Part shown: in pieces, positions 1-64,000 of the stretch
How positions within the stretch are numbered: position 1 is the first letter of the stretch
Layout: each line of letters begins with the position of its first letter
DNA from: Anaerolineae bacterium
GTDB lineage: Bacteria > Chloroflexota > Anaerolineae > JAAEKA01
Direction: 5' to 3'
Length of the DNA: 64,000 nt
NCBI GenBank assembly: GCA_049294015.1
Contig: JBAQCH010000033.1
Span: forward strand, 25,049-89,048
Position numbers and translations under genes: made by a program
Notes under the pieces: generated by a model
The model's input: the letters and a program-made list of their open reading frames with translations, nothing else
What the model was told of the DNA's origin: nothing
The model's database searches: none

Positions 1-31
1 GGGACCAGACCATCCGGCCGGCGGCGCGCAG

Positions 32-271
32 TCAAGGGTCCGCAGTCTCCCCCCGATCCAGAGCCATGCGCTCCCCCCGGGCGAGATGCCCACCCACATG
101 GCTGGCCAGCGCGTCCAGCGTGTCCGCGTCCACCGCCCGCAATGCCGCCCGCTCCTCCCGGCTCAGCTCGTAGCCAGCCAGCGCCTGGTCCGGGTCGGCG
201 AAGAGCAGCGCGCGGTAGTCGACGGCCAGCGTGCAGCGGCCGAGAATCGCTTCCAACGCCTGTTGTGACAC
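32..271 (-). CDS. small hypothetical protein, LigA-like / Os_1348-type NHLP-clan-like domain (79 aa)
   Basis: ORF track; segment YRALLFADPDQALAGYELSREERAAL resembles small helical LigA/NHLP-related proteins from memory; no maturation genes visible. Confidence 0.4.
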   Translation of the reverse strand: MSQQALEAILGRCTLAVDYRALLFADPDQALAGYELSREERAALRAVDADTLDALASHVGGHLARGERMALDRGETADP

Positions 272-291
272 GCTGGATGCCAGCCGCCTGA

Positions 292-320
292 TTGACTTAA
301 ATCCCCTTTAGTTGTACACT
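292..320 (+). promoter_or_regulatory. candidate sigma70-type promoter for ABC operon
   Basis: TTGACT (292-297), 17-nt spacer, TACACT (315-320), about 130 nt upstream of the ABC ATPase start. Confidence 0.3.
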
Positions 321-451
321 TCACACACGGACAAAACCATCCCCCTGCGCCGGAGTCCCCACCCCCACGCTCAACTTGGGCCGATTTGTCCTCTGGATTA
401 TCCCCGCCAACCCCGGGACGTCATCGCTATTGTGTGCAAAGGAGCGTCTCC

Positions 452-1324
452 ATGAGCGTCATCGAAGTCAGCAAGCTGACCAAGTATTACGGCAAGGCGC
501 GCGGCATCGTCGATGTCTCTTTCGGCGTCGAAGAAGGGGAGATCTTCGGCTTCATTGGCCCCAACGGCGCCGGGAAATCCACCACCATCCGCCTGCTGCT
601 GTCGCTGATCCATCCCAGCAGCGGCAGCGCCACGGTCTTCGGCAAGGATGTGGTCGGCCACGGCCCGGCAATCCGCCGCGATATCGGCTATCTGCCTTCT
701 GAGGTCTATTACTACGAGGGCATGAAGGTCAAGGATTTGCTCAAGTACTCGGCCAGCTTCTTCGATGGCGATCACACGCAGCGCATGCACGAGCTGTCCG
801 AAACCATGGAATTGGACATGAACCGCCGTATTAGCGATCTGTCCTACGGCAACAAGAAGAAGGTCGGCATCGTACAGGGCTTGCTGCACAGCCCGAAACT
901 ACTCTTCCTGGACGAGCCAACCTCCGGCCTCGATCCGCTGATGCAGCGCAAGTTCTTCGACTTGATCCGCGAGGAGAACGCGCGCGGCGTGACCGTCTTC
1001 TTCTCATCGCACATCCTGGGCGAAGTGCAGCGCCTGTGCAACCGGGTGGGCATCATCCGCGAGGGCAGCATCGTAGAGATCTCCGACATCCGCGCCTTGC
1101 AGCAGAACAACTACAAGAAGGTGCGGGTGGCGGCGGAAGGCCTGGCCGCGACCTCCTTTGACCTGCCGGGGGTGACCAACATGCAGGCCGAAAACGGCGC
1201 GCTGCAGTTCTTCTTCAAAGGCGACATCAACGCCGTGCTGCAAAGAATCAGCGGCCTGCAGGTTGCTGATCTGACCATCGAGGAGCCGACGCTGGAAGAG
1301 ATCTTCATGCACTACTACGAGTAG
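452..1324 (+). CDS. ABC transporter ATP-binding protein
   Basis: Walker A GPNGAGKST, signature LSYGNKKK, Walker B LLFLDEP; start moved to ATG 452 preceded by AAAGGAG (438-444). Confidence 0.9.
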   Translation: MSVIEVSKLTKYYGKARGIVDVSFGVEEGEIFGFIGPNGAGKSTTIRLLLSLIHPSSGSATVFGKDVVGHGPAIRRDIGYLPSEVYYYEGMKVKDLLKYSASFFDGDHTQRMHELSETMELDMNRRISDLSYGNKKKVGIVQGLLHSPKLLFLDEPTSGLDPLMQRKFFDLIREENARGVTVFFSSHILGEVQRLCNRVGIIREGSIVEISDIRALQQNNYKKVRVAAEGLAATSFDLPGVTNMQAENGALQFFFKGDINAVLQRISGLQVADLTIEEPTLEEIFMHYYE

Positions 1325-1333
1325 GCCGAGACC

Positions 1334-2143
1334 ATGAACGCAAACATCTACCGACACGAGTTTCGCGCCCGACTGAGATCGGTGCTCATCTGGTCGCTGG
1401 CCCTGACGTTCCTCACCCTCTTCTTCTTCGCCATGTTTCCGGTCTTTGCTGACCAGGCCGCGCTGATGAACGAAATGCTGGCGAAGTTCCCACCCGAACT
1501 GCTGGCTGCCTTCGGCATGGAGAACATGGATCTGGCGACCGTGCTCGGCTTCTTCAGCTTCGTCTTCTTTTTCATCCAGCTTTGTCTGGCGATCCAGGCT
1601 GCCAACTACGGCTTCGGGCTGGTTTCGGTCGAAGAGAGCGAGCTGACGGCGGACTTCCTGCTCAGCAAGCCGGTGAGCCGCACCCAGGTGCTGACCAGCA
1701 AACTGCTAGCCGCTCTGACCTGCCTGCTGCTCACTAACGTGGTCGTGTGGGTTAGCACATTCATTGCCATCACGCTCTTCCGCAAGGGGCGTGGTTACGA
1801 TATGGCCACGCTGCTGCTGCTGCTGGCCAGCCTGCTGATCTTCCAGCTTTTCTTCCTGAGCGTCGGGTTGATCATTTCCCTGCTGGTCAAGCGCGTGCGC
1901 AGCGTGACGCCGTATGCCCTCGGTCTGGCCTTTGGCGCCTACGTCTTGGCTGCGTTCAGCGGCGTGTTTGGCGATGTGGGGTTGGAGCTGCTCACGCCGT
2001 TCAAACACCTGGATGCGACCTTCATCGTCCAGCACAAGGGGTATGATACGCCGTTGGTGCTGCTCAACGTGGCGGTCAGCCTGGTTGCCGTGGCGGCCAG
2101 CTATTGGCTCTACATCCGCCGAGACATTGCGGCGGTTTCGTAA
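1334..2143 (+). CDS. ABC-2 family transporter permease
   Basis: 269-aa multi-TM ORF directly after the ATPase; hydrophobic helices throughout. Confidence 0.8.
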   Translation: MNANIYRHEFRARLRSVLIWSLALTFLTLFFFAMFPVFADQAALMNEMLAKFPPELLAAFGMENMDLATVLGFFSFVFFFIQLCLAIQAANYGFGLVSVEESELTADFLLSKPVSRTQVLTSKLLAALTCLLLTNVVVWVSTFIAITLFRKGRGYDMATLLLLLASLLIFQLFFLSVGLIISLLVKRVRSVTPYALGLAFGAYVLAAFSGVFGDVGLELLTPFKHLDATFIVQHKGYDTPLVLLNVAVSLVAVAASYWLYIRRDIAAVS

Positions 2144-2154
2144 GGAGGCGCCTG

Positions 2155-2949
2155 ATGAACATCTTTTTGCGTGAACTGAGAGCCAACCTCAAGTCGCTGC
2201 TGATCTGGAGCGTCATTATCTCGCTGCTGATCGTGATCGCCGCGGCCAAGTTTTCGGGCTTTGCCGGCGACCCATCGATGCTGGCCATGCTGGATTCGAT
2301 GCCTGCCGCCATGCTGGACGCCTTGAACATGCGCGCCTTCAACCTGACCACGTTGAGCGGTTTCTACGGCCTGATGTTCATCTACTTCGGACTGCTGGGC
2401 GCCATCGCGGCGGCTATGTGGGGCAGCGACATCATCTCCAAGGAGGAGAGGGACAAGACGGTCGAATTCTCGCTGGTGCTGCCGGTAGCCCGCAACCGGG
2501 TCGTCACAGCCAAGGCGCTGGCTGCGCTGGTCAACTGCATCGCCTTTGTGCTGATCACCTGGGCGGTGTCACTGCTGGCGGTGCGTTCGTACAATCCCGA
2601 TCAGGCCTTCTTCAACTTCCTGGCGCTGGAGATGCAGGCCATGTTCGCGATCGAGCTGATCTTCCTGGCCATCGGGCTGCTGCTGGGCTGCGCCATGAAG
2701 CAGTACAAGCGCGCCAGCGCCACCGCCGTGGCCATCATCCTGGTAACTTACTTTCTCTCGATCATCTCCGGTATGCAGGAGAGCATGAACTTTCTCAAGG
2801 TCTTCACGCCCTTCAAGTATTTCGACGCGGGCGAGCTGTTTCGCAGCGGCCAGATGAACAGCACCAACCTGCTGATCTCGGCAGCGATCATCGTGGCCAG
2901 CGTCGCCGCAGCCTATTGGACTTACAACAGGCGTGATCTATACATCTAG
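2155..2949 (+). CDS. ABC-2 family transporter permease (paralog)
   Basis: MNIFLRELRANLKSLLIW start at ATG 2155 behind TAAGGAGG (2141-2148); multi-TM; similar N-terminus to the preceding permease. Confidence 0.8.
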   Translation: MNIFLRELRANLKSLLIWSVIISLLIVIAAAKFSGFAGDPSMLAMLDSMPAAMLDALNMRAFNLTTLSGFYGLMFIYFGLLGAIAAAMWGSDIISKEERDKTVEFSLVLPVARNRVVTAKALAALVNCIAFVLITWAVSLLAVRSYNPDQAFFNFLALEMQAMFAIELIFLAIGLLLGCAMKQYKRASATAVAIILVTYFLSIISGMQESMNFLKVFTPFKYFDAGELFRSGQMNSTNLLISAAIIVASVAAAYWTYNRRDLYI

Positions 2950-3052
2950 AGCATCTGGGGGCACAAACGATGACCAGCCGCCCCTAGCGATCGCCGCCAG
3001 TTTCCTGAGCCCATGCTTGACGAACCCAAGCATCTTGATTATACTGGCGACC

Positions 3053-3556
3053 ATGAAGCAAAATGCATCACTCGATGCCTCTTTCTGGATCAATGCTTAT
3101 AACGCGGACCTCGTCGAGTTCCTTCCCAACTACTTCGTAGTGTTCGTGTGCGATGAGGTCGCCAGTGAGATCACCTATCCGCTAGATGTCCTCAAGATCA
3201 AAGTGGCAGCCAGCCCGCTGCTGTTTCAGGAGTGGTGCAGTTCTGGGCATATCACGCAACAGAACCCAGCAAAGCCCGTTGACTGGTTCCACGTAGGTGA
3301 GAATGCAGCCATTGCGCTGGCAATTGAGCATGGTTACTGGCTCTTGATGGATGACGCCAACCCATACCATATGGCGAAATCCAGAGGGCTTCGGGTGGTG
3401 GGAACATCCGACCTGGCCGTGTTTCTATACGACCAGGAACAGTTGACCTACGAGCAGTGTGTACAGGCATTTGAGCGGTTGCGCTCAAGCAAGCAGCAAC
3501 GGCGTAACGCGCTGATTGTGTTAGAGAAGCTGGCGCGAGCCAAAGGAGAACGTTGA
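3053..3556 (+). CDS. DUF3368-like PIN-fold protein (putative toxin)
   Basis: GENAAIALAIEHGYWLLMDDANPYHMAKSRGLRVVGTSDL matches the DUF3368 pattern from memory; start set at ATG 3053. Confidence 0.55.
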   Translation: MKQNASLDASFWINAYNADLVEFLPNYFVVFVCDEVASEITYPLDVLKIKVAASPLLFQEWCSSGHITQQNPAKPVDWFHVGENAAIALAIEHGYWLLMDDANPYHMAKSRGLRVVGTSDLAVFLYDQEQLTYEQCVQAFERLRSSKQQRRNALIVLEKLARAKGER

Positions 3557-3928
3557 ATGCGTGGTATAGAACTGGTAACGAAATCGGTACGGCTTGAACC
3601 TGAAGAGAACGAGAATCTGCAACACGTCAGCAAGACTACAGGATTGTCCGAAGCATCGTTGATGAAGCGCTTCATCCTTGAAGGTCTTGCGCGTCATCGA
3701 CTTCAGGAAGCCATTGATGCCTATTCGCGCGGTGAAATCGACCTCAGCGCAGCCGCGCGCCACGCGGAAATCAGCGTCTACCAGATGATGACCGAATGCG
3801 AACGGCGTCAGATCACCCCTTCATCTGCGCAAGACAAGCTGTTGGATGGACTTCAGAGTCTGGCTGACACTTTTGGCAGCAGCAACGCCCTGAGGTCTAC
3901 CCTCGCGCAGCTGCGCAAGGGCAACTGA
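3557..3928 (+). CDS. RHH/UPF0175-like putative antitoxin
   Basis: Abuts the previous stop (TGA then ATG at 3557); C-terminal half AIDAYSRGEIDLSAAARHAEISVYQMM resembles UPF0175. Confidence 0.5.
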   Translation: MRGIELVTKSVRLEPEENENLQHVSKTTGLSEASLMKRFILEGLARHRLQEAIDAYSRGEIDLSAAARHAEISVYQMMTECERRQITPSSAQDKLLDGLQSLADTFGSSNALRSTLAQLRKGN

Positions 3929-3975
3929 TCACATGCTAATCGAGTCATTAGCTTGCGGCACAAAGAGGACCCATC

Positions 3976-5262
3976 ATGTCTGAGTTATCTCTCACCAGCC
4001 TCGGCCAACGCGCCAAAGCCGCCAGCCGCGCTCTTGCCAGAGCCTCCACCGCACAGAAAAACGCCGCCCTGCACGCCATCGCCGACGGCCTGGAGCGCAG
4101 TCAGGCGCAGATTCTGGCGGCTAATGCGCTGGACCTGGCCGATGGCCAGGCGGCCGGCCTCTCGCCGGCCCTGCTGGACCGCCTGATGCTGAACGAGCAG
4201 CGGCTGGCCGGCATCGCGGCCGACACGCGCTCGGTCGCGGCCCTGCCCGACCCGGTAGGCCAGGAGTTCGATGGCCGCGTGCTGCCCAACGGCCTGCGCA
4301 TCGTCCGCCGCCGCACCCCGCTGGGCGTGCTGGGCGTGATCTACGAGGCGCGGCCTAACGTGACCATCGACATCGCCGCGCTGAGCCTCAAGACCGGCAA
4401 CGCGGCCATCCTGCGCGGCGGCAAGGAAACCCTGCGCAGCAATCTGGCTATGATCGAAGTGATCGGCGCGGCGCTGGAGGCCAGCGGCCTGCCGGCCGAC
4501 GCCGTGCTCTACATCGAGGACACCGACCGGGCGCTGATCGTGGAACTGCTGCGGCTGGACGCCTACGTCGACATGATCATCCCGCGCGGCGGCGCTGCGC
4601 TGCACAAACTGTGCCGCGAGCAGGCCACGGTGCCGGTGATGACCGGCGGCCTGGGCATCTGCCACCTGTTCGTGGATGACACGGCCGACCAGGCCAAGGC
4701 CGTCGAGATCATCCACAACGCCAAGACGCAGCGCCCCAGCGTCTGCAACGCGCTGGATACGGTGCTGGTGCATCGCGATGTGGCCGTCGAGTTCCTGCCC
4801 ACGATGGCTGCGCGGCTGGCCGGAGATGGTGTGGAGTTGCGCGCGGATCCGACGGCGCTGTTGATTCTGGAGCGAGTGAGCGGACGATTTGGAAAATCGT
4901 CCTACGAGGTGGCGCCGGCCGGGCCGGACGACTTCGACCAGGAATGGATGCGGCTGGTGTTGGGCGTGAAGGTCGTGAGCGGGCTAGACGAGGCCATGGA
5001 TCACATCGCCGCGCACAGTACCAGCCATTCGGACGGCATCCTGACCGAGACCTACGCCAACGCCATGCGCTTCGTCAACGAGGTCGACTCGGCGGCTGTC
5101 TTCGTCAACGCCAGCACCCGCTTCAACGACGGCGGACAGCTTGGGCTGGGCGCCGAGGTGGCCGTCAGCACGCAAAAACTGCACGCACGTGGGCCGATGG
5201 GCCTGCAAGAGCTGACCACGTATAAGTGGGTGGTGTTTGGGGAGGGGCAGGTGAGGGCGTAA
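3976..5262 (+). CDS. proA: glutamate-5-semialdehyde dehydrogenase (gamma-glutamyl phosphate reductase)
   Basis: 428 aa, full-length ProA-like sequence ([13 protein letters not shown]..., [24 protein letters not shown]). Confidence 0.95.
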
Positions 5263-5345
5263 CCCGTAATCCGTAACTCCTAACTCGTAACCCGGATCAG
5301 TGGACGGCTTTCCGAGATTCCGGGTTACGGGTTACTCGTTACGCC
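5259..5345. repeat. tandem-unit hairpin element, CGTAAC family
   Basis: Left arm gtaacccgtaatccgtaactcctaactcgtaacccgg, right arm ccgggttacgggttactcgttacgcc (inverted). The proA TAA (5260-5262) is the first unit. Confidence 0.85.
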
Positions 5346-5354
5346 TTAGGAACC

Positions 5355-6329
5355 ATGAAACCAACGATCAAACTGATAGCTGCGCTGGGCATGGGGAGCG
5401 CGGCGGCCGCACTCGCCTATGCCCGCTACGTGGAGCGGCTGTGGATCGACGTGCGACGGCTGTGGGTGACGGTGGAGACGTCCGGTCTGCCGCCCGAAGG
5501 TCTGCGCATCCTGCACTTCTCCGATATGCACTTCACCGGTGACGGAACCATCGAGCGGTGGAAGATCGAGCGCACGGTCAAGCTGCTGGCCGGCGAGCCC
5601 ATCGACCTGATGCTGGTCACGGGCGACTTCATCCATGACGATGGCGGCATGGACGCGGCCCTGGAGCTGATCCGCCGCCTGCCGCAGCCGCGGCTGGGCA
5701 CGTTTGCCTGCCTGGGCAACCATGACTACGCCAGCTATGGCTGGTTGGGACCGGCCCGCGTCGCATGGCGCGAGGCCGCGCCCGGCGACGAGCTGCGCGC
5801 GGCCGCCAAACGCACGGCCGAGATAGTCAAGCGCGTCGTCACCAACGACCGGCTTTACCTGGGCGAGCACAACAACGACATGGCGACTTTTCGCGGTTTG
5901 CTGGCCGCCGAGAGCATCCACCTGCTGGACAACAGCAGTTATCGAATCCAAGCGAACGGGGCGGATTTGTGGCTGGCGGGCGTCGACGACCTGATGGAGG
6001 GGCGGCCCGACGCGCCGGCTGCCCTGGCTGACATGCCCACCAATGGCGCGCTGCGCATCCTGCTGGCGCACAACCCTGACCTGATGCTGGACCCGGCCTT
6101 GCAGCAGGTGGACCTGGCGCTGTGCGGCCACGTCCATGGCGGCCAAATCCGCCTGCCGCTGCTGGGCTCACCCCACACCCAGGGCACGCATCTCTCGCGC
6201 CGCCGCTCCTCCGGCTGGTTCCAGTACGGCCGCGCCGCCACCTACATCGGACGCGGCCTGGGCGAGGGCATCCGCCTGCGTTTCAACTGCCGGCCCGAGG
6301 TAGCGCTGATCCACGTGCTGCCTGCCTGA
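5355..6329 (+). CDS. metallophosphoesterase (YaeI-like)
   Basis: Motifs ILHFSDMHF, TGDFIHDD, GNHD, GHVHGGQ. Confidence 0.85.
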   Translation: MKPTIKLIAALGMGSAAAALAYARYVERLWIDVRRLWVTVETSGLPPEGLRILHFSDMHFTGDGTIERWKIERTVKLLAGEPIDLMLVTGDFIHDDGGMDAALELIRRLPQPRLGTFACLGNHDYASYGWLGPARVAWREAAPGDELRAAAKRTAEIVKRVVTNDRLYLGEHNNDMATFRGLLAAESIHLLDNSSYRIQANGADLWLAGVDDLMEGRPDAPAALADMPTNGALRILLAHNPDLMLDPALQQVDLALCGHVHGGQIRLPLLGSPHTQGTHLSRRRSSGWFQYGRAATYIGRGLGEGIRLRFNCRPEVALIHVLPA

Positions 6330-6338
6330 TCCCAAACC

Positions 6339-6989
6339 ATGGACGCCCGCTATCACGTTGAAATCACCCGCAACGCGCTGGCCGGCCAATTCGATGAAGC
6401 GGCGCTAGCTGTCATTGTGCGCGCCAACCTGCGGCAAGACCGGCCCGCTACCCTGGTAGGCCATCCGGAGATCCACTTCGACGCCAGCGCGTTTGCGGCC
6501 GGCGAGGCTTACATCGCTCAGCAGCAGCGGCTGGCCGTGTCTGCATTGGACGACCTGGATGACCGGCCGGCGGCGCTGGCTGCGTTTGGCCGTCTGCTGC
6601 ATGGGCGCCAGGACTTCTACGCCCATTCCAACTGGGCGGCGCTGTGGGTGGCGGCGCACGGCGGGCTGGAGCGCTGCGCGCCGGAGGAGATCCAACCCTG
6701 CCTCGATCCGCTGGCCATCAAGGGGCTGGTGTCTGGCAAGGGCAGCGTGCGGCACTTCGTGGCCTGCCGGGTCCCGCTCTATGGCCGCTGGCACCGGCAG
6801 CATTTGCTGCCAGCCGACGACCATGAGGCGATGAACCTGGACAGCCCCGCCCGCGGGCCGCTGTTTGCTTTCGCCGTAGCGGCCGCGGTCAAGCACAGCC
6901 GGTGGGAACTGGATGCGCTGTTACGGATGTTCGGCCAAGTAAATGTCGAAAACGCAGTGGGGCGTTTCGTAGGCCGAGTAAGCAAGTGA
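6339..6989 (+). CDS. hypothetical protein with Het-C-like HxxQDFYAHSNW motif
   Basis: 216-aa ORF; HPEIHFD and LLHGRQDFYAHSNWA motifs. Confidence 0.5.
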   Translation: MDARYHVEITRNALAGQFDEAALAVIVRANLRQDRPATLVGHPEIHFDASAFAAGEAYIAQQQRLAVSALDDLDDRPAALAAFGRLLHGRQDFYAHSNWAALWVAAHGGLERCAPEEIQPCLDPLAIKGLVSGKGSVRHFVACRVPLYGRWHRQHLLPADDHEAMNLDSPARGPLFAFAVAAAVKHSRWELDALLRMFGQVNVENAVGRFVGRVSK

Positions 6990-7087
6990 GTGGAAGCTGT
7001 TTGGCAACGGCGCTGTAGCCCCCAGTTCAGGCCAGCGATTTGACTACAATCGCGCAAGAACTACAATAGCCTCAAAAGAAGGTCACG

Positions 7088-7195
7088 ATGCCAACTATTT
7101 CCTTGTTCTATGGTATCAAGATCACCATGTGGCTGGATAACTGGCAGCGTGCCCAAAACCGTCAACCGTTGAACTGGATTGAACCGCTGAGGTGA
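7088..7195 (+). pseudogene. internally collapsed DUF4160 gene (35 codons)
   Basis: Translates MPTISLFYGIKITMWLDNWQRAQNRQPLNWIEPLR. This is the DUF4160 N-terminus joined in frame to the DUF4160 C-terminal end; the middle of the family is missing. Confidence 0.55.
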
Positions 7196-7554
7196 TCAAG
7201 ATGTTGCTGCACGTGATTCAAGCAGACTATCTGGGTGACTACAAGCTGAGGTTGAAGTTCAATAACGGCGCGCAAGGCATTGTTGATCTGGAACTGGAGC
7301 AATATGGTGAGGTCTTTGAGCCATTACGAGATAAAGAGGTTTTCAGGCAGTTCACCCTCACTGGCCGTACAGTCGAATGGCCAACTGGCGCCGATTTCGC
7401 TCCTGAGTTTCTGCTCCAAGCCGCAGGATTAACCTCAAAACGCCCTGCCTCCTTGTACCGAACACCGACCACACAGCGTGTTGCCCCTGTGGCAACCTTG
7501 CACGAATCACCAGAGCCTTACGAGACCGTCTCGCCTGAAACGGAGGAATCATGA
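7192..7554 (+). CDS. DUF2442 domain protein with C-terminal extension
   Basis: VIQADYLGDYKLRLKFNNGAQGIVDL...TVEWPTGADFAPEFL is DUF2442-like; the real start may be ATG 7201. Confidence 0.7.
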   Translation: MIKMLLHVIQADYLGDYKLRLKFNNGAQGIVDLELEQYGEVFEPLRDKEVFRQFTLTGRTVEWPTGADFAPEFLLQAAGLTSKRPASLYRTPTTQRVAPVATLHESPEPYETVSPETEES

Positions 7555-7951
7555 ACCGTCCCCTGGGTGTCACCATCATCGCCATCCTGTCCTTCATCAA
7601 CGGCCTGCTGGGCCTGTGCGTGCCCGGCCTGGTCATCATCGGCGGCGGCATCAGCGCGCTGTTCAGCGGCGGGCTGGGGCTGATCGTCGTCTGCGGCGGG
7701 CTGCTGCTGGCGGCCGGACCATTGGCGTGGCTGCTCGTCTCCTACGGGTGCGTGGCGCCTACGGCGTGCGGCCATGGGCCTGGTGGGCCGGCATGGCGGC
7801 CACCGCCATCACCGTGGTCGGCGTGGTGGTCAATATCATCAACGGCGTGGGCATCCTGCAGGCCATGGCCAGCGCACCCCTCTCCATCGTCATCTTCATC
7901 TACCTGCTGCTGCCAGATATCAGGCGCGTATTTCGAGTCGGCAACGCGTGA
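7551..7951 (+). pseudogene. small membrane protein, apparent frameshift
   Basis: The N-terminal TM half reads in the frame of ORF 7551. The clean C-terminal TM half (WAWWAGMAATAITVVGVVVNIING...IFIYLLLPDIRRVF) reads in the frame of ORF 7478. The switch lies near 7730-7760. Confidence 0.5.
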
Positions 7952-8023
7952 TCTGTGATGACGGCCTGTTGATTGTACCATCTCAACTGGCCAGGTTGTC
8001 ATAGCCAGCGAGCGCGCTTTAGC

Positions 8024-8051
8024 TTGACAGCGCTTGCCTTCTGGTTAGAAT
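8024..8051 (+). promoter_or_regulatory. candidate promoter
   Basis: TTGACA (8024-8029), 16-nt spacer, TAGAAT (8046-8051), 40 nt upstream of ATG 8091. Confidence 0.35.
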
Positions 8052-8090
8052 CGAGGTCGTATTGATCCCACTGAACGAGGATATTCGACG

Positions 8091-8465
8091 ATGACAAGCG
8101 TAGCGATCATGCCAGTAACCAAATCCGGTGGTGAAGTCCGTTTCTATGCGCTGGCGGGTGACAAGAATTCGCACGGTAGAACACCGGGAGCGGCCTTGGA
8201 TGCGCTTACCGATCAAATGGCGGAGGAGGATCTGAACACCCTAATCATAGTTCAGAACTTCCGATCCGATCGTTTCTTCGACGCCAGGCAGCGTCAGCGG
8301 CTGACAGAGTTGATGGACAGTTGGCGAGAGGCACGAGATGCCGGCATCGGGTTACCTCGATCGACGCAGGCTGAACTTGACGCGTTAATCGAAGCGGAGC
8401 TGCGCGCTTCGGCCGATCGAACTGCGGCTCTCTTGGCAGAGTTGCGCCATGAACCCGCACTATGA
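8091..8465 (+). CDS. hypothetical protein, partner of HNH nuclease
   Basis: 124-aa ORF overlapping the next gene by 17 nt; no recognisable catalytic motif. Confidence 0.6.
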   Translation: MTSVAIMPVTKSGGEVRFYALAGDKNSHGRTPGAALDALTDQMAEEDLNTLIIVQNFRSDRFFDARQRQRLTELMDSWREARDAGIGLPRSTQAELDALIEAELRASADRTAALLAELRHEPAL

Positions 8466-8850
8466 AGATGTCGCCCAACGAGCGGGACATCGCTGCGAGT
8501 ACTGCCGCGCCCCAGAGGCATTGTTCAACTTCCCGTTTGAGGTGGAGCACATCGTTCCAGTAGCCAGCGGCGGCGGCAACAACCTCGACAACCTGGCCCT
8601 GGCTTGCCGCGCGTGCAATGTCCGCAAGGGGCCGCATCTTGAGGCGTTAGATCCGCCTACAGGCGCAGCAACCCGCCTCTTCCATCCTCGTCTTGACTTG
8701 TGGGGAGACCATTTCCGTCATTCGCCGAACAACAACACGGTAGAAGGTCTGACTGACATCGGTCGCGCGACCGTGGTGCGACTCGAGATGAACCACACCG
8801 TGCATTGCACGGCGCGCAAGCTGTGGACTCGCATTGGTCTCTACCCTTGA
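8449..8850 (+). CDS. HNH endonuclease
   Basis: CEYCRAP...EVEHIVPVASGGGNNLDNLALACRACNVRKG is an HNH motif. Confidence 0.8.
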   Translation: MNPHYEDVAQRAGHRCEYCRAPEALFNFPFEVEHIVPVASGGGNNLDNLALACRACNVRKGPHLEALDPPTGAATRLFHPRLDLWGDHFRHSPNNNTVEGLTDIGRATVVRLEMNHTVHCTARKLWTRIGLYP

Positions 8851-8968
8851 GAATGTGGCTGGTTTTGAGGGATGCGTGGACAGATTAGACGCCCATGCGC
8901 TGGGCGCACAACCGTGGATGAAAGTGGCGGGCTCGGTCAGGAGACCGGCCCGAGCGGCTATTTTCAAG

Positions 8969-9739
8969 TCAGCCCAGCGGCAATGCGCCCAGCGTAATTC
9001 CCCCATCCACCACCAACACACTGCCCGTCGTGAAGCTGGACGCGTCCGAGGCCAGATAGAGCGCTGCGCCGGTCAGTTCGTCTGGCTCGGCAATACGGCC
9101 AGCCGGGGTCAGCTTCTCGATCCCGCGGCTCAGCGCGGGGTTGGTCCAGAGCGCAGCCGAGAACTTGGTCTTGATGAAGCCGGGGGCAATGGCGTTGACC
9201 TGAATGTTGGCCGGGGCCAGCTCAGCCGCCAGCGCCTTGGTCAACATGATGACCGCCGCTTTGCTGACGCTGTAGACGCCCATCATGGGCCCAGGATTGA
9301 TGCCGGCAATGCTGGCCATGTTGATGATCTTGCCGGCGCCTTGAGCCTGCATGGCCGGCGCCACTGCTTTGACCATGAAGAAATAGCCCTTGACGTTGAC
9401 CTCGAAGATCTTGTCGAAGTGGCTGGCCTCGGCCGTCAGCAGCGGGCCGAAGTGGGGATTGGCCGCCGCGTTGTTGACCAGGATATCGACGCGGCCGAAC
9501 TCGGCCAACGCGGCCTGCACCACCGCCTCGGCCGCCCTCTCGTCGCCCGCGTGCGCGGCGATAGCGATGGCGCGGCCGCCGGCTCCCCGGATAGCCTCAG
9601 CCACCGGGCCGACGTTCTCGATCTTGCGGCTGGTCAACACGACGGCGGCGCCAGCTTGCGCGTAGGCCGCGGCGATAGACTCACCGATGCCGCGCGACGC
9701 GCCGGTGATGATGGCAACCTTGTTGGCTAGTTGGAGCAT
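8969..9739 (-). CDS. SDR family oxidoreductase
   Basis: TGASRGIG cofactor motif, NNAA, YSVSK catalytic motif; 256 aa. Confidence 0.9.
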
Positions 9740-10008
9740 AAAACCCTCTCGCAGGCGGGACAGCAGTCATCCTCCAGCAGATAATCGGTCAGCAAGCACC
9801 GATGGCGACAGACGCAGAAGCGCCCGCTCAACGATTGGGGGGGAATATCGTCGAACGGGCACCGGCAACCCTATTATAACAGAAGCGGCGGAAAAATTCA
9901 AGCCCCAATTTGGGTAAATTTGATACGAATTCAGTGGGGTTTGTTCAAGATGGGTTGATATACCCTTCGGGTTTCTGCCGGCCGGCGCAGCGTCGCGCCG
10001 CCTGACAG

Positions 10009-10038
10009 TTGACCGCGCCGCGTCTGCGGTGCTATAAT
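10009..10038 (+). promoter_or_regulatory. candidate promoter of glycosyltransferase operon
   Basis: TTGACC (10009-10014), 18-nt spacer, TATAAT (10033-10038). Confidence 0.4.
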
Positions 10039-10085
10039 GGCGCTGCTGCACTGGCCGTCAGGCAACAAGCCACTTCCTTCATTCC

Positions 10086-11066
10086 ATGAGCACATCCATG
10101 TCCCTACCAATCGATGTCTCGGTGCTGATCCCAGCGCTCAACGAGGCCGGCAACATCCCAACGCTGCTGGACAAGGTCGCTAACGCCTTCGCCAGCCCCA
10201 CGCTGGCCGGCCGCGCCTGCGAGCTGGTGCTGGTCGACGACGGCTCCAGCGACGGCACGGGCGACCTGGCAGCCAGCCTCGCCCAGGACTACCCCTTCCT
10301 GCGCCTGCTGCGCCACCGCCGCAACCGCGGCCTGACGGCTGCCCTGCGCACCGGCTTCCGCGCCGTGCGCGGCGAGTGGATTGTTTTCTTGCCGGCCGAT
10401 CTGGAATCGGACCCCGAGGAGGACATCCCCAAGCTGCTGGCCAAGCTGGAAGAGGGCTATGACGTGGTGGCTGGTTGGCGCCAGGGCCGCGACGATGGCA
10501 AGGTCTTCGCCTCGGGCATCTACAACCGCGTCTCGCAGCGTCTGTTCCCCGTGGCCGTCCACGACATGAACTGGATCAAGGCCTTCCGCCGCGAGGTAAT
10601 CGAGTCGCTGCCGCCGCTGCGCTCTGACTGGCACCGCTTCCTCTTGCAGATCGCGGCCTACCAGGGCTTCCGCATCGGTGAGGTGCCCACCACCTGGTAC
10701 CGCCGTCAGGCCGGCCGTTCCAAGTATGGCCTGGGTCGGATTCCCGTCTCTTTCCTGGACGTGTTGGTGGTCAGGTTCTTGCTGACCTTCAGCCAGGCGC
10801 CGATGCGCTTCTTTGGCGGCATGGGCTTGGCCCTGCTGGCCGTGGCCGGCATCACCTATGTGGGCCTGGCTGCCTACTACCTCTTCGCACAGACCCAGAT
10901 CCGGCCGGTGTTCATCACCGCCAGCGTGCTGGGGCTGGGCGGCCTGCTGCTGATCCTGATCGGCTTCGTGGCTGAGCTGATCGTCAGCCAGAGCGAGCAG
11001 ATCCGGGAGTTAGAGTTGGATCTTCGCAGCCTGCAACTACAGCGCAGCGCAGACCCAGGGGAGTAG
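10086..11066 (+). CDS. family 2 glycosyltransferase (polyprenyl-phosphate sugar synthase-like) with C-terminal TM helices
   Basis: VLIPALNEAGNI, LVDDGSSDGT, NRGLTAAL; C-terminal hydrophobic segments. Confidence 0.85.
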   Translation: MSTSMSLPIDVSVLIPALNEAGNIPTLLDKVANAFASPTLAGRACELVLVDDGSSDGTGDLAASLAQDYPFLRLLRHRRNRGLTAALRTGFRAVRGEWIVFLPADLESDPEEDIPKLLAKLEEGYDVVAGWRQGRDDGKVFASGIYNRVSQRLFPVAVHDMNWIKAFRREVIESLPPLRSDWHRFLLQIAAYQGFRIGEVPTTWYRRQAGRSKYGLGRIPVSFLDVLVVRFLLTFSQAPMRFFGGMGLALLAVAGITYVGLAAYYLFAQTQIRPVFITASVLGLGGLLLILIGFVAELIVSQSEQIRELELDLRSLQLQRSADPGE

Positions 11067-11080
11067 GGCCGGCGCAGGTC

Positions 11081-12247
11081 ATGACAAAAGTTCTCATCGT
11101 TACCACCAACTTTCCGCGTTGGGAGGGCGACCCGCACTCACCCTGGCTGGTGGAGTTGCTCACCCTGCTGCGCGCGCGCGGGTTGGCCATCGAAATCCTC
11201 GCGCCCGCCTATGCTGGCCAGGGCAGCCATACGGTACACGGCTTTCGGGTGCAGCGCTTCCGCTACGCGCCAGCCCGCTGGGAGACACTGACCCACGACG
11301 AGGGTGCGCCCAACAAGATCCGTCGCAATCCCCGCTATCTGTTGCTGCTGCCAACCTATCTGCTAGGCGGCGTGCTGGCGGCCTGGCGGCTAGGCCGCGC
11401 CGGCCGCTACGATATCATTCACGTCCACTGGCCCATGCCGCAGGGCCTGCTGGGGCTGTTTGCCCGCTGGGCCGGCCGCGGCCGCCTGGTGGCCACGTTT
11501 TACGGCGCCGACCTGGTGATGGCGCGCCGCTTCAAGTTTGTCCAGCCGCTGGTGCGCGCCTTCACCCGCCGTTGTGCGGACGTGGCCGCCATCTCGTCCT
11601 TCACGGCCAGAGAGGTGGAGCGCGTGACCGGCGTCACGCCGCGCGTGATCCCGTATGGCATCGCCGTGCCGCCTGAAAGGCCGCTGACGCCCGGCCAGCC
11701 AGGCATGATACTGACTGTGGGACGTCTGATCGCGCGCAAAGGCCACGCCTACCTGATCGAGGCCCTGGCGCTGCTGGCCAGACCCGATACCCACTTGGTC
11801 ATCGTGGGCGAGGGCCACGAACGGGCGGCGCTGGAACACCAGGTGCGCGCGCTGCATCTGGAGGAGCGGGTGAGCTTCGCTGGACGCGTTTCCGACGCAG
11901 AACTCCAACGACTCTACCAGGCCTGCCAGGTCTTCGTCCTGCCGGCCATCGTCGACAGTAGCGGTGACACCGAGATGCTGGGCATGGTCTCGCTGGAGGC
12001 TATGCGCTACGGCAAGCCGGTGGTGGCCACCCGGGTAGGCGGCGTGGCCGACATCGTGCAGGACGGCGCAACGGGTCTGCTGGTAGACCAGCGCAACCCT
12101 GCCCTGCTGGCAGCGGCTATCGACCGCTTGCTGGCCGACCCCGCTCTGGCAGACGCGCTGGGGCGAGCCGGCTACGACTTCGCTCGCGACCACTTCTCCT
12201 GGGAGGCGATTATGCAGCAGACGTTGGGGCTGTATGGCCTGTCCTGA
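11081..12247 (+). CDS. family 4 (GT-B) glycosyltransferase
   Basis: RKGHAYLIEA, VLPAIVDSSGDTEMLGMVSLEAMRYGKPVVATRVGG is the typical GT4 EX7E region. Confidence 0.85.
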   Translation: MTKVLIVTTNFPRWEGDPHSPWLVELLTLLRARGLAIEILAPAYAGQGSHTVHGFRVQRFRYAPARWETLTHDEGAPNKIRRNPRYLLLLPTYLLGGVLAAWRLGRAGRYDIIHVHWPMPQGLLGLFARWAGRGRLVATFYGADLVMARRFKFVQPLVRAFTRRCADVAAISSFTAREVERVTGVTPRVIPYGIAVPPERPLTPGQPGMILTVGRLIARKGHAYLIEALALLARPDTHLVIVGEGHERAALEHQVRALHLEERVSFAGRVSDAELQRLYQACQVFVLPAIVDSSGDTEMLGMVSLEAMRYGKPVVATRVGGVADIVQDGATGLLVDQRNPALLAAAIDRLLADPALADALGRAGYDFARDHFSWEAIMQQTLGLYGLS

Positions 12248-12253
12248 CCCGTA

Positions 12254-13237
12254 TCACTCTGGCGCGCGCTCAGTCTCCTGGCCGTCGGGGCTGATGGCTT
12301 GCCGCCGCGCCATCGCCATCCCCGCCAACGCCGCCGCCAGGTCACGCAGCGCGATCAAGACCCGATAGCCCAGCGCGGCCGCGGCCGTTACCGTCACAGG
12401 CAAAACGCCGCCCAACAGCAGAGCCAGCGCCCCCTCGCGCACTCCAATGCCGGTGGGGACAAAGACCGCCAGGTAGCCGATCAGCCATGCGCCGACGAAA
12501 GCGCTGGCCAGCAGCCCCGCCGTCGACCAGTCTACCGGCGTCAGTCCATTGACAAACAAGACAAAACCCAGCCCGCTCAGCGCGTGCGCAAACAGCGCCA
12601 GCAGGAACAGCAGCGTAACATCGCTATAAGCAATGCTCAAAGGCAGCGCGGGCCGGCGCAGCAGCCTCAGCGCCAGGTTCACCAGGCGGCCAAAGATCGG
12701 GGGCGACAAGAACACTACGCTGCCTAGAATGATCAGGCCGGCCATAGCCAGATAGCTGGCGGGCAGGGCATCCTGGCGTAGCAGCAAGGCCACTGCCAGG
12801 AAGACCGCAGCGCTCAACACTTGCAGCGCCATCTCCAGCCCCATGCTGGCCGCCATCGACCGCTTGCCAGCGCCGCCGGGAGCGCTCAGGGCATAGCGTC
12901 CGGCGTACTCCCACACCCCGCCCGGCACATAGCGCGCCAACTGCGCCTGCAGCCAGATGGCCAGGCCATAGCGCCAGGTGAATCTTGTCCCCACCAAGGC
13001 CAGCGCCCGCCACCACACGGTGCCCACCAGCAGAATCTGCACCATCAGCACGGCCAAAGCCAGCAGCAAGGAGAGCCCGGAAAGCCGCCACGGGTAGCTG
13101 GCCAGTTGATCCCAGTTGTTAAGCAAAAACCGGGCCCAGAAGGCCAGGATTACCAGAACAAGCAGGCTTTGCAGCGGCTTCCAGCGGGCGCGACGCGCTG
13201 GCTGGGCGGTCGGCTGAGGTTCAGCGTTTCTTGACAT
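12254..13237 (-). CDS. flippase-like / lysylphosphatidylglycerol-synthase TM-region family membrane protein
   Basis: 327-aa polytopic ORF with the UPF0104-like pattern (YVPGGVWEYAGRY, PTGIGVREGAL). Confidence 0.65.
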   Translation of the reverse strand: MSRNAEPQPTAQPARRARWKPLQSLLVLVILAFWARFLLNNWDQLASYPWRLSGLSLLLALAVLMVQILLVGTVWWRALALVGTRFTWRYGLAIWLQAQLARYVPGGVWEYAGRYALSAPGGAGKRSMAASMGLEMALQVLSAAVFLAVALLLRQDALPASYLAMAGLIILGSVVFLSPPIFGRLVNLALRLLRRPALPLSIAYSDVTLLFLLALFAHALSGLGFVLFVNGLTPVDWSTAGLLASAFVGAWLIGYLAVFVPTGIGVREGALALLLGGVLPVTVTAAAALGYRVLIALRDLAAALAGMAMARRQAISPDGQETERAPE

Positions 13238-13397
13238 GGGTCTTTAGTTGCGGTATTGTAGCGTCTTACTAACAGAGCAGCCGCCAAGGTCCGGCGCTGT
13301 GCAGCAGAGCCTGCCGCCATGCCCATTGTACCGCCAGTCGCTGGTTTGACGAAACGGCTGTGCCTGTTCAACTTTACCGTCGGCACTGAGCCACTCT

Positions 13398-16007
13398 ATG
13401 TCACATCGAACTAGACCGACGCCGCCGCCGCGCTGGGCCAGCATCGTGTTGTGGGGGATGATCCTTGCCTTTGCCCTCTACTTCTGCGCGGTCTCGATCC
13501 GCCTGCACGATGCCCACCAGACCCACAAAGCCGACCTGGGGCAGATCGACCAGGCTATTTGGAACACCAGCCAGGGGCGCTTTGTGCAGGAGATCAAGGG
13601 CGAAGCGCTCAGCAGCCGTTTCACTGACCATGTGGAGCCAATTTTCGCCCCGGTCTCGCTGCTGTTCTGGCTGTGGGACGACGTGCGCGCGCTGTTGGTG
13701 TTGCAGGCGCTGGCGCTGGCCTTGGGGGCCTGGCCTGTCTTTCAGATCGCCTGGCTGCGCCTCGGCCTGCACTGGGGCAAGGAGCGCAGCGGTCAGCCAG
13801 GGGCACGCGCTGTCAACTATCAGGCGCTGGCCAGCCTGGCATTCGTCGTCGCTTACCTGCTCTACCCCTCATTACAGGCCGCACTGACGGCCGATTTCCA
13901 CGCCTTGCCGCTGGCCACGCCGCTGATCCTGCTGGCCTTTCTGTTCAGCGAACGACAACACTGGGGACGCTTTGCGCTCGCTGCGCTGTTGATAGCCACG
14001 GTGCAAGAGGGCGCGGCCCTGCTGACGGCCACATTGGGCCTCTATGCGCTGGCACGCGCGCTCTGGCTGCGCCGGCGCCTGGCCCCAGCGGAGCGCAGCC
14101 TCACCCGTTGGCCCGTAGCGGCCGGGACGCTGGTGCTGCTGGCCGGCCTGGCCTGGTTCTACATCGCCACCTTCGTCATCATTCCAGCCCACGCCGCCGC
14201 GGCTTACGGACTAAGCGAAAGCCCCTACGTCGCGCGCTTTGGCGCTTTGGGCGACAGCTTCGGCAGCGTGGTCAAGACCCTCCTCACCCGGCCCGGCCAG
14301 GTGCTGCGTATCGTCGCCGAGCCGCTGCGCCTGACCTACTTGCTGCGGCTGCTGGCGCCGGTCGGCTTCCTGGCGCTGGGCGGGCCAGAGATCCTGCTGC
14401 TCGGTCTGCCACTGCTGCTGGCCAACCTGCTGAGCGCCTATCCCTTCCAGTACAGCGGCCAACTGCACTACTCGGCGCCGCTGGCGGCCTTTGTCATCAT
14501 GGGGGCCATCGTCGGCAGCCAACGGTTCCGCCGCCTCAGCCGCCGCGTTGCCGTCTCGCTGCACAACCATCCCCTGTGGCGGGCGCACCGCTCCTTCGCC
14601 ATCCTCATCGCCTGGCTGCTGGCCTGGAGCATTGGCAGCCAGATCGCCTGGGGCTACACGCCCATCGGTTCCCAGTTTCGCTACGTCTGGCCCCAGATAA
14701 CCGATCACCATCGCCTGCTGGATCGCTTCAGCCAACAGATACCGGCCGGCGCGCCGTTGGCCACCATGGCCAACCTCTACCCACATTTCAGCCACCGGGA
14801 GCGTATCTACGAGTTCCCTGCCCTCGGCGACAGCGACTTTGTGCTGCTGGACCAGGCTGCGCGCAGCGGTTGGGCGATGCATCCGACCGCGCTGCGGGAC
14901 CGCGTTCAGGAACTGCTGGCAGGAGGCCAGTGGACCGTGCAAGACGCCGCCGACGGCTATCTGCTGTTGCGCCGCCAGGAAGGCAGCCCGGCGGCCAGCA
15001 TCTATGATTTGCCGGCCGATTTCTATAGCTTCGCCCAACCCGCTGCTCAGCCCCAATTCCCGCTGGACCTGGTCTTTAGCGGACCGGACGGCGCACAGAT
15101 CAAGCTACTGGGCTATGACGTACTGCCGGACTCCCAGTGGCGCAGCACGGCCTTTCGCCTCTATTGGCAGGCGCTGACGCCCCTGCCGGCCGGACTCAAC
15201 CTGCGCGCCTTCGTGGTTACACCCGACGGCCGCGAGGTGGACAGCAGCGACGAGCGCCCCTTGATCCAGCCGCTTTGGCTGCCGCCCGACCGTTGGCAGC
15301 CAGGCGAAACCGTCGTTACGGCTAAGCTGGCCTGGTACCTGCCGAAGGAATGGGCGTTGGCGGCCGGCGTCTACCAGGGCGATCGCTGGGACGATGTCGG
15401 CAGCCGCTGGCGGGTCAGCGCGAGCGAACCAGACGCGCCGCGCTTCGACTCCAACACCTGGACACCATTGGGCGCCTGGCAGTGGCAGCACAACAGCTTG
15501 CAGCCGCTCGATCCGCCAGCGTTCAGCGCGCTGGACCATACCTTCGGCGGCGACGGCTGGCTGGTGCAGTTGAGCGGCGTGAACGAGCAGACGCGAGCTG
15601 CGCCCGGCAGTCGGGCGCCCGTAACGCTGCGCTGGCAGTCGCAAGGCCCTTCGCTGCGCGACTTGACCGTCTTCCTGCACGTGCGCGACTCCCAGGGCAA
15701 CCTGATGGCCCAGGACGACTCCATGCCCACCTGGTTTGGCGTCCAGCCCACCTCACAGTGGCAGCCCGACCAGACTGTGCTAGGCGCGCACAGCATCGCC
15801 CTGCCGTCCAACCTCAAGCCGGGCGTCTATGACCTGGTGGCAGGCTGGTATTACTGGGAGACGCTGGAGCGCCTGGCATTGCTGAACGATGAGGGGCTGC
15901 CAGCCGGCGACGGCGTCGTCATCGGCAAGCTGGAGGTTGACAGCACCGCCGCTCCCCGGCCCGACCTGATCTGCGCGATCGTCCCCGAAGCCTGTGACAG
16001 CCAATAA
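13398..16007 (+). CDS. DUF2079 membrane protein with large C-terminal extracytoplasmic modules
   Basis: N-terminus HKADLGQIDQAIWNTSQGRF is typical of DUF2079; the C-terminus holds two roughly 100-aa modules also present in the next gene. Confidence 0.75.
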   Translation: MSHRTRPTPPPRWASIVLWGMILAFALYFCAVSIRLHDAHQTHKADLGQIDQAIWNTSQGRFVQEIKGEALSSRFTDHVEPIFAPVSLLFWLWDDVRALLVLQALALALGAWPVFQIAWLRLGLHWGKERSGQPGARAVNYQALASLAFVVAYLLYPSLQAALTADFHALPLATPLILLAFLFSERQHWGRFALAALLIATVQEGAALLTATLGLYALARALWLRRRLAPAERSLTRWPVAAGTLVLLAGLAWFYIATFVIIPAHAAAAYGLSESPYVARFGALGDSFGSVVKTLLTRPGQVLRIVAEPLRLTYLLRLLAPVGFLALGGPEILLLGLPLLLANLLSAYPFQYSGQLHYSAPLAAFVIMGAIVGSQRFRRLSRRVAVSLHNHPLWRAHRSFAILIAWLLAWSIGSQIAWGYTPIGSQFRYVWPQITDHHRLLDRFSQQIPAGAPLATMANLYPHFSHRERIYEFPALGDSDFVLLDQAARSGWAMHPTALRDRVQELLAGGQWTVQDAADGYLLLRRQEGSPAASIYDLPADFYSFAQPAAQPQFPLDLVFSGPDGAQIKLLGYDVLPDSQWRSTAFRLYWQALTPLPAGLNLRAFVVTPDGREVDSSDERPLIQPLWLPPDRWQPGETVVTAKLAWYLPKEWALAAGVYQGDRWDDVGSRWRVSASEPDAPRFDSNTWTPLGAWQWQHNSLQPLDPPAFSALDHTFGGDGWLVQLSGVNEQTRAAPGSRAPVTLRWQSQGPSLRDLTVFLHVRDSQGNLMAQDDSMPTWFGVQPTSQWQPDQTVLGAHSIALPSNLKPGVYDLVAGWYYWETLERLALLNDEGLPAGDGVVIGKLEVDSTAAPRPDLICAIVPEACDSQ

Positions 16008-16113
16008 CGAACGATGAATGATGAACGATGAATGATGAATCCGGAGACGTTCCTCTCCGTATGCATGACTCATCACTCATCCTTCATCGTTCATCGTTCA
16101 TCACTCATCATTT
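16008..16113. repeat. tandem-unit hairpin element, GATGAAY family
   Basis: Left arm cgaacgatgaatgatgaacgatgaatgatgaatcc, right arm gactcatcactcatccttcatcgttcatcgttcatcactcatcatttcc. It fills the whole junction between stop 16007 and ATG 16117. Confidence 0.85.
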
Positions 16114-16116
16114 CCT

Positions 16117-19008
16117 ATGCCCCCCCGCCGACTCCCCCTGTTTTTCATCCTGCTGGCCTTCGCTTTGCGCGTCTACGCGCTGGGCAGCCAGTCGCTGTGG
16201 TACGACGAGGCGGTGACGGCCCAGGTGGTGCAGCAAGGTCTGGCCGAGCTGGCCCGCTGGACGGCCGACGACATCCAGCCGCCGCTTTACTACGCGATAA
16301 CAGCCGCGTGGGTACAGGGCGCCGGGTTGAGCGAGTGGGCGTTGCGCTTCCCAGCGCTCTTTTTCGGCGTGCTGATGATCCCCCTGGCCTATGTGCTGGG
16401 CCGGCGGCTGTTCGGCCGTGTGGCGGGCAATCTGGCCGCGCTGCTGGCCGCGCTGCACCCCCTTTGGCTCTACTACAGCCAGGAAGCGCGCATGTACACC
16501 CTGCTGACGGCGCTGGGCATGCTGGCCGGCTATGCGCTGCTGCGCGTTCTGGCCGCCGGCCATAGCCAAGCTGACTACCCGAAAACGCGCTGGCGCTGGT
16601 GGGCTGTCCTCGTTTTGACAGCCAGCGCGCTGCTCTATACCCATTATTTCGCCGTTTTCTTGCTGGCAGCCTTTGGCCTGACCTTCGTGATCGCCCTGCT
16701 GGCGCAGCGCGACCTGGCCCGACGCCGGTTGGCGATCGAAGGGGCCGCGGCGGCGCTGCTGGTCAGCGTGGCCTACCTGCCCTGGCTGCCCAACGCGCTG
16801 CGCCGCTTCGGCGAGGACGCCAGCTATTGGCAGGGCGCGCTCAAGCTGGACGAAGCCCTGCGCCACATCGCGATCAGCTTCAGCAGCGGCGAGACCGTGC
16901 TAGAGCAGCAGGCTATCCCGCTGGCCTGGGCCGTCGCTGCGCTGGCGCTGGCGTGCCTGGCTGCCCTGCTGTGGACCAGTTTCCGGCTTCATCGTTCACC
17001 ATTCATCACTCAGCGTTCAGCGATCCTCTTCGTGCTGCTCTACCTGCTGGTTCCCATCGCGGGCATCCTGCTGCTGTCCACCAGCAACCCCAAGTTCAAC
17101 CCACGCTATCTGATGCTGGCCTCGCCCGGCCTGGTCCTGCTGCTGGCCGGCGGCCTCGCCCTTCCCTTCCGCCCCCAGTTAACCAATAACAATTCACCGT
17201 TCACCGTTAACCATTTCTCCCGTCTCCTTTCCCTTCTGTCCCTCGCGGCCCTCCTGGCCATCTTCGCCTTCTCGATCCGCAACTGGTTCACCGATCCGGC
17301 CTTCACCAAGGACGATTGGCGCGGCTTGGTAGCTTATGTCAATTCTGAACGACAGCCCGACGAGGCTGTGGTCCTGGTCAGCGGCCACGCCTACCCGGCC
17401 TGGCGCTACTATGCGCCCGACATCGAACCGCTGCGCCTGCCAGAGATCGAGACGCTGGACGTGAACGCCGTGCTGGGGCTGGATGCAGCAGCCACGCTCG
17501 ACACCGGGTTGGCGGGACGCCGCGGGGCCTGGCTGGTGCAGTGGCAGAACGAGGTGGTGGATCCCAACGGCGTCGTGCCCTTTCTGCTGGACACCGCGGG
17601 CGACGCCCAGCCTGCTTCGGCCAGCTTCTGGGGTCTGGGCGCACCCCTGCGCTATCGCTTCTTCGACGCCGTGCGCGCTGGCCCCGGTGCGCAGGGCATA
17701 GCCTTCCCCAGCGAGCCGCCGTTGACCGCCGCCTTCCAGGGCCAGCAACTGAACGTCAATTTCGCTAATCTGGTGGAGCTGCTAGGGTACTCGCAACCAG
17801 CTTGCGCCGAGCCATTGTGCCCCGTGTTACTCTTTTGGCGCAGTCTGGCGCCCTTGACGGGCGATCTCAAGCTGACTGCCACCCTGTTCGACCGGGCGCT
17901 GGCCGTTGAATACAGCCAGGCGCTGGACCGCCGTCTGGCCGCCTACAACTACCCCACCTTCCGCTGGCAGCCGGGCGAGGTCGTGCTGAGCCGGATCGAC
18001 ATCCCGGCCTACTTGGGTACCCCGCCCGGCGAGTACAGTCTGCGCCTGGGCATCTACGACGATGTCACTGGCCAGCCGCTGGACGTCCTCGACGCGGCCG
18101 GCGTGCCGCAAGGCCGCTGGGCCTGGCTGGCGCCAGTGATCGTCAACGACCTGGTGGTCGAGGGACCCGGCGGGCCGCCGGCCGAAAGCACGCCGCTCCT
18201 CGTTGCCCCGACAATCACCTTGCAGGGCATCCAAACTGACCGCAGCGAGGCCGAGCCAGGCGACATTATCGCCGTCGATGCCTGGTGGCAGGCGATCGCG
18301 CAGGCTGATCAAGACTACAAACTGGGCTATTACTGGATCGACCCGGCCGGCCAGGTGGCAGGCGGCGGCGGTTGGCTGGCCCCAGCCGGAGTCTCCTTTC
18401 CCACATCGCAATGGCCGCCCGGCGCCGTGGTGCTGAGCCGGCTGCGCTTCGACGCGCCGGGCGTCGACCAGCCGGGCGCGTGGACGCTGCGCCTGGGCCT
18501 GCTCGCAGCGGGCATCGAAGACGCCACGGCCGGGTTTGCCGGCTCGTCGGTCGATCTGCCGCTCAACGTACTGCCCAGCACGCGCCGCTTCAGCCCAACG
18601 GGCCCGTTCGATTTCCCCTCGGACGCCAGGTTCCAGTCCCTCGTGGATTTGTTGGGCGTGCGCGCGCCGACTCAGCCGGTGCAGCCCGGCACAGTCCTGC
18701 CTGTGACCGTCGGCTGGCTGGCGCAGCAGGCCAGCGAAACCTCCTATACCGGCTTTGTCCATCTGCTGGATCAAGACGGCCGGATCGTTGCGCAAGACGA
18801 CCACGTGCCCCAACAGGGCCGTCGTCCCACCAATACGTGGCTGAGCGGCGAGGTTGTCGAGGATGATTACGAGCTGCGCCTGCCGGCCGATCTCGCGCCG
18901 GGCCGCTACCGGCTTGTCGTCGGCCTCTACGACGCCACCACAGCCGGCCTCCCCCGCCTCGGCGCCGCTGAAGTGGGCGAAATCACCGTCCAACCCAGCA
19001 CTCCCTAA
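16117..19008 (+). CDS. GT39/ArnT-like glycosyltransferase (PMT_2 type) with C-terminal repeated modules
   Basis: SLWYDEAVTA, DIQPPLYY, multi-TM N-terminal half; three roughly 100-aa C-terminal modules. Confidence 0.8.
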   Translation: MPPRRLPLFFILLAFALRVYALGSQSLWYDEAVTAQVVQQGLAELARWTADDIQPPLYYAITAAWVQGAGLSEWALRFPALFFGVLMIPLAYVLGRRLFGRVAGNLAALLAALHPLWLYYSQEARMYTLLTALGMLAGYALLRVLAAGHSQADYPKTRWRWWAVLVLTASALLYTHYFAVFLLAAFGLTFVIALLAQRDLARRRLAIEGAAAALLVSVAYLPWLPNALRRFGEDASYWQGALKLDEALRHIAISFSSGETVLEQQAIPLAWAVAALALACLAALLWTSFRLHRSPFITQRSAILFVLLYLLVPIAGILLLSTSNPKFNPRYLMLASPGLVLLLAGGLALPFRPQLTNNNSPFTVNHFSRLLSLLSLAALLAIFAFSIRNWFTDPAFTKDDWRGLVAYVNSERQPDEAVVLVSGHAYPAWRYYAPDIEPLRLPEIETLDVNAVLGLDAAATLDTGLAGRRGAWLVQWQNEVVDPNGVVPFLLDTAGDAQPASASFWGLGAPLRYRFFDAVRAGPGAQGIAFPSEPPLTAAFQGQQLNVNFANLVELLGYSQPACAEPLCPVLLFWRSLAPLTGDLKLTATLFDRALAVEYSQALDRRLAAYNYPTFRWQPGEVVLSRIDIPAYLGTPPGEYSLRLGIYDDVTGQPLDVLDAAGVPQGRWAWLAPVIVNDLVVEGPGGPPAESTPLLVAPTITLQGIQTDRSEAEPGDIIAVDAWWQAIAQADQDYKLGYYWIDPAGQVAGGGGWLAPAGVSFPTSQWPPGAVVLSRLRFDAPGVDQPGAWTLRLGLLAAGIEDATAGFAGSSVDLPLNVLPSTRRFSPTGPFDFPSDARFQSLVDLLGVRAPTQPVQPGTVLPVTVGWLAQQASETSYTGFVHLLDQDGRIVAQDDHVPQQGRRPTNTWLSGEVVEDDYELRLPADLAPGRYRLVVGLYDATTAGLPRLGAAEVGEITVQPSTP
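16987..17022 (+). repeat. heptamer array inside the GT39-like CDS
   Basis: ttcatcg ttcacca ttcatca ctcagcg ttcagcg. 16987-17013 matches 24 of 27 nt of the intergenic arm at 16082-16108. Confidence 0.6.
17179..17220 (+). repeat. second heptamer array inside the GT39-like CDS
   Basis: ttaacca ataacaa ttcaccg ttcaccg ttaacca tttctcc (6 x 7 = 42 nt), encoding LTNNNSPFTVNHFS. Confidence 0.5.
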
Positions 19009-19018
19009 CCACCTCCTC

Positions 19019-19085
19019 CTTGTCTACTTGTCTCCTTGCCTACTTGCCTACTTGTCTACTTGCCTACTTGTCTACTTGTCTACTT
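19019..19085. repeat. direct tandem array of 8-mers CTTGYCTA (about 8 units)
   Basis: cttgtcta cttgtctc cttgccta cttgccta cttgtcta cttgccta cttgtcta cttgtcta, between convergent stops 19008 and 19090. Confidence 0.85.
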
Positions 19086-19089
19086 CCCC

Positions 19090-20076
19090 CTACCACCGCT
19101 GATGCACATGCGGCCGGATCAGGCGATCATAGACGTCTTGCACTGCGGCCATGGCGGCCGGGCTGAGCGAGGGAAGGTCGCTGGCGGCCATGTTGCCATC
19201 CACCTGGGCCGGCCGCTTGGCGCCGGGAATCGCGCAGGTGACTGCGTCGAACATCAGGATCCAGCGCAGGGCGAATTGGGCCATGGTCGCGCCAGGCGGG
19301 ATCAGCGGCCGCAGTTCCTCCACCGCCTGCAAGCCCACGTCGTAGGGCACGCCGGAGAAGGTTTCGCCCACGTCGAAGGCCTCGCCGTGGCGGTTGAACT
19401 GGCGGTGGTCGTCGGAATCGAAAGTGCTGGCCGCGCTCAGCTTGCCCGTCAGCAGCCCGCTGGCCAGGGGTACCCTCGCCAAAATGCCCACCTGCCGCGC
19501 CTTGGCCTGGGGGAAGAACAGCTCGGCCGGCCGCAGGCGCAGCATGTTGAAGATGATCTGCACCGTCTGCACGGCGGGAAACTCGATGGCCTTGAGCGCC
19601 TCCTCGACCTTTTCGACGCTGACGCCGTAGTGCCGCAGCTTGCCGGTCGTCACCAGGTCGTCCAAGACACCGAAAACCTCGGGCATGTAATAGACGCTGG
19701 TGGGCGGGCAGTGCAGTTGCAGCAGGTCGATGGCCTCCACCTCCAGGTTGCGCAGGCTGCGCTCCACCCAGGCAGTCAGGTTGACGCGGCTGTAGCCTTC
19801 AGGGACCTGCTGCGGCAGCCGGCGACCGGCCTTGCTGGCCACGTAGATGCGCTGGCCGCTGCGCTCCTTGAGCACGCGGCTGATCAACTGCTCGCTGCGG
19901 CCGTCGCCGTAGACGTCAGCCGTGTCGATGAAATTCACTCCCAAATCCAGCGCGCGGCGCAGGGCATCCAGCGACTCGGCGTCGTTCACGGCGCCCCAGG
20001 AGCCGCCAATAGCCCACGCGCCGAAGCTAATCTCGGAGACCTGCCAGCCGGTGCGGCCCAGGGTTCGATAGTTCAT
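19090..20076 (-). CDS. aldo/keto reductase
   Basis: 328 aa; GAWAIGGSWG, NFIDTADVYGDGRSE and the C-terminal pattern are typical AKR. Confidence 0.9.
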   Translation of the reverse strand: MNYRTLGRTGWQVSEISFGAWAIGGSWGAVNDAESLDALRRALDLGVNFIDTADVYGDGRSEQLISRVLKERSGQRIYVASKAGRRLPQQVPEGYSRVNLTAWVERSLRNLEVEAIDLLQLHCPPTSVYYMPEVFGVLDDLVTTGKLRHYGVSVEKVEEALKAIEFPAVQTVQIIFNMLRLRPAELFFPQAKARQVGILARVPLASGLLTGKLSAASTFDSDDHRQFNRHGEAFDVGETFSGVPYDVGLQAVEELRPLIPPGATMAQFALRWILMFDAVTCAIPGAKRPAQVDGNMAASDLPSLSPAAMAAVQDVYDRLIRPHVHQRW

Positions 20077-20097
20077 GATGATCCTCCGGAGGGGGAA

Positions 20098-20192
20098 CGG
20101 TGATCGGTGGTCGGCGATCGGCGATCGGTGATCGATTACCGTTTACCGGTTACCGCTCACCGGTTACCGCTCACCGTTTACCGATCACCGCC
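20098..20192. repeat. tandem-unit hairpin element, CGGTGAT family
   Basis: Left arm cggtgat cggtggt cggcgat cggcgat cggtgat; right arm has eight units of (t/c)(t/c)accgn. It fills the junction between the TPR stop and the AKR start. Confidence 0.85.
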
Positions 20193-20708
20193 TCAGTTCA
20201 GCCGGGCCTGCAGCGCTTGCAGCTTGCTGCGAGCCAGCTCGTAGGCCGGATTCTCAGATACGGCCCGACGATAGTAGTCGATGGCCCTTGGCCAGTCGCC
20301 CAATTTCTCGTGGATCCGGCCCAGGTTGTAGAGAGGATAACAGCGAGCATCGTAGCGCGGCGCCATCAGCGCCCGCTCAAACCAGGGAATGGCCTCTGCC
20401 AGCCGATCCATCTCGATCAGATAAGCGCCAATGTCGTTGTAGGGGTTGCCGAAGCTGGGATCGATTGCGATCGCCTGGCGGCACTGCTCAATGGCTTCGT
20501 CGTACAGCTTCAGAAAGCTCAGGACCCAGCCCAGGAATGTATGCGCCTCAGCCGTCGGGTGCAGCGCAAGCGACTGGCGATAACAGGCCATAGCGTCGGC
20601 CCACTGGCCCTGGGTCTGCAGCTCGTAGCCATCCTGAAACAGGGCCATGGCTCTGCTCCAAGCCTCGGCCTGGTCCTGCTGCGCCCAGGAATCGTCGGGA
20701 TCGAACAT
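20193..20708 (-). CDS. TPR repeat protein
   Basis: Repeated A..Y...L pattern (AMACYRQSLALHP, AIEQCRQAIAIDP, AIDYYRRAVSENP); start set at ATG 20708. Confidence 0.75.
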   Translation of the reverse strand: MFDPDDSWAQQDQAEAWSRAMALFQDGYELQTQGQWADAMACYRQSLALHPTAEAHTFLGWVLSFLKLYDEAIEQCRQAIAIDPSFGNPYNDIGAYLIEMDRLAEAIPWFERALMAPRYDARCYPLYNLGRIHEKLGDWPRAIDYYRRAVSENPAYELARSKLQALQARLN

Positions 20709-21034
20709 AGGTCTTTGCCTCGCGTCGTCGTTGCGATGGTGTTGAGGGCTTGAAGGCTGGCCGCAAAAAGCCGGCCTGCGCCGATAATCTGCCGCTGCGG
20801 AGTTCTGCCAGGTGGCCGACGCCCGCCACCGGCCCAAAAATCGCTGCGGCCGGTCGTTGCGCAGCGCCACCCAGTGGTCTGACCGAGCCTGCCGGGCTTG
20901 CTATGACGATTGTGCGCCCAGCAACATGGATGGCAGCGCTGAAATTATGCCACAGAGCCGCAGAGGCGTCAACAAACCGGCTGTGACACCGCCGGCCCAG
21001 TTGACCCAGTTTCCTGCAAGGGTATAATACGCCT

Positions 21035-21871
21035 ATGACCAACACACCCATCACCGTCTGCTCTATCCAGCCAGCGATCTGCTGGCAGGAGCCGGAGCGC
21101 ACCTTCGATGCCATCGCAGGCCTGCTGGAGCAGGCTGTGGCCACTGCAGCGCTGGACCTGGCCGTACTGCCTGAGCATTTCAACGCTGTCCCGGCGCCCG
21201 ACGGCGACAATGCACCCTGGCAGGCAGCCCAGGCTTTTGCCGCCGATCTGGCGCGTCGCCATCGGCTGACTCTGGTGGCCGGTTCGGTAGAGCGCTGGGA
21301 CGACGTGGCGCAAGCGATAGTCAATACATCGGTGGTTTACGGCCGGGACGGCTGCGAGTTGGGGCGCTACGACAAGCGCCGGCTGTTCGGCTTCGAAAAG
21401 CGCCGCAATGTTCAGCCGGGCAGCACTTCCCTGGTCCTGGAGGTGGAGGGAACGAGACTGGCGGTGCTCATCTGCTCCGATTTATGGCATCCCGAGCTGG
21501 CGCGCCACCTGGCTGTGGATGCGACGCTGCTCTGCGTACCGGCCCAGACGACGATTCGGGCCGAATCGGAGCCAGCGTATGCGCGCATGTTATGGCACAC
21601 GCTGGCCATGACCCGCGCCCAAGAAAATGTGCTGGCGGTGGTAGTCAGCGACCAGGCTGTCTCCTCGCGGGCCCCTTTCCGCTGCGGCGGCGTGAGCTCC
21701 ATCACCGATCCCAGCGCAGAGCCAGCCCTGAACGACATCCAGCAGGTGCTGGCTGACGGGGGCGAGGGCTTCTTGGTGGCTCAGCTAGACAGCGAGCGAC
21801 TGGCGCGTTTTCGCAGCTATCGCCAGGAAAACGGTCTGCTGCCGGCGCAGGCGGTTGATCAGCCAGCCTGA
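21035..21871 (+). CDS. carbon-nitrogen hydrolase family protein
   Basis: VLPEHFN, KRRLF, VLICSDLWHPE (catalytic Glu/Lys/Cys pattern). Confidence 0.8.
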   Translation: MTNTPITVCSIQPAICWQEPERTFDAIAGLLEQAVATAALDLAVLPEHFNAVPAPDGDNAPWQAAQAFAADLARRHRLTLVAGSVERWDDVAQAIVNTSVVYGRDGCELGRYDKRRLFGFEKRRNVQPGSTSLVLEVEGTRLAVLICSDLWHPELARHLAVDATLLCVPAQTTIRAESEPAYARMLWHTLAMTRAQENVLAVVVSDQAVSSRAPFRCGGVSSITDPSAEPALNDIQQVLADGGEGFLVAQLDSERLARFRSYRQENGLLPAQAVDQPA

Positions 21872-22371
21872 ACGGGCAACCACTGGCCGCGGTCGCGGCG
21901 CACCAGCGCCTCGACGCGCGCCACCAGCTCACGCCGGTCGAAAGGAACCGTAATGAACATGTCAGCCCCCAATTCCAACGCCTGAACGCCTTGATTGCGC
22001 GCCGTCTCTGGCACCAACACCAGCAGCGGCGTCCGTGTCAGCACGCGCACGTCGGCACACTGCTCCACTGCGCCAGCGTCGCGCGGGTCGAGCTCCAACA
22101 CCAGCAGATCATAGCGCTCGATGCTCTCCACGGCGGTGATATCCGAAGCAACGAGATCCACCGCGTGGCCGCGCCGCATGAGGATGGTGCGCAGCAGTTC
22201 GTAGGCGCTTGACGAAGGCCCGATGACCAACACATTCGCCTGAGGTAAGATAGATGGATAGCCAGCGCGTTGGTGAGTTAGCACCATTTCCCGCTCCGTA
22301 CAACGTAGACAGGCGCTGACCGAGTAGATCGCCTGTGTGCTGACCATTGTACGCTGGTTTGAATAAACCAC
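21859..22371 (-). CDS. stand-alone receiver-domain protein with atypical acidic pocket
   Basis: DLLVLELD, PLLVLVPE and FITVPFDRRELVARVEALVRR are receiver-like. The N-terminal DD position reads VLVIGPSS. Start is uncertain (ATG 22371, 22347 or 22287). Confidence 0.6.
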   Translation of the reverse strand: MVYSNQRTMVSTQAIYSVSACLRCTEREMVLTHQRAGYPSILPQANVLVIGPSSSAYELLRTILMRRGHAVDLVASDITAVESIERYDLLVLELDPRDAGAVEQCADVRVLTRTPLLVLVPETARNQGVQALELGADMFITVPFDRRELVARVEALVRRDRGQWLPVQAG

Positions 22372-22573
22372 ACAATTACAGGCAAGCCGATGGAAGGCAC
22401 AGGCAAACCGATGCAGTCAGTTGGCAGGCTTGCTGGTCTAACTCAGCCAGCGGTTGACACCATCATGCAACTGTGGTACAAACAGACCTGTGGCCCAACA
22501 CGACACCTTCAGCCTTGGCCGCCAGAGCCCCTCCCCGCCGTCCACGATCGAGCCGCAAGAAGGAGTTAGCACG

Positions 22574-23887
22574 ATGAGTACAACGGATCTGTTGAACCGC
22601 TGGTCTGTCCTATCGCTGGAGGAAATCCAGGAAGAACTGGATGCTGGCCAGAGCATCCTGGCTGCCCAACAGCTCTTTGGCGCCAACGAAGTGGCCGCCA
22701 TGCGCGCCGACGATGCGCCGCGCCGCGCCGGCCACACCCGTGAAGCCGTGGTTCTGCTGCCAGGGCTGATGGGCTCCTTGCTGGCCAGCGTGCGCGGGGT
22801 GATCACCTCGCTGTGGCTCAACCCTGCTTTGATGCTCAAAGGGCAAAGCCGTTTTCTGGAGCTGAACCAGGATGGCACAGCCGATGGCAGTCCTAACATC
22901 CTGACAGTCGCCACTGGCGCAGAACGGCTCTGCTACCTGAAGCCTGCCTTAGCCCTCAACCGCGAGTGCCTGCTGTTCGAGTTCCCCTACGACTGGCGAC
23001 GCCCGATCGAGTTCAACGCCGACCGGCTCGGCGAGGCGCTGGAGCGCTGGGCGGACGACGACCCCCACATGCAATTCACGCTGGTGGGTCACAGCATGGG
23101 CGGGCTGGTCTCGCGCGCCTTCGTCGCGCGCCACACAGAGCAGGCCAAGCGCCGGGTCAAGCGCGTGATCATGCATGGCACGCCGCACTTTGGCGCGGCC
23201 GGCGCCATCGCCGACCTGATGGAGGGCAACCGCATGATGGCGCTGGCCTCGGCGTTGAACGAAAACAACTCGATTCGGCGCTTTGTGCTGAACATGCCCA
23301 GCGTCTATCAGTTGGCGCCTGCGCCGCCTGATCTCTTTCCCCGCAGCCGGCCCTACCCGGCCAACTTCGACGTCTACGACGCTCGGCAGTGGCGGCTGGA
23401 AGGGGTGCGCCAGGACTATCTCGACGCAGGCCGGCGCTTCCACGAGTTACTGGCCGATCACGACCACCCGATCGAGACAATCCAGATCGCCGGTTGTCAC
23501 ATGGAAACCAAGGTGGATCTGTCCCTGGATTTCGACGCCCAGGAACGGCTTAGCATACGTCTCAGCACGCAGAGCCAGGGGCCGGACTCGGGCGACGCGA
23601 CGGTGCCGCTCTATTCGGCCGTGCTGCCGGGGGCGCAGATGTACTACATCCAGGAGGTGCATCGCTACCTGCCGCGCAACGACCAGGTCATTGAGGCCAC
23701 CATCGATTTAATCTATGGCCGCACGCCCAGCTTGCCGACTGAGCTGCCCCAGCCTAAGAGCGGCTTCTTGGGCCTGTTCCGCGATATTGGCGACCCGGAG
23801 GCCGAGGCCGAGCGGCTGCGCCAGCGCCTGGCGGAAGGCGTCGCCACGGACCAGGACTTGGAGCAGTTCTACTTCCTGGACTATTGA
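22574..23887 (+). CDS. alpha/beta hydrolase, LCAT/PGAP1-like lipase
   Basis: GHSMGG nucleophile elbow, YDWR motif; ATG 22574 behind GAAGGAG. Confidence 0.7.
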   Translation: MSTTDLLNRWSVLSLEEIQEELDAGQSILAAQQLFGANEVAAMRADDAPRRAGHTREAVVLLPGLMGSLLASVRGVITSLWLNPALMLKGQSRFLELNQDGTADGSPNILTVATGAERLCYLKPALALNRECLLFEFPYDWRRPIEFNADRLGEALERWADDDPHMQFTLVGHSMGGLVSRAFVARHTEQAKRRVKRVIMHGTPHFGAAGAIADLMEGNRMMALASALNENNSIRRFVLNMPSVYQLAPAPPDLFPRSRPYPANFDVYDARQWRLEGVRQDYLDAGRRFHELLADHDHPIETIQIAGCHMETKVDLSLDFDAQERLSIRLSTQSQGPDSGDATVPLYSAVLPGAQMYYIQEVHRYLPRNDQVIEATIDLIYGRTPSLPTELPQPKSGFLGLFRDIGDPEAEAERLRQRLAEGVATDQDLEQFYFLDY

Positions 23888-23902
23888 GCGTCAATCCTGC
23901 CG

Positions 23903-24041
23903 CAGCCGAACCAGCAATTCCAGATTTGGCACGGAGTCGAGGCTTCAGCCGGGTTTGCCGGTGCGAATCAAACGCTCTAGCCCGCCGAAAGGCTCGACTC
24001 CGCGTTGGCAGAGTTCATATTTGGAATTGCTGCAGCCGAAC
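23903..24041. mobile_element. MITE-like insertion (121 bp) with 11-bp perfect terminal inverted repeats and 9-bp direct duplication
   Basis: cagccgaac (23903-23911) | cagcaattcca (23912-23922) ... tggaattgctg (24022-24032) | cagccgaac (24033-24041). Internal stem ggagtcgag/ctcgactcc. Confidence 0.55.
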
Positions 24042-24070
24042 TTGCACGTGGGGATAGATGTAGGTATAAT
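24042..24070 (+). promoter_or_regulatory. candidate promoter, long leader to scpB
   Basis: TTGCAC (24042-24047), 17-nt spacer, TATAAT (24065-24070). Confidence 0.4.
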
Positions 24071-24348
24071 CGACTGCAAGCCCTAGATCGATAACGAGGA
24101 GCCAGCCAGATTGCACCAGGCATAGAGAAACCTCTGCTGTGTTTCTGTATGCCCGATCTGGCCAGCAAGCAAAGACCGTCTGGCCAAGGCTGGCGTTGAT
24201 CGAATTCAGGGGAAGTTTTCAGAGAAGTAGATGTCGGTAATGTGGGCGGTGTACTTGGGCAGCGAGGATGTCGCCTCCTTGCAGAGCCCCTACACTGGGC
24301 AAAAGGACTGTGGGTGATGTCCTGCTAGAAACGTGGGAACCGTGAGCT

Positions 24349-24954
24349 ATGTCTGACGTGGCAAGCGCTGAAAGCGCTTCCTATCTGCGCCCAATGACGG
24401 AACTGGCTATTCTCCTCGAAAGCCTGCTTTTTGTCGCACCAGAAACAGTCAAGATAACAACGCTGGCAGACGCCCTGGAAGAAACACCTGAGCGTGTCGA
24501 AGAGGCATTGGCTGACCTGATGGCAGTCCAAGCCGCGCGCGGCGTTCGTGTGCAGCGCCAGGGCGAACGGGTTCAAATGGTCAGCGCGCCTGAAGCCGCT
24601 GCAGCCATCGAGCGCTTTCTTGGCCTGGACCTGACAACCAAGCTATCTCCAGCCGCCCTGGAAACGCTGGCCATCATAGCCTACAAGCAGCCGGTAACAC
24701 GCGCCCAGATCGACGAACTGCGGGGCGTCGCCAGCGACGGTGTGCTGCGCACACTGATCCACCGCGGCCTGGTGGAGCAAGGGGAACGCCTGGAACAGGC
24801 CGGCCGGCCCTTCCAACTCCGCACAACCTTTGACTTTCTCCAGCACTTTGGGCTGCAATCGTTGAGCGACCTGCCGCCCATCGAGCAGGATACGTTCGCG
24901 TCCAACGGCGCCGACAGCGGCCTGGCAACGCCGCACCCCATCGCCATGAACTGA
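24349..24954 (+). CDS. scpB: segregation and condensation protein B
   Basis: LLESLLFVAPE, LAIIAYKQPVTRAQIDELRGV, GRPFQLRTT are ScpB hallmarks. The start could be the internal ATG near 24394. Confidence 0.85.
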   Translation: MSDVASAESASYLRPMTELAILLESLLFVAPETVKITTLADALEETPERVEEALADLMAVQAARGVRVQRQGERVQMVSAPEAAAAIERFLGLDLTTKLSPAALETLAIIAYKQPVTRAQIDELRGVASDGVLRTLIHRGLVEQGERLEQAGRPFQLRTTFDFLQHFGLQSLSDLPPIEQDTFASNGADSGLATPHPIAMN

Positions 24955-25099
24955 TAACTTACGATGGTAACTCGAAGCACAAAGAATCCGGGAGTTTCTG
25001 CGAACGCTTCATGCTCAATCAGGGCAATCTACCCTCCCGGTTTCTGGTGGACACCAGTTTCACAACACCACATTTGATACACTCTCGAAGGGAGACACA

Positions 25100-26299
25100 A
25101 TGGCTCTAGATCTTTGGCAGCTTCGGCGCCAGAAACGTATGACTATCGACGAACTTGCCCGCACGGCAGGCGTCCACCCGGCTTTGATCAAGGCCTACGA
25201 GCTGGGCGAGCGGTCCATTCCTGAGCGCGACCTGGAACGCCTGGCCGGCGCTTTGGAGATCGATGTGGAGGAGATCAAGGTACTTTCCGATCCACCGCCG
25301 CGCGGGCCAAGCAGGCCGGCCGCCCCGTCGCCGCTGGAAGGCGACGCGCCGCGCCCGCGCTATGACAGCGGATCACGCTACGACTCCGGATCACGCTACG
25401 ACAGCGGGTCACGCTATGATAGCGGTTCCGGCTCGCGCTATGACAGCGGCGCTGGCTCGCGCTACGATTCCGGCCGGCCCAGCTATGGCCGCAGCGATTC
25501 CGGCCGCTCTGGCTATGGCAGCAGCGAAGGACGTTCCAGCTACGGCGGCGGCGAAGCTGGACGCTCAGGCTACGGCGGCGGCGAAGCTGGCCGTTCAGGC
25601 TACGGCGGCGGCGAGGCCGGCCGCTCAGGCTATGGCAGCTCGAACTACGGCCGCGGCTATGGCGACCGCCCGGCGCCTCGCTACGACAGCGAGCGTCCGG
25701 CGCCGCGCTATGACAGCGAGCGCGGCCCGTCGCGTCCACCGCGCTCCGACTATCGTTCTGACCGGCCCGACCAACCGGACCGCATGGAGCGCCGCCCCGA
25801 ACGACCACCGCGCAAGCCAGGCGGCCTCAAGCGTCGTCCGCAAGTGGCGCCTGCGCGCCCCAGCCAACTGGAACACTTAAAAATCCTGCTGCAACAGCTT
25901 GATATGTCGGGCGACGACCTGCTGCGGCTGGCCGGCAAGCCGTTGAGCATGCTCAACCGCCGCGAAGCCTCGCACCTGCTGACCACCTGCCAGGAAATGC
26001 TGACCGAGCGCAAGCCAGAGCGTCCCAAGGGCAAACGCCAGCGCCCTTACCTCCCCGAATCGGTGGACGAACACGAGCTGGTCTACCTGACCCAGGTCCA
26101 GTTGGACGAGAGCCCGATGCACCTGACCCTCTTCAACGGAACGACGCTGGAAGGCACGCTGCGAGGTTTCAGCCCCTATGCGCTGACGCTGGCTGCCAAC
26201 GGCGGCGACGAGATCACCGTGCAGAAGCTGGCCATCGCCTTCTATCAGGTGAAGCCCAATCCGTCGCAAGAGACGGCAGACCAGGACGGCGAGTCATGA
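25100..26299 (+). CDS. XRE-type HTH protein with long low-complexity linker and Hfq/Sm-like C-terminal domain
   Basis: N-terminus MTIDELARTAGVHPALIKAYELGERSIP (HTH). Residues about 85-250 are S/G/Y/R/D repeats. C-terminus YLTQVQLDESPMHLTLFNGTTLEGTLRGFSPYALTLAANGGDEITVQKLAIAFYQV aligns by eye with the Hfq Sm1/Sm2 pattern. Confidence 0.75.
   Translation: MALDLWQLRRQKRMTIDELARTAGVHPALIKAYELGERSIPERDLERLAGALEIDVEEIKVLSDPPPRGPSRPAAPSPLEGDAPRPRYDSGSRYDSGSRYDSGSRYDSGSGSRYDSGAGSRYDSGRPSYGRSDSGRSGYGSSEGRSSYGGGEAGRSGYGGGEAGRSGYGGGEAGRSGYGSSNYGRGYGDRPAPRYDSERPAPRYDSERGPSRPPRSDYRSDRPDQPDRMERRPERPPRKPGGLKRRPQVAPARPSQLEHLKILLQQLDMSGDDLLRLAGKPLSMLNRREASHLLTTCQEMLTERKPERPKGKRQRPYLPESVDEHELVYLTQVQLDESPMHLTLFNGTTLEGTLRGFSPYALTLAANGGDEITVQKLAIAFYQVKPNPSQETADQDGES
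25352..25730 (+). repeat. in-frame coding tandem repeats (18-, 30- and 27-nt units)
   Basis: SGSRYD x about 5, GGGEAGRSGY x 3, RPAPRYDSE x 2; the nucleotide units are near-identical. Confidence 0.85.
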
Positions 26300-26703
26300 G
26301 CGCCAACGACTACCTGCGCTATCTGCGAGCTGTCAAAGGGGGGCCGACGCCGCAGGACATCGAGGCGGCCACGGGTGTAGGCGCCGGCGCCTATCGCCAA
26401 ATCGAACAGCGCTATCGCGCCCAGGGCACCGAAGAAGAGCTGGCCAGCCTGGCCGCGTACTTCGAGGCGCCTATCGAAGAACTGACCAGCCGCGTCGAAT
26501 GGACCCGCAAGGCGCTGAGCGCCGCCTTGGTGGAGGCCGTCGAGCAGGACGCGCCAATCCAACTGGCGCTGCGCAGCGGCCAGACCATCACCGGCAAGGT
26601 GCAGTGGTCCGACCTGGGCGCTGCCCTGCTCCAGCTAGAGGACGGCCAGGAAGTCGTGGTGCAGCGCCACATGGTCGACCGCTGGCAGATTGGCGCAGCG
26701 TGA
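26296..26703 (+). CDS. short XRE-type HTH protein with Sm-like C-terminal domain (paralog)
   Basis: ATGA overlap with the upstream gene; HTH-like N-terminus; C-terminus PIQLALRSGQTITGKVQWSDLGAALLQLEDGQEVVVQRHMVDRW. Confidence 0.7.
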   Translation: MSANDYLRYLRAVKGGPTPQDIEAATGVGAGAYRQIEQRYRAQGTEEELASLAAYFEAPIEELTSRVEWTRKALSAALVEAVEQDAPIQLALRSGQTITGKVQWSDLGAALLQLEDGQEVVVQRHMVDRWQIGAA

Positions 26704-26801
26704 CCGCGGCGGCAAGCGATGGCCTTGCGGCTGACCAAGAGCTTCCATGCGTTCCAGCAGTCGAACTGACCGCTGGCTGGATCACTTGATTCACCTTCTT
26801 T

Positions 26802-26862
26802 CTGCCTTGAGACGGCAGCTGCCGGGATGTTGCCCCGGTTTCCGTCTCAAGGCAGTTTTTTT
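26802..26862 (+). terminator. rho-independent terminator
   Basis: 14-bp stem ctgccttgagacgg / ccgtctcaaggcag with an inner ccggg/cccgg hairpin, followed by T7 (26856-26862). Confidence 0.8.
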
Positions 26863-26969
26863 GGCGGGATAGCGGGTTACTGCGCAGCGGGCGAGTGTGT
26901 GGTTAAATGGCTTCAAGCTCGGTGCGGCGCACAGGGTGCGTTGTCTCATCGATATCGGAAGCGTTGATC

Positions 26970-28361
26970 ATGTCCTCTATGGCAACTACTGACGGCGACA
27001 ACAGCAAGCGCAGCCTGCTGCCCGGCATTGGCCGCAACAGCCCGCCTGGCCGGGCCAGCCGGCGGCGTCCGGTTCTGAGGGTGCGCGCCCTGCTGCGCCT
27101 GGCCATTGTCGGACTGCTGACAGCGTTGCTCCTCCAGGCCGCCTGGCGTCCGCCCGCCGATCCCTTCGACCAGGCAATCCTGGCAGCGACGCGTGGGCTG
27201 CGCTTCGACCTGGCGGCCTGGGAACTGGACGCCGTCGCGGGCAAGCTGGGCGATGCGCTGCAGGACCCCGCGACCGGCCTGGCCGAGGAGCAGGCCACGC
27301 AGATGGTGCGCGAGTGGCTGCAACTGGCCCAGCGCGCCGGCCAGTTGGCCGGCCAGATCGAACGCACGTACGCGGACCCGGCTGTGGCGGACGCGGAAAC
27401 TGCGACGACGGCCCAGCGCGCTGAGTTGGCTGCCATTCGGGAGCAGCTCAACGCCGAGTCCAGCACAGTGGAGGCGATCCTGGAGCAGCAGCTAACCGCC
27501 ATCATCCGGGCTGAGGGCCTGACCACCTCCAGCCTGGTGTGGCCCCCAGTGCGTATGCGTTTCAGCGAGCCGCCCAACCTGCTGGTGATCTCCCCACGCA
27601 ACCGCATCGAACGCCTGCGCGCCGTAGACGTGCTGCCCGACCTGGATAGCGCGGGCCGCGCCGCGCTGGAGCAAGCCATCGCAGCAGACGAAACCCTGTC
27701 GGCCTACGTCACCGGCACCGGCGGCTACGGCGTCTATCCAACCATGGTCATCGACCGCTACGGCCTGCCCTGGACGGCTGAAACCGTAGCCCACGAATGG
27801 ATCCACAACTACCTGGCTTTCCGGCCGCTAGGTTGGTCTTTCCTGGACGGCGGGGAGAGCGTTATCATCAACGAGACCGTAGCCAGCATCGCGGGCGAGG
27901 AACTGGGCAGAGCGCTGCTGGCCCGCTATTACCCGGACTTGCTGCCGCCGCCGGAGCCGCCCGTGCAGTCGCTGGAGCAGATGGAGGAAGAGGCCGGCGG
28001 GCCGGTGGAGTTCGAGTTCGGGCCGCAGATGCGCGCCACGCGGCTGGTGGTGGACGAGCTGCTGGCTGGAGGCTACGTTGACGAAGCCGAGGCCTTTATG
28101 GAGGCGCGCCGCCAGACCTTCGCGGAGCATGGCTACTTTCTGCGGGTGCTGAACCAGGCCTACTTCGCCTTTCATGGCAGCTACGCCACTGGCGCGGCGG
28201 CCAGCGACCCGATCGGCCCCAAGCTGACGCGCCTACGAGAGCTCAGCCCCTCGCTGCAGGCATTTATGCAGACGGCAGAGCGTCTGACCAGCGCGGCTGA
28301 GCTAGACGCCGCACTGGCGCAGTTGGAATCCACCGCGCCTGCGCTCCCCATGAATCCGTGA
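26970..28361 (+). CDS. membrane-anchored putative zinc metalloprotease (HExxH)
   Basis: N-terminal TM LLRLAIVGLLTALLL; HEWIH motif; start is ATG 26970 or 26907. Confidence 0.6.
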   Translation: MSSMATTDGDNSKRSLLPGIGRNSPPGRASRRRPVLRVRALLRLAIVGLLTALLLQAAWRPPADPFDQAILAATRGLRFDLAAWELDAVAGKLGDALQDPATGLAEEQATQMVREWLQLAQRAGQLAGQIERTYADPAVADAETATTAQRAELAAIREQLNAESSTVEAILEQQLTAIIRAEGLTTSSLVWPPVRMRFSEPPNLLVISPRNRIERLRAVDVLPDLDSAGRAALEQAIAADETLSAYVTGTGGYGVYPTMVIDRYGLPWTAETVAHEWIHNYLAFRPLGWSFLDGGESVIINETVASIAGEELGRALLARYYPDLLPPPEPPVQSLEQMEEEAGGPVEFEFGPQMRATRLVVDELLAGGYVDEAEAFMEARRQTFAEHGYFLRVLNQAYFAFHGSYATGAAASDPIGPKLTRLRELSPSLQAFMQTAERLTSAAELDAALAQLESTAPALPMNP

Positions 28362-28389
28362 CCCGCCGGCGCACACCCAGGACACTCTC

Positions 28390-29094
28390 ATGCAATGGCC
28401 CACCCCCCTCCAGCCAGCCCGCTTCGTGCGCCGCGAGAACCGTTTCCGCGCCATCGTCGACTGCGATGGGGAGTTGCTGGCCGCGCACGTGCCCAACTCC
28501 GGCCGGCTGGGCGAGCTGTTCACGCCCGGCGCGGCCGTCTGGGTGGCGCCTTTTCCGGATCTGATCGGACGCAAGACTGCCTGCCATCTGGCGCTGGTGG
28601 CGTATGCCGGCGCGCTGGTGTCGGTGGACGCGCGCCTGCCCAACCGGCTGGTGGCCGAAGCGCTGGGCGCGGGCCGGTTGGCGCCGCTGGCCGGCTACGA
28701 CCACGTCCAAAGCGAGGTGCGCGTTGGGGCCAGCCGGCTGGACTTCCTGCTCAGCGATGGCCCCGGCCCGAGCCGGCCGCGCTGCTGGCTGGAGGTCAAG
28801 TCGGTCACGCTGGTCGAGAATGGCCTGGCCCTCTTTCCTGACGCGCCCACGACGCGCGGCGTCAAGCACCTGGCTGAGCTGGCCGCGCTGCGCCGCGCCG
28901 GCGATCGGTCGGCCGTGGGCTTCGTGGTGCAGCGCAGCGATGCTGTACGCTTTGCCCCCCACGCCACAGCCGACCCGGCCTTTGCGGCGGCGCTGCGGCA
29001 GGCGCAACGCGCGGGTGTTGAGGTATACGCCTGGCGCTGCGCGCTGGACTATAACGCGATAGAGCTTACAGACCAGATCCCGCTCGAATGTTAA
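28390..29094 (+). CDS. sfsA: sugar fermentation stimulation protein A
   Basis: ARFVRRENRFRAIV...HVPNSGRLGEL...RLDFLL...EVKSVTL...FPDAPTTRGVKHL is full-length SfsA-like. Confidence 0.9.
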   Translation: MQWPTPLQPARFVRRENRFRAIVDCDGELLAAHVPNSGRLGELFTPGAAVWVAPFPDLIGRKTACHLALVAYAGALVSVDARLPNRLVAEALGAGRLAPLAGYDHVQSEVRVGASRLDFLLSDGPGPSRPRCWLEVKSVTLVENGLALFPDAPTTRGVKHLAELAALRRAGDRSAVGFVVQRSDAVRFAPHATADPAFAAALRQAQRAGVEVYAWRCALDYNAIELTDQIPLEC

Positions 29095-29107
29095 GCTGGC
29101 GCTATAG

Positions 29108-29136
29108 TTGACAGATAGGCAATAGTATGTGATAAT
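29108..29136 (+). promoter_or_regulatory. near-consensus promoter of an orphan short transcript
   Basis: TTGACA (29108-29113), 17-nt spacer, GATAAT (29131-29136). Confidence 0.5.
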
Positions 29137-29142
29137 CGGACA

Positions 29143-29306
29143 CGTTCGGCGTAATGCCGACCCCTCCAACGCTATCCTTACAACAGGAGGTGATGCTAAT
29201 GTGTAGTCATGACCCAAGCGCCGTAGCATCACCTCGGATTATCCGATAAACTGCTACGGCGCGAAAACGAACGGGCTGCCCTTCCAGGGGCAGCCCGTTT
29301 GTGTTT
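29143..29306 (+). ncRNA. candidate structured small RNA or leader-peptide unit, unknown class
   Basis: Bounded by the promoter above and by the hairpin aacgggctgccc/gggcagcccgtt + tgtgttt (29270-29306). It contains mutually exclusive helices 29189-29198/29224-29233 and 29218-29228/29252-29262. Confidence 0.4.
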
Positions 29307-29409
29307 AGCAAGGGTTGAATGACCAGCGCAGGATGGTAGATTGGCGTGGGTTGAGTAGGCCGCCGTATCGAAACCCACACCGTCAACCCCCCTGCGCGCT
29401 GACGACCAT

Positions 29410-29928
29410 CTAGAACAGGTACTTGTTCCATGCCTCGCGCTGATTGTTCTCGCCCAAAAAAGCCAGAGCCACGTAGCGCGGACGACGCGGTGGTCGCGCC
29501 AGCACCATCAGCGCCTCTTTGGGGGTGCGGTTGCCCTTTTTCTGGTTGCAAATGCGGCAGGCCACCACGACGTTCTCCCATTCGGTCTTGCCCCCGCGGC
29601 TGCGCGGCAGCACATGATCAAGAGTCAGCTCAACGCGCTGAGGCGTCGCGCCGCAGTATTGGCAGGTGTACTGGTCGCGTGCCATGATGGTGCGTCGGGA
29701 GAGGGGCAGCGTCATCGAGCGCGGGATGCGCACGTAGTAGACCATGCGGATCACCAACGGCACCGGCATGGCCACGCCGCGCGCGCGCAGCGTGGTCTCG
29801 GCTGCTTCCAGCAACTCGGCCTTCTCCTTCAGCAGCAGGACGATAGCTCGCTTGATCGATACCACGCTGAGTGGTTCGTAGGTGGCGTTGAGCACCAGCA
29901 CCGAGGTCACGGCTATGCTCGCCTCCAA
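29410..29928 (-). CDS. HNH endonuclease
   Basis: CQYCGATP...LTLDHVLPRSRGGKTEWENVVVACRICNQKKGNRTP. Confidence 0.8.
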   Translation of the reverse strand: MEASIAVTSVLVLNATYEPLSVVSIKRAIVLLLKEKAELLEAAETTLRARGVAMPVPLVIRMVYYVRIPRSMTLPLSRRTIMARDQYTCQYCGATPQRVELTLDHVLPRSRGGKTEWENVVVACRICNQKKGNRTPKEALMVLARPPRRPRYVALAFLGENNQREAWNKYLF

Positions 29929-30013
29929 TTGACCAATAAAGGGACCGATGCCTCCGGCGACAGAACAAAAAACGCCCAGACAAACAATGTCTGGGCGTGC
30001 TGAACCAAGCCGA

Positions 30014-30090
30014 TGGGGTGACCAGTGGGGCTCGAACCCACGACCTCCTGGGCCACAACCAGGTGCTCTGCCAATTGAGCTATGGTCACC
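30014..30090 (-). tRNA. tRNA-His (GTG), with G-1 and encoded CCA
   Basis: Manual cloverleaf: anticodon arm cctgg-ttGTGgc-ccagg, T arm gtggg-ttcgagc-cccac, extra 5' G opposite discriminator C. Confidence 0.85.
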
Positions 30091-30146
30091 ATACTACCTT
30101 CGTTCAACCTGCTCTGTTAACGGCGGTCATCGACCAAAGGCGCAAG

Positions 30147-30217
30147 CTCGGGGACATGGATTCGAACCATGATTAGAGGATCCAAAGTCCCCTGTCCTGC
30201 CATTAGACGATCCCCGA
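30147..30217 (-). tRNA. tRNA-Gln (TTG)
   Basis: Acceptor TCGGGGA/TCCCCGA with U1-A72; anticodon loop ctTTGga; T arm catgg-ttcgaat-ccatg. Confidence 0.8.
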
Positions 30218-30249
30218 ATACTGCCCCAGACGCACTCCGGGGAAAGACC

Positions 30250-30325
30250 TGGTGCCGAGGCCCAGACTTGAACTGGGGACTCCGCAATTTTCAGTCGCGT
30301 GCTCTACCAACTGAGCTACCTCGGC
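30250..30325 (-). tRNA. tRNA-Phe (GAA), encoded CCA
   Basis: GCCGAGGTAGCTCAGTTGGTAGAGC...; anticodon loop ctGAAaa; 76 nt. Confidence 0.9.
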
Positions 30326-30417
30326 ATGGAAAGCGCGTCGCAGGGCCCTTAATCAAACCAGCGTATGCCACTGAAACTTCAATGCCATACGCCAGATGCC
30401 ACTGCTAGTCGCTCAAG

Positions 30418-30489
<72 letters not shown>

Positions 30490-30545
30490 ATTGACACTCT
30501 GTTGTGGAGGTAAGTAAACGTTCTGCTGCCGCCAGCGCCGCGGAG

Positions 30546-30618
<73 letters not shown>

Positions 30619-30726
30619 GTACTGCCAGAACGCCCTTACCATCACTAATTTGTAAAAGCTCAACTGCCCGACAACGACGTATTTTATCCATGTTGTGATA
30701 TTAGTCAAGAATCGAAACCTTGTCAG

Positions 30727-30810
30727 TGCCGACGGGGAGATTTGAACTCCCACGACCGTTAGGTCACCAGATCCTAAGTCTGACGCGTCTGCCAGTTCCG
30801 CCACGTCGGC
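30727..30810 (-). tRNA. tRNA-Leu (TAG)
   Basis: Anticodon loop ctTAGga, 15-nt variable arm, 84 nt. Confidence 0.85.
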
Positions 30811-30828
30811 AATCAAGAGCGAAGTAGA

Positions 30829-31266
30829 AACAAGCTGGATGTACCCCCGATTCTGTCGAGGCCGTCATCTGTCTCTCAGGTCCTCAGACCTAAGGCCGGT
30901 CCTGGCTTGCCGGGTGTTACCCGGCCTCGCCGTCCCTGCTGCGACGAGACCGAACTGCTCGCGCAGCCCGGCCCACTCGCCTTGCTCCCAGTTGCACGCT
31001 CGCCTAGCCGGCGACATCGCCGCCGCCGCTGGTGGGCTCTTACCCCACCGTTTCAGCCCTGACGGGGCCGCTGTTGCCAGCGGCCTGCGCCGGGAGTGCT
31101 TTCTGTTGCGGTTGTAGTCGCTGCGCCCTTGCGGCCGCAGCGCCCTCACTTGCTGTTTCGTGAGGCAACCTTCTCACGTCCCCCGAAGGGGGCGCGAGCG
31201 GGAGTCGGGAAGTTCCTCTGGCCGCCCGCACAACGGACGACCAGCGACGGCGCTCCAGCCTGTCCT
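30829..31266 (-). ncRNA. rnpB: RNase P RNA, bacterial type A-like
   Basis: Minus strand carries GGGCUGAAACGGUGGGGUAAGAGCCCACC, GCAACAGAAAGCA, GGGAGCAAGGC, AGAUGACGGCCUCGACAGAAUC and P1 CAGGCUGGA/UCCAGCUUG. Ends are approximate. Confidence 0.75.
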
Positions 31267-31302
31267 ATCCTTTTGTCAAGGTGCTTCGCTGCTGACGGTG
31301 GG

Positions 31303-31332
31303 ATTATACCACAGGGAGCGCATAGGGCACAA
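31303..31332 (-). promoter_or_regulatory. candidate rnpB promoter with extended -10
   Basis: Minus strand reads TTGTGC, 18-nt spacer ending in TGG, then TATAAT. Confidence 0.35.
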
Positions 31333-31343
31333 AGCGGGCCCAC

Positions 31344-31423
31344 ACTTCGGAAGTCGCCAACTTAGGTAACATCTGGGCCACAGTGATGGACTCTGCTTCT
31401 ATAAATGCGGCGACTTCCGAAGT
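31344..31423. repeat. 15-bp perfect inverted repeat downstream of moaDE
   Basis: acttcggaagtcgcc (31344-31358) and ggcgacttccgaagt (31409-31423). No U-tract follows, so terminator function is uncertain. Confidence 0.6.
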
Positions 31424-31430
31424 CTGCACC

Positions 31431-32231
31431 TCAAGGTAGGATGACGGACTGCGCCGGATTGGCCTCGCGCGGGCCTTCGACCCACCACTGACCATCCTGG
31501 CCAACCTCTTTCTTCCAGACAGGCACGATGGCCTTGAGCCGCTCGATGGCGTAGCTGCACGCGTCGAAGGCACCCTTGCGATGGGCCGCCGCCACGGCGA
31601 TAATCACGCTGGGCTCGCCCACTTCGATGCGGCCAACGCGGTGGACGATGCCGACAGCTTCGATCTGCGGCCAGCGTTCCTGCACCTCTGCGCCGATCTG
31701 GGCCATCACCGCCTCGGCCATCTCAGCGTAGGCCTCGTACTCCAGATAATCGGTGCGCAGCCGGCCTTGCTCATCGCCGCTGACCGCCTGCGGCGCGGCC
31801 GCGTAGGGGTTGGCCAGGTCGGTCTCGCCCCGCACCAGGCCGGTGAAGACGGTCACAGCGCCGCGGTTGGGCGCGGCCACGCGGCCGGCCACATCGTCCA
31901 GCGACAGGCGCGCCTCGGTGATCTCGAACAGCCGCGGCCCAGGCTGCCCACCGCTGACCGGCGGAAACAGTCCCACCTCGTCGCCCGGCTTCAAGATGGT
32001 ATCCTGGCCGGCATAGACACGGTTGACCGAGGCAAAGATCGCGCCGGCCGCCGTGGGCAACTGCGGATACTCGGCCGCCAACGCCCGCACCAAATCCGCC
32101 ACCGTTGCGCCCAATGGCAGGCTGTGGCTCAACGTCCCCACGCCCACCGCCTGGCGCAAGGAGGCAAACAAGCGCACTTGCACGTCAATGGTTGGTAGAT
32201 TGGTAGATTGGTAGATTGGTAGATTGGTCAT
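31431..32231 (-). CDS. molybdopterin synthase MoaD-MoaE fusion
   Basis: MoaD-like [12 protein letters not shown]...FPPVSGG, then MoaE-like [12 protein letters not shown]...[15 protein letters not shown] 32231 lies in a repeat array, so GTG 32183 or 32177 are likelier starts. Confidence 0.85.
32192..32230. repeat. direct array of 8-mer TTGGTAGA (4 units + ttggtca)
   Basis: ttggtaga x4 read directly. It produces the spurious N-terminus [13 protein letters not shown] on the minus strand. Confidence 0.9.
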
Positions 32232-32256
32232 TGCCGTGTACGTCCGGTTCTTCGCA

Positions 32257-32290
32257 TGTCACCCTGTCACCTTGTCACCTTGTCACCCAG
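32257..32290. repeat. direct array of 8-mer TGTCACCY (minus strand GGTGACAR)
   Basis: tgtcaccc tgtcacct tgtcacct tgtcaccc. The moaC stop TGA (32275-32277) and its last codons lie inside. Confidence 0.85.
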
Positions 32291-32790
32291 TCGCCGCTCT
32301 TCCCCCCGCGCTTCTCCAGCAGCCGGATCTCGCCGATGACTATGCCCTTCTCCAGCGCCTTGGCCATGTCGTAGACGGTCAACGCCGCGGCCGCGACTGC
32401 GGTCAGCGCTTCCATCTCGACGCCGGTCTGGCCGTGACAGCGCACCGTGGCCATTATGACAACCCGGCTGTTGTCCACATCCGGCTGCAAGTCAACGGCC
32501 ACCTGGCTGAGCAGCAAGGGATGGCACAACGGGATCAGGTCGGGGGTGCGCTTGGCGGCCATGATGCCGGCGATGCGGGCCGTGCCCAGCACGTCGCCCT
32601 TGGGCAGGTCGCCGGCCACGATGGCAGCCAGCGTCGCAGGGGCCATGCGCACCTCGCCCGCGGCCATGGCCACGCGCTCGGTCTCAGCCTTGTGGCCGAC
32701 ATCGACCATACGGGCCGCGCCGTGCTCGTCCAGATGTGTTAGCTGTGCGGTGGGTTCTACTTGACGGGAAGGGAACTCAGAGGAACTCAT
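32275..32790 (-). CDS. moaC: cyclic pyranopterin monophosphate synthase
   Basis: [18 protein letters not shown]...IPLCHPL...GVEMEALTA...YDMAK; start set at ATG 32790. Confidence 0.9.
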
Positions 32791-32818
32791 AGGAACTCGC
32801 TTGGGTCGAGAGACAGGG

Positions 32819-34087
32819 TCAGGCGGCCAGCCAGCCGTCGTCCAGCAGCAGCGCCGGCCGCTCGACGCCGGCCGGCAGCACACCGGTCGCCTGTTCCAGC
32901 ACCAGCAACCCATTGGCGCCGCTGGCCGACAGCAGCCGGCTGGAGGCCTGACTGCCGGTGGAGACGGCCACGAAGCGGCCATCTTCGCGACGCAGGGTCA
33001 CGCGGTGGTATTCCGGCCGCTCCGGGTCCAGGCGCAACTCGTGGCCAAGCGCGGCGTTGATCTGTGGCAGGCCCACAGCTTGATAGCCCAGCAGACGGCG
33101 GATGGCCGGCCGCACGAAAAGCTGGAAAGTGACCAACGACGAAACGGGATTGCCCGGCAGGGCGAAGATTGGCTTAGCCCGCCCAGCAGGATCGATCTGC
33201 CCGTTAGCCGACCTCGCTGGCAGTGTGGCGAAGGTCATCGGCTTGCCTGGCTTCATCTGCACGCGGCCGAAATGGACCACGCCCCAGCGGGCCAACAGCG
33301 GCTTGAGCAGGTCCAACTCGCCCATGCTGACGCCGCCCGAGCTGACCAGCAGGTCGGCCGCGACCAGCCCGGCCGCCAGCTTCTGCTCCAACTCGCCCGG
33401 CCGGTCACGGATGATACCCAGGTCCAGCGGCTGGCCGCCGGCCTGGGCCACGGCTGCCAGCAGGATGGGTCGATTGCTGTCGTAGATCTGGCCCAGAGCC
33501 AACGGTTGGCCTGGCTCCGCCAGTTCGTCCCCGGTGGAGAAGACGCCCACCACGGGCCGGCGGTGGACCAGCGCTCGATCCATGCCCAACGAGGCCAGCA
33601 CGCCCAGCTCTGCCGGTCCTAACACCTGGTCGGCCGTCAGCACCTGCTGGCCGGCCTGCACATCCGAACCGACCGGCCGGATACCCAGGCCGGGGCGCAA
33701 GTTTTGGCCTGGGTGCGGCGTCACCCAGCCGTCCACCTCGTCGGCGCGTTCGACCATCACCACCGCGTCCGCGCCGGGCGGGATGGGCGCGCCGGTGGTG
33801 ATGCGCGCAGCCGTGCCCGGCTCAACTACGATCTCCGCCACGTAGCCAGCCATCTGCTCGCCGATCAACCGCCGCGGGCCAGCGCCGTCGGCGGCGATCA
33901 AGGCGAATCCATCCACCACCGCGGCGGGAAAGGGGGGCTGCGCGGCCGGGGCATGCACGTCCTCAGCCAGCACCCGACCCAAGGCATCGTGCAGCGGCGT
34001 CAGCTCAGCTGGCAATGGCGCAACCTGGCTCAAAATAATGGCGAGGGCATCCTCGACGGAGACCATTGGATACGACGATTCACGCAT
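32819..34087 (-). CDS. moeA: molybdopterin molybdenumtransferase
   Basis: 422 aa; [42 protein letters not shown]. Confidence 0.9.
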
Positions 34088-34095
34088 GGCATTGG

Positions 34096-34123
34096 ATTAT
34101 ACGGATTGCGAGGTGAGAGGCAA
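34096..34123 (-). promoter_or_regulatory. candidate promoter placing the moeA ATG at the transcript 5' end
   Basis: Minus strand: TTGCCT (34123-34118), 16-nt spacer, TATAAT (34101-34096), then 8 nt to ATG 34087. Confidence 0.4.
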
Positions 34124-34278
34124 GTCAGGGAGAGCGAGTAGCAACCCCAGTGAATTGAGCGCGTTTGGCAACAGGTTGTGCTTGATGTACAATACCTGTT
34201 GCTTGAATTATGTTCGTAGTGGCAGAGATCGATGATTGAGTTTCGAATTCTCAGCACAATCAGAGATACGGGTGATCG

Positions 34279-34500
34279 ATGAATAAGTACGTGATCTGCA
34301 TCAACAACGGTACGAATCCAGCAAGCTTGATTTTGGGCAAGGTTTACCGCACTGTAGCGGATTCCAAAGCGGCATCACACAACATGCTGCGCGTCCTCGA
34401 TGAGGATAGGTCGGAACCCGACGGCTATCTGTATCCGGCATCGATGTTCGTCGCCATTACACTGCCAGAAGAGGCGGAGAGCGTGTTGGTGATGGCGTAG
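34279..34500 (+). CDS. hypothetical small protein (73 aa)
   Basis: ORF in an islet that looks AT-richer by eye; no motif recognised. Confidence 0.4.
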   Translation: MNKYVICINNGTNPASLILGKVYRTVADSKAASHNMLRVLDEDRSEPDGYLYPASMFVAITLPEEAESVLVMA

Positions 34501-34506
34501 CGTGAC

Positions 34507-34638
34507 ATGAACGAAGCCGACACCTGCCGCATCCACGTCGAGCCCAAGCTGCGGGACGCGGGGTGGGAGACGCAGCAGGCTGAGCTGGATGCGCTGCTGC
34601 CGGCGGTGCTGGATCGGACGTTTTGGGGGGAGTTGTAG
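34507..34638 (+). pseudogene. type I restriction-modification scar (HsdR N-terminus fused to HsdS-like C-terminus, 43 codons)
   Basis: MNEADTCRIHVEPKLRDAGWE is an HsdR-type N-terminus; QAELDALLPAVLDRTFWGEL is a typical HsdS C-terminal tail. Confidence 0.5.
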
Positions 34639-34674
34639 AGAGCCGGGAGGCTGCGGGGAGGAGGAGGTCGCCGG

Positions 34675-35058
34675 CTATTCCAACGACACAAGCGTGATGA
34701 TGGTTTGCTCTGCGGACTTGATTGTCAATTCCGCCATGGCTCGCGGCGTCTGAGTTAGCGTCAGATCGTAATCGGCCTGGTTGCGCGACTTGCGCATGCG
34801 ATCCAGGTCGGACGCGATCTTCTTGCGTACTCGATCAGCGCCTAGCGTACGGAAGTGGCGACTGATGCCTTGATGGTCGTCGCCGCTGAAGGTAGGGATG
34901 TAGCCTTCTGCCTGTGCGCGTTGCGATGCCAGATGCAGCGCTGCATAATAGGCGCGGCTGGTGGCAGTGCGCAGCGCAGCCTCCTCCGGCCCAGGCGAGG
35001 CTGGCGATGCAGACAGGTTCTTGGCCAGGGCCAGGTAATCCATCCACTCAAAGGTCAT
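34675..35058 (-). CDS. hypothetical helical protein, weak HEPN-like features
   Basis: 127 aa; AALRTATSRAYYAALH and RMRKSRNQADYD motifs; overlaps the upstream partner by 11 nt. Confidence 0.5.
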   Translation of the reverse strand: MTFEWMDYLALAKNLSASPASPGPEEAALRTATSRAYYAALHLASQRAQAEGYIPTFSGDDHQGISRHFRTLGADRVRKKIASDLDRMRKSRNQADYDLTLTQTPRAMAELTIKSAEQTIITLVSLE

Positions 35059-35533
35059 AGAATTCCAGGTTGAAGTTCACCAACTCACCAAACAGGTCGA
35101 CTTGGTCGAGGTACCAGCTGTCGTCGAACTGATCAAGGCGCGCCATAGCTTCGTCTACCGGCATGGCAGTACGGATGTTGACAAACAGAAAATCGCTGGG
35201 AGCTGAAGCCTCCGGGTCTCGCACGACTTCCAGCACAAATTTGGGCTCATGGCCAAACAACCGGCGCAGTTCTTGATGGCTTGCCTGTAGGAAGTCTGTC
35301 AACTGCGGGTGGCTGGCGCTGTACACGGCAAAGTCCGCCGCATTGCGCAGTTCAAAGCTATCTGCCAGGCGCGCAGAGCTAGCCGCAGTTGTCTTGGTTG
35401 CTCCCGTCCCGCCCCCTTTGAGAGGCGTACGTCGAACCGCCTTCGGTTTGTCCAAGGCTAGCAAGGCCAGTTCTAAGGGTTCAAGAACGGCACCGGTTTT
35501 CTGATTGTGCAAAGTATCAAATCCGCTAGTCAT
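35048..35533 (-). CDS. hypothetical protein, upstream partner of the HEPN-like gene
   Basis: 161 aa from ATG 35533; no recognised motif. Confidence 0.45.
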   Translation of the reverse strand: MTSGFDTLHNQKTGAVLEPLELALLALDKPKAVRRTPLKGGGTGATKTTAASSARLADSFELRNAADFAVYSASHPQLTDFLQASHQELRRLFGHEPKFVLEVVRDPEASAPSDFLFVNIRTAMPVDEAMARLDQFDDSWYLDQVDLFGELVNFNLEFYDL

Positions 35534-35784
35534 GGTACCAAGTATAGCAGGATGGATAGCATCCGTCAAACTCAATCTCCGGGGTAACGCTGCCCACTTT
35601 GGAGCAGATCGGCTGTGCCAGTGTCGCAAAGAACAGGCTGTCGAACTGTCCCCACCCAGTTCGACCTCCGGGTGAAAAGCCATTCCAAGAACGCATCGGT
35701 AGGGGCAAAATAGGCTGGCCCGGCCAACGGGTGTAGAATGGACTCCGTCACACCATCCTCATCCACGCCCGGAGACCCATCGCC

Positions 35785-37530
35785 ATGACCCCAGATTTCC
35801 GCTGGTTTGCCCACTATGAGCCGGACGTCGCCCACAGCGTTGACGTCCCCAACACCACCGTGCAGCAAGCGCTGTTGGACGCGGCGGCACGCTTTCCTGA
35901 CCACACGGCGCTGCGCATGGTGCTGCGCTACCTGCCGCTGGGGCTGCGGGTGCAGGCCAAGCTGAGCTACGCCGAGCTCAACCGGCTGAGCGATCGCTTC
36001 GCCGCGGCTCTGGCGCAACTGGGTGTGGCCAAGGGCGACCGCGTCTCGCTGATGCTGCCCAACATCCCGCAGTTGGTGATCGCCTACTTCGGCGTGCTCA
36101 AGGCCGGCGCGATCGTGGTCAACACCAACCCCACCTATCCGGCTCACGAGCTGACGCCGCTGCTGCGCAGCGCCGGGGCCGAGACCATCGTCACCCTCAG
36201 CGGCCTCTACGAGCGCGTGCTGGAGATCCAGCCGCGCACGGCGATCAAAACCATCATCCTGGCCGACATCCCCGACAGCATCGGCCAGCCCTTCCGCAGC
36301 AGCGTGGCCAAACAAGTGCGCGCGGGCGGCTTGATGAAGGACGTAACGCTGCGCGCCGGCGCCCATTTTATGAGCGATCTGCTGGCCGCGGCCCCGGCCA
36401 CAGCGCCCAGCGTGCCCATCGACCCGGCCAACGACACAGCGGTGTTCCAGTTTACCGGCGGCACCTCGGGCCTGCCCAAGGCTGCCGAGCTGACCCATCG
36501 TAACCTGGTGGCCAACATCGCCCAGATCAACGCTTGGGTGCCTTCGCTCAAGCCAGGCGGCGAGAAGTTCCTGCTGGCCCTGCCGGCCTTCCACGTCTAC
36601 GGCATGACTGTGGGCATGCTGACCTGCCTCAAGCTGGGCGGCGAGCTGCTGCTGGCGCCCGATCCCCGCAACACGCTACACCTGATGCAGATCATCACCC
36701 ACGAGAAGGTCACGGTCTATCCCGGCGTGCCGGCCATGTACATCGCCATCCTCAACCATCCCCGGGTGGCTGAGCACGACCTGCACAGCATCCGCGTCTG
36801 CCTCAGCGGCGGCGCGTCGCTGCCGGCCGAGGTGGCGCAGCAGTTCGAGGCCGTGACCGGCGGCAAGCTGGTGGAAGGCTACGGCATGTCCGAATCTTCC
36901 CCGCTGACCGCGGGCAATCCGGTCTTTGGCCAGACCAAGATCGGCGCCGTCGGCATGCCCTTTCCCAGCACCGAGCTGGCCATCGTCGCCCTGGAGCCTG
37001 ACGAGCAGGGCGTGACCAAGTTCCTGGACGTCGGAGAGGCCGGCGAGCTGGTGGTGCGCGGGCCGCAGGTGATGAAAGGCTACTATGACAGCCCGGAGGA
37101 GACGGCCAACGCCATCGACGCGGACGGCTGGCTGCACACGGGCGACATCGCGGTCATGGACGCGGACGGCTACTTCAGCATCGTGGATCGCAAGAAGGAC
37201 CTGATCATCGCCAGCGGCTTCAACATCGTGCCGCGCGAGGTCGAAGAGGTCCTGTTTACGCATCCCAAGGTACTGGAGGCCGCGGTGGTGGGTGTGCCTG
37301 ACGCCAAGCGGGGCGAGACAGTCAAGGCCTTCGTGGTGCTCAAGGAAGGCCAGCGCGCCACGGTCGAGGAGCTGCGGGACTTCTGCAAGGAGCGCTTGGC
37401 GCCCTACAAGGTGCCCACCCTGGTCGAATTTCGCACGGAGCTGCCCAAGAGCCAGGTCGGCAAGACTTTGCGCCGCATCCTGGTAGAGGAAGAGAAGCAC
37501 AAGGTGGCTGTCGTTGCTACAAGCGGTTGA
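35785..37530 (+). CDS. long-chain fatty acid-CoA ligase (AMP-binding)
   Basis: FTGGTSGLPKAAELTHRN, GYGMSE, TGDIAVMDADGYFSIVDRKKD, KVGK. Confidence 0.9.
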   Translation: MTPDFRWFAHYEPDVAHSVDVPNTTVQQALLDAAARFPDHTALRMVLRYLPLGLRVQAKLSYAELNRLSDRFAAALAQLGVAKGDRVSLMLPNIPQLVIAYFGVLKAGAIVVNTNPTYPAHELTPLLRSAGAETIVTLSGLYERVLEIQPRTAIKTIILADIPDSIGQPFRSSVAKQVRAGGLMKDVTLRAGAHFMSDLLAAAPATAPSVPIDPANDTAVFQFTGGTSGLPKAAELTHRNLVANIAQINAWVPSLKPGGEKFLLALPAFHVYGMTVGMLTCLKLGGELLLAPDPRNTLHLMQIITHEKVTVYPGVPAMYIAILNHPRVAEHDLHSIRVCLSGGASLPAEVAQQFEAVTGGKLVEGYGMSESSPLTAGNPVFGQTKIGAVGMPFPSTELAIVALEPDEQGVTKFLDVGEAGELVVRGPQVMKGYYDSPEETANAIDADGWLHTGDIAVMDADGYFSIVDRKKDLIIASGFNIVPREVEEVLFTHPKVLEAAVVGVPDAKRGETVKAFVVLKEGQRATVEELRDFCKERLAPYKVPTLVEFRTELPKSQVGKTLRRILVEEEKHKVAVVATSG

Positions 37531-37701
37531 CACCAGTGATTGCGCGACTTGAACATCTCTGATTCTGTGGCATAATGTATCCTACCGATGGACAATTCTG
37601 ATTGAGTGCGCAGAACAGCACCACGTGCAAGTGTTGTTGTGCTGCCAGGCTCCGGAGGACAAATACCAACGAGCCAGTATAGACCGTGAAAGGCGAATGA
37701 C

Positions 37702-37911
37702 ATGACACAAGAACTGATTTTTGTGATCGAAGAAGCCCCAGAAGGTGGGTTTGTGGCCAAGGCGCTGGGACATTCAATCTATACCGAAGCCGATACCTGG
37801 GAAGAACTTAAGGCGGCGGTTCAGGACGCAGTAACTTGCCATTTTGACGAAGAAATGCGGCCCGGCATGGTTCGCCTGCACGTTGTCCGAGATGAGATGA
37901 TGCTTGTATGA
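37702..37911 (+). CDS. hicB: HicB-family antitoxin (short form)
   Basis: FVIEEAPEGGFVAKALGHSIYTEADTWEELKAAVQDAV; 4-nt overlap with hicA. Confidence 0.7.
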   Translation: MTQELIFVIEEAPEGGFVAKALGHSIYTEADTWEELKAAVQDAVTCHFDEEMRPGMVRLHVVRDEMMLV

Positions 37912-38150
37912 AGCTGCCACGTGATTTAGGCGGTGAGGAACTGGCAGCCAGGTTGCGCAGGCACGGCTACGAAACGACGCGACAGGCCGGCAGCCATATT
38001 CGATTGACCACATTCAAGCAGGGGGAACATCACGTGACCATCCCACGGCACAATCCCCTGCGCGTAGGTACGCTCAACGCAGTATTGCGGGATGTGGCAG
38101 ATCATCTCGGCGTGACGCGAGATGAACTCATCAGATCGCTGATGGAATGA
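37908..38150 (+). CDS. hicA: HicA-family mRNA interferase toxin
   Basis: LRRHGYETTRQAGSHIRLT...HVTIPRHNPLRVGTL. Confidence 0.8.
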   Translation: MKLPRDLGGEELAARLRRHGYETTRQAGSHIRLTTFKQGEHHVTIPRHNPLRVGTLNAVLRDVADHLGVTRDELIRSLME

Positions 38151-38167
38151 GGCGATGAGCAGGCCGA

Positions 38168-39748
38168 TTACTCCCGCAACAGCCCATTGACCGCCCGATC
38201 GCGCGAGTGCTCTGCCAGGCGATCGGGCTGGCCGGGCTGGGTCATGCCCCCCTCGTACTCGAACCCGCCATAGGCTGTCCAGCCGTCCAAGACCATGGGC
38301 GCGGGGCCGCCGGCATCCACCCACAGGCCGTTGTAGCGCCGCGCAAAGTGCAGATGCGTGGTCTCGGCCGCGCCGCCCTCACAGCTCGGCCGGCCCACGG
38401 GGTCGTCCTGCCCCAGCAGCGCGCCCATCTCTGGCTGATCGACGATGTGCAGGTACTGCAACACCCAGCCGGTGCGCATGTCGCCGTCGCCGTCCAGGTC
38501 CAGCAGGATCTCGCCGGGCATACTTCGTACGACCACACCCGGCGCAGCGGCCACGGCCCACGACGGCGCGGGCACGCAGTTGCCGATCTGCGCGCTCTCC
38601 GGCACGAAGTCCAGCGCAGCCCAGCCGCTGCTGGGCATCCAGCCGCCGTGCGGCCCGCCGGTCATGTGCCACCATTCCCCCGGCAGCCAGGGAAGGTGTA
38701 GCAGCGGCTGCTCCAGGCCAGCCGGCAGCACCGGGCCGGCGTCCAGCGCCGCGGGATCGCCAAATAGCTTGCGGTAGGCCGCGTCGAAATCCGCCAAGCG
38801 TTCGGAAAGCTGGCTATAGGTCGTATCAGCCGCTAAGGCATGCTGAACCGCCACAGTGCCGGGGTTGAGGCCGGGTGCGCCGCGCGCCAGTGTGCCATCC
38901 TCGAAGCGAATGGCGGTCTCGCCGCGATCTTGCCAGCCGTAGAAGCCCTGGTTCAACGCGTCGGCGGCCCATTCGAGCTGCGGCAGCAGGCCGGGCGCGC
39001 CGTTGGTGTGGCCCAGAGGATAGTCGGCGGCGATGCCCTGCGGGTCAGGATTGGTGACCCAGCCGCTGCCGGCCTCCATCATGGCCAGCAGCACGCGCGG
39101 GCCGACGCTGTAGCGCATGGCCACCCGTTCCACTACGTCCGCGCCGCTCCACTGCTCACCGTTCGATCCGGTCATCTGGACTTGCGATAGCCGGCCGCCC
39201 TGCTCGGCCACAAAGGCGTTGATGTCAAAATCGATGTAACCGGCGCCGTAGACCAACTCGCTGTCGGGCAGGAGAACTTGATCGGGGGTGTTGCGGCCCG
39301 GCCGGTGGGGGATGACCAGGCCCTGGCCGATGGGGACAACGTCGGGGTTTTCGATGCCACTCAGCTTCACCAACTCGTCCAGTGAGACGCCGTAGCGTTG
39401 AGCCACGACGCCCAGGTACTGGTTGGGCTTGAGCTTGCTGAACTCCAGGGCCAGGTCGGGTGCGACGGTGGGGCCCGGGGTGCGGGCCACAGGCGCAGCG
39501 GGCAGGGCCGTCGGGGTGGGCGTGCTGTGGATAGTCTTCGTGGCCGTGAGACGTGTAGGCGTGGCTGAGGGTGCAGGGGCGGTGGGTGTCGCCGTAGCCG
39601 TGGGGGCGGCAGTCTCCAGAGCTACCGGCTCGAACTGGCCAGCCGGCGGCGCTGCGGGGGCTAAGACAAAACGCCCCAGGACAATGCCCAGGGCCAGCGC
39701 CACGACCAGAATAGCTGTCAACAGCCAGATACGACGGCTTGAAGTCAT
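38168..39748 (-). CDS. LysM domain / M23-like peptidase, membrane anchored
   Basis: TM RIWLLTAILVVALALGIVLG; LysM YLGVVAQRYGVSLDELVKLSGI...GQGLVIP; C-terminal HLHFARR; start set at ATG 39748. Confidence 0.7.
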   Translation of the reverse strand: MTSSRRIWLLTAILVVALALGIVLGRFVLAPAAPPAGQFEPVALETAAPTATATPTAPAPSATPTRLTATKTIHSTPTPTALPAAPVARTPGPTVAPDLALEFSKLKPNQYLGVVAQRYGVSLDELVKLSGIENPDVVPIGQGLVIPHRPGRNTPDQVLLPDSELVYGAGYIDFDINAFVAEQGGRLSQVQMTGSNGEQWSGADVVERVAMRYSVGPRVLLAMMEAGSGWVTNPDPQGIAADYPLGHTNGAPGLLPQLEWAADALNQGFYGWQDRGETAIRFEDGTLARGAPGLNPGTVAVQHALAADTTYSQLSERLADFDAAYRKLFGDPAALDAGPVLPAGLEQPLLHLPWLPGEWWHMTGGPHGGWMPSSGWAALDFVPESAQIGNCVPAPSWAVAAAPGVVVRSMPGEILLDLDGDGDMRTGWVLQYLHIVDQPEMGALLGQDDPVGRPSCEGGAAETTHLHFARRYNGLWVDAGGPAPMVLDGWTAYGGFEYEGGMTQPGQPDRLAEHSRDRAVNGLLRE

Positions 39749-39845
39749 GGAGTGAGTCTTGAAAAGAGGCGCCGGGCGCCAGGCCTCGCAGCCATAGAGA
39801 CAGCCCCAGCAGCGCTGGGGCCTTGCTCCGCCGTCAATTGCCTGG

Positions 39846-40208
39846 TCAGTTGCCCTGCGGGTGGGGAGACCAATCGCCAAAGGCCGCCGCGAAACGCTGG
39901 GCCACCATGGCTTCCAACCCTTGATTGAACTCACGCCAGCGCCGGACAAAGTCGCGCGCCAGCGGGGTGAGCGTGGCGCCGCCGCCGCCGGCGCCGCCTA
40001 CTTGGGCGTCCACCAACGACTGGCCCAGGCGCGCCTCCATCTCATGGATGCGCTCCCAGGCCAGCTTGTAGGGTATGTCGAGTTGTTGGGCCGCGCCGCT
40101 GATGGAGCCAGCCTGGTCGATGGCTTGCAGCAATTGTACACGCCACTCGCTCAATACGACCTCACCGTCCACTTCGGCCCAGAAATTAGCTTTTTGGATC
40201 AGCATCAC
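39846..40208 (-). CDS. ModE N-terminal-like winged-helix regulator
   Basis: RVQLLQAIDQAGSISGAAQQLDIPYKLAWERIHEMEARLGQSLV. Confidence 0.7.
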   Translation of the reverse strand: MMLIQKANFWAEVDGEVVLSEWRVQLLQAIDQAGSISGAAQQLDIPYKLAWERIHEMEARLGQSLVDAQVGGAGGGGATLTPLARDFVRRWREFNQGLEAMVAQRFAAAFGDWSPHPQGN

Positions 40209-40229
40209 GCATCACGCAGGCTGCAGATG

Positions 40230-41069
<840 letters not shown>

Positions 41070-41325
41070 CGGCGGCTCTCCATGCAGATAAAAGGACCAA
41101 TAAAAGGTGCGAATAAACTACCGTCTCTGCGACTTATGTTAGCTTGTACCAAATTTGTCAAAAACTGTCAAGTTTTCAAGCGCGCGGTGAAAACCCCTCG
41201 GCGAGGCGCCTGTCTTGAGAAGCAATGAACTTGCTATGCCCAAACTAGCCAACCGGTCGATCTGTGGTATAATTGCGTCCTTGTCGGCTGAATAAGTCAA
41301 TCTACACGGTAGAAACGCAACAAGT

Positions 41326-41874
41326 ATGAATCACCACATCAAGCATGGCGCTGTTGACCGGCTATGGCGGGGAGAGCGGTGGCAGCGCATAGTTGTCGCC
41401 ATCTGTATTGTCCTGGCGCTGATCGTCCCCACCGCCCAGGCGCAAGAAAACCCACCACCTTCCCTGGACCAGATTCAAGCAGTCGCGCGTGAGCTGTATT
41501 GTCCGCTGTGCAACGGCGTGCGGCTGGACAACTGCGACCTGCAGGCCTGCGTCCAGATGCGCCAGGTGATCTCGGACCGGCTGGCGGCTGGCGTGCCCAA
41601 GGAGCAGATCAAGCAGGAGTTTGTGGCGCAGTACGGCCCGGTCGTGCTGGGCGAGCCGCCGCGCGAAGGTCTCAACTGGCTGGTATGGCTCCTGCCCGTG
41701 GTCGCCTTGATCGGCGGCGCAGTCTGGATCTTCATGACCCTGCGCGGCTGGACCAAGGCGCCGGCAGGTGCTGCCGGCGCGTCGCCGATTTCCCGGCCGC
41801 TGACAGCGACCGCTCAGACCGACAACGAGGACTACCTGGCTCAAGTCGATGCGGACTTACAGCGACTGGAGTAA
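41326..41874 (+). CDS. ccmH: cytochrome c-type biogenesis protein CcmH
   Basis: LYCPLCNGVRLDNCD (CXXC), followed by a TM segment. Confidence 0.75.
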   Translation: MNHHIKHGAVDRLWRGERWQRIVVAICIVLALIVPTAQAQENPPPSLDQIQAVARELYCPLCNGVRLDNCDLQACVQMRQVISDRLAAGVPKEQIKQEFVAQYGPVVLGEPPREGLNWLVWLLPVVALIGGAVWIFMTLRGWTKAPAGAAGASPISRPLTATAQTDNEDYLAQVDADLQRLE

Positions 41875-41933
41875 CGATTCGAGCGCCGGCCCGGTAGCTT
41901 ACAGGAATCGGGTGGCTGGCGCTGACCTTTTGA

Positions 41934-42512
41934 GTGGAGTGTTGTATGACAATAGAAAACGTGACACCCCCTACCCCACCGCCCGCTAAGTCAGGCGGCA
42001 TCGGCCGCTGGCTGGTGCTGGCCGTTGCAGTTTTCTTCGTGGCGGTGTTGGTCTACGGCCTGGTCAATGCCGGCGACCAGCGAGTCGACGATGGCATGGC
42101 GCCCGAGTTCACACTGACCACCTTTGACGGCGAAACCCTGCGTCTCTCCGAGCTGCAAGGGCAAGTCGTGGTGTTGAACTTCTGGGCTACCTGGTGCATC
42201 TCTTGCAAGGACGAAGCGGTCGATCTGGAGCTGGCCTGGCAAGACTTCAAGGACCAGGGCGTGGCGTTCATCGGCGTCGACTACCTGGACCAAGAGCCGC
42301 TCAACCTGCAGTGGCTGGAGCAATACGGCATCACTTACCCCAACGGCCCGGACATCCAGGGGCGCATCTACAACGCCTACGGTGTGCAGGGCCTGCCTGA
42401 AACCTTTATCATCGACCAGCAGGGCAACGTGACCAAGGTTTTCATCGGCCCGACGACGCGCGCCGCCATTGCGGCTGAGATTCGCAAACTGCTGAATGGT
42501 GAGACAGGTTGA
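41934..42512 (+). CDS. TlpA/ResA-like thiol:disulfide oxidoreductase
   Basis: VVLNFWATWCISCK thioredoxin motif, N-terminal TM; alternative start ATG 41946. Confidence 0.85.
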   Translation: MECCMTIENVTPPTPPPAKSGGIGRWLVLAVAVFFVAVLVYGLVNAGDQRVDDGMAPEFTLTTFDGETLRLSELQGQVVVLNFWATWCISCKDEAVDLELAWQDFKDQGVAFIGVDYLDQEPLNLQWLEQYGITYPNGPDIQGRIYNAYGVQGLPETFIIDQQGNVTKVFIGPTTRAAIAAEIRKLLNGETG

Positions 42513-42560
42513 GTGGATTGGTAGATTGGTAAGCTGGTAGATTGGTACGCTGGTTGCGTT
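42513..42560. repeat. degenerate array of 8-mer GTAGATTG (6 units)
   Basis: gtggattg gtagattg gtaagctg gtagattg gtacgctg gttgcgtt, starting directly after the tlpA stop. Confidence 0.75.
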
Positions 42561-42621
42561 GGACGATATGGGACGGCCAGACGTAGACCGGCCCTTTGAA
42601 ATAGTTATTCAGGAGCGAACT

Positions 42622-44691
42622 ATGGCCGATCTTGGTTTGATCGCACTGGTGATTGCCTTCGTAGTTGCTGTGGTTGGTATTGGGATGAACCTGGCCGGCG
42701 TTTGGATGAAGCGTCCGGCGCTGGTGGTGGCGGGCCGCAACGCCCTCTACGTGGTCGGCGGCTTTGTGGCCCTGGCCAGTCTGGCGCTGGTGCTATCGCT
42801 GGTACGGCGCGATTACAGCCTGACCTACGTCGCCAACCAGGTGAGCAACACGCAGCCGCTGTTTTACAACATTTCCTCCTTCTGGGGCGGCCAGGCAGGC
42901 TCGCTGCTCTTCTGGACGTTTGTGCTGTGCTGCTACGCTGTGGCAGTGACGCTGGCGCAATGGAAGCGCCAGCCGGTGCTGCGGCCCTACGTGACGGCTG
43001 TACTGCTGGGCGTCATCCTCTTCTTCCTCTCTGTGGTGATCTTCGTTGCCAACCCGTTCAGCCGTCTGTGGCTGATGCCTGACGGCAGCATGCCCTCGGC
43101 TGTGTTTGCACCGGCCGGCGCAGTGCCTGCTCAGCTCACCGACGGCAGCGGCCTGAATCCGATCCTGCAAAACTACTGGATGGTGATCCACCCGGTCATG
43201 CTCTACCTGGGTTGGATCGGCCTGGTGGTGCCCTTCGCCTTTGCTGTGGCGGCGCTGGCCACCGGCGAGCTGGGCAACGACTGGGTTCGCACCATCCGCC
43301 GCTGGACGCTGGTGCCGTGGATGTTCCTGACGGCCGGTATCCTGATGGGCTCGCAGTGGGCTTATGTAGAGCTAGGTTGGGGCGGCTTTTGGGCCTGGGA
43401 CCCGGTCGAGAACGCCAGCTTCCTGCCCTGGCTGACCGCAACTGCCTTCCTGCATTCGATCATGATTCAGGAGCGGCGCGGCATGCTCAAGGTCTGGAAC
43501 ATGGCGCTGATCTTCTTGACATTCGAGCTGACTATCGTCGGCACGTTCATCACCCGCAGCGGCATCATCGAATCGGTGCATGCCTTCGCCCAGTCGGATA
43601 TCGGCCCCTTCTTCCTGACCTTCATCGTCACGACCATGTTCGGCTTCCTGGCGCTGCTGGGCTGGCGATTGCCGGACCTGCGCAGCCCCAACCACCTGGA
43701 CAGCATGGTCAGCCGCGAGTCGGCCTTCCTGTTCAACAACCTGATCCTGGTGTTCATTGGAGCGGTCACCTTGTTCGGCACGCTCTACCCCATCACCTCC
43801 GACGCCTTGAGCCAGTTCCTACCCATCGAGCACATGTCTTTTGCCGAGCCCTGGTTCAACAAGGTCACGGGGCCGCTGTTCGTGCTGCTAATCGCTCTGA
43901 TGGGCAGTGCGCCGCTGTTGGGCTGGCGTCGCTCCAGCAAGGAAACGTTGATCAAGAACTTCACCTTCCCATTGCTCTTCGGCCTGGCGATTGGCGCGCT
44001 GGGCTTTGTGGTAGGCAACCAGAAGATCTACCCGACCATCTCCTATGCTGTGGCCGGCTTCGTGGCGGGCGGCATCATGCAGGAGTTTTACCGCGGGGCG
44101 AGAGTGCGGCGGGCCAGCAAGGGCGAAATCTGGCCTGTGGCGCTGCTGCAACTGCTGCGCCGCAACCAACGGCGCTACGGCGGCTATATCGTCCACCTGG
44201 GCGTGGTGATGATCATGATCGCCATTATCGGTCATAACGTCTACCAAACCGAGGGCCAGGCCAACCTGGCGAGCGGCGAGACGATCCAGGTCGAAAACTA
44301 TGTGCTGACCTTCAACGGCCTGACGCAATCAGCCGCCCCTTCCTACGACGCGGTCGAGGCCAGCTTGCTGGTGACGCGCAACGGCCGGCCGGCCGGGACC
44401 GTCACGCCGGCCATGCATTTCTACCGCACAGCGGCCGGACGTGACCAGCCCACCAACGAGATTGCGATTCGCATGGGGCCGGCCGAGGACCTGTACGTGG
44501 TATTGGCCGGCTGGGAAGGCACGGGCCAGACAGCCTCCTTCAAGGTCTACGTGAACCCAATGATGAGCTGGATGTGGATCGGCGGCGTGGTGATGCTCCT
44601 GGGCACGCTGGCTGCCGTGTGGCCGCACCAAAAGGAGACGGAGCGCGTCAATGTGCCTGCGCCGGCTCCGCGCGGCGCCCAACCGGCCTGA
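42622..44691 (+). CDS. ccmF: heme lyase CcmF/NrfE family
   Basis: WGGFWAWDPVEN (WWD-type motif), polytopic; ATG 42622 behind AGGAG. Confidence 0.9.
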   Translation: MADLGLIALVIAFVVAVVGIGMNLAGVWMKRPALVVAGRNALYVVGGFVALASLALVLSLVRRDYSLTYVANQVSNTQPLFYNISSFWGGQAGSLLFWTFVLCCYAVAVTLAQWKRQPVLRPYVTAVLLGVILFFLSVVIFVANPFSRLWLMPDGSMPSAVFAPAGAVPAQLTDGSGLNPILQNYWMVIHPVMLYLGWIGLVVPFAFAVAALATGELGNDWVRTIRRWTLVPWMFLTAGILMGSQWAYVELGWGGFWAWDPVENASFLPWLTATAFLHSIMIQERRGMLKVWNMALIFLTFELTIVGTFITRSGIIESVHAFAQSDIGPFFLTFIVTTMFGFLALLGWRLPDLRSPNHLDSMVSRESAFLFNNLILVFIGAVTLFGTLYPITSDALSQFLPIEHMSFAEPWFNKVTGPLFVLLIALMGSAPLLGWRRSSKETLIKNFTFPLLFGLAIGALGFVVGNQKIYPTISYAVAGFVAGGIMQEFYRGARVRRASKGEIWPVALLQLLRRNQRRYGGYIVHLGVVMIMIAIIGHNVYQTEGQANLASGETIQVENYVLTFNGLTQSAAPSYDAVEASLLVTRNGRPAGTVTPAMHFYRTAAGRDQPTNEIAIRMGPAEDLYVVLAGWEGTGQTASFKVYVNPMMSWMWIGGVVMLLGTLAAVWPHQKETERVNVPAPAPRGAQPA

Positions 44692-44701
44692 TGAACTTCT
44701 T

Positions 44702-44730
44702 GCGGGGCCTGGTTGCCCAGGCCCCGCTTT
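44702..44730 (+). terminator. hairpin after ccmF
   Basis: gcggggcctgg-ttgc-ccaggccccgc followed by ttt; the short U-tract makes it a weak terminator. Confidence 0.4.
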
Positions 44731-44749
44731 CCACGCAACGAACGCACCC

Positions 44750-45250
44750 ATGACTATTGTCGTATTCTCAGGCGCCCTGCTGCTGCTGGGCATTGCTGTT
44801 GTCGCCGTGGCCTGGCCCCTCCTACAAGAGCGCCGCGGCCAATACCAGGACGATCTGACAGCGGAAACACTGGCCGATCCCCTGACGGAGCTGCAAGCGG
44901 AGCGCGATGCGATCTATCGGGCGATCAAGGAATTGCGCTTCGACTATCAAGTGGGCAAGGCCTCGGAGGCTGACTACCAAGCCTTCGACGCTCATTTGCG
45001 CGGCCAGGCGGCGCTGGTGCTGAAGCAGATCGATACGCTGAAGAAAGCCGAGGCTGATCCCGCGCTGGATGCCAGCCTGGAGGCCGAAATCACCGCGCTG
45101 CGCCAGGTCAACGGCAGCGGCCCGGGCCGCCCGCCGGTCCCCGTGGCCGTGGCAGCCGACAAGGGTACGCTCAACTTCTGTCCCCAATGTGGGCATCGTC
45201 TGCAAGCCGGTGATCGTTTCTGCGGCAAGTGTGGCGCGGCCCTGAGCTGA
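44750..45250 (+). CDS. membrane-anchored coiled-coil protein with C-terminal zinc ribbon
   Basis: N-terminal TM; CPQCGHRLQAGDRFCGKCG; start set at ATG 44750. Confidence 0.6.
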   Translation: MTIVVFSGALLLLGIAVVAVAWPLLQERRGQYQDDLTAETLADPLTELQAERDAIYRAIKELRFDYQVGKASEADYQAFDAHLRGQAALVLKQIDTLKKAEADPALDASLEAEITALRQVNGSGPGRPPVPVAVAADKGTLNFCPQCGHRLQAGDRFCGKCGAALS

Positions 45251-45333
45251 GTGATCGGAACTTGCTTGACAAATCATCGTGCGGATGGTAATCTGGGTCT
45301 TGATTACCACTGAAACTGCAACGAGTAGTAACG

Positions 45334-45678
45334 ATGACCAGCGCAATGATGACAACGATTGAGAAGGCAGAGCAGCTTCTTGATGAGATGAATCAGTCAG
45401 AGAAAATGCAGCTCCTGCAGCTGATCGCGCGCGATCTGAGCAGCGACGTTCCTGGGATTGTGAAGACGCCAGGCATCTGCGGGGGCGATGCGCGCGTCCA
45501 GGGAACACGCATCCCGGTTTGGGCGTTGGTGCAGTACAGCCAGTTAGGGGCGAGTGACGCCGACCTGCTGCAAGCCTTCCCAACTCTCAGTTCAAAGGAT
45601 CTGGCAAATGCCTGGCAGTATGCTCGCCGCCACCCGGGAGAAATCAAGAGACAGGTTCGCGAAAACGAGACAGCTTAA
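45334..45678 (+). CDS. DUF433 protein (putative antitoxin)
   Basis: PGICGGDARVQGTRIPVWALVQY...FPTLSSKDLANAWQY. Confidence 0.75.
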   Translation: MTSAMMTTIEKAEQLLDEMNQSEKMQLLQLIARDLSSDVPGIVKTPGICGGDARVQGTRIPVWALVQYSQLGASDADLLQAFPTLSSKDLANAWQYARRHPGEIKRQVRENETA

Positions 45679-45681
45679 TCC

Positions 45682-46026
45682 ATGGCGCGACTGTATTCCA
45701 ACGAGAACTTTCCCTTGCCTGTGGTCGAAGCACTGCGAGCGTTGGGGCACGATGTAGTGACCATTCAGGAAAGCGGCAAGGCAAACCAGGAGTACCCCGA
45801 CGATGCGGTGTTGGAGGAAGCTACCGCTGATAGACGCGCCGTACTGACAATCAATCGAAAGCACTTCCTGAAGTTACATCGTCAAAACCCTGCTCATCAT
45901 GGCATCGTTCTCTGCACAGCCGATCTCGACTTCTCTGGCCAGGCTGCACGGATCCATGATGTGATCCAGACCCAGAAGCCGTTGGCGGGCAAGATTTTGC
46001 GAGTGAACCGGCCACCTACTGGCTGA
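45682..46026 (+). CDS. DUF5615 PIN-like protein (putative toxin)
   Basis: LYSNENFPLPVVEALRALGHDVVTIQESG; adjacent to DUF433. Confidence 0.7.
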   Translation: MARLYSNENFPLPVVEALRALGHDVVTIQESGKANQEYPDDAVLEEATADRRAVLTINRKHFLKLHRQNPAHHGIVLCTADLDFSGQAARIHDVIQTQKPLAGKILRVNRPPTG

Positions 46027-46044
46027 ACCAACAGATCAGAAAAC

Positions 46045-46088
46045 AAAAGCCGCTCCTCGAAAACAATCTTCAAGGAGCGGCTTTTCTT
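46045..46088. terminator. bidirectional rho-independent terminator
   Basis: 13-bp perfect stem aaaagccgctcct / aggagcggctttt with T/A runs on both sides, between convergent units. Confidence 0.7.
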
Positions 46089-46089
46089 G

Positions 46090-46163
46090 TATCCCAGACA
46101 GGACTCGAACCTGTGACCTCTTCCTCCGCAGGGAAGCGCTCTAATCCACTGAGCTACTGGGAC
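46090..46163 (-). tRNA. tRNA-Arg (GCG)
   Basis: Anticodon arm cttcc-ctGCGga-ggaag, T arm acagg-ttcgagt-cctgt; G1-U72 wobble in my fold. Confidence 0.75.
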
Positions 46164-46170
46164 ATAACCA

Positions 46171-46263
<93 letters not shown>

Positions 46264-46285
46264 GTATTCAATTGTTAGTTGACCA

Positions 46286-46375
<90 letters not shown>

Positions 46376-46437
46376 GGGGTGAAATTCCTTTCCCTCAGGA
46401 CGGCTGCATTTTAGCACAGGGGGGCGATTGAGTCAAG

Positions 46438-46516
46438 GTTGGTAGATTGGGAAATTGGTAGATTGGTCAGGCGCGCCGCAGGCCTGGCCAATCTACCAGT
46501 CTGCCAATCTACCGAA
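46438..46516. repeat. tandem-unit hairpin element, GGTAGATT family
   Basis: ggttggtagattgggaaattggtagattggtcagg / cctggccaatctaccagtctgccaatctaccgaa. The serS stop TAG (46509-46511) is inside the right arm. Confidence 0.85.
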
Positions 46517-47789
46517 TGACCTCCACCCCACCCATATACGGCCGCAACACTTCCGGCACGGCGACACTGCCGTCAGGCTGTTGGTAGGTCTCCAACACGG
46601 CGATCATGACGCGCGGCAGGGCCAGGCCCGATCCGTTGAGCGTGTAGACGTAGCGCGGCTTGGCGCCTTCTTCCGGCCGATAGCGGATGTTAGCGCGGCG
46701 GGCCTGAAAGTCAGTGAACAGCGAGCAGGAGCTGACCTCCAGCCACTCGCCGCAACCCGGCGCCCACAGCTCGATGTCATACTTGGCCGCGGCCGCAAAG
46801 GCCAGATCGCCGGTACACATCTGCACAACGCGGTAGGGAATGCCCAGACGGCGCGCGATGTCCTCGGCGTTGTCCAGCAGGATGGCCAGCTCGGCCTCGC
46901 CTTGCTCCGGCTCCACGAACTTGACCATCTCGACCTTGTCGAACTGGTGGCCGCGCTTGATGCCGCGCACGTCTTTGCCGGCCGACATCTTCTCACGGCG
47001 GAAACAGGGCGTGTATGCCACATGGCCAATGGGCAAGCTGCCGGGCGGCAAGATCTCGTCGCGATAGAGATTGGTCACGGGCACTTCGGCCGTGGGTATC
47101 AGCCACAGGTCGTCCTCAGCGTCGCGGTAGAGATTGTCGGCGAACTTGGGCAGGTTGCCCGTGCCAAACAGCGTTTGAGCGCGCACGATGTAGGGTGGAT
47201 AGACCTCGCTGTAGCCGTGGTCAGCGATATGCACGTCCAGCATCCAGCTGATCAGCGCGCGCTGCAGGCGCGCGCCCAGCCCCTTCAGCACGTAGAAGCG
47301 GCTGCCCGACAGCTTGACGCCGCGCTCAAAATCGAGAATACCCAAGGCCTCGCCGATGTCCCAGTGGGGGAGCGGCTGAAAGTCGAACGGGCGCGGCTCT
47401 CCCCAGGTGCGCACGACGATATTCTCGCTGTCGTCCTTGCCCACCGGCACGCCAGGCAGCGGCAAGTTGGGGATGCGGCTCATCGCGTCGAACAGTTCCT
47501 CGTCGATGATCTTAAGTCGGTCGTCAAAGGTTTTGATCTGATCGCCAACGTGCGTCATATCACTCTTGAGCGCGTCGGCCTCAGCGCGCTGGCCTTCACG
47601 CAGCAACTGGCCGATGCGCTTGCTTTCGACGTTGCGCTGGGCCTTCAGCTCCTCCACCTGGGCCAGCAGGCGGCGGCGCTCCTCGTCCAGCGCCAACGCC
47701 TTGTCGACTGGCGCGTCAGGATCGTGCAGCGCCGCCATCTGCTGCTTGACGAACGCCGTGTTCTCGCGAATGATCTTGATGTCGAGCAT
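46509..47789 (-). CDS. serS: seryl-tRNA synthetase
   Basis: 426 aa, MLDIKIIREN..., FRREKMSAGKDVRGIKRGHQFDKVE, TLNGSGLALPR. Confidence 0.95.
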   Translation of the reverse strand: MLDIKIIRENTAFVKQQMAALHDPDAPVDKALALDEERRRLLAQVEELKAQRNVESKRIGQLLREGQRAEADALKSDMTHVGDQIKTFDDRLKIIDEELFDAMSRIPNLPLPGVPVGKDDSENIVVRTWGEPRPFDFQPLPHWDIGEALGILDFERGVKLSGSRFYVLKGLGARLQRALISWMLDVHIADHGYSEVYPPYIVRAQTLFGTGNLPKFADNLYRDAEDDLWLIPTAEVPVTNLYRDEILPPGSLPIGHVAYTPCFRREKMSAGKDVRGIKRGHQFDKVEMVKFVEPEQGEAELAILLDNAEDIARRLGIPYRVVQMCTGDLAFAAAAKYDIELWAPGCGEWLEVSSCSLFTDFQARRANIRYRPEEGAKPRYVYTLNGSGLALPRVMIAVLETYQQPDGSVAVPEVLRPYMGGVEVIR

Positions 47790-47818
47790 GGGTAGTACCT
47801 CCGAAAAACAGGTGTCTG

Positions 47819-47868
47819 ATCACGTGTCATGTGTCGGGTGTCACGTATCACGTTTCACGTGACGGGTG
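47819..47868. repeat. array of 7-mer TCACGTG-like units (about 7)
   Basis: tcacgtg tcatgtg tcgggtg tcacgta tcacgtt tcacgtg acgggtg, between the T-box terminator and the serS RBS. Confidence 0.7.
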
Positions 47869-47876
47869 TCAAGAAT

Positions 47877-48217
47877 CAAAACGCCCGCTCGTCAAACCAG
47901 GACGAGGGGCGTGCTCGGGGTGCCACCTGGGTTCGCCGCGACCCTCACGGGCGCAGCCTCAGCAGGTCCGTTGGGACCTCGACCCGTTAACGGGGGCCAA
48001 ACGCCGGGCCATACTGGGAAAGGTTGCAGGTTGCAGGTTGCAGGTTGCAGGTTGCAGGTGCTGCCACTTGCCACGTTTAACTTGCCTACTCCGTTGCGGC
48101 CCGGAACTCGGGAGGGCTTTTCGGCTGCGGTCGCTGTTGCCTCGCACCGACCGGCAATTCTCTGAGAGCCAACCAGTAGCCTACTCGTCTCCGTCAACGT
48201 TGCGTGATGTTCAGTTG
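47877..48217 (-). promoter_or_regulatory. T-box riboswitch leader of serS
   Basis: Minus strand carries GAGUAG (48186-48181), CAGAGAA (48164-48158), GGUGCGAGG (48148-40) and the T-box AACCCAGGUGGCACCCCGAG (47933-47914). These are overlapped by the terminator GCCCCUCGUC...GACGAGCGGGC + UUUU. Confidence 0.75.
48022..48090. repeat. array of 7-mer GGTTGCA (5 perfect units) plus degenerate tgccac units, inside the T-box leader
   Basis: ggttgca x5 (48022-48056), then ggtgctg ccacttg ccacgtt taacttg cctact. Confidence 0.85.
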
Positions 48218-48223
48218 CAGGAG

Positions 48224-48252
48224 AGTATAGCACAGCGCCTTGTCAGCGTCAA
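48224..48252 (-). promoter_or_regulatory. promoter of the serS T-box leader
   Basis: Minus strand: TTGACG (48252-48247), 17-nt spacer, TATACT (48229-48224), directly after the rodA stop. Confidence 0.55.
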
Positions 48253-48269
48253 ACGAAATGGGCGATGAA

Positions 48270-49361
48270 TCAGTCGAACTCGATCTTACGGTTGCGCATG
48301 GCCACGCTCTCAGCCAGTCCGATGCCGATCATCAGAGTCAGCAATGAGCTGCCGCCGTAGCTGATGAAGGGCAGGGTGATACCGGTCACGGGCAATAAGC
48401 CCAGGTTCATGCCGATGCTGACCACCACCTGAAACATGATCATAGCGGTTACACCCACGACCAGCAGGCGGCCAAACTGATCACGTGCCTGGTCGGCGAT
48501 GGTGATCAAGCGCCACAAAACGATGGTAAGCATGATGATCAAGGCCACGGCGCCCAAAAAGCCCAGCTCCTCGGCGATGACGCTAAAGATAAAGTCGGCG
48601 TAGCGCACCCGCAGAAAGTGCAGCTGGCTCTGACTGCCCTCGGCGAAGCCCTTGCCCAGCACCCCGCCGTTGCCAATGCTGATCAACGCCTGTGCAATGT
48701 TGAAGCTGGCGTCGGGATTGCTGGTCGGATCCAGGAAGATATCGATGCGCTCCTTCATGTAGCCATGCAGGTTGGCGTAGATCAGCGGCATGGCCAGCGC
48801 GCCGGCCGCTACGCTACCGAGGATATAGCCCCAAGGCAGATCAGCCACGAACAGCATGACGGCGCCGATGACCAACAGCACGATCGCGTTGCCCAGATCA
48901 GGCTGCAAGTAGATCAAGACAGCCGGCAGCGCCATCAACACGAACGCGCCTACCACCCACTGCGGCTTGCCCAGTCGGTCATGCCGGCTAGCCAGATACT
49001 GGGCAAAGACGACCGCAAACAGCACCTTGCTGATCTCGGCCGGCTGGACGAAGATGATGCCGGCGTCGAACCAGCCGGAGGCGCCGCCGCGCACTTGACC
49101 GAGAATAGTCACTGCGCCCAGCGCCAGCAGGATCAGAGCGTAGACGGGCCATTGGAAGGTGGTCAGCAAGCGGTAATCGAAGGCCGCCGCCGCCAACAAC
49201 AACAGCAAACCCAGCAGGGCATAGATAGTCTGGCGCAGCGGGTAGTCCTCGTAGGTGGGAACCCCTAGCGTGGCGCTGTACACCATGGCCACGCCAAACA
49301 CCACTAACACCAGTGTGGCGCCCAGCAATACGAAGTCGAAGCGCCGCAGGTTAAGACGCAT
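48270..49361 (-). CDS. rodA: peptidoglycan glycosyltransferase RodA (SEDS family)
   Basis: 363 aa polytopic; SEDS-like C-terminal GLLPVTGITLPFISYGGSS; follows PBP2. Confidence 0.9.
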   Translation of the reverse strand: MRLNLRRFDFVLLGATLVLVVFGVAMVYSATLGVPTYEDYPLRQTIYALLGLLLLLAAAAFDYRLLTTFQWPVYALILLALGAVTILGQVRGGASGWFDAGIIFVQPAEISKVLFAVVFAQYLASRHDRLGKPQWVVGAFVLMALPAVLIYLQPDLGNAIVLLVIGAVMLFVADLPWGYILGSVAAGALAMPLIYANLHGYMKERIDIFLDPTSNPDASFNIAQALISIGNGGVLGKGFAEGSQSQLHFLRVRYADFIFSVIAEELGFLGAVALIIMLTIVLWRLITIADQARDQFGRLLVVGVTAMIMFQVVVSIGMNLGLLPVTGITLPFISYGGSSLLTLMIGIGLAESVAMRNRKIEFD

Positions 49362-51556
49362 CAGTCGCCCCCTCCGCCGATCTCGCCGGTCGTGCTGACG
49401 GGGACGGTGTCAGTGATGAGCGCCTCGATACCTGGCAGGGTCTCGGTGGACGTTATCGCCTCGCCCGGAGCGATATCCAGCGGCTGAGGCGGATACTTCA
49501 TGGCGAAGTAGCCGCGCAGGATTTCCTGCGCTACTGGCAGTGCAGTGGCTGAGCCCTCACCGCCGTTGTAGACAAAGACGACGATGGCAATCTCAGGATC
49601 CTCATAGGGTGCAAAGGCCGTGAACCATGCATGGGTTGGCAGCCGGTCATTGGCCTTCAATGGTATGTCCGGGTCATAGAACTCAGCCGTGCCGGTCTTG
49701 CCGGCCACCGTGATACCGGGAACCGTGAGCGCCTTGGCAGTGCCGTTGGGATAGTTGACTGCGCCCCACAGACCCTCACGCACGATATCGACCACCTCAG
49801 GATCCAGCGGCAAGCTGCGTATCGGTTCCGGCTGGAACTCCTCAACCACGTTGCCATCCGTGTCGACAATCTGATGCACCAACTGCGGGCGATAGAGCGT
49901 GCCGCCATTGGCGATAGCTACGGTGGCATTGAGCATCTGCATCGGCGTGGCCAGCAGCGCGCCCTGGCCGATGGACATGTTGTAGGTGTCGCCCGCCGAC
50001 CAGGTCTCAGCGTAGGTGAGTCGTTTCCAACGAGGCGTCGGCACCAAACCGGAGTTCTCGCCCGGCAGGTCGATCCCGGTCAGCCCGCCAAAACCGAAAA
50101 TCTTGGTGTAGTCCACCAACTTGTCGATGCCCAGACCCTCGAAAGTCTTGCGATAGCCGCCCGAAATCTGATAAAAAAAAGTGTCACAGGACACGGCCAT
50201 GGCTTCGCGCACAGTGACGCGATAGTGGCCGGTGCCGTAGGTATGGATCCAACAGTAAAAGGGCTGGGCATAGCGGGGGTCGTCAGGGAAGAAGCGATTG
50301 TCTACGTAGATGATGCCATCGACGCGGCCGTCGAAGCTGTCCCCTAGCCGGGTGTTCTCGTCGATCACCCCTTCCTGCAGCGCGCCGCTGGCTGCCACAA
50401 TCTTAAAGACAGAGCCAGGCGGATAGAGCGCGCTGATGGCGTGGTTGAGCAGCGGCAGGCGCTTGTCATCGATCAGCGCCTGGTACTCGCGCGCGGTGAT
50501 GCCGCGGGCAAAAAGGTTGTTGTCATAGGTCGGCAGGCTGACTAGGCCGAGCACATCACCGGTCTTGGGGTCCATGGCAATCGCCACGCCGACCTGGGCT
50601 TTGGCAGCATCCAGTCCTCGCAACAGGGCCTGCTCCATCAGTTCCTGCAGCTTGACGTCGATGGTCAACACCAGGTTGTTGCCCGGCGAGCTGGGGAAGA
50701 TATCGCCCACGGTGCGGACCTCGCGACCGTTGACGTCGACCTCGATGTTGCGCCGGCCGTCGACGCCGCGCAATGCCTTCTCAAATGTCAGCTCCAGCCC
50801 AGCCAGTCCCACCTGGTCGTTAGATCGATAGCCTGCTTCCTGATAGCTGCCAACGTAGGCCTCCGGGATGGGCCCCATGAAGCCAATCAACTGCGAGGTG
50901 AGCGGGCCAGTCAGGTACTCGCGCACCGGGGTGACGCTCAACTCGATGCCGGGCAGGCGGTGGCTCTGCTCAGCCACCGCGAAGGCTGTCTGTGAGCTAA
51001 CGCGACCGGCAATCACCACCGGGCGATATGCGCCGCCCTGCATGGCGCCCTTGATCTCGGCCATCGCTTCGTCAACGCTCAAGCGCTCGCGGAATTGCGG
51101 AAGGCCCTGCTGCCCCACCGGCCCTGCGCCTGGTTCCAAAGGATCTGCAATAGCCTGCTCATGCAAGGGCAGATTGGCCCCGGACGCAGTGGTGATGATC
51201 TCCTCCAGCAGTTCCAGCACCGCGCGCGCTTCATCGTCATCGTCGGGAAGATTGGCGGGAATGGCCACGACATCGAAGCTGGGTCTATTGCGCACCAACA
51301 ACTGACCATTGCGGTCATATACCACGCCGCGCTGCCCGCGCACTTCCACCAAACGAAAACGGTTCGCATCGGCCCGGGCTCGCAGACCCTGGCCCTGAAC
51401 AAACTGAATACGCACCAACTGCGCGATAAAGACTATCCCCGCCAGCAGCACCAATGCTCGCAAAATGGTCAATCGCCCCGACGGTGGCAAAGGTCGCGCT
51501 AACACACTCTTCACTCCAATGGCAGGCGTTCCCGCCCGGTTGTCCGGTTGACCCAA
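49361..51556 (-). CDS. mrdA: penicillin-binding protein 2
   Basis: Transpeptidase motifs PGSVFK, SCD and KTGTA. The alternative GTG start at 51514 forms a GTGA overlap with the mreD stop. Confidence 0.9.
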   Translation of the reverse strand: MGQPDNRAGTPAIGVKSVLARPLPPSGRLTILRALVLLAGIVFIAQLVRIQFVQGQGLRARADANRFRLVEVRGQRGVVYDRNGQLLVRNRPSFDVVAIPANLPDDDDEARAVLELLEEIITTASGANLPLHEQAIADPLEPGAGPVGQQGLPQFRERLSVDEAMAEIKGAMQGGAYRPVVIAGRVSSQTAFAVAEQSHRLPGIELSVTPVREYLTGPLTSQLIGFMGPIPEAYVGSYQEAGYRSNDQVGLAGLELTFEKALRGVDGRRNIEVDVNGREVRTVGDIFPSSPGNNLVLTIDVKLQELMEQALLRGLDAAKAQVGVAIAMDPKTGDVLGLVSLPTYDNNLFARGITAREYQALIDDKRLPLLNHAISALYPPGSVFKIVAASGALQEGVIDENTRLGDSFDGRVDGIIYVDNRFFPDDPRYAQPFYCWIHTYGTGHYRVTVREAMAVSCDTFFYQISGGYRKTFEGLGIDKLVDYTKIFGFGGLTGIDLPGENSGLVPTPRWKRLTYAETWSAGDTYNMSIGQGALLATPMQMLNATVAIANGGTLYRPQLVHQIVDTDGNVVEEFQPEPIRSLPLDPEVVDIVREGLWGAVNYPNGTAKALTVPGITVAGKTGTAEFYDPDIPLKANDRLPTHAWFTAFAPYEDPEIAIVVFVYNGGEGSATALPVAQEILRGYFAMKYPPQPLDIAPGEAITSTETLPGIEALITDTVPVSTTGEIGGGGD

Positions 51557-52014
51557 GACAGCAGCGGGAAGACCAGTAACATCACAACACAGTTATAGAC
51601 AATTTCAGGCAACACCAGACGAAGCAACGCATCAGGCGGCGAAAAGGTTCCACCGCTCAGCCCGAGCAACGCCATCTGGATAGCGCCCTGCACAACAGTG
51701 GCAACAGCGGCCATCACCAACGCAAAAGGAATCGTGGGCCGATACACAGTCTGCCCGGCTAAGCCGGCGAGGTAGGCCGCCACCACCAGACTAAGGGTGT
51801 AACCTCCAAAAGAGCGGCTGCTGAGCAGGTCCAACCAAAGGCCGGCGATCAACGCCCAAATCACAGCTGAGCGGGAGCCCCGCAGCAGCGCCCAAGCCAC
51901 AACCACCACCAGCGGAAGGTTTGGGTAAACGCCGCCAACGTGCAGGGTCGGCAGCAGCGAGACCTGCAACAAAGCGGCCAACCCCAGCGCTAAGACAAGC
52001 AAGTAAGGGGTCAT
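51511..52014 (-). CDS. mreD: rod shape-determining protein MreD
   Basis: 167-aa polytopic ORF between mreC and mrdA. Confidence 0.8.
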   Translation of the reverse strand: MTPYLLVLALGLAALLQVSLLPTLHVGGVYPNLPLVVVVAWALLRGSRSAVIWALIAGLWLDLLSSRSFGGYTLSLVVAAYLAGLAGQTVYRPTIPFALVMAAVATVVQGAIQMALLGLSGGTFSPPDALLRLVLPEIVYNCVVMLLVFPLLSWVNRTTGRERLPLE

Positions 52015-52904
52015 GGCGTCGCTGGCGGTCCACTGGAATCCTGGCTGCCTGGCGGGGCGCCGAACTGCTCGCTGGAGGAGACGAAGTTGGTCACCACCAA
52101 CACGGTTTCCAAGGTGTCGAAGTCCACCGTCGTGCGCACAACCGCGCGCTGGAACATCTCTACGTCGTTCTGTTCTACCTCAACCACCTGCCCTACGGGG
52201 ATGCCAACCGGGAAGTTGCCGCCTTCACCGGACGTCACTACAATATCGCCGACCAGAATCGACTGGTCCTGGGGCAGATAGTCCATGACTGGTTGCTGAC
52301 CAGCCCGGCCGCGCAGTATGCCGCGCAGCCGGGTGTTTTGCAACATGGTGTTGACATTGCTGCTGCTGTCGATGATCAACAGCACGCGCGCCGCGTTGCT
52401 GTAGACATCCGTCACCCGGCCGACCAACCCAAGCTCAGTGACAACCGGCATGCCCGGCTCGATGCCGTTGTTGCTGCCGATATCGATCAGGATCGATTGA
52501 ACGATGCTGCTGGGCTCGTTGGCGACAATGCGGCCAACCACCTGGCCGCCTTTGTAGGTGAAGCTGGGGTTGACATCGCGGAACTGCAGGAGGCTGCGCA
52601 GGCGTACATTCTCAGCCTCGATTTCTTTGAGGCGCAGGTTCTCCACGGTGAGCTGAGCGACGACTTGTTCGAGCTCCGTGTTGCGATCGCGCAACGTGGC
52701 GGCATCACCCACCAAGCCTGTGGCGCCGCGCAACTCGTTGCCGGCCTGGCGCAGCACGCGCTGCAAAGGCAGGGTAACACGCGCTGTTATGTCCCGGGGC
52801 GCACCCAGGAAGCGCGGATTAAGCAAGACAACCGCCGCCACTACCAGCACAATGACGATAGGCCACCAGCGCAGTTGTCGCTTGGGTCGGGGCCGTTGCA
52901 GCAT
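52011..52904 (-). CDS. mreC: rod shape-determining protein MreC
   Basis: N-terminal TM, coiled coil (LRDRNTELEQVVAQLTVENLRLKEIEAEN), beta-rich C-terminus. Confidence 0.85.
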   Translation of the reverse strand: MLQRPRPKRQLRWWPIVIVLVVAAVVLLNPRFLGAPRDITARVTLPLQRVLRQAGNELRGATGLVGDAATLRDRNTELEQVVAQLTVENLRLKEIEAENVRLRSLLQFRDVNPSFTYKGGQVVGRIVANEPSSIVQSILIDIGSNNGIEPGMPVVTELGLVGRVTDVYSNAARVLLIIDSSSNVNTMLQNTRLRGILRGRAGQQPVMDYLPQDQSILVGDIVVTSGEGGNFPVGIPVGQVVEVEQNDVEMFQRAVVRTTVDFDTLETVLVVTNFVSSSEQFGAPPGSQDSSGPPATP

Positions 52905-52913
52905 AGCTGAAGG

Positions 52914-53975
52914 CTAGTGAATGGTGCTGCCACGCTGCATGGAAGCCAACACCTTGCGCAAGGTGGGCAGCTCTTCCAGAATCACCTCGGCGCCTTTGGC
53001 CACACACGTCAGGGGATCATCAGCCACCCGGACCTTCATCTTGGTCTCGGCGGTCAGTCGCGTGTCGAGTCCGCGCAGCAATGCGCCGCCGCCAGCCAAC
53101 ACCACGCCGCCCTGCATCAGATCGGCGATCAATTCGGGCGGCGTTTCGTCCACCGCGTCACGCACTGCCTCGACGATCACGTTGACCGAGGGCGCCAACG
53201 CCTCGCGCAACTCGACGCTGGAGACGTCGATGGCCTCAGGCAGGCCAGTGATCAGGTTGCGCCCGCGCAGGGTGACGGTCATTTCCTGCTCCAAAGGATA
53301 GGCCGAGCCGCCCAGGATCTTGGCTTCTTCAGCCATGCGCTCGCCGATCAGCAGGTTGTACTTCTGCCGGGCGTACTGGATGATGTCCTCATCCATCTCG
53401 TCGCCTGCCACACGGATGGAGCGAGCCACCACGATGCCGCCCAACGCAATGACGGCCACTTCGGTGGTACCGCCGCCGATATCCACGATCATGCTGCCCT
53501 TGGCGTCGGTCACCTTAAGACCAGCGCCGATGGCCGCAGCCATGGGCTCCTCGACCAGGAAGGCTTCACGCGCGCCAGCGCTGACAGCCGCGTCATGAAC
53601 CGCGCGCTTCTCTACCTCGGTCACGCCGCTGGGGATGCCGACCACGACCCGCGGCCGCGGCACACGAAGCACCATGCGGTCGTGGACCTTACGGATGAAG
53701 TAGTGGAGCATCTGCTCCGTGATGTCGAAGTCAGAGATCACACCGTCGCGCAGCGGACGAATGGCGATGATGTTGGCCGGAGTACGGCCCACCATCTCCT
53801 TGGCCTCGGAGCCAATCGCAAGCACCTTCTTGGTGTTCTTGTCGATAGCCACCACCGAGGGCTCGTCGATGACGATGCCCTTGTTGCGGACATTTACTAA
53901 TGTATTAGCCGTGCCCAGATCCACGCCGATGTCCAGCGAGAAGAGGCCCAGCAGCCAGTCGAGCGGTCGAAACAC
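52914..53975 (-). CDS. mreB: rod shape-determining protein MreB
   Basis: DIGVDLGTANTLV, MIVDIGGGTTEVAVI; GTG start. Confidence 0.95.
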   Translation of the reverse strand: MFRPLDWLLGLFSLDIGVDLGTANTLVNVRNKGIVIDEPSVVAIDKNTKKVLAIGSEAKEMVGRTPANIIAIRPLRDGVISDFDITEQMLHYFIRKVHDRMVLRVPRPRVVVGIPSGVTEVEKRAVHDAAVSAGAREAFLVEEPMAAAIGAGLKVTDAKGSMIVDIGGGTTEVAVIALGGIVVARSIRVAGDEMDEDIIQYARQKYNLLIGERMAEEAKILGGSAYPLEQEMTVTLRGRNLITGLPEAIDVSSVELREALAPSVNVIVEAVRDAVDETPPELIADLMQGGVVLAGGGALLRGLDTRLTAETKMKVRVADDPLTCVAKGAEVILEELPTLRKVLASMQRGSTIH

Positions 53976-54170
53976 GCTGTCTTTTCCTACCTTTATTCAA
54001 AAGTAAAAAGTCAGGTGCAATCGCCTGACCTGATAACATGCAGTGCTTATCGCAACGCAGGCCGCATTATACCATCACTTCAACAATTGGCGAAAGCCAG
54101 CCAGCGTGTGCATCGACAGGGGGTTCGATCAGATGCAGCGGTCTCGGCCAAGCGCAGGGCGGGGGCGAGA

Positions 54171-55364
54171 CTACTTTCCCCAGCCCTGACGCAGCACACG
54201 CAGCGCGTTGCCGCCCCAAATCTGAGCGATTTGCTGCCGCGCACAGCGCTCGGCTACTAACCTCTGGGTCAAGCGGCCTAAATGGCTGGCGTCGGGCGCG
54301 TCGTCAGGCGGATCGATGAAGCCGTCGAAGTCAGTACCGATGCCCACATGCTCGCTGCCAGCCACGTCCACGAAGTGTCGCAGCGTCTGCGCAATGGCGT
54401 TCAGGCCCCGCTTGCCGGCGTGCGGGGTGAGCCAGTAGGGCATGAAGATCACGCCGACCATGCCGCCTGTATCGGCGATTTTCTTCAGCTCCCAGTCCTG
54501 GGGGTTGTAGGGGTCGGGATTGATGGCATACGCGCCGACATGGGTCATCAGCAGCGGCGCGCGCTGGCCGACGATGTCGTAGATGCGCTCGCGGGCTGGC
54601 GGCGTGCAATGGCTCAGATCGATCAGCATACCCAGCTCGACCATGCGCTCCACCACCTGCTCGCCGGCCGGCTTGAGGCCCAATGTCATGTCGCGCTCGC
54701 TGCGAAAAAAGCCCAGCTTCTGGATATTCTCTGGCCAGGGGAAGCAGGGGTGAACCAGGTCGTTCTCGAAGAAGTGAGCCAGGGTCAGATAGGCCGCGCC
54801 ACGCTGAAAAAAGTGCTCCAGGCTGGCCAGAAGTTGCTGCGTGGTCGTACCTGGCCCGCGGTTAAGGCTGTGAGCGCCTTCCAGACAGTGGATCAGTGCG
54901 ATGGGCCGGCCGTTGCCTTGCGCCAGGATCGCCTCCAGCTCAGCCCGCGAGTGGGCGACTTGCGCCTGCGGCCGGCCGGTAGCGGGATCGGTAGTTGCAG
55001 CCACGGCGCGCTCCAGGTCGTCCAGCATGCGGTTGGCCCCGTCGAAATAGCTGCCGTCGAAGACCGCGTGCCACGCCTTAGGCCGGATGTAGCGCAATGC
55101 CTTCAGGAGCGGCGCCTCTTGCAACACGATCTGCCGCTCCGGCGGGTAGATCGCCGATAGCAGCGCAGCCACGCCCCCCGCGCGCAGGTTGTTGAAGTTG
55201 CTCTCGAAGCTAAAAGGGTTGAACGCGCCGTCGGCGTGCAGGGGCGCGGTGAACACCTTGTCGAAGAGGGAAATCTTCAGGCTGGGATGGACGTGCAGAT
55301 CGACGATAGTCGAGTCCTGATAGTGGACCCGGCGCCAGTCGAGATCGATGGCGATATCGCTCAT
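54171..55364 (-). CDS. membrane dipeptidase family (M19) protein
   Basis: DLHVHPS, LSHC and GIGTDFDG motifs. ATG 55364 is preceded by AGGAGG; the track ORF extends to 55379. Confidence 0.75.
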   Translation of the reverse strand: MSDIAIDLDWRRVHYQDSTIVDLHVHPSLKISLFDKVFTAPLHADGAFNPFSFESNFNNLRAGGVAALLSAIYPPERQIVLQEAPLLKALRYIRPKAWHAVFDGSYFDGANRMLDDLERAVAATTDPATGRPQAQVAHSRAELEAILAQGNGRPIALIHCLEGAHSLNRGPGTTTQQLLASLEHFFQRGAAYLTLAHFFENDLVHPCFPWPENIQKLGFFRSERDMTLGLKPAGEQVVERMVELGMLIDLSHCTPPARERIYDIVGQRAPLLMTHVGAYAINPDPYNPQDWELKKIADTGGMVGVIFMPYWLTPHAGKRGLNAIAQTLRHFVDVAGSEHVGIGTDFDGFIDPPDDAPDASHLGRLTQRLVAERCARQQIAQIWGGNALRVLRQGWGK

Positions 55365-55586
55365 AGTGGCCTCCTGCATCTTGTGATTCCGTTGCTACAA
55401 TAAATACAGCGTCAACAAAGTAACTGCGCATAGGCGCCCGGCACTTTTGCGACGATTCGCACATGATGACAAGCTCAGTTCAAGTGCCGGGCGCCTCAAT
55501 TACTTCGTGTATAGTGTAATAAACGGATGACAGGAGCCAATTATGCGATGAGCTGGTGGGATGGGAATCTGCAAAGACGCCACGTA

Positions 55587-56615
55587 TCAGGTGGACAATG
55601 CCAAAAACTGCCCGACGAACTCCGCCTCCATGCGCAGTTTATCCTCTGCTGACAAGAAGGTCGAGCGCACGGCGTTGAGCGTCAACTGCCGCAGGTCATT
55701 CTCGCTTAGCCCAAAGACCTCGACCAACCGCTGATATTCCTCCGTCAGCGTCGTGCTGAACAGCGGCGGGTCGTCGCTGTTGACGGTGACGCACAGCCCC
55801 ATGCGCAACAGGTGGACCAAGGGGTGCTGCTCGAAGCTGCGATAGACGCCCAGGCAGACGTTGCTGGTGGGGTTGACCTCCAGCGAGATCTGATGCTCCA
55901 GCAGATAAGCCAGCAAATGGGGATCCTCGATGCTGCGCACCCCATGGCCGATGCGGTCGGCCTGCAGGTCGCGCACGGCGCTCCAGACGCTCTGCGGGCC
56001 GGCGATCTCCCCTGCGTGCGGCGCGGAATGCAGCCCAGCGGCCTTGACGCGCTGGAACCAGGGGGCAAAGGCCGCGGCCGGCGCGGTGGCCTCGTTCCCG
56101 CCGATCCCCAAGGCCACCACGCCGCGGTCGGCCCAGTCCAGCACCAACTGCGTCGTCACCTCGGCTGTCGCGGGCATGTCCAGGTTGCGGTGGATATCCA
56201 GGACCCAGCGCATCTCCACGCCAAAATCGCGCCGGGCGCGCCGCCGGCCATCCTCCAGCCCGGCGATGATGTCCTCGCCCGCCAGCCCTTTGTCCTGGAT
56301 CAGGTGGGTATAAGGCGTAACGGTGGCCTCGCGATAGCGGATGTTCTGTCGCGCCATGTCCGCGCCCAGCTCGTAGGCCACCAGCGAGAAATCGTCGGCG
56401 CTGCGCAGGCACTGCTGGATGGCCATGTAGACCTGGACAAAATGCTCGAAGTCGCTGAACTGATACCAGGCGCGCAGTCCCTCGACCGTGTCGGCGGGCA
56501 GGGTCACGCGGTTGCGCTCGGCCAGCCGCAGCAGCGTCGCCGGCTCGATCGCGCCCTCCAGGTGAATGTGGAGCTCGGCCTTGGGCATGTGGTGAATGAA
56601 GTCGTGGAGGTTCAT
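55587..56615 (-). CDS. add: adenosine deaminase
   Basis: MPKAELHIHLEG, HAGE, RIGHG, VNSDDP. Confidence 0.9.
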   Translation of the reverse strand: MNLHDFIHHMPKAELHIHLEGAIEPATLLRLAERNRVTLPADTVEGLRAWYQFSDFEHFVQVYMAIQQCLRSADDFSLVAYELGADMARQNIRYREATVTPYTHLIQDKGLAGEDIIAGLEDGRRRARRDFGVEMRWVLDIHRNLDMPATAEVTTQLVLDWADRGVVALGIGGNEATAPAAAFAPWFQRVKAAGLHSAPHAGEIAGPQSVWSAVRDLQADRIGHGVRSIEDPHLLAYLLEHQISLEVNPTSNVCLGVYRSFEQHPLVHLLRMGLCVTVNSDDPPLFSTTLTEEYQRLVEVFGLSENDLRQLTLNAVRSTFLSAEDKLRMEAEFVGQFLALST

Positions 56616-56619
56616 GGGA

Positions 56620-56713
56620 CTTGGTAGATTGGGAAACTGGTAGATTGGTCAGCCAGTAGGTTGGCTGGATGCGTTTGCACCCAACCATTTTACCATTCTA
56701 CCAATTTACCTGG
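56620..56713. repeat. tandem-unit hairpin element, GGTAGATT family (degenerate right arm)
   Basis: cttggtagattgggaaactggtagattggtcagcc / caaccattttaccattctaccaatttacctgg. The HAD stop TAA (56706-56708) is inside the right arm. Confidence 0.8.
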
Positions 56714-57344
56714 TCCGAAAGATCGCCTCAACGACTGGCCCAAGCTCCAAAATGGTTGGTATCTTGTAGTCAGCAGGGTCGTTGGGGTCGCCGTCGACGA
56801 GTACCGTCGTCATGCCGAGCTGTTTGGCTGGGAAGAGGTTGCGACCGGTGTCTTCGATTAGCACGCACTCCTCGGGACGGGCGTCCAGCAGGCGCAGGCA
56901 GTTGGTGTAGGCAGCCAGGTTGGGCTTGGGGATGTAGCCCACCTCGACTACGTCGACGATGCGGCTGAAGTGGCGGCGGATGCCCAACTGCGTGAGCACA
57001 CGTTCAGCGTGGTTCTGATCGGCGTTGGTGAAGATGACCTTATCGCCTGGCAGGCTGGCCAAAAGGGCGTCCAGTTTAGGGTTGGGTTGGAGCAAATCAG
57101 GAGGGAGGTCATGCACGTAGGCCAGGAAGCGCTCGACGTCCAGTTTGTTGTTGAGCAGCAGCCCCCGCATCGACGTGCCATATTCCTGATGATAGCGCCG
57201 CGCCAATGCGTCCGCCTCCTCCGCCGTCACCCCATACTCCTGCACGATGTAGCGGCGAATCAGCCGCCCAATCTCCTGCATCACCCCAGCATCGCGCGGG
57301 TACAGCGTCTCGTCAAGATCGAACAGAAGGAAACGAATGCTCAT
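56706..57344 (-). CDS. HAD family hydrolase (pyrimidine 5'-nucleotidase-like)
   Basis: FLLFDLDETLY motif I, IFTNA, IEDTGRN. Confidence 0.8.
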   Translation of the reverse strand: MSIRFLLFDLDETLYPRDAGVMQEIGRLIRRYIVQEYGVTAEEADALARRYHQEYGTSMRGLLLNNKLDVERFLAYVHDLPPDLLQPNPKLDALLASLPGDKVIFTNADQNHAERVLTQLGIRRHFSRIVDVVEVGYIPKPNLAAYTNCLRLLDARPEECVLIEDTGRNLFPAKQLGMTTVLVDGDPNDPADYKIPTILELGPVVEAIFRTR

Positions 57345-57355
57345 CGCTCACGTTT

Positions 57356-57398
57356 GTGACAAGGTGACAAGGTGACAGGGTGACAGGGTGACAAGGTG
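57356..57398. repeat. array of 8-mer GTGACARG (5 units)
   Basis: gtgacaag x2, gtgacagg x2, gtgacaag. Same family as 32257-32290 in the opposite orientation. Confidence 0.85.
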
Positions 57399-57433
57399 CC
57401 TGGATGACTGGGTGGCGACTCTACAGCCCGACA

Positions 57434-57496
57434 ATCTGCCACCTGCCACTTGACACCTGCAACTTGCAACTTGCAACCTGCACCCTGCAACTCAGG
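57434..57496. repeat. array of 7-mer ACYTGCA (about 9 units)
   Basis: atctgcc acctgcc acttgac acctgca acttgca acttgca acctgca ccctgca actcagg. It is the complement of the GGTTGCA family; the M55 stop (57492-57494) is inside. Confidence 0.8.
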
Positions 57497-58301
57497 ACGC
57501 CAGCCTGACCATCGCTCGGAAGGTCCGGTACACGGTCAAATAGTCGTCGTGGGCATACTCGACGGTGTAGCCATCCAGACGGCGCGCGCCAGGGACCAGG
57601 CTGGCATAGTCAGCCATCAGGCTGGATTTGAGCTGCATACGCAGCACCACCGGCGTCGCTAACTTCAAGGGCAGAACCTCGCTGCTGAGCGCGTTCTCGG
57701 CGGCCTGACGGATCAAGCTCTGCGCCTCCTCCGGGTGCAGGCAGTTGGCGGCCTGGTTGCCCACCGCCCGTTTAACTGTCACCGTCTGCAAGGACGGCCC
57801 CAGAAGCGCGGCTGCCTCGGCTGTTGCAGCCTGGTCGCCAGTGACCAGGCCGACCGGCACGCCATGAAAGCCGGCCAAGGCCGCGTTGAGGCCGATCTCG
57901 CCCACTGGCCGGCCGTTCAGCTCCACGTGATGGACGCAGCGGCTGCTGTACGTGTGGTCAAGAATGGCGTTGAGCGTGCCAGCCCGCGCGTGATAGCCTA
58001 TCAGGAACACGACGCCGAAGCTGTCATCCAGGCCCTCCATCATGCCAAAGGGCTTGGGTGAGCCGTAGATCAGGTCGGCCCAGGTGTCCAACTCCTCGAT
58101 CAAGAGATTGCGCATGTTGCCGTGCGAGTCGCTGACTGCTACTTCGGCGGCGCCGGCTGCCCTGGCGCCCAGGATCGCGGCGTTGGCCTCCTGGGTCATC
58201 AGCAGCCGGGCACGTTCGTAATCCGGATTGCCAGGCGTACATTGCTCCGGACTGACTACTCCGGAGATGCCCTCCATGTCGATAGAGACAAATACTTTCA
58301 T
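57492..58301 (-). CDS. M55 family metallopeptidase (DppA-like D-aminopeptidase)
   Basis: MKVFVSIDMEGISGV start at ATG 58301; VSDSHG. Confidence 0.8.
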   Translation of the reverse strand: MKVFVSIDMEGISGVVSPEQCTPGNPDYERARLLMTQEANAAILGARAAGAAEVAVSDSHGNMRNLLIEELDTWADLIYGSPKPFGMMEGLDDSFGVVFLIGYHARAGTLNAILDHTYSSRCVHHVELNGRPVGEIGLNAALAGFHGVPVGLVTGDQAATAEAAALLGPSLQTVTVKRAVGNQAANCLHPEEAQSLIRQAAENALSSEVLPLKLATPVVLRMQLKSSLMADYASLVPGARRLDGYTVEYAHDDYLTVYRTFRAMVRLAS

Positions 58302-58515
58302 GGTCGTCCTTATACTGCTGCCAGAACAGAGCTGGGTTGGGTGCCAATGGCGCAATCATAGCACATGGATGGGGCTTTGACAAGCACTGCCCTTGCCAAT
58401 TCCATCACTCTCGCCGGCCCTGCACTCATACCTCTCATGCGCGCCAGCGGGGGGTGCGAAAAGGGGGACTGGCTGCGGCCAGTCCCCCTGGGGGAGATCG
58501 CACAACGAGACGAGT

Positions 58516-59535
58516 CTAGCTCTCGAGCACTTGGATCAGGGCTGGGATGATCTCCTCAACCTCGCCGACGATGCCGTAGTCGGCGTGTTTGAAGATCGGC
58601 GCGTCGGGGTTGTGGTTGATGGCCACGATGCAGCGCGCCTTCTCCGTGGCGCCAAAGTGCTGGAAGGTGCCGCGGATGCCCACAGCCACATACAGCGCTG
58701 GCGCGACGGTGTGCCCAGTCAGGTCCACCATGTGCTCCGGTCCGATCCAGCCTTCGTCCACCGCGCCGCGTGAGCCGGCGACGGCGATAGCCTTGTGCGG
58801 CAGCCGGCGGGCTACGGCCGCAGCCAGTTCCTCGATCAGCTGCCAACCGGCCGAGCGCAGGCCACGGCCGCCAGCGATGATGATGTCGGCCTTCTCCAGC
58901 GGGATGTAGTAAGCCGGCGGCTCCACGGGGGTCAGCGGCGGCTGCGGCTTCCACTCCAGCTCGACCTGTTCCACGTCGCCGCTGCGCCAGCTATCGTACT
59001 CCGGCGTAGCGAAGACGCCCTGCTGCACAGTGGCGATCTGCGGGTTGGTCTTGCACTCTACCACCCGGTAGGCGGCGCCGTGGTAGATCGGTACAGCCAC
59101 CACCAAGCTGCGTTCTTCGGCGTTGATTGACAGGTCTGTCGCGTGGGTGACTAACGCACACTTGAGGCGCTGCGCCAGGCGCGGCGCCATCTTGCGACCG
59201 CCAGCCGCGTCGGCGAAGAGCAGAATCTCCGGTTTGTGCTGATTGAAGAACTCCAGCAGGCTGTGGCCGGTGGGATACCCTGCGCCCCAGAAAGCGGCGT
59301 CAGCGCCATAGGCGATCAGCTCGCGCGCCAGGTCTTCGCTGGCATCGTCGCCCACTAACAAAACATGGACGTAGGCGCCCAGGCTGTCGGCCAGGTTGCG
59401 CGCCTTGCCCACGACTTGCAGGTCGCACGGTCGCAACTGCGATTCCCAGGCGATGGCCACCACCCAGATATTGCGATAGCCCTCTTCTTCCTCGACGGCG
59501 CCGCCGAGCAGTTGTTCCAGAAATGACAGGTCCAT
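58516..59535 (-). CDS. etfA: electron transfer flavoprotein subunit alpha
   Basis: C-terminal FAD-binding pattern AVAGSRGAVDEGW...GHTVAPALYVAVGIRGTFQH...IVAINHNPDAPIF. Confidence 0.9.
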   Translation of the reverse strand: MDLSFLEQLLGGAVEEEEGYRNIWVVAIAWESQLRPCDLQVVGKARNLADSLGAYVHVLLVGDDASEDLARELIAYGADAAFWGAGYPTGHSLLEFFNQHKPEILLFADAAGGRKMAPRLAQRLKCALVTHATDLSINAEERSLVVAVPIYHGAAYRVVECKTNPQIATVQQGVFATPEYDSWRSGDVEQVELEWKPQPPLTPVEPPAYYIPLEKADIIIAGGRGLRSAGWQLIEELAAAVARRLPHKAIAVAGSRGAVDEGWIGPEHMVDLTGHTVAPALYVAVGIRGTFQHFGATEKARCIVAINHNPDAPIFKHADYGIVGEVEEIIPALIQVLES

Positions 59536-59553
59536 AGGGTCTCTCCTGACCGG

Positions 59554-60336
59554 CTAGATAACGCGTCGCGCGCGCAGCATGGCAATCAGCGTCTGGGCGG
59601 CTTCTTGCGGCTCACCTTCGACGATGAAGCCCATCTGCCGGGCGGGCGGGATGCGCAGTTGCCGGCCGGTGGTGGGGGCTGGCAGCGTCGTTGGGTCGAT
59701 ACCCAGCGCCAGGCTGCTCCACACCTCCACGTTGCGCACGCGGTAGGCGTTGATGATGTCGGCGCCGTGGGGGTAGCGCGGGTGTTCGGGCGTCTGCAGG
59801 ACGGTGGCCACGGCCGGCAAGGGGTAGCTGCTGTCGTAGTACTGCTCGTCAGCGTATTGCAGGCCGGTGATGTGACCCCCTTCCAGTCCCATCTGCACCG
59901 CGCTCAGCATGACCGGCCAGCCGCCCAGCTCGATGGCCAGGCGCGGCCCCAAGGTGCCGCTGCCGGTGTCCAGCGCCATGTAGCCGGTCATGACCAACTG
60001 CACGTTGCGCAAGCGGCGAATGGCGGCGGCGATGATCTGGGCCAGACCGGCCGAACGGGCTTTGACGATGTGCGCATCGCTGAGCAGGATAGCCCGGTCG
60101 CAACCCAAGGCTAAGGCCTCGCGCAACACATCCTCCACCTCAGGCTGGCCCAATGACATGGCGATGACCTCGATCGTTGGGTCCGCCTCCTTGAAGCGCA
60201 GCGCAGCATCCAGCGCCCAGCGGTCGGGCGGGTTCATGATCTTCCTGGCGCCACGATCGTCGATAGTCTGTTGACTGCGGCTGACCTTGATGGTCTCCGG
60301 GTCCAGGATCTGTTTGATGCAAACAACTATTCGCAC
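59554..60336 (-). CDS. etfB: electron transfer flavoprotein subunit beta
   Basis: MRIVVCIKQILDPE..., 260 aa, upstream of etfA. Confidence 0.9.
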   Translation of the reverse strand: MRIVVCIKQILDPETIKVSRSQQTIDDRGARKIMNPPDRWALDAALRFKEADPTIEVIAMSLGQPEVEDVLREALALGCDRAILLSDAHIVKARSAGLAQIIAAAIRRLRNVQLVMTGYMALDTGSGTLGPRLAIELGGWPVMLSAVQMGLEGGHITGLQYADEQYYDSSYPLPAVATVLQTPEHPRYPHGADIINAYRVRNVEVWSSLALGIDPTTLPAPTTGRQLRIPPARQMGFIVEGEPQEAAQTLIAMLRARRVI

Positions 60337-60351
60337 TGCTCGCCTCCTTGG

Positions 60352-61515
60352 CTACGGCTCGATAAACACGCCGACTTCCTTGAGCAGGTCGCGGGCGATG
60401 ATGATGCGCTGGATCTCGTTGGTGCCCTCGAAGATCTCGGCGATGCGCGCGTCGCGGAAGGCCCGCTCCAGCGGGTAGTCGCGGCTCAACCCCAGCGCGC
60501 CGTGGATCTCCATGGCGTAGCTGACGGCCTTGCTGGCGATCTCGCTGCCGCGCAGCTTGCAAACGTAGGCCTCGCGCGCGAAGGGGCGGTGGTTGTCCAC
60601 CATCCAGGCGGTGCGATAGACCTGCCCGCGCAACATCTCGATGTCACAGTAGAGATCAGCGATCATGAACTGCACTTGCTGCTGATGGGCCAGCGGCATG
60701 CCGAACTTCTCAGCCAGCCGGGCGTAGTCGACGATCATCTCCAGCGCCTTCTGCGCGCCGCCCAGCGAAGCCGCGCCGACGGTCACGCGGCCCAGGTCCA
60801 GCGTCTTCATGAAGGTCACAAAGCCCAAGCCTTCCTGGCCGATGATGTTGGCCGCCGGCACCTCGACCTCGTCGAAGATCACTTCAGAGGTGGCAGAGGC
60901 GCGGATGCCCAGCTTTTTCTCGATGACGCCGATCTTGGTGCCCATCTCCTTCTCGACCACGAAGGCCGTCACGCCGCCGCGCGCGCCCAGAGCTGGGTCG
61001 GTCACGGCCAGCACAGAGAAAAGTTCGGCGAAGGGGCCGTTGCTGATGTAGATCTTGGTGCCGTTGATGACCCAGTTGCCGTTGGAGCGCACAGCACGCG
61101 TCTTGATGGCGGCTGCGTCGGATCCTGCGCCCGGTTCCGTCAGGCAGAACGCGCCGATCTTCGTTCCCTGCGCCAGCGGCGTCAGGTACTTCTCCTTCAG
61201 CGCGTGCGAGCCGTCCACATAGAGCGCCATGGCAGCGATGCCGATGTGGGCGCCAACCACAGTGGCCATGGCGCTGTCCACCCGGCTGATCTCTTCCATC
61301 AGGATCACGTAGCCTGTCTCGCCTGCGCCGCTGCCGCCGTATTCCTGGGGGAAGGGGATGCCGAAGAGGCCGGCCTTGGCCGCCACCTGGATGGCATCCA
61401 TCGGCACCTCGGCCTTCTCGTCGGCCTCCTCGGCCACCGGGCCGAATTCGTTCTCCATCACGTCACGGATCATCTGGCGCAACAGGTCGTACTCTTTGGG
61501 TAGTGTCAGGTCCAT
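60352..61515 (-). CDS. acyl-CoA dehydrogenase
   Basis: CLTEPGAGSD, YPLERAFRDARIAEIFEGTNEIQ; start set at ATG 61515. Confidence 0.9.
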   Translation of the reverse strand: MDLTLPKEYDLLRQMIRDVMENEFGPVAEEADEKAEVPMDAIQVAAKAGLFGIPFPQEYGGSGAGETGYVILMEEISRVDSAMATVVGAHIGIAAMALYVDGSHALKEKYLTPLAQGTKIGAFCLTEPGAGSDAAAIKTRAVRSNGNWVINGTKIYISNGPFAELFSVLAVTDPALGARGGVTAFVVEKEMGTKIGVIEKKLGIRASATSEVIFDEVEVPAANIIGQEGLGFVTFMKTLDLGRVTVGAASLGGAQKALEMIVDYARLAEKFGMPLAHQQQVQFMIADLYCDIEMLRGQVYRTAWMVDNHRPFAREAYVCKLRGSEIASKAVSYAMEIHGALGLSRDYPLERAFRDARIAEIFEGTNEIQRIIIARDLLKEVGVFIEP

Positions 61516-61558
61516 AAGGTTTACCTTTTTTGCAGGTTGGTGCGAGAGTCGGGGCAAA

Positions 61559-61646
61559 CCGTAACCCGTAATCCGTAACTCGTAACCGGAGATTGCGTGC
61601 GCAGGCTCCGGGTTACGTGTTACGTGTTACGCATTACGTGTTAAGC
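61559..61646. repeat. tandem-unit hairpin element, CGTAAC family
   Basis: ccgtaacccgtaatccgtaactcgtaaccgga / tccgggttacgtgttacgtgttacgcattacgtgttaagc. The acd stop TAA (61641-61643) is inside the right arm. Confidence 0.85.
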
Positions 61647-62780
61647 CGCAAACCCATACGCCGCCAGCACACTCTTGGCAATAGCCGTCTGCTGCGAGCG
61701 GTTGGTGCCCTCGATGCCCTCGATGGTGCGGCAATCGCGGAAGACGCGGCCGATGGCGTAGTCCAGGATGTAGCCGTAGCCGCCGTGCGTCTGGATCATA
61801 CGGTTGCCCACCTGGTAGGCCACGCGGTTGGCCCACAGCTTGGCGATGGCGGCTGCTTCGCGGTCTAAATTGCCCTGCTCGGCCAGCGAGGCGCAGCGAT
61901 AGATCTGGCTGCGCAGCGTCTCCACCTCCAACGCCGAGTCGGCGATGAAGCCCTGGATCGCACCCTTGCGCGCAATCTCGCTGCCGAACTGCTTGCGATC
62001 GATAGCGAACTTGACGCCCAGCTCCAGCGCATGGTGCGCGCCGCCCAAGGCGATAGCCGCCATGGAGAGCCGCGAGAAGTCGGCCACCTGGTCCAGCACA
62101 GCCTGCGCGCCGCCAGGCTCGCCGAGCACGGCCTCGGCCGGCACAGCCACGTCGTTGAGGTACAGCGGGTGAATTTGCACCCCGCGCATACCCAGGGTCT
62201 TGTCGCGCTGGCCCAGCTTGATCCCGTCGGCGTCGGCGGGAACCAGAAACGCGGTCGGCCCTTCCGGCGCCACTGCGAAGATCACAAACAGTCCAGCGAT
62301 GCCCGCGTTAGAGACCCACGCTTTGGTGCCGTGCAAGGTATAGCCGTCATCTGCGGCCCTGGCCTGGGCCTGCAGCGATCCCAGCGAGATAGCGTCGGGC
62401 TCGTTCAACGCCCAGGCGCCGATAGCGCTGCCCTCAGCCAAAGCCGGCAGCCACTCCTCCTTCTGCGCCTCTGTGCCGCAGAGCAGGATGGCCTGGCTGG
62501 CCAGGCTGTTGTGGACATGCAGCACCATAGCCGTGCTCATGTCCGACTTGGCAATCTCCTCCAGCAGCAGGGTGTAGCTGATGGGATCCAGCGCGGCGCC
62601 GCCGTAGTCCTCCGGCGTTAGCGCGCCCAGAAAACCCTGCGCTGCGGCCTTCTTCAGCAACGCGGCCGGCACGTTCTCGTCGTCGGCCATATGCTCCGCC
62701 CGCGGCTCCACCTCCTTGGCTGCAAAGCCCGCGAACATCTCGCGGAACATGGCTTGCTCTTCGGTGAAGGCATAGTTCAT
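61641..62780 (-). CDS. acyl-CoA dehydrogenase
   Basis: MNYAFTEEQAMFREMF start at ATG 62780 behind GGAGG; ALNEPDA, GRVFRDCRTIEGIEGTN. Confidence 0.9.
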   Translation of the reverse strand: MNYAFTEEQAMFREMFAGFAAKEVEPRAEHMADDENVPAALLKKAAAQGFLGALTPEDYGGAALDPISYTLLLEEIAKSDMSTAMVLHVHNSLASQAILLCGTEAQKEEWLPALAEGSAIGAWALNEPDAISLGSLQAQARAADDGYTLHGTKAWVSNAGIAGLFVIFAVAPEGPTAFLVPADADGIKLGQRDKTLGMRGVQIHPLYLNDVAVPAEAVLGEPGGAQAVLDQVADFSRLSMAAIALGGAHHALELGVKFAIDRKQFGSEIARKGAIQGFIADSALEVETLRSQIYRCASLAEQGNLDREAAAIAKLWANRVAYQVGNRMIQTHGGYGYILDYAIGRVFRDCRTIEGIEGTNRSQQTAIAKSVLAAYGFAA

Positions 62781-62790
62781 GGGGGCCTCC

Positions 62791-62892
62791 TTGGATGGTA
62801 GATTGGGAATTGGTAAATTGGTAAATTGGTAGATTGGTGCGCAGGCTGCGGACCAATCTACCAATCTACCACCTACCAATCTACCACCTAAC
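62791..62892. repeat. tandem-unit hairpin element, GGTAGATT family
   Basis: Left arm of ggtagatt/gggaattg/gtaaattg units; right arm gaccaatctaccaatctaccacctaccaatctaccaccta. The crt stop TAG (62888-62890) is inside. Confidence 0.9.
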
Positions 62893-63676
62893 TATCCGTA
62901 AAATTCGCCCGGCGCTTCTCGATGAAGGCCAGGATGCCCTCGCGGGCGTCGTTGGTCATGGCCAGGCCGGTGATGCCGTCCAGCTCGACCGCCAGCCCCT
63001 CGGCCAGCGGCAGGTCAGCGCCGGCGTTGATGGCCTCTAGCGCCTTGGCAATGGACACGCCGCCCTTCTCGGTGATCTTCTTGGCCAGGCCCATAGCCTC
63101 TTTGACGACGGCGGTGGCCGGCACGACCTTGTTGACCAGGTTGATGCGATAGGCTTCCTGGGCGTTGATGATGTCGCCGGTCAGGATCATCTCGATGGCC
63201 TTGGCCTTGCCCACCACCCGCTGCAAGCGCTGCGTGCCGCCCCAGCCGGGCATGATGCCCAGGTTGATCTCCGGCAGGCCGAAGCGGGCCTTATCGCCGG
63301 CGATGCGCATGTGGCAAGCCAGCGCCAGCTCCAGGCCGCCGCCCAGCGCCACCGCGTTGATGGCCGCGATCACCGGCTTCTGGCTGGCCTCGATCTTGCT
63401 AAACAGCGCCTGTCCCTTTTGCATGTAGGCGCGAATAGCAGCCTCGTCGCCCTCCATGCCCTTGATCTCCTTGATGTCGGCGCCGGCAACGAAGGCAAAC
63501 TGCCCCGCGCCGGTCAGGACGATAGCCTTGACCTCGGCGTTGTTGGTCGCCTCGTCGAAGGCTGCCTCCAACTCGTCCAGCGTGCGGCGGTCGAAGGCGT
63601 TGGCCGGCGGATGGTCGATAGCAACCACGGCGATGCGGTCCTGCACGCCGAATTTGATGTTCTGGTACTCTGCCAT
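62888..63676 (-). CDS. enoyl-CoA hydratase
   Basis: PPANAF, FVAGADIKE, AAINAVALGGGLELALACH; start at ATG 63676 behind AGGAG. Confidence 0.9.
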   Translation of the reverse strand: MAEYQNIKFGVQDRIAVVAIDHPPANAFDRRTLDELEAAFDEATNNAEVKAIVLTGAGQFAFVAGADIKEIKGMEGDEAAIRAYMQKGQALFSKIEASQKPVIAAINAVALGGGLELALACHMRIAGDKARFGLPEINLGIMPGWGGTQRLQRVVGKAKAIEMILTGDIINAQEAYRINLVNKVVPATAVVKEAMGLAKKITEKGGVSIAKALEAINAGADLPLAEGLAVELDGITGLAMTNDAREGILAFIEKRRANFTDS

Positions 63677-63691
63677 GGGGGTGTCTCCTGT

Positions 63692-63818
63692 GTTGGTAGA
63701 TTGGTAGACTGGTAGATTGGTAAAGTGGTAGATTGGTAGATTGGTCAGGTGGTCGCGTGGCCGGGCGACAGACCAAGCTACCAATCTACCTCGTACCAAT
63801 CTACCAATCTACCATGCC
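63692..63818. repeat. tandem-unit hairpin element, GGTAGATT family (largest copy)
   Basis: Left arm of about 7 units (ggtagatt, ggtagact, ggtaaagt...); right arm gaccaagctaccaatctacctcgtaccaatctaccaatctacc. The hbd stop TAG (63809-63811) is inside. Confidence 0.9.
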
Positions 63819-64000
63819 ATATGCTCGTGAAAGCCGCGGCCGCTCTGCTTGCCCAGATGGCCGGCGCGCACTTTGGTCTTCAGCAGCAGCGAGGGGCGGA
63901 AGCGCTCGCCGCCCCAGGGTTCGTGCAGCATCTGCTCCAGGCCGGCCAGCACCACGTCCAGGCCGATCTCGTCGGCGATGGCCAGCGGGCCGACCCGCTC
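63809..64000 (-). CDS. 3-hydroxyacyl-CoA dehydrogenase, C-terminal part (partial at window edge)
   Basis: Minus-strand translation ...GPLAIADEIGLDVVLAGLEQMLHEPWGGERFRPSLLLKTKVRAGHLGKQSGRGFHEHMAW*. Confidence 0.75.
   Translation of the reverse strand, partial: ERVGPLAIADEIGLDVVLAGLEQMLHEPWGGERFRPSLLLKTKVRAGHLGKQSGRGFHEHMAW

What the first reader, a model, noticed from the sequence alone, without database searches (positions are those of the whole stretch)
5259..63818. Superfamily of hairpin elements built from tandem 7- or 8-nt units, filling gene junctions
At least 14 junctions are occupied almost end to end by arrays of short units: 5259, 16008, 19019, 20098, 32192/32257, 42513, 46438, 47819, 48022, 56620, 57356/57434, 61559, 62791 and 63692. 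The unit families are GGTAGATT, CGTAACC/CGTAATC, GATGAAY, CGGTGAT, GGTGACAR, GGTTGCA, CTTGYCTA and TCACGTG. In eight loci a left array is followed by a 10-30 nt centre and then an array of the complementary unit, giving long imperfect hairpins. Unit lengths are never multiples of three. The elements sit between co-transcribed genes; five lie inside the hbd-crt-acd-acd / add-HAD-peptidase region. They are not CRISPR (no unique spacers) and do not look like classic REP/BIME. The nearest thing I recall is the heptameric STRR repeats of heterocystous cyanobacteria, one of which (TTGGTCA) resembles the ttggtca that ends several arrays here.
Basis: partly seen in the sequence, partly recalled or inferred. 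Interest (0 to 1): 0.8.

Follow-up and report, generated by a model that had tools for sequence, protein, structure and literature searches.

The report
Short-repeat hairpin elements between Chloroflexota genes
The gaps between many genes of this uncultured Chloroflexota bacterium hold arrays of 7- or 8-base units, usually paired with their mirror image. They are a real, lineage-wide relative of the poorly understood "long simple sequence repeats" of Xanthomonas and cyanobacteria, and they obey a strict orientation rule.

Summary
The window holds 25 arrays of 7- or 8-nt units at 15 loci. Of these, 24 lie in the 14% of the window that is non-coding; shuffled windows give 0-2. Eight loci fold as long hairpins (z -3.5 to -10). 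Ten independent metagenome assemblies carry them, so they are not artefacts.

The host is an uncultured Anaerolineae/Caldilineales-type Chloroflexota. The same unit families recur in dozens of related MAGs. At orthologous operon junctions the position is kept, but the unit family is swapped or the element is absent.

Polarity is absolute: (GGTAGATT)n always precedes (AATCTACC)n. The count is 107:0 locally and 55:0 in exact scans of public genomes and metagenomes. Non-complementary neighbours (31:1) and single arrays obey the same rule relative to gene ends.

Sense transcripts show no excess of G·U over A·C mismatches, and single arrays show no strand preference. The palindrome therefore looks DNA-born, not RNA-selected.

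Best reading: a Chloroflexota version of intergenic long simple sequence repeats. The closest described architecture is the convergent GGGAATC array pairs of Xanthomonas. The elements appear to be copied between junctions, resized by slippage, and co-transcribed as tolerated intercistronic hairpins. They are not STRR, REP or CRISPR members. Function is unproven.

The parts
5258..5343 (.). CGTAACN hairpin element, (CGTAACC)5.3 - centre - (GGTTACG)3.3. It lies between an aldehyde-dehydrogenase-like gene (3976-5262) and a metallophosphoesterase gene (5355-6329). The TAA stop codon (5260-5262) lies inside the first unit.
   Evidence: TRF; sequence; RNA fold -45.9 kcal/mol, z -3.5; Pfam
16009..16110 (.). 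GATGAAY hairpin element between a DUF2079 membrane protein gene (13398-16007) and a PMT_2 glycosyltransferase gene (16117-19008). It starts 1 nt after the stop codon and ends 6 nt before the ATG. No Shine-Dalgarno sequence is visible.
   Evidence: fold -48.3 kcal/mol, z -7.1; Pfam
19019..19085 (.). Single array (CTTGTCTA)8.4, read as (TAGACAAG)n on the minus strand. It lies between convergent genes: PMT_2 (stop at 19008) and aldo/keto reductase (19090-20076, minus). It begins 7 nt after the reductase's TAG stop on that gene's sense strand.
20098..20191 (.). CGGTGAT hairpin element between a TPR protein gene (20193-20870, minus) and aldo/keto reductase (minus). It starts 2 nt after the stop codon and is followed by a GGAGGA Shine-Dalgarno sequence.
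   Evidence: fold -63.7 kcal/mol, z -6.0; Pfam
32192..32292 (.). Chimeric, non-complementary pair. In sense (minus) orientation it reads (GGTGACAR)4.5, then a 28-nt centre, then (CCAATCTA)4.6. It lies between moaC (about 32790-32275) and the moaD/moaE fusion (GTG start at 32183). The moaC stop TGA and its last codons are encoded by the first array.
   Evidence: fold z +2.2, so not a hairpin; Pfam
40198..40218 (.). Short array (GCGTGAT)3 just after the stop codon of the LysM/YkuD L,D-transpeptidase gene (40230-41069, minus).
42516..42554 (.). Single array (GATTGGTA)4-5. It starts 3 nt after the TGA stop of the AhpC/TSA-type redoxin gene (41934-42512) and lies upstream of the CcmF-like gene.
46439..46500 (.). 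GGTAGATT hairpin element between serS (46509-47789, minus) and tRNA-Ser (46287-46375, minus). The serS stop TAG lies inside a unit (CGG-TAG-ATT).
   Evidence: fold -45.7 kcal/mol, z -8.2
47819..47878 (.). TCACGTG/CACGTGA array between the T-box terminator and the serS Shine-Dalgarno sequence. It is present only in the window species and its closest relative L198.
48021..48095 (.). GGTTGCA-family element. In sense orientation it reads GGCAAGT-type units followed by (CAACCTG)5.6. It is inserted in an apical loop of the serS T-box leader. L198 has 2 units, the window has 5.6, and L189 and L190 have none.
47895..48206 (-). T-box leader of serS. This is context, not a member of the repeat family; it hosts the element at 48021.
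   Evidence: Rfam RF00230, 75.8 bits, E 1.3e-16, below the gathering score of 93 because of an 84-nt insertion
56621..56710 (.). GGTAGATT/GGTAAATT hairpin element between the HAD hydrolase gene (56706-57344, minus) and the adenosine deaminase gene (55587-56615, minus). The HAD stop TAA lies inside a unit.
   Evidence: fold -40.8 kcal/mol, z -4.8
57356..57492 (.). Composite element. In sense orientation it reads a (GGTTGCA/GGTGGCA)n arm, a centre, then a (CCTTGTCA)n arm, which is the reverse complement of GGTGACAR. It lies between the M55 peptidase gene (57492-58355, minus) and the HAD gene. The arms are only partly complementary.
   Evidence: fold z -1.5; a deletion of about 34 nt in conspecific contig L126
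61559..61643 (.). CGTAACN hairpin element between acyl-CoA dehydrogenase 1 (61641-62780, minus) and acyl-CoA dehydrogenase 2 (from 60352, minus). Two haplotypes exist in the population.
   Evidence: fold -51.1 kcal/mol, z -5.9
62796..62890 (.). GGTAGATT hairpin element between crt (62888-63676, minus) and acyl-CoA dehydrogenase 1. It runs from 1 nt after the TAG stop to 2 nt before AAGGAGG.
   Evidence: fold -58.8 kcal/mol, z -8.5; identical in 10 assemblies
63693..63814 (.). GGTAGATT hairpin element between hbd (ends at about 63809, minus) and crt. The hbd stop is part of the first unit (TGG-TAG-ATT).
   Evidence: fold -75.4 kcal/mol, z -10.2; identical in 10 assemblies

Best explanation
These are DNA-level palindromic repeat elements. 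They form a Chloroflexota (Anaerolineae/Caldilineales-type) branch of the intergenic 'long simple sequence repeats' with 5-11-nt units. Each element has one or two arrays of a 7- or 8-nt unit, and each unit has a 5-6-nt conserved core plus 1-3 free positions. When two arrays are present they point at each other: the C-poor, usually stop-codon-containing array is 5' on both strands. Shown: (1) arrays change by whole units, which indicates slippage; (2) the same few unit families, and in some genomes whole elements with their centres, recur at many unlinked junctions, and one family can replace another at the same junction, which indicates copying between loci; (3) they sit where insertions do least harm, from the stop codon (often supplied by the first unit) to just before the Shine-Dalgarno sequence, and even in a loop of a T-box leader. 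Inferred: they are co-transcribed with their operons. In mRNA most fold into a long hairpin that brings the upstream stop codon and the downstream ribosome-binding site together. That may be why they are tolerated and may give REP-like side effects on mRNA decay or translational coupling. The pairing itself is a consequence of palindromic DNA, not of selection on the RNA. The agent that copies them, or that constrains the conserved core, is unknown.
For: Reality and enrichment: 24 of 25 arrays lie in the 14% of the window that is non-coding; shuffles give 0-2. Ten independent assemblies carry them. Lineage-wide families: the exact (TTGGTAGA)3.6 pattern hits more than 114 stretches, and 72 of the 80 listed are Chloroflexota MAGs. 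Periods 7 and 8 dominate in those loci (231 and 331 TRF rows, against 5 for period 5 and 71 for period 6). Position kept, sequence not: crt|acd1 holds GGTAGATT, CGGTGAT or GTAGACAA hairpins, or nothing (a 13-nt spacer), in different species. thl|hbd holds CGTAAY in most species but GGTTGCA in the window species, where the last thl codon is also lost. Slippage: there is a 7-nt unit indel and a deletion of about 34 nt between conspecific contigs; the T-box array has 2 units in L198 and 5.6 in the window; L115 has 7 units in the 3' arm where the window has about 3. Copying: at least 6 unlinked GGTAGATT elements of MAG JABWBG01 share the centre GGTGGAGATCG(C/T)TCAAAAA. L116 has an 810-nt higher-order amplification of whole hairpins. 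Polarity: GGTAGATT-then-complement against the reverse order is 107:0 locally. CGTAACN is 23:3; the three counter-cases look like regex or tandem-hairpin artefacts. Six more families give 20:0 in total. Exact scans give 28:0 in 596 Gb of genomes and 27:0 in metagenomes. Non-complementary neighbours read G-rich then C-rich 31:1. Single arrays that are G-rich in sense sit next to the stop codon (median 7.5 nt), and C-rich ones sit next to the start codon (median 20.5 nt), Fisher p = 2e-5. DNA-level rather than RNA-level: sense-strand G·U 109 against A·C 131 (p = 0.18) in 64 co-directional hairpins. Single arrays show no strand bias relative to transcription (25:24 by type, 50:42 by skew). Per-junction occupancy is similar in co-directional, convergent and divergent junctions. 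Placement: 60% start within 10 nt of the stop codon and 55% end within 25 nt of the start codon, while empty co-directional spacers have a median of 21 nt. No U-tract terminators or promoters lie at the elements, whereas the array-free etfA|M55 gap does carry a terminator-like hairpin and a promoter-like site. Constrained core: positions GGT and the final T of GGTAGATT are 96-99% conserved over 1,817 units, while positions 5-6 vary. Position 7 of CGTAACN is free.
Against: No mobilising enzyme or insertion signature was found. Pfam shows no transposase or reverse transcriptase in the window. No target-site duplication is visible at filled versus empty junctions. The conserved core, and the persistence of one octamer across MAGs labelled as different orders, suggest sequence-specific constraint, which a purely neutral element would not need. 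The same junctions stay occupied in 9-10 of 10 species while neighbouring junctions (acd2|etfB, and etfB|etfA with a single exception in L124) stay free of arrays. This could mean a junction-specific function. Arm copy numbers are correlated (Spearman 0.49), as hairpin selection would also predict. My gene calls are crude (a codon log-odds ORF picker). The 1-1.5 Mb sample was ascertained mostly through GGTAGATT arrays. No transcript data exist.
Confidence: 0.5

Rival explanations
1. The elements are functional intercistronic RNA elements. The long hairpin, or the free C/A-rich arm in front of the Shine-Dalgarno sequence, is selected. It would stabilise the upstream mRNA segment against 3' exonucleases, offer an RNase III site, or make downstream translation depend on a ribosome terminating at the stop codon at the hairpin base. 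That would be REP/BIME-like or coupling-device function.
For: Eight of ten window elements fold far better than shuffles. The hairpin base is flanked within a few nt by the stop codon and the Shine-Dalgarno sequence. Occupancy of crt|acd1, acd1|acd2, thl|hbd and hbd|crt is kept across species despite family turnover, while acd2|etfB stays empty and etfB|etfA gains an array in only one species. Arm lengths are correlated. Two elements are identical in 10 assemblies.
Against: There is no sense-strand excess of G·U over A·C (109 against 131). 211 of 362 elements are single arrays, and about 56 of 155 neighbouring pairs are non-complementary or of different period. Arms of one element are no more alike than arms of different elements. 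Elements occur at similar per-junction frequency in divergent and convergent junctions. They also occur in a T-box loop and a MutL linker. One orthologous junction works with a 13-nt spacer.
Confidence: 0.2
2. The arrays are binding sites for a sequence-specific protein, on double-stranded DNA or on single strands. Successive 5-6-nt cores every 7-8 nt would load a protein filament. The inverted arrangement would resemble the subterminal binding-site arrays of transposon ends or a nucleoid or replication-associated factor. That protein could also be the agent that propagates the elements.
For: A conserved core with free spacer positions is seen in every family, as in Xanthomonas, where positions 1-4 and 6 are conserved. 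The same octamer is kept across many genomes although elements change faster than their flanks. Polarity is absolute. There is strand symmetry with respect to transcription.
Against: At least eight unit families coexist in one genome, which would need several proteins or one very tolerant one. No candidate gene was identified. Family swaps at one junction argue against a locus-specific site.
Confidence: 0.15
3. The arrays are purely local products of replication slippage. Each array arose in situ from the sequence around a stop codon or a small hairpin. Quasi-palindrome template switching keeps the arms alike. No copying between loci occurs.
For: Indels are unit-sized. The upstream gene's last codon and stop are often in phase with the unit: TGG-TAG-ATT at hbd, GCG-TAA at thl and acd1, TGG-TGA-TCGG in L116. 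Heptamer slippage was proposed for long simple sequence repeats in general (Mrazek 2007, as cited in PMC4679880 and PMC4692102).
Against: The identical unit is found at over a hundred unlinked junctions and in many genomes. Centres are shared between loci. Replacement by an unrelated family can be abrupt, with loss of a codon. Polarity is universal.
Confidence: 0.08
4. The arrays are repair scars. The two 3' ends of a double-strand break, for example at a cleaved palindrome, would each be extended by reiterated copying of a short template by a telomerase-like or slippage-prone polymerase. The ends would then be joined, leaving two arrays that converge on a variable centre.
For: This model would explain in one step the absolute convergent polarity, the non-complementary pairs that still obey it (31:1), single arrays, variable centres, unequal arms, and replacement events that also remove a flanking codon.
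Against: No such enzyme is known in bacteria and none is seen in the window. Conserved centres in one genome and correlated arm lengths fit copying of whole elements better. Placement at gene ends needs additional selection.
Confidence: 0.05

Closest known systems
GGGAATC heptamer repeats of Xanthomonas campestris and X. axonopodis (Rehm et al. 2015, PMC4692102)
   Same: Both are tandem heptamer arrays dispersed in intergenic DNA. Xanthomonas has 70-75 cases per genome in which two arrays lie close together in convergent orientation, one per strand, and so could form stem-loops. They lie mostly between co-oriented ORFs and close to the upstream ORF. Copy number varies between related species. 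The unit has a conserved core and free positions. Function is unknown.
   Different: Xanthomonas has essentially one unit family, and it is G-tract rich and forms quadruplexes. The window has eight or more families, 7 and 8 nt long, without GGG tracts. The phylum differs. Stop-codon anchoring, family swapping at orthologous junctions and the polarity of non-complementary pairs were not reported there.
STRR, the short tandemly repeated repetitive heptamers of heterocystous cyanobacteria (Mazel et al. 1990; from my own knowledge and as cited in PMC4692102)
   Same: Both are tandem heptamers in non-coding DNA of filamentous bacteria, with several unit families per genome and no known function.
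   Different: The STRR units (CCCCAGT, TTGGTCA, CAACAGT) are not tandem units here. The host phylum differs. Inverted pairing is rare in Nostoc according to Rehm et al. Octamers dominate here.
Long simple sequence repeats with 5-11-nt units (Mrazek et al. 2007; summarised in PMC4679880, PMC4060949)
   Same: These are arrays longer than chance predicts, with heptamers the commonest class, units that are not multiples of three confined to intergenic DNA, and a proposed slippage origin.
   Different: That is a descriptive statistical class. It says nothing about hairpin architecture, polarity or shared families. As far as I could find, Chloroflexota of this type were not among the genomes highlighted.
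REP / BIME / REPIN elements with RAYT transposases (Di Nocera et al. 2013, PMC3733652; Bertels and Rainey 2011, PMC3116915)
   Same: These are extragenic palindromes between co-directional or convergent genes. They are co-transcribed, present in hundreds of copies, sometimes intragenic in repair genes, and form clusters. GTAG occurs in the main unit here.
   Different: REPs are single 20-40-nt palindromes of fixed sequence with a GTAG or CGTC tag at one end and a dedicated RAYT. Here the arms are variable-length tandem arrays. Most families lack GTAG. No RAYT was found.
TAACTGA direct repeats of marine Beggiatoaceae, cyanobacteria and Bacteroidetes (MacGregor 2015, PMC4679880)
   Same: Both are heptamer arrays in intergenic DNA of filamentous bacteria, lying just upstream of start codons and shared across distant lineages.
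   Different: Those are almost only direct repeats (one inverted case in 170). They have a single unit and a strand bias toward start codons. A translational regulator was proposed for them.
(GATAGRA)n satellites of Chloroflexus aurantiacus (Subirana and Messeguer 2019, PMC6749651)
   Same: This is a heptamer family scattered over a Chloroflexota genome, for which transposition-like spread was suggested.
   Different: It is a different class (Chloroflexia) and a different unit. No hairpin pairing, polarity or gene-end relation was described.

Membership tests
Long simple sequence repeats, 5-11-nt class (Mrazek 2007) | Tandem arrays of a 5-11-nt unit that are longer and more numerous than chance predicts | tested here: met
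   25 arrays in the window against 0-2 in 20 dinucleotide-preserving shuffles
Long simple sequence repeats, 5-11-nt class (Mrazek 2007) | Units that are not multiples of three are concentrated in non-coding DNA | tested here: met
   24 of 25 arrays of period 7 or 8 are intergenic
Xanthomonas-type convergent heptamer array pairs (Rehm 2015) | Two arrays of the same unit close together, one on each strand, in convergent orientation | tested here: met
   70-89 of 155 neighbouring pairs are inverted. Orientation is always convergent: 107:0, 28:0 and 27:0
Xanthomonas-type convergent heptamer array pairs (Rehm 2015) | Intergenic, mostly between co-oriented ORFs, near the end of the upstream ORF | tested here: met
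   200 of 245 classified elements are co-directional; the median distance from stop codon to element is 6.5 nt
Xanthomonas-type convergent heptamer array pairs (Rehm 2015) | The unit is GGGAATC or GGGANTN, with G-tracts able to form a G-quadruplex | tested here: not met
   The window's unit families (GGTAGATT, CGTAACN, CGGTGAT, GGTGACAR, GGTTGCA, GATGAAY, CTTGYCTA, TCACGTG) have at most GG; a rare AGGGGGC unit occurs elsewhere in the wider sample
STRR (cyanobacterial heptamers) | The tandem unit is STRR1 CCCCAGT, STRR2 TTGGTCA or STRR3 CAACAGT | tested here: not met
   There are no tandem dimers of any of the three on either strand. TTGGTCA occurs 21 times singly, 4 of them as the truncated end of a GGTAGATT arm
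STRR (cyanobacterial heptamers) | The host is a heterocystous cyanobacterium | tested here: not met
   The closest loci are Anaerolineae/Caldilineales MAGs with 67-96% protein identity
REP / BIME / REPIN | A single 20-40-nt imperfect palindrome of family-specific sequence, tagged by GTAG or CGTC at one end | tested here: not met
   The arms are arrays of 2-15 units with variable centres. GTAG is internal to each unit of two families and absent from the others
REP / BIME / REPIN | A cognate RAYT (Y1 transposase) gene flanked by the repeats | tested here: inconclusive
   No RAYT is present in the window (Pfam). tblastn with IS200 and IS608 TnpA sequences recalled from memory against 1.8 Mb found one ordinary IS605-type TnpA+TnpB in L124 that is not flanked by array pairs. 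Sensitivity for RAYTs is limited and no whole genome was available
CRISPR | Direct repeats of 23-50 nt separated by unique spacers of similar length, usually with cas genes | tested here: not met
   Units are 7-8 nt and head to tail without spacers. No cas domains were found (Pfam calls)
Integron attC sites | An imperfect palindrome RYYYAAC ... GTTRRRY after each mobile cassette, with an IntI integrase | tested here: not met
   Only the CGTAAC/GTTACG family resembles the core sites. The flanking genes are a syntenic housekeeping operon in 11 genomes. No integrase is present in the window
Intrinsic terminators | A G+C-rich stem followed directly by a U-tract | tested here: not met
   No terminator-like site lies at any element in 55000-64000. 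The elements are followed by Shine-Dalgarno sequences, not T runs
MITEs | Terminal inverted repeats, a target-site duplication, and family-specific internal sequence related to an autonomous IS | tested here: inconclusive
   Inverted arms are present. No target-site duplication is seen at filled versus empty junctions. Centres are variable in most genomes but conserved in MAG JABWBG01. No parent IS was identified
Rfam RNA families | A match to a curated covariance model at the gathering score | tested here: not met
   Only 9 tRNAs reach the gathering score. Sub-threshold hits are generic eukaryotic miRNA-precursor hairpins on both strands

The most novel reading that the evidence does not exclude
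Three features point to an unrecognised trans-acting system in these Chloroflexota that writes or reads the arrays. First, the convergent polarity has no counter-example in the main family and is shared by non-complementary pairs and single arrays. Second, each unit has a conserved 5-6-nt core with free spacer positions. Third, the same small library of units is reused across MAGs labelled as several orders. The system could be a templated end-extension or repair activity that lays down converging arrays. Alternatively it could be an array-binding protein that links termination of one cistron to initiation of the next. The same logic might then explain the long-unexplained STRR and Xanthomonas heptamers.
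Probability: 0.12. Interest if true: 0.85.

Novelty: new variant of a known kind. Interest (0 to 1): 0.55.

Why it matters
Intergenic heptamer arrays (STRR, the Xanthomonas GGGAATC repeats, the Beggiatoaceae TAACTGA repeats) have been known for up to 35 years without an accepted origin or function. This Chloroflexota set is unusually informative. Many unit families coexist in one genome. Orthologous junctions can be compared over a graded series of relatives. The elements obey simple rules that any model must explain: absolute convergent polarity, anchoring at stop codons, a conserved core with a free spacer, family replacement in place, and no RNA wobble signature. If they affect mRNA decay or translational coupling, they would modulate about a quarter of the junctions in this window. 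Practically, they extend ORF calls, pushed a T-box leader below its Rfam threshold, and alter protein C-termini, so annotators of Chloroflexota MAGs should know about them.

Tried and rejected
- **CRISPR, intrinsic terminators, integron attC, Rfam families:** rejected on defining features.
- **Assembly artefact:** rejected, because independent ENA, JGI and Logan assemblies carry the elements.
- **Identity with STRR2 (TTGGTCA):** rejected.
- **RNA-level selection on pairing:** a G·U versus A·C test on 64 sense-oriented hairpins showed no bias.
- **Strand-specific RNA motif:** single arrays are unbiased relative to transcription.
- **Arm-to-arm co-evolution:** within-element arm similarity equals between-element similarity.
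- **RAYT/IS200 association:** tblastn with recalled TnpA sequences found only one ordinary IS605. This is a weak test.
- **Target-site duplications:** none are evident at filled versus empty orthologous junctions.
- **Phage origin:** only 6 viral contigs carry the GGTAGATT array. I did not follow this up.
- **Hypervariability of the phase-variation kind:** two elements are identical in 10 assemblies, so this is rejected at that time scale.
- **Exact-protein look-up for the aldo/keto reductase:** it found nothing.
- **Literature searches for a description in Chloroflexota:** they found only the Chloroflexus (GATAGRA)n note.
- **My first home-made array finder:** it was too crude, and I replaced it with TRF.

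Full report
**1. Observation**

A stricter census counted arrays of period 7 or 8 with at least 2.8 copies. It gives 25 arrays at 15 loci. Of these, 24 lie in the 8,987 bases (14%) not covered by my gene calls and one lies in coding DNA. Twenty dinucleotide-preserving shuffles of the window gave 0-2 arrays each. The elements cover 14% of the non-coding bases. They are AT-richer than the window: 51% against 63% G+C. One short array (40198-40218) had not been listed.

**2. Anatomy in the window**

Pfam shows ordinary chromosomal genes. On the minus strand there is an operon hbd-crt-acd-acd-etfB-etfA, followed by M55 peptidase-HAD-adenosine deaminase. There are also mreBCD-PBP2-rodA, serS with tRNA genes, moaC-moaDE, cytochrome c maturation genes and glycosyltransferases. 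No transposase, reverse transcriptase or cas gene is present.

Ten of the fourteen named loci, and the extra short array at 40198, lie between co-directional genes. 19019 lies between convergent genes. 46439 lies between serS and tRNA-Ser. 47819 and 48021 lie in the serS leader.

Folding in transcript orientation gives long hairpins for eight elements, from -41 to -75 kcal/mol with z from -3.5 to -10.2. The pair at 57356/57432 is only weakly complementary (z -1.5). The pair at 32192/32257 is not complementary at all (z +2.2).

The elements run from the stop codon to just before the ribosome-binding site. The stop codon lies inside the first unit for hbd (TGG-TAG-ATT), serS (CGG-TAG-ATT), HAD (AGG-TAA-ATT), moaC (AGG-TGA-CAA) and the 3976-5262 gene (CG-TAA-CC).

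None of the elements is followed by a U-tract, and none is flagged as terminator-like. The array-free etfA|M55 gap, in contrast, carries a GC-rich stem followed by a short T run, read directly from the sequence. It also carries a TTGTCA-17-TATGAT promoter-like site.

**3. Not an artefact; behaviour within the species**

The exact EtfB and Crt proteins occur on contigs from many independent ENA, JGI and Logan assemblies. Four such contigs are 98.8-99.6% identical to window 51000-64000, and all carry the arrays. The indels that fall inside the elements include one exact 7-nt unit (CGTAACA at 61631), a net loss of about 34 nt at 57417-57464 that the aligner split into small pieces, and compensating 1-nt gaps in the centre of the 61559 element; four 1-nt indels lie outside the elements. 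In three of the four contigs mismatches are 5-7 times denser in the elements than in their flanks; the fourth has none in them.

They are not hypervariable, however. The hbd|crt and crt|acd1 elements are identical in 10 of 10 assemblies. The acd1|acd2 element exists as two clearly different haplotypes.

**4. Source and distribution**

An exact (TTGGTAGA)3.6 pattern hits more than 114 stretches in one-genome-per-species contigs. Of the 80 listed, 72 are Chloroflexota MAGs labelled Caldilineales, Anaerolineae or Anaerolineales, often with many loci per MAG. TRF on those loci shows periods 7 and 8 dominating: 231 and 331 rows, against 5 for period 5 and 71 for period 6. It also shows the other window families there.

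In an unbiased sample of 80 serS loci, such arrays appear in the closest relative (95% SerRS identity). They appear sporadically elsewhere, in Caldilineaceae, Oscillochloris and Herpetosiphonaceae and in a few loci whose records are labelled as other phyla. Most loci lack them. No paper in the searchable library describes them in this group. The nearest is a note on (GATAGRA)n satellites in Chloroflexus.

**5. Orthologous junctions**

Eleven syntenic loci (67-92% EtfB identity) were compared junction by junction.

- **crt|acd1:** a GGTAGATT hairpin in five species with differing copy numbers, a CGGTGAT hairpin in two, a GTAGACAA/GGTGACAA hairpin in two, and no element (a 13-nt spacer) in one.
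- **acd1|acd2 and thl|hbd:** mostly CGTAAY hairpins. One close relative has a GTGTCAA hairpin. One more distant species has GGAGGGTG. The window species itself has a GGTTGCA hairpin at thl|hbd, together with loss of the last thl codon. That indicates abrupt replacement, not gradual drift.
- **acd2|etfB:** never occupied.
- **etfB|etfA:** gains a GATGAAT hairpin in one species only.
- **HAD C-termini:** partly array-encoded, and they differ between species.
- **L116:** the acd1|acd2 gap has grown to 810 nt by higher-order amplification of whole hairpins.

Position is therefore conserved and the unit family is not.

**6. Polarity rule**

Within 1.0-1.5 Mb of Chloroflexota sequence, 70 of 155 neighbouring array pairs are inverted with at most one mismatch between the unit consensuses, and 19 more with two. 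Orientation is fixed for every family.

- GGTAGATT-then-AATCTACC against the reverse order is 107:0.
- CGTAACN is 23:3. The three counter-cases look like regex or tandem-hairpin artefacts.
- Six further families give 20:0 in total.
- Exact scans of the whole collections give 28:0 in 596 Gb of genomes and 27:0 in metagenomes.
- Neighbouring arrays that are not complementary obey the same rule: G-rich then C-rich 31 times, the reverse once.
- Single arrays in co-directional junctions behave as half-elements. Those that are G-rich in sense sit next to the upstream stop codon (median 7.5 nt; 37 of 50 are nearer the stop). C-rich ones sit next to the downstream start codon (median 20.5 nt; 30 of 42 are nearer the start). 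Fisher p = 2e-5.

Because the arrangement is palindromic, the rule holds on both strands and for any gene orientation. The 5' arm is C-poor and often carries a stop triplet, which falls in all three frames because the period is not a multiple of three. Stop triplets occur in 17 of 33 distinct 5' units and in 2 of 33 3' units.

**7. DNA-level or RNA-level?**

- In 64 hairpins with a known transcription direction, a transition mismatch appears in the sense RNA as G·U 109 times and as A·C 131 times (p = 0.18). Selection on the sense RNA helix should favour G·U.
- Single arrays show no strand preference relative to transcription: 25:24 by type and 50:42 by skew.
- Per-junction occupancy is similar in co-directional (200 of 569), convergent (21 of 79) and divergent (24 of 77) junctions of this biased sample.
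- Elements sit in junctions that would otherwise be short. Empty co-directional spacers have a median of 21 nt. In occupied junctions the median is 6.5 nt before the element and 23 nt after it.
- Arm copy numbers are correlated (Spearman 0.49). The two arms of one element are no more alike than arms of different elements: 0.72 against 0.73.

Together this favours a palindrome made at the DNA level. It does not exclude RNA effects.

**8. Signs of copying and of constraint**

At least six unlinked GGTAGATT elements of Caldilineales MAG JABWBG01 share a centre, GGTGGAGATCG(C/T)TCAAAAA. Some also have outer (GGTT)n/(AACC)n arrays. In the window, both CGTAACN elements share the inner stem CCGGA/TCCGG, and three loci share the GGTTGCA/GGTGGCA arm.

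Unit logos are uneven. In 1,817 GGTAGATT units, positions G1, G2, T3 and T8 are 96-99% conserved, while positions 5 and 6 vary by transitions. In CGTAACN, position 7 is free. In GGTGACAR, position 8 is free. Neutral decay should be more even. Either something recognises the core, or copies are continually renewed from a small library of units.

**9. T-box**

Upstream of serS, Rfam finds a T-box leader at 47895-48206 (minus strand). It scores 75.8 bits (E 1.3e-16), below the gathering score of 93 because an 84-nt insertion sits in an apical loop. The insertion is a GGTTGCA-family element. Alignment with relatives shows 5.6 CAACCTG units in the window, 2 in the 95% relative, and none in the 88% and 86% relatives. 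A second array fills the gap between the T-box terminator and the Shine-Dalgarno sequence, in the same two genomes only. In relatives L115 and L125, 24 nt of the AATCTACC array lie in frame in the MutL linker. Elements therefore appear wherever insertion is tolerated.

**10. Explanation**

I commit to the following reading, with confidence of about 0.5. These are DNA-level palindromic repeat elements of the long-simple-sequence-repeat kind.

- **Shown:** they are real, lineage-wide and intergenic. They change by unit steps. They share families and sometimes centres between loci. They are replaced in place. They obey a convergent polarity tied to gene ends. They show no sense-strand wobble signature.
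- **Inferred:** they are copied between junctions by an unknown route, are resized by slippage and are co-transcribed. They are tolerated because the first arm terminates any reading frame and the hairpin keeps the stop codon and the ribosome-binding site adjacent. REP-like effects on mRNA are a plausible by-product.

The rivals, with confidence in brackets, are:

- selected intercistronic RNA hairpins or translational coupling devices (0.2);
- arrays of binding sites for an unknown protein (0.15);
- purely local slippage (0.08);
- converging end-extension at repaired breaks (0.05).

The evidence for and against each is given in the rival entries.

**11. Comparison with what is known**

The closest described architecture is the Xanthomonas GGGAATC system. 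It has 70-75 convergent array pairs per genome. They are intergenic, mostly between co-oriented ORFs and close to the upstream ORF. Length varies between species, and the unit has a conserved core. The elements studied here fail membership on unit sequence and on G-quadruplex potential.

They belong to the statistical class of long simple sequence repeats with 5-11-nt units. They are not STRR by unit or host. They are not REP/BIME, because the arms are arrays and I found no RAYT, although my test for one was weak. They are not CRISPR, attC sites, terminators or any Rfam family.

**12. Verdict**

The finding is real and robust. The STRR link is only a resemblance of class, and an equivalent architecture has been published for Xanthomonas. 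What appears new is the following:

- the Chloroflexota lineage;
- the coexistence of many 7- and 8-nt families under one polarity rule;
- the extension of that rule to non-complementary pairs and single arrays relative to gene ends;
- the anchoring at stop codons;
- the swapping of families at conserved junctions;
- the evidence against RNA-level selection.

I rate it a new variant of a known, still unexplained kind, with interest 0.55.

**Caveats**

Gene calls come from a simple codon log-odds ORF picker. Most comparison loci were ascertained through GGTAGATT arrays. Taxon names are those of the records. No expression data exist.

Noticed in passing
window 47895-48206 (minus strand): serS has a T-box leader that misses the Rfam gathering score (75.8 against 93 bits) only because a repeat element of about 84 nt sits in an apical loop. 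The promoter-like TTGACG-17-TATACT and the terminator are intact.
   Followed up: yes
L115 2222-2248 and 2365-2389; L125 2186-2211: The mutL gene of two relatives carries 24 nt of the AATCTACC array in frame in its disordered linker (peptide TTNLPISQST). Nearby is a (CAACAGT)-like run, which is the STRR3 heptamer. The host gene is a mismatch-repair gene.
   Followed up: partly
L116 4966-5777: The acd1|acd2 gap has expanded to 810 nt by higher-order tandem amplification (period about 60-70 nt) of whole CGTAAY hairpins. This resembles a BIME-like cluster.
   Followed up: partly
L016, L060, L144: MAGs labelled Vicinamibacterales (Acidobacteriota) carry the same GGTAGATT hairpins and other 7/8-nt hairpin families at 63-65% G+C. 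This could be mis-binning or mislabelling, or spread beyond Chloroflexota.
   Followed up: no
L036, L037, L042, L044, L074: Low-G+C Bacteroidota and Vibrionaceae/Psychromonas genomes hold long single TTGGTAGA arrays, up to 39 copies, without a complementary partner. They seem to be a different, possibly convergent, phenomenon.
   Followed up: no
L124 12060-13852: An IS605-type insertion (TnpA Y1 transposase plus a TnpB-sized ORF) lies between etfA and the M55 peptidase gene. It was the only Y1 transposase found in 1.8 Mb and is not flanked by array pairs.
   Followed up: partly
window 25100-26299 and 26296-26703: A gene for an HTH (Cro/C1-type) protein has a long low-complexity middle built from coding tandem repeats (SRYDSG and GGGEAGRSGY; DNA periods 18-60). 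It is followed by a small Hfq-related protein gene.
   Followed up: no
window 8449-8850 (+) and 29410-29928 (-): There are two small HNH endonuclease genes. The second lies next to a cluster of six tRNA genes (30014-30810). The region 7192-8850 has lower coding scores and small ORFs of unknown function (a DUF2442 domain protein).
   Followed up: no
L117 2059-2166 and L125 10780-10893 (etfB|etfA junction): Two relatives carry an insert of about 90 nt without tandem units at a junction that is 18-21 nt elsewhere. It is flanked by a partial duplication of the GAACAGCC...TGGAGAGAC Shine-Dalgarno region. This is a different kind of insertion.
   Followed up: no
Viral contigs L156-L161: Six IMG/VR contigs contain (TTGGTAGA)3 arrays. 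I did not determine their hosts or context.
   Followed up: no
window 16110-16117, 32183-32192, 42554-42575: Several downstream genes that directly follow an element have no recognisable Shine-Dalgarno sequence (the PMT_2 gene, moaD, the CcmF-like gene). This suggests initiation there does not depend on a Shine-Dalgarno sequence.
   Followed up: no
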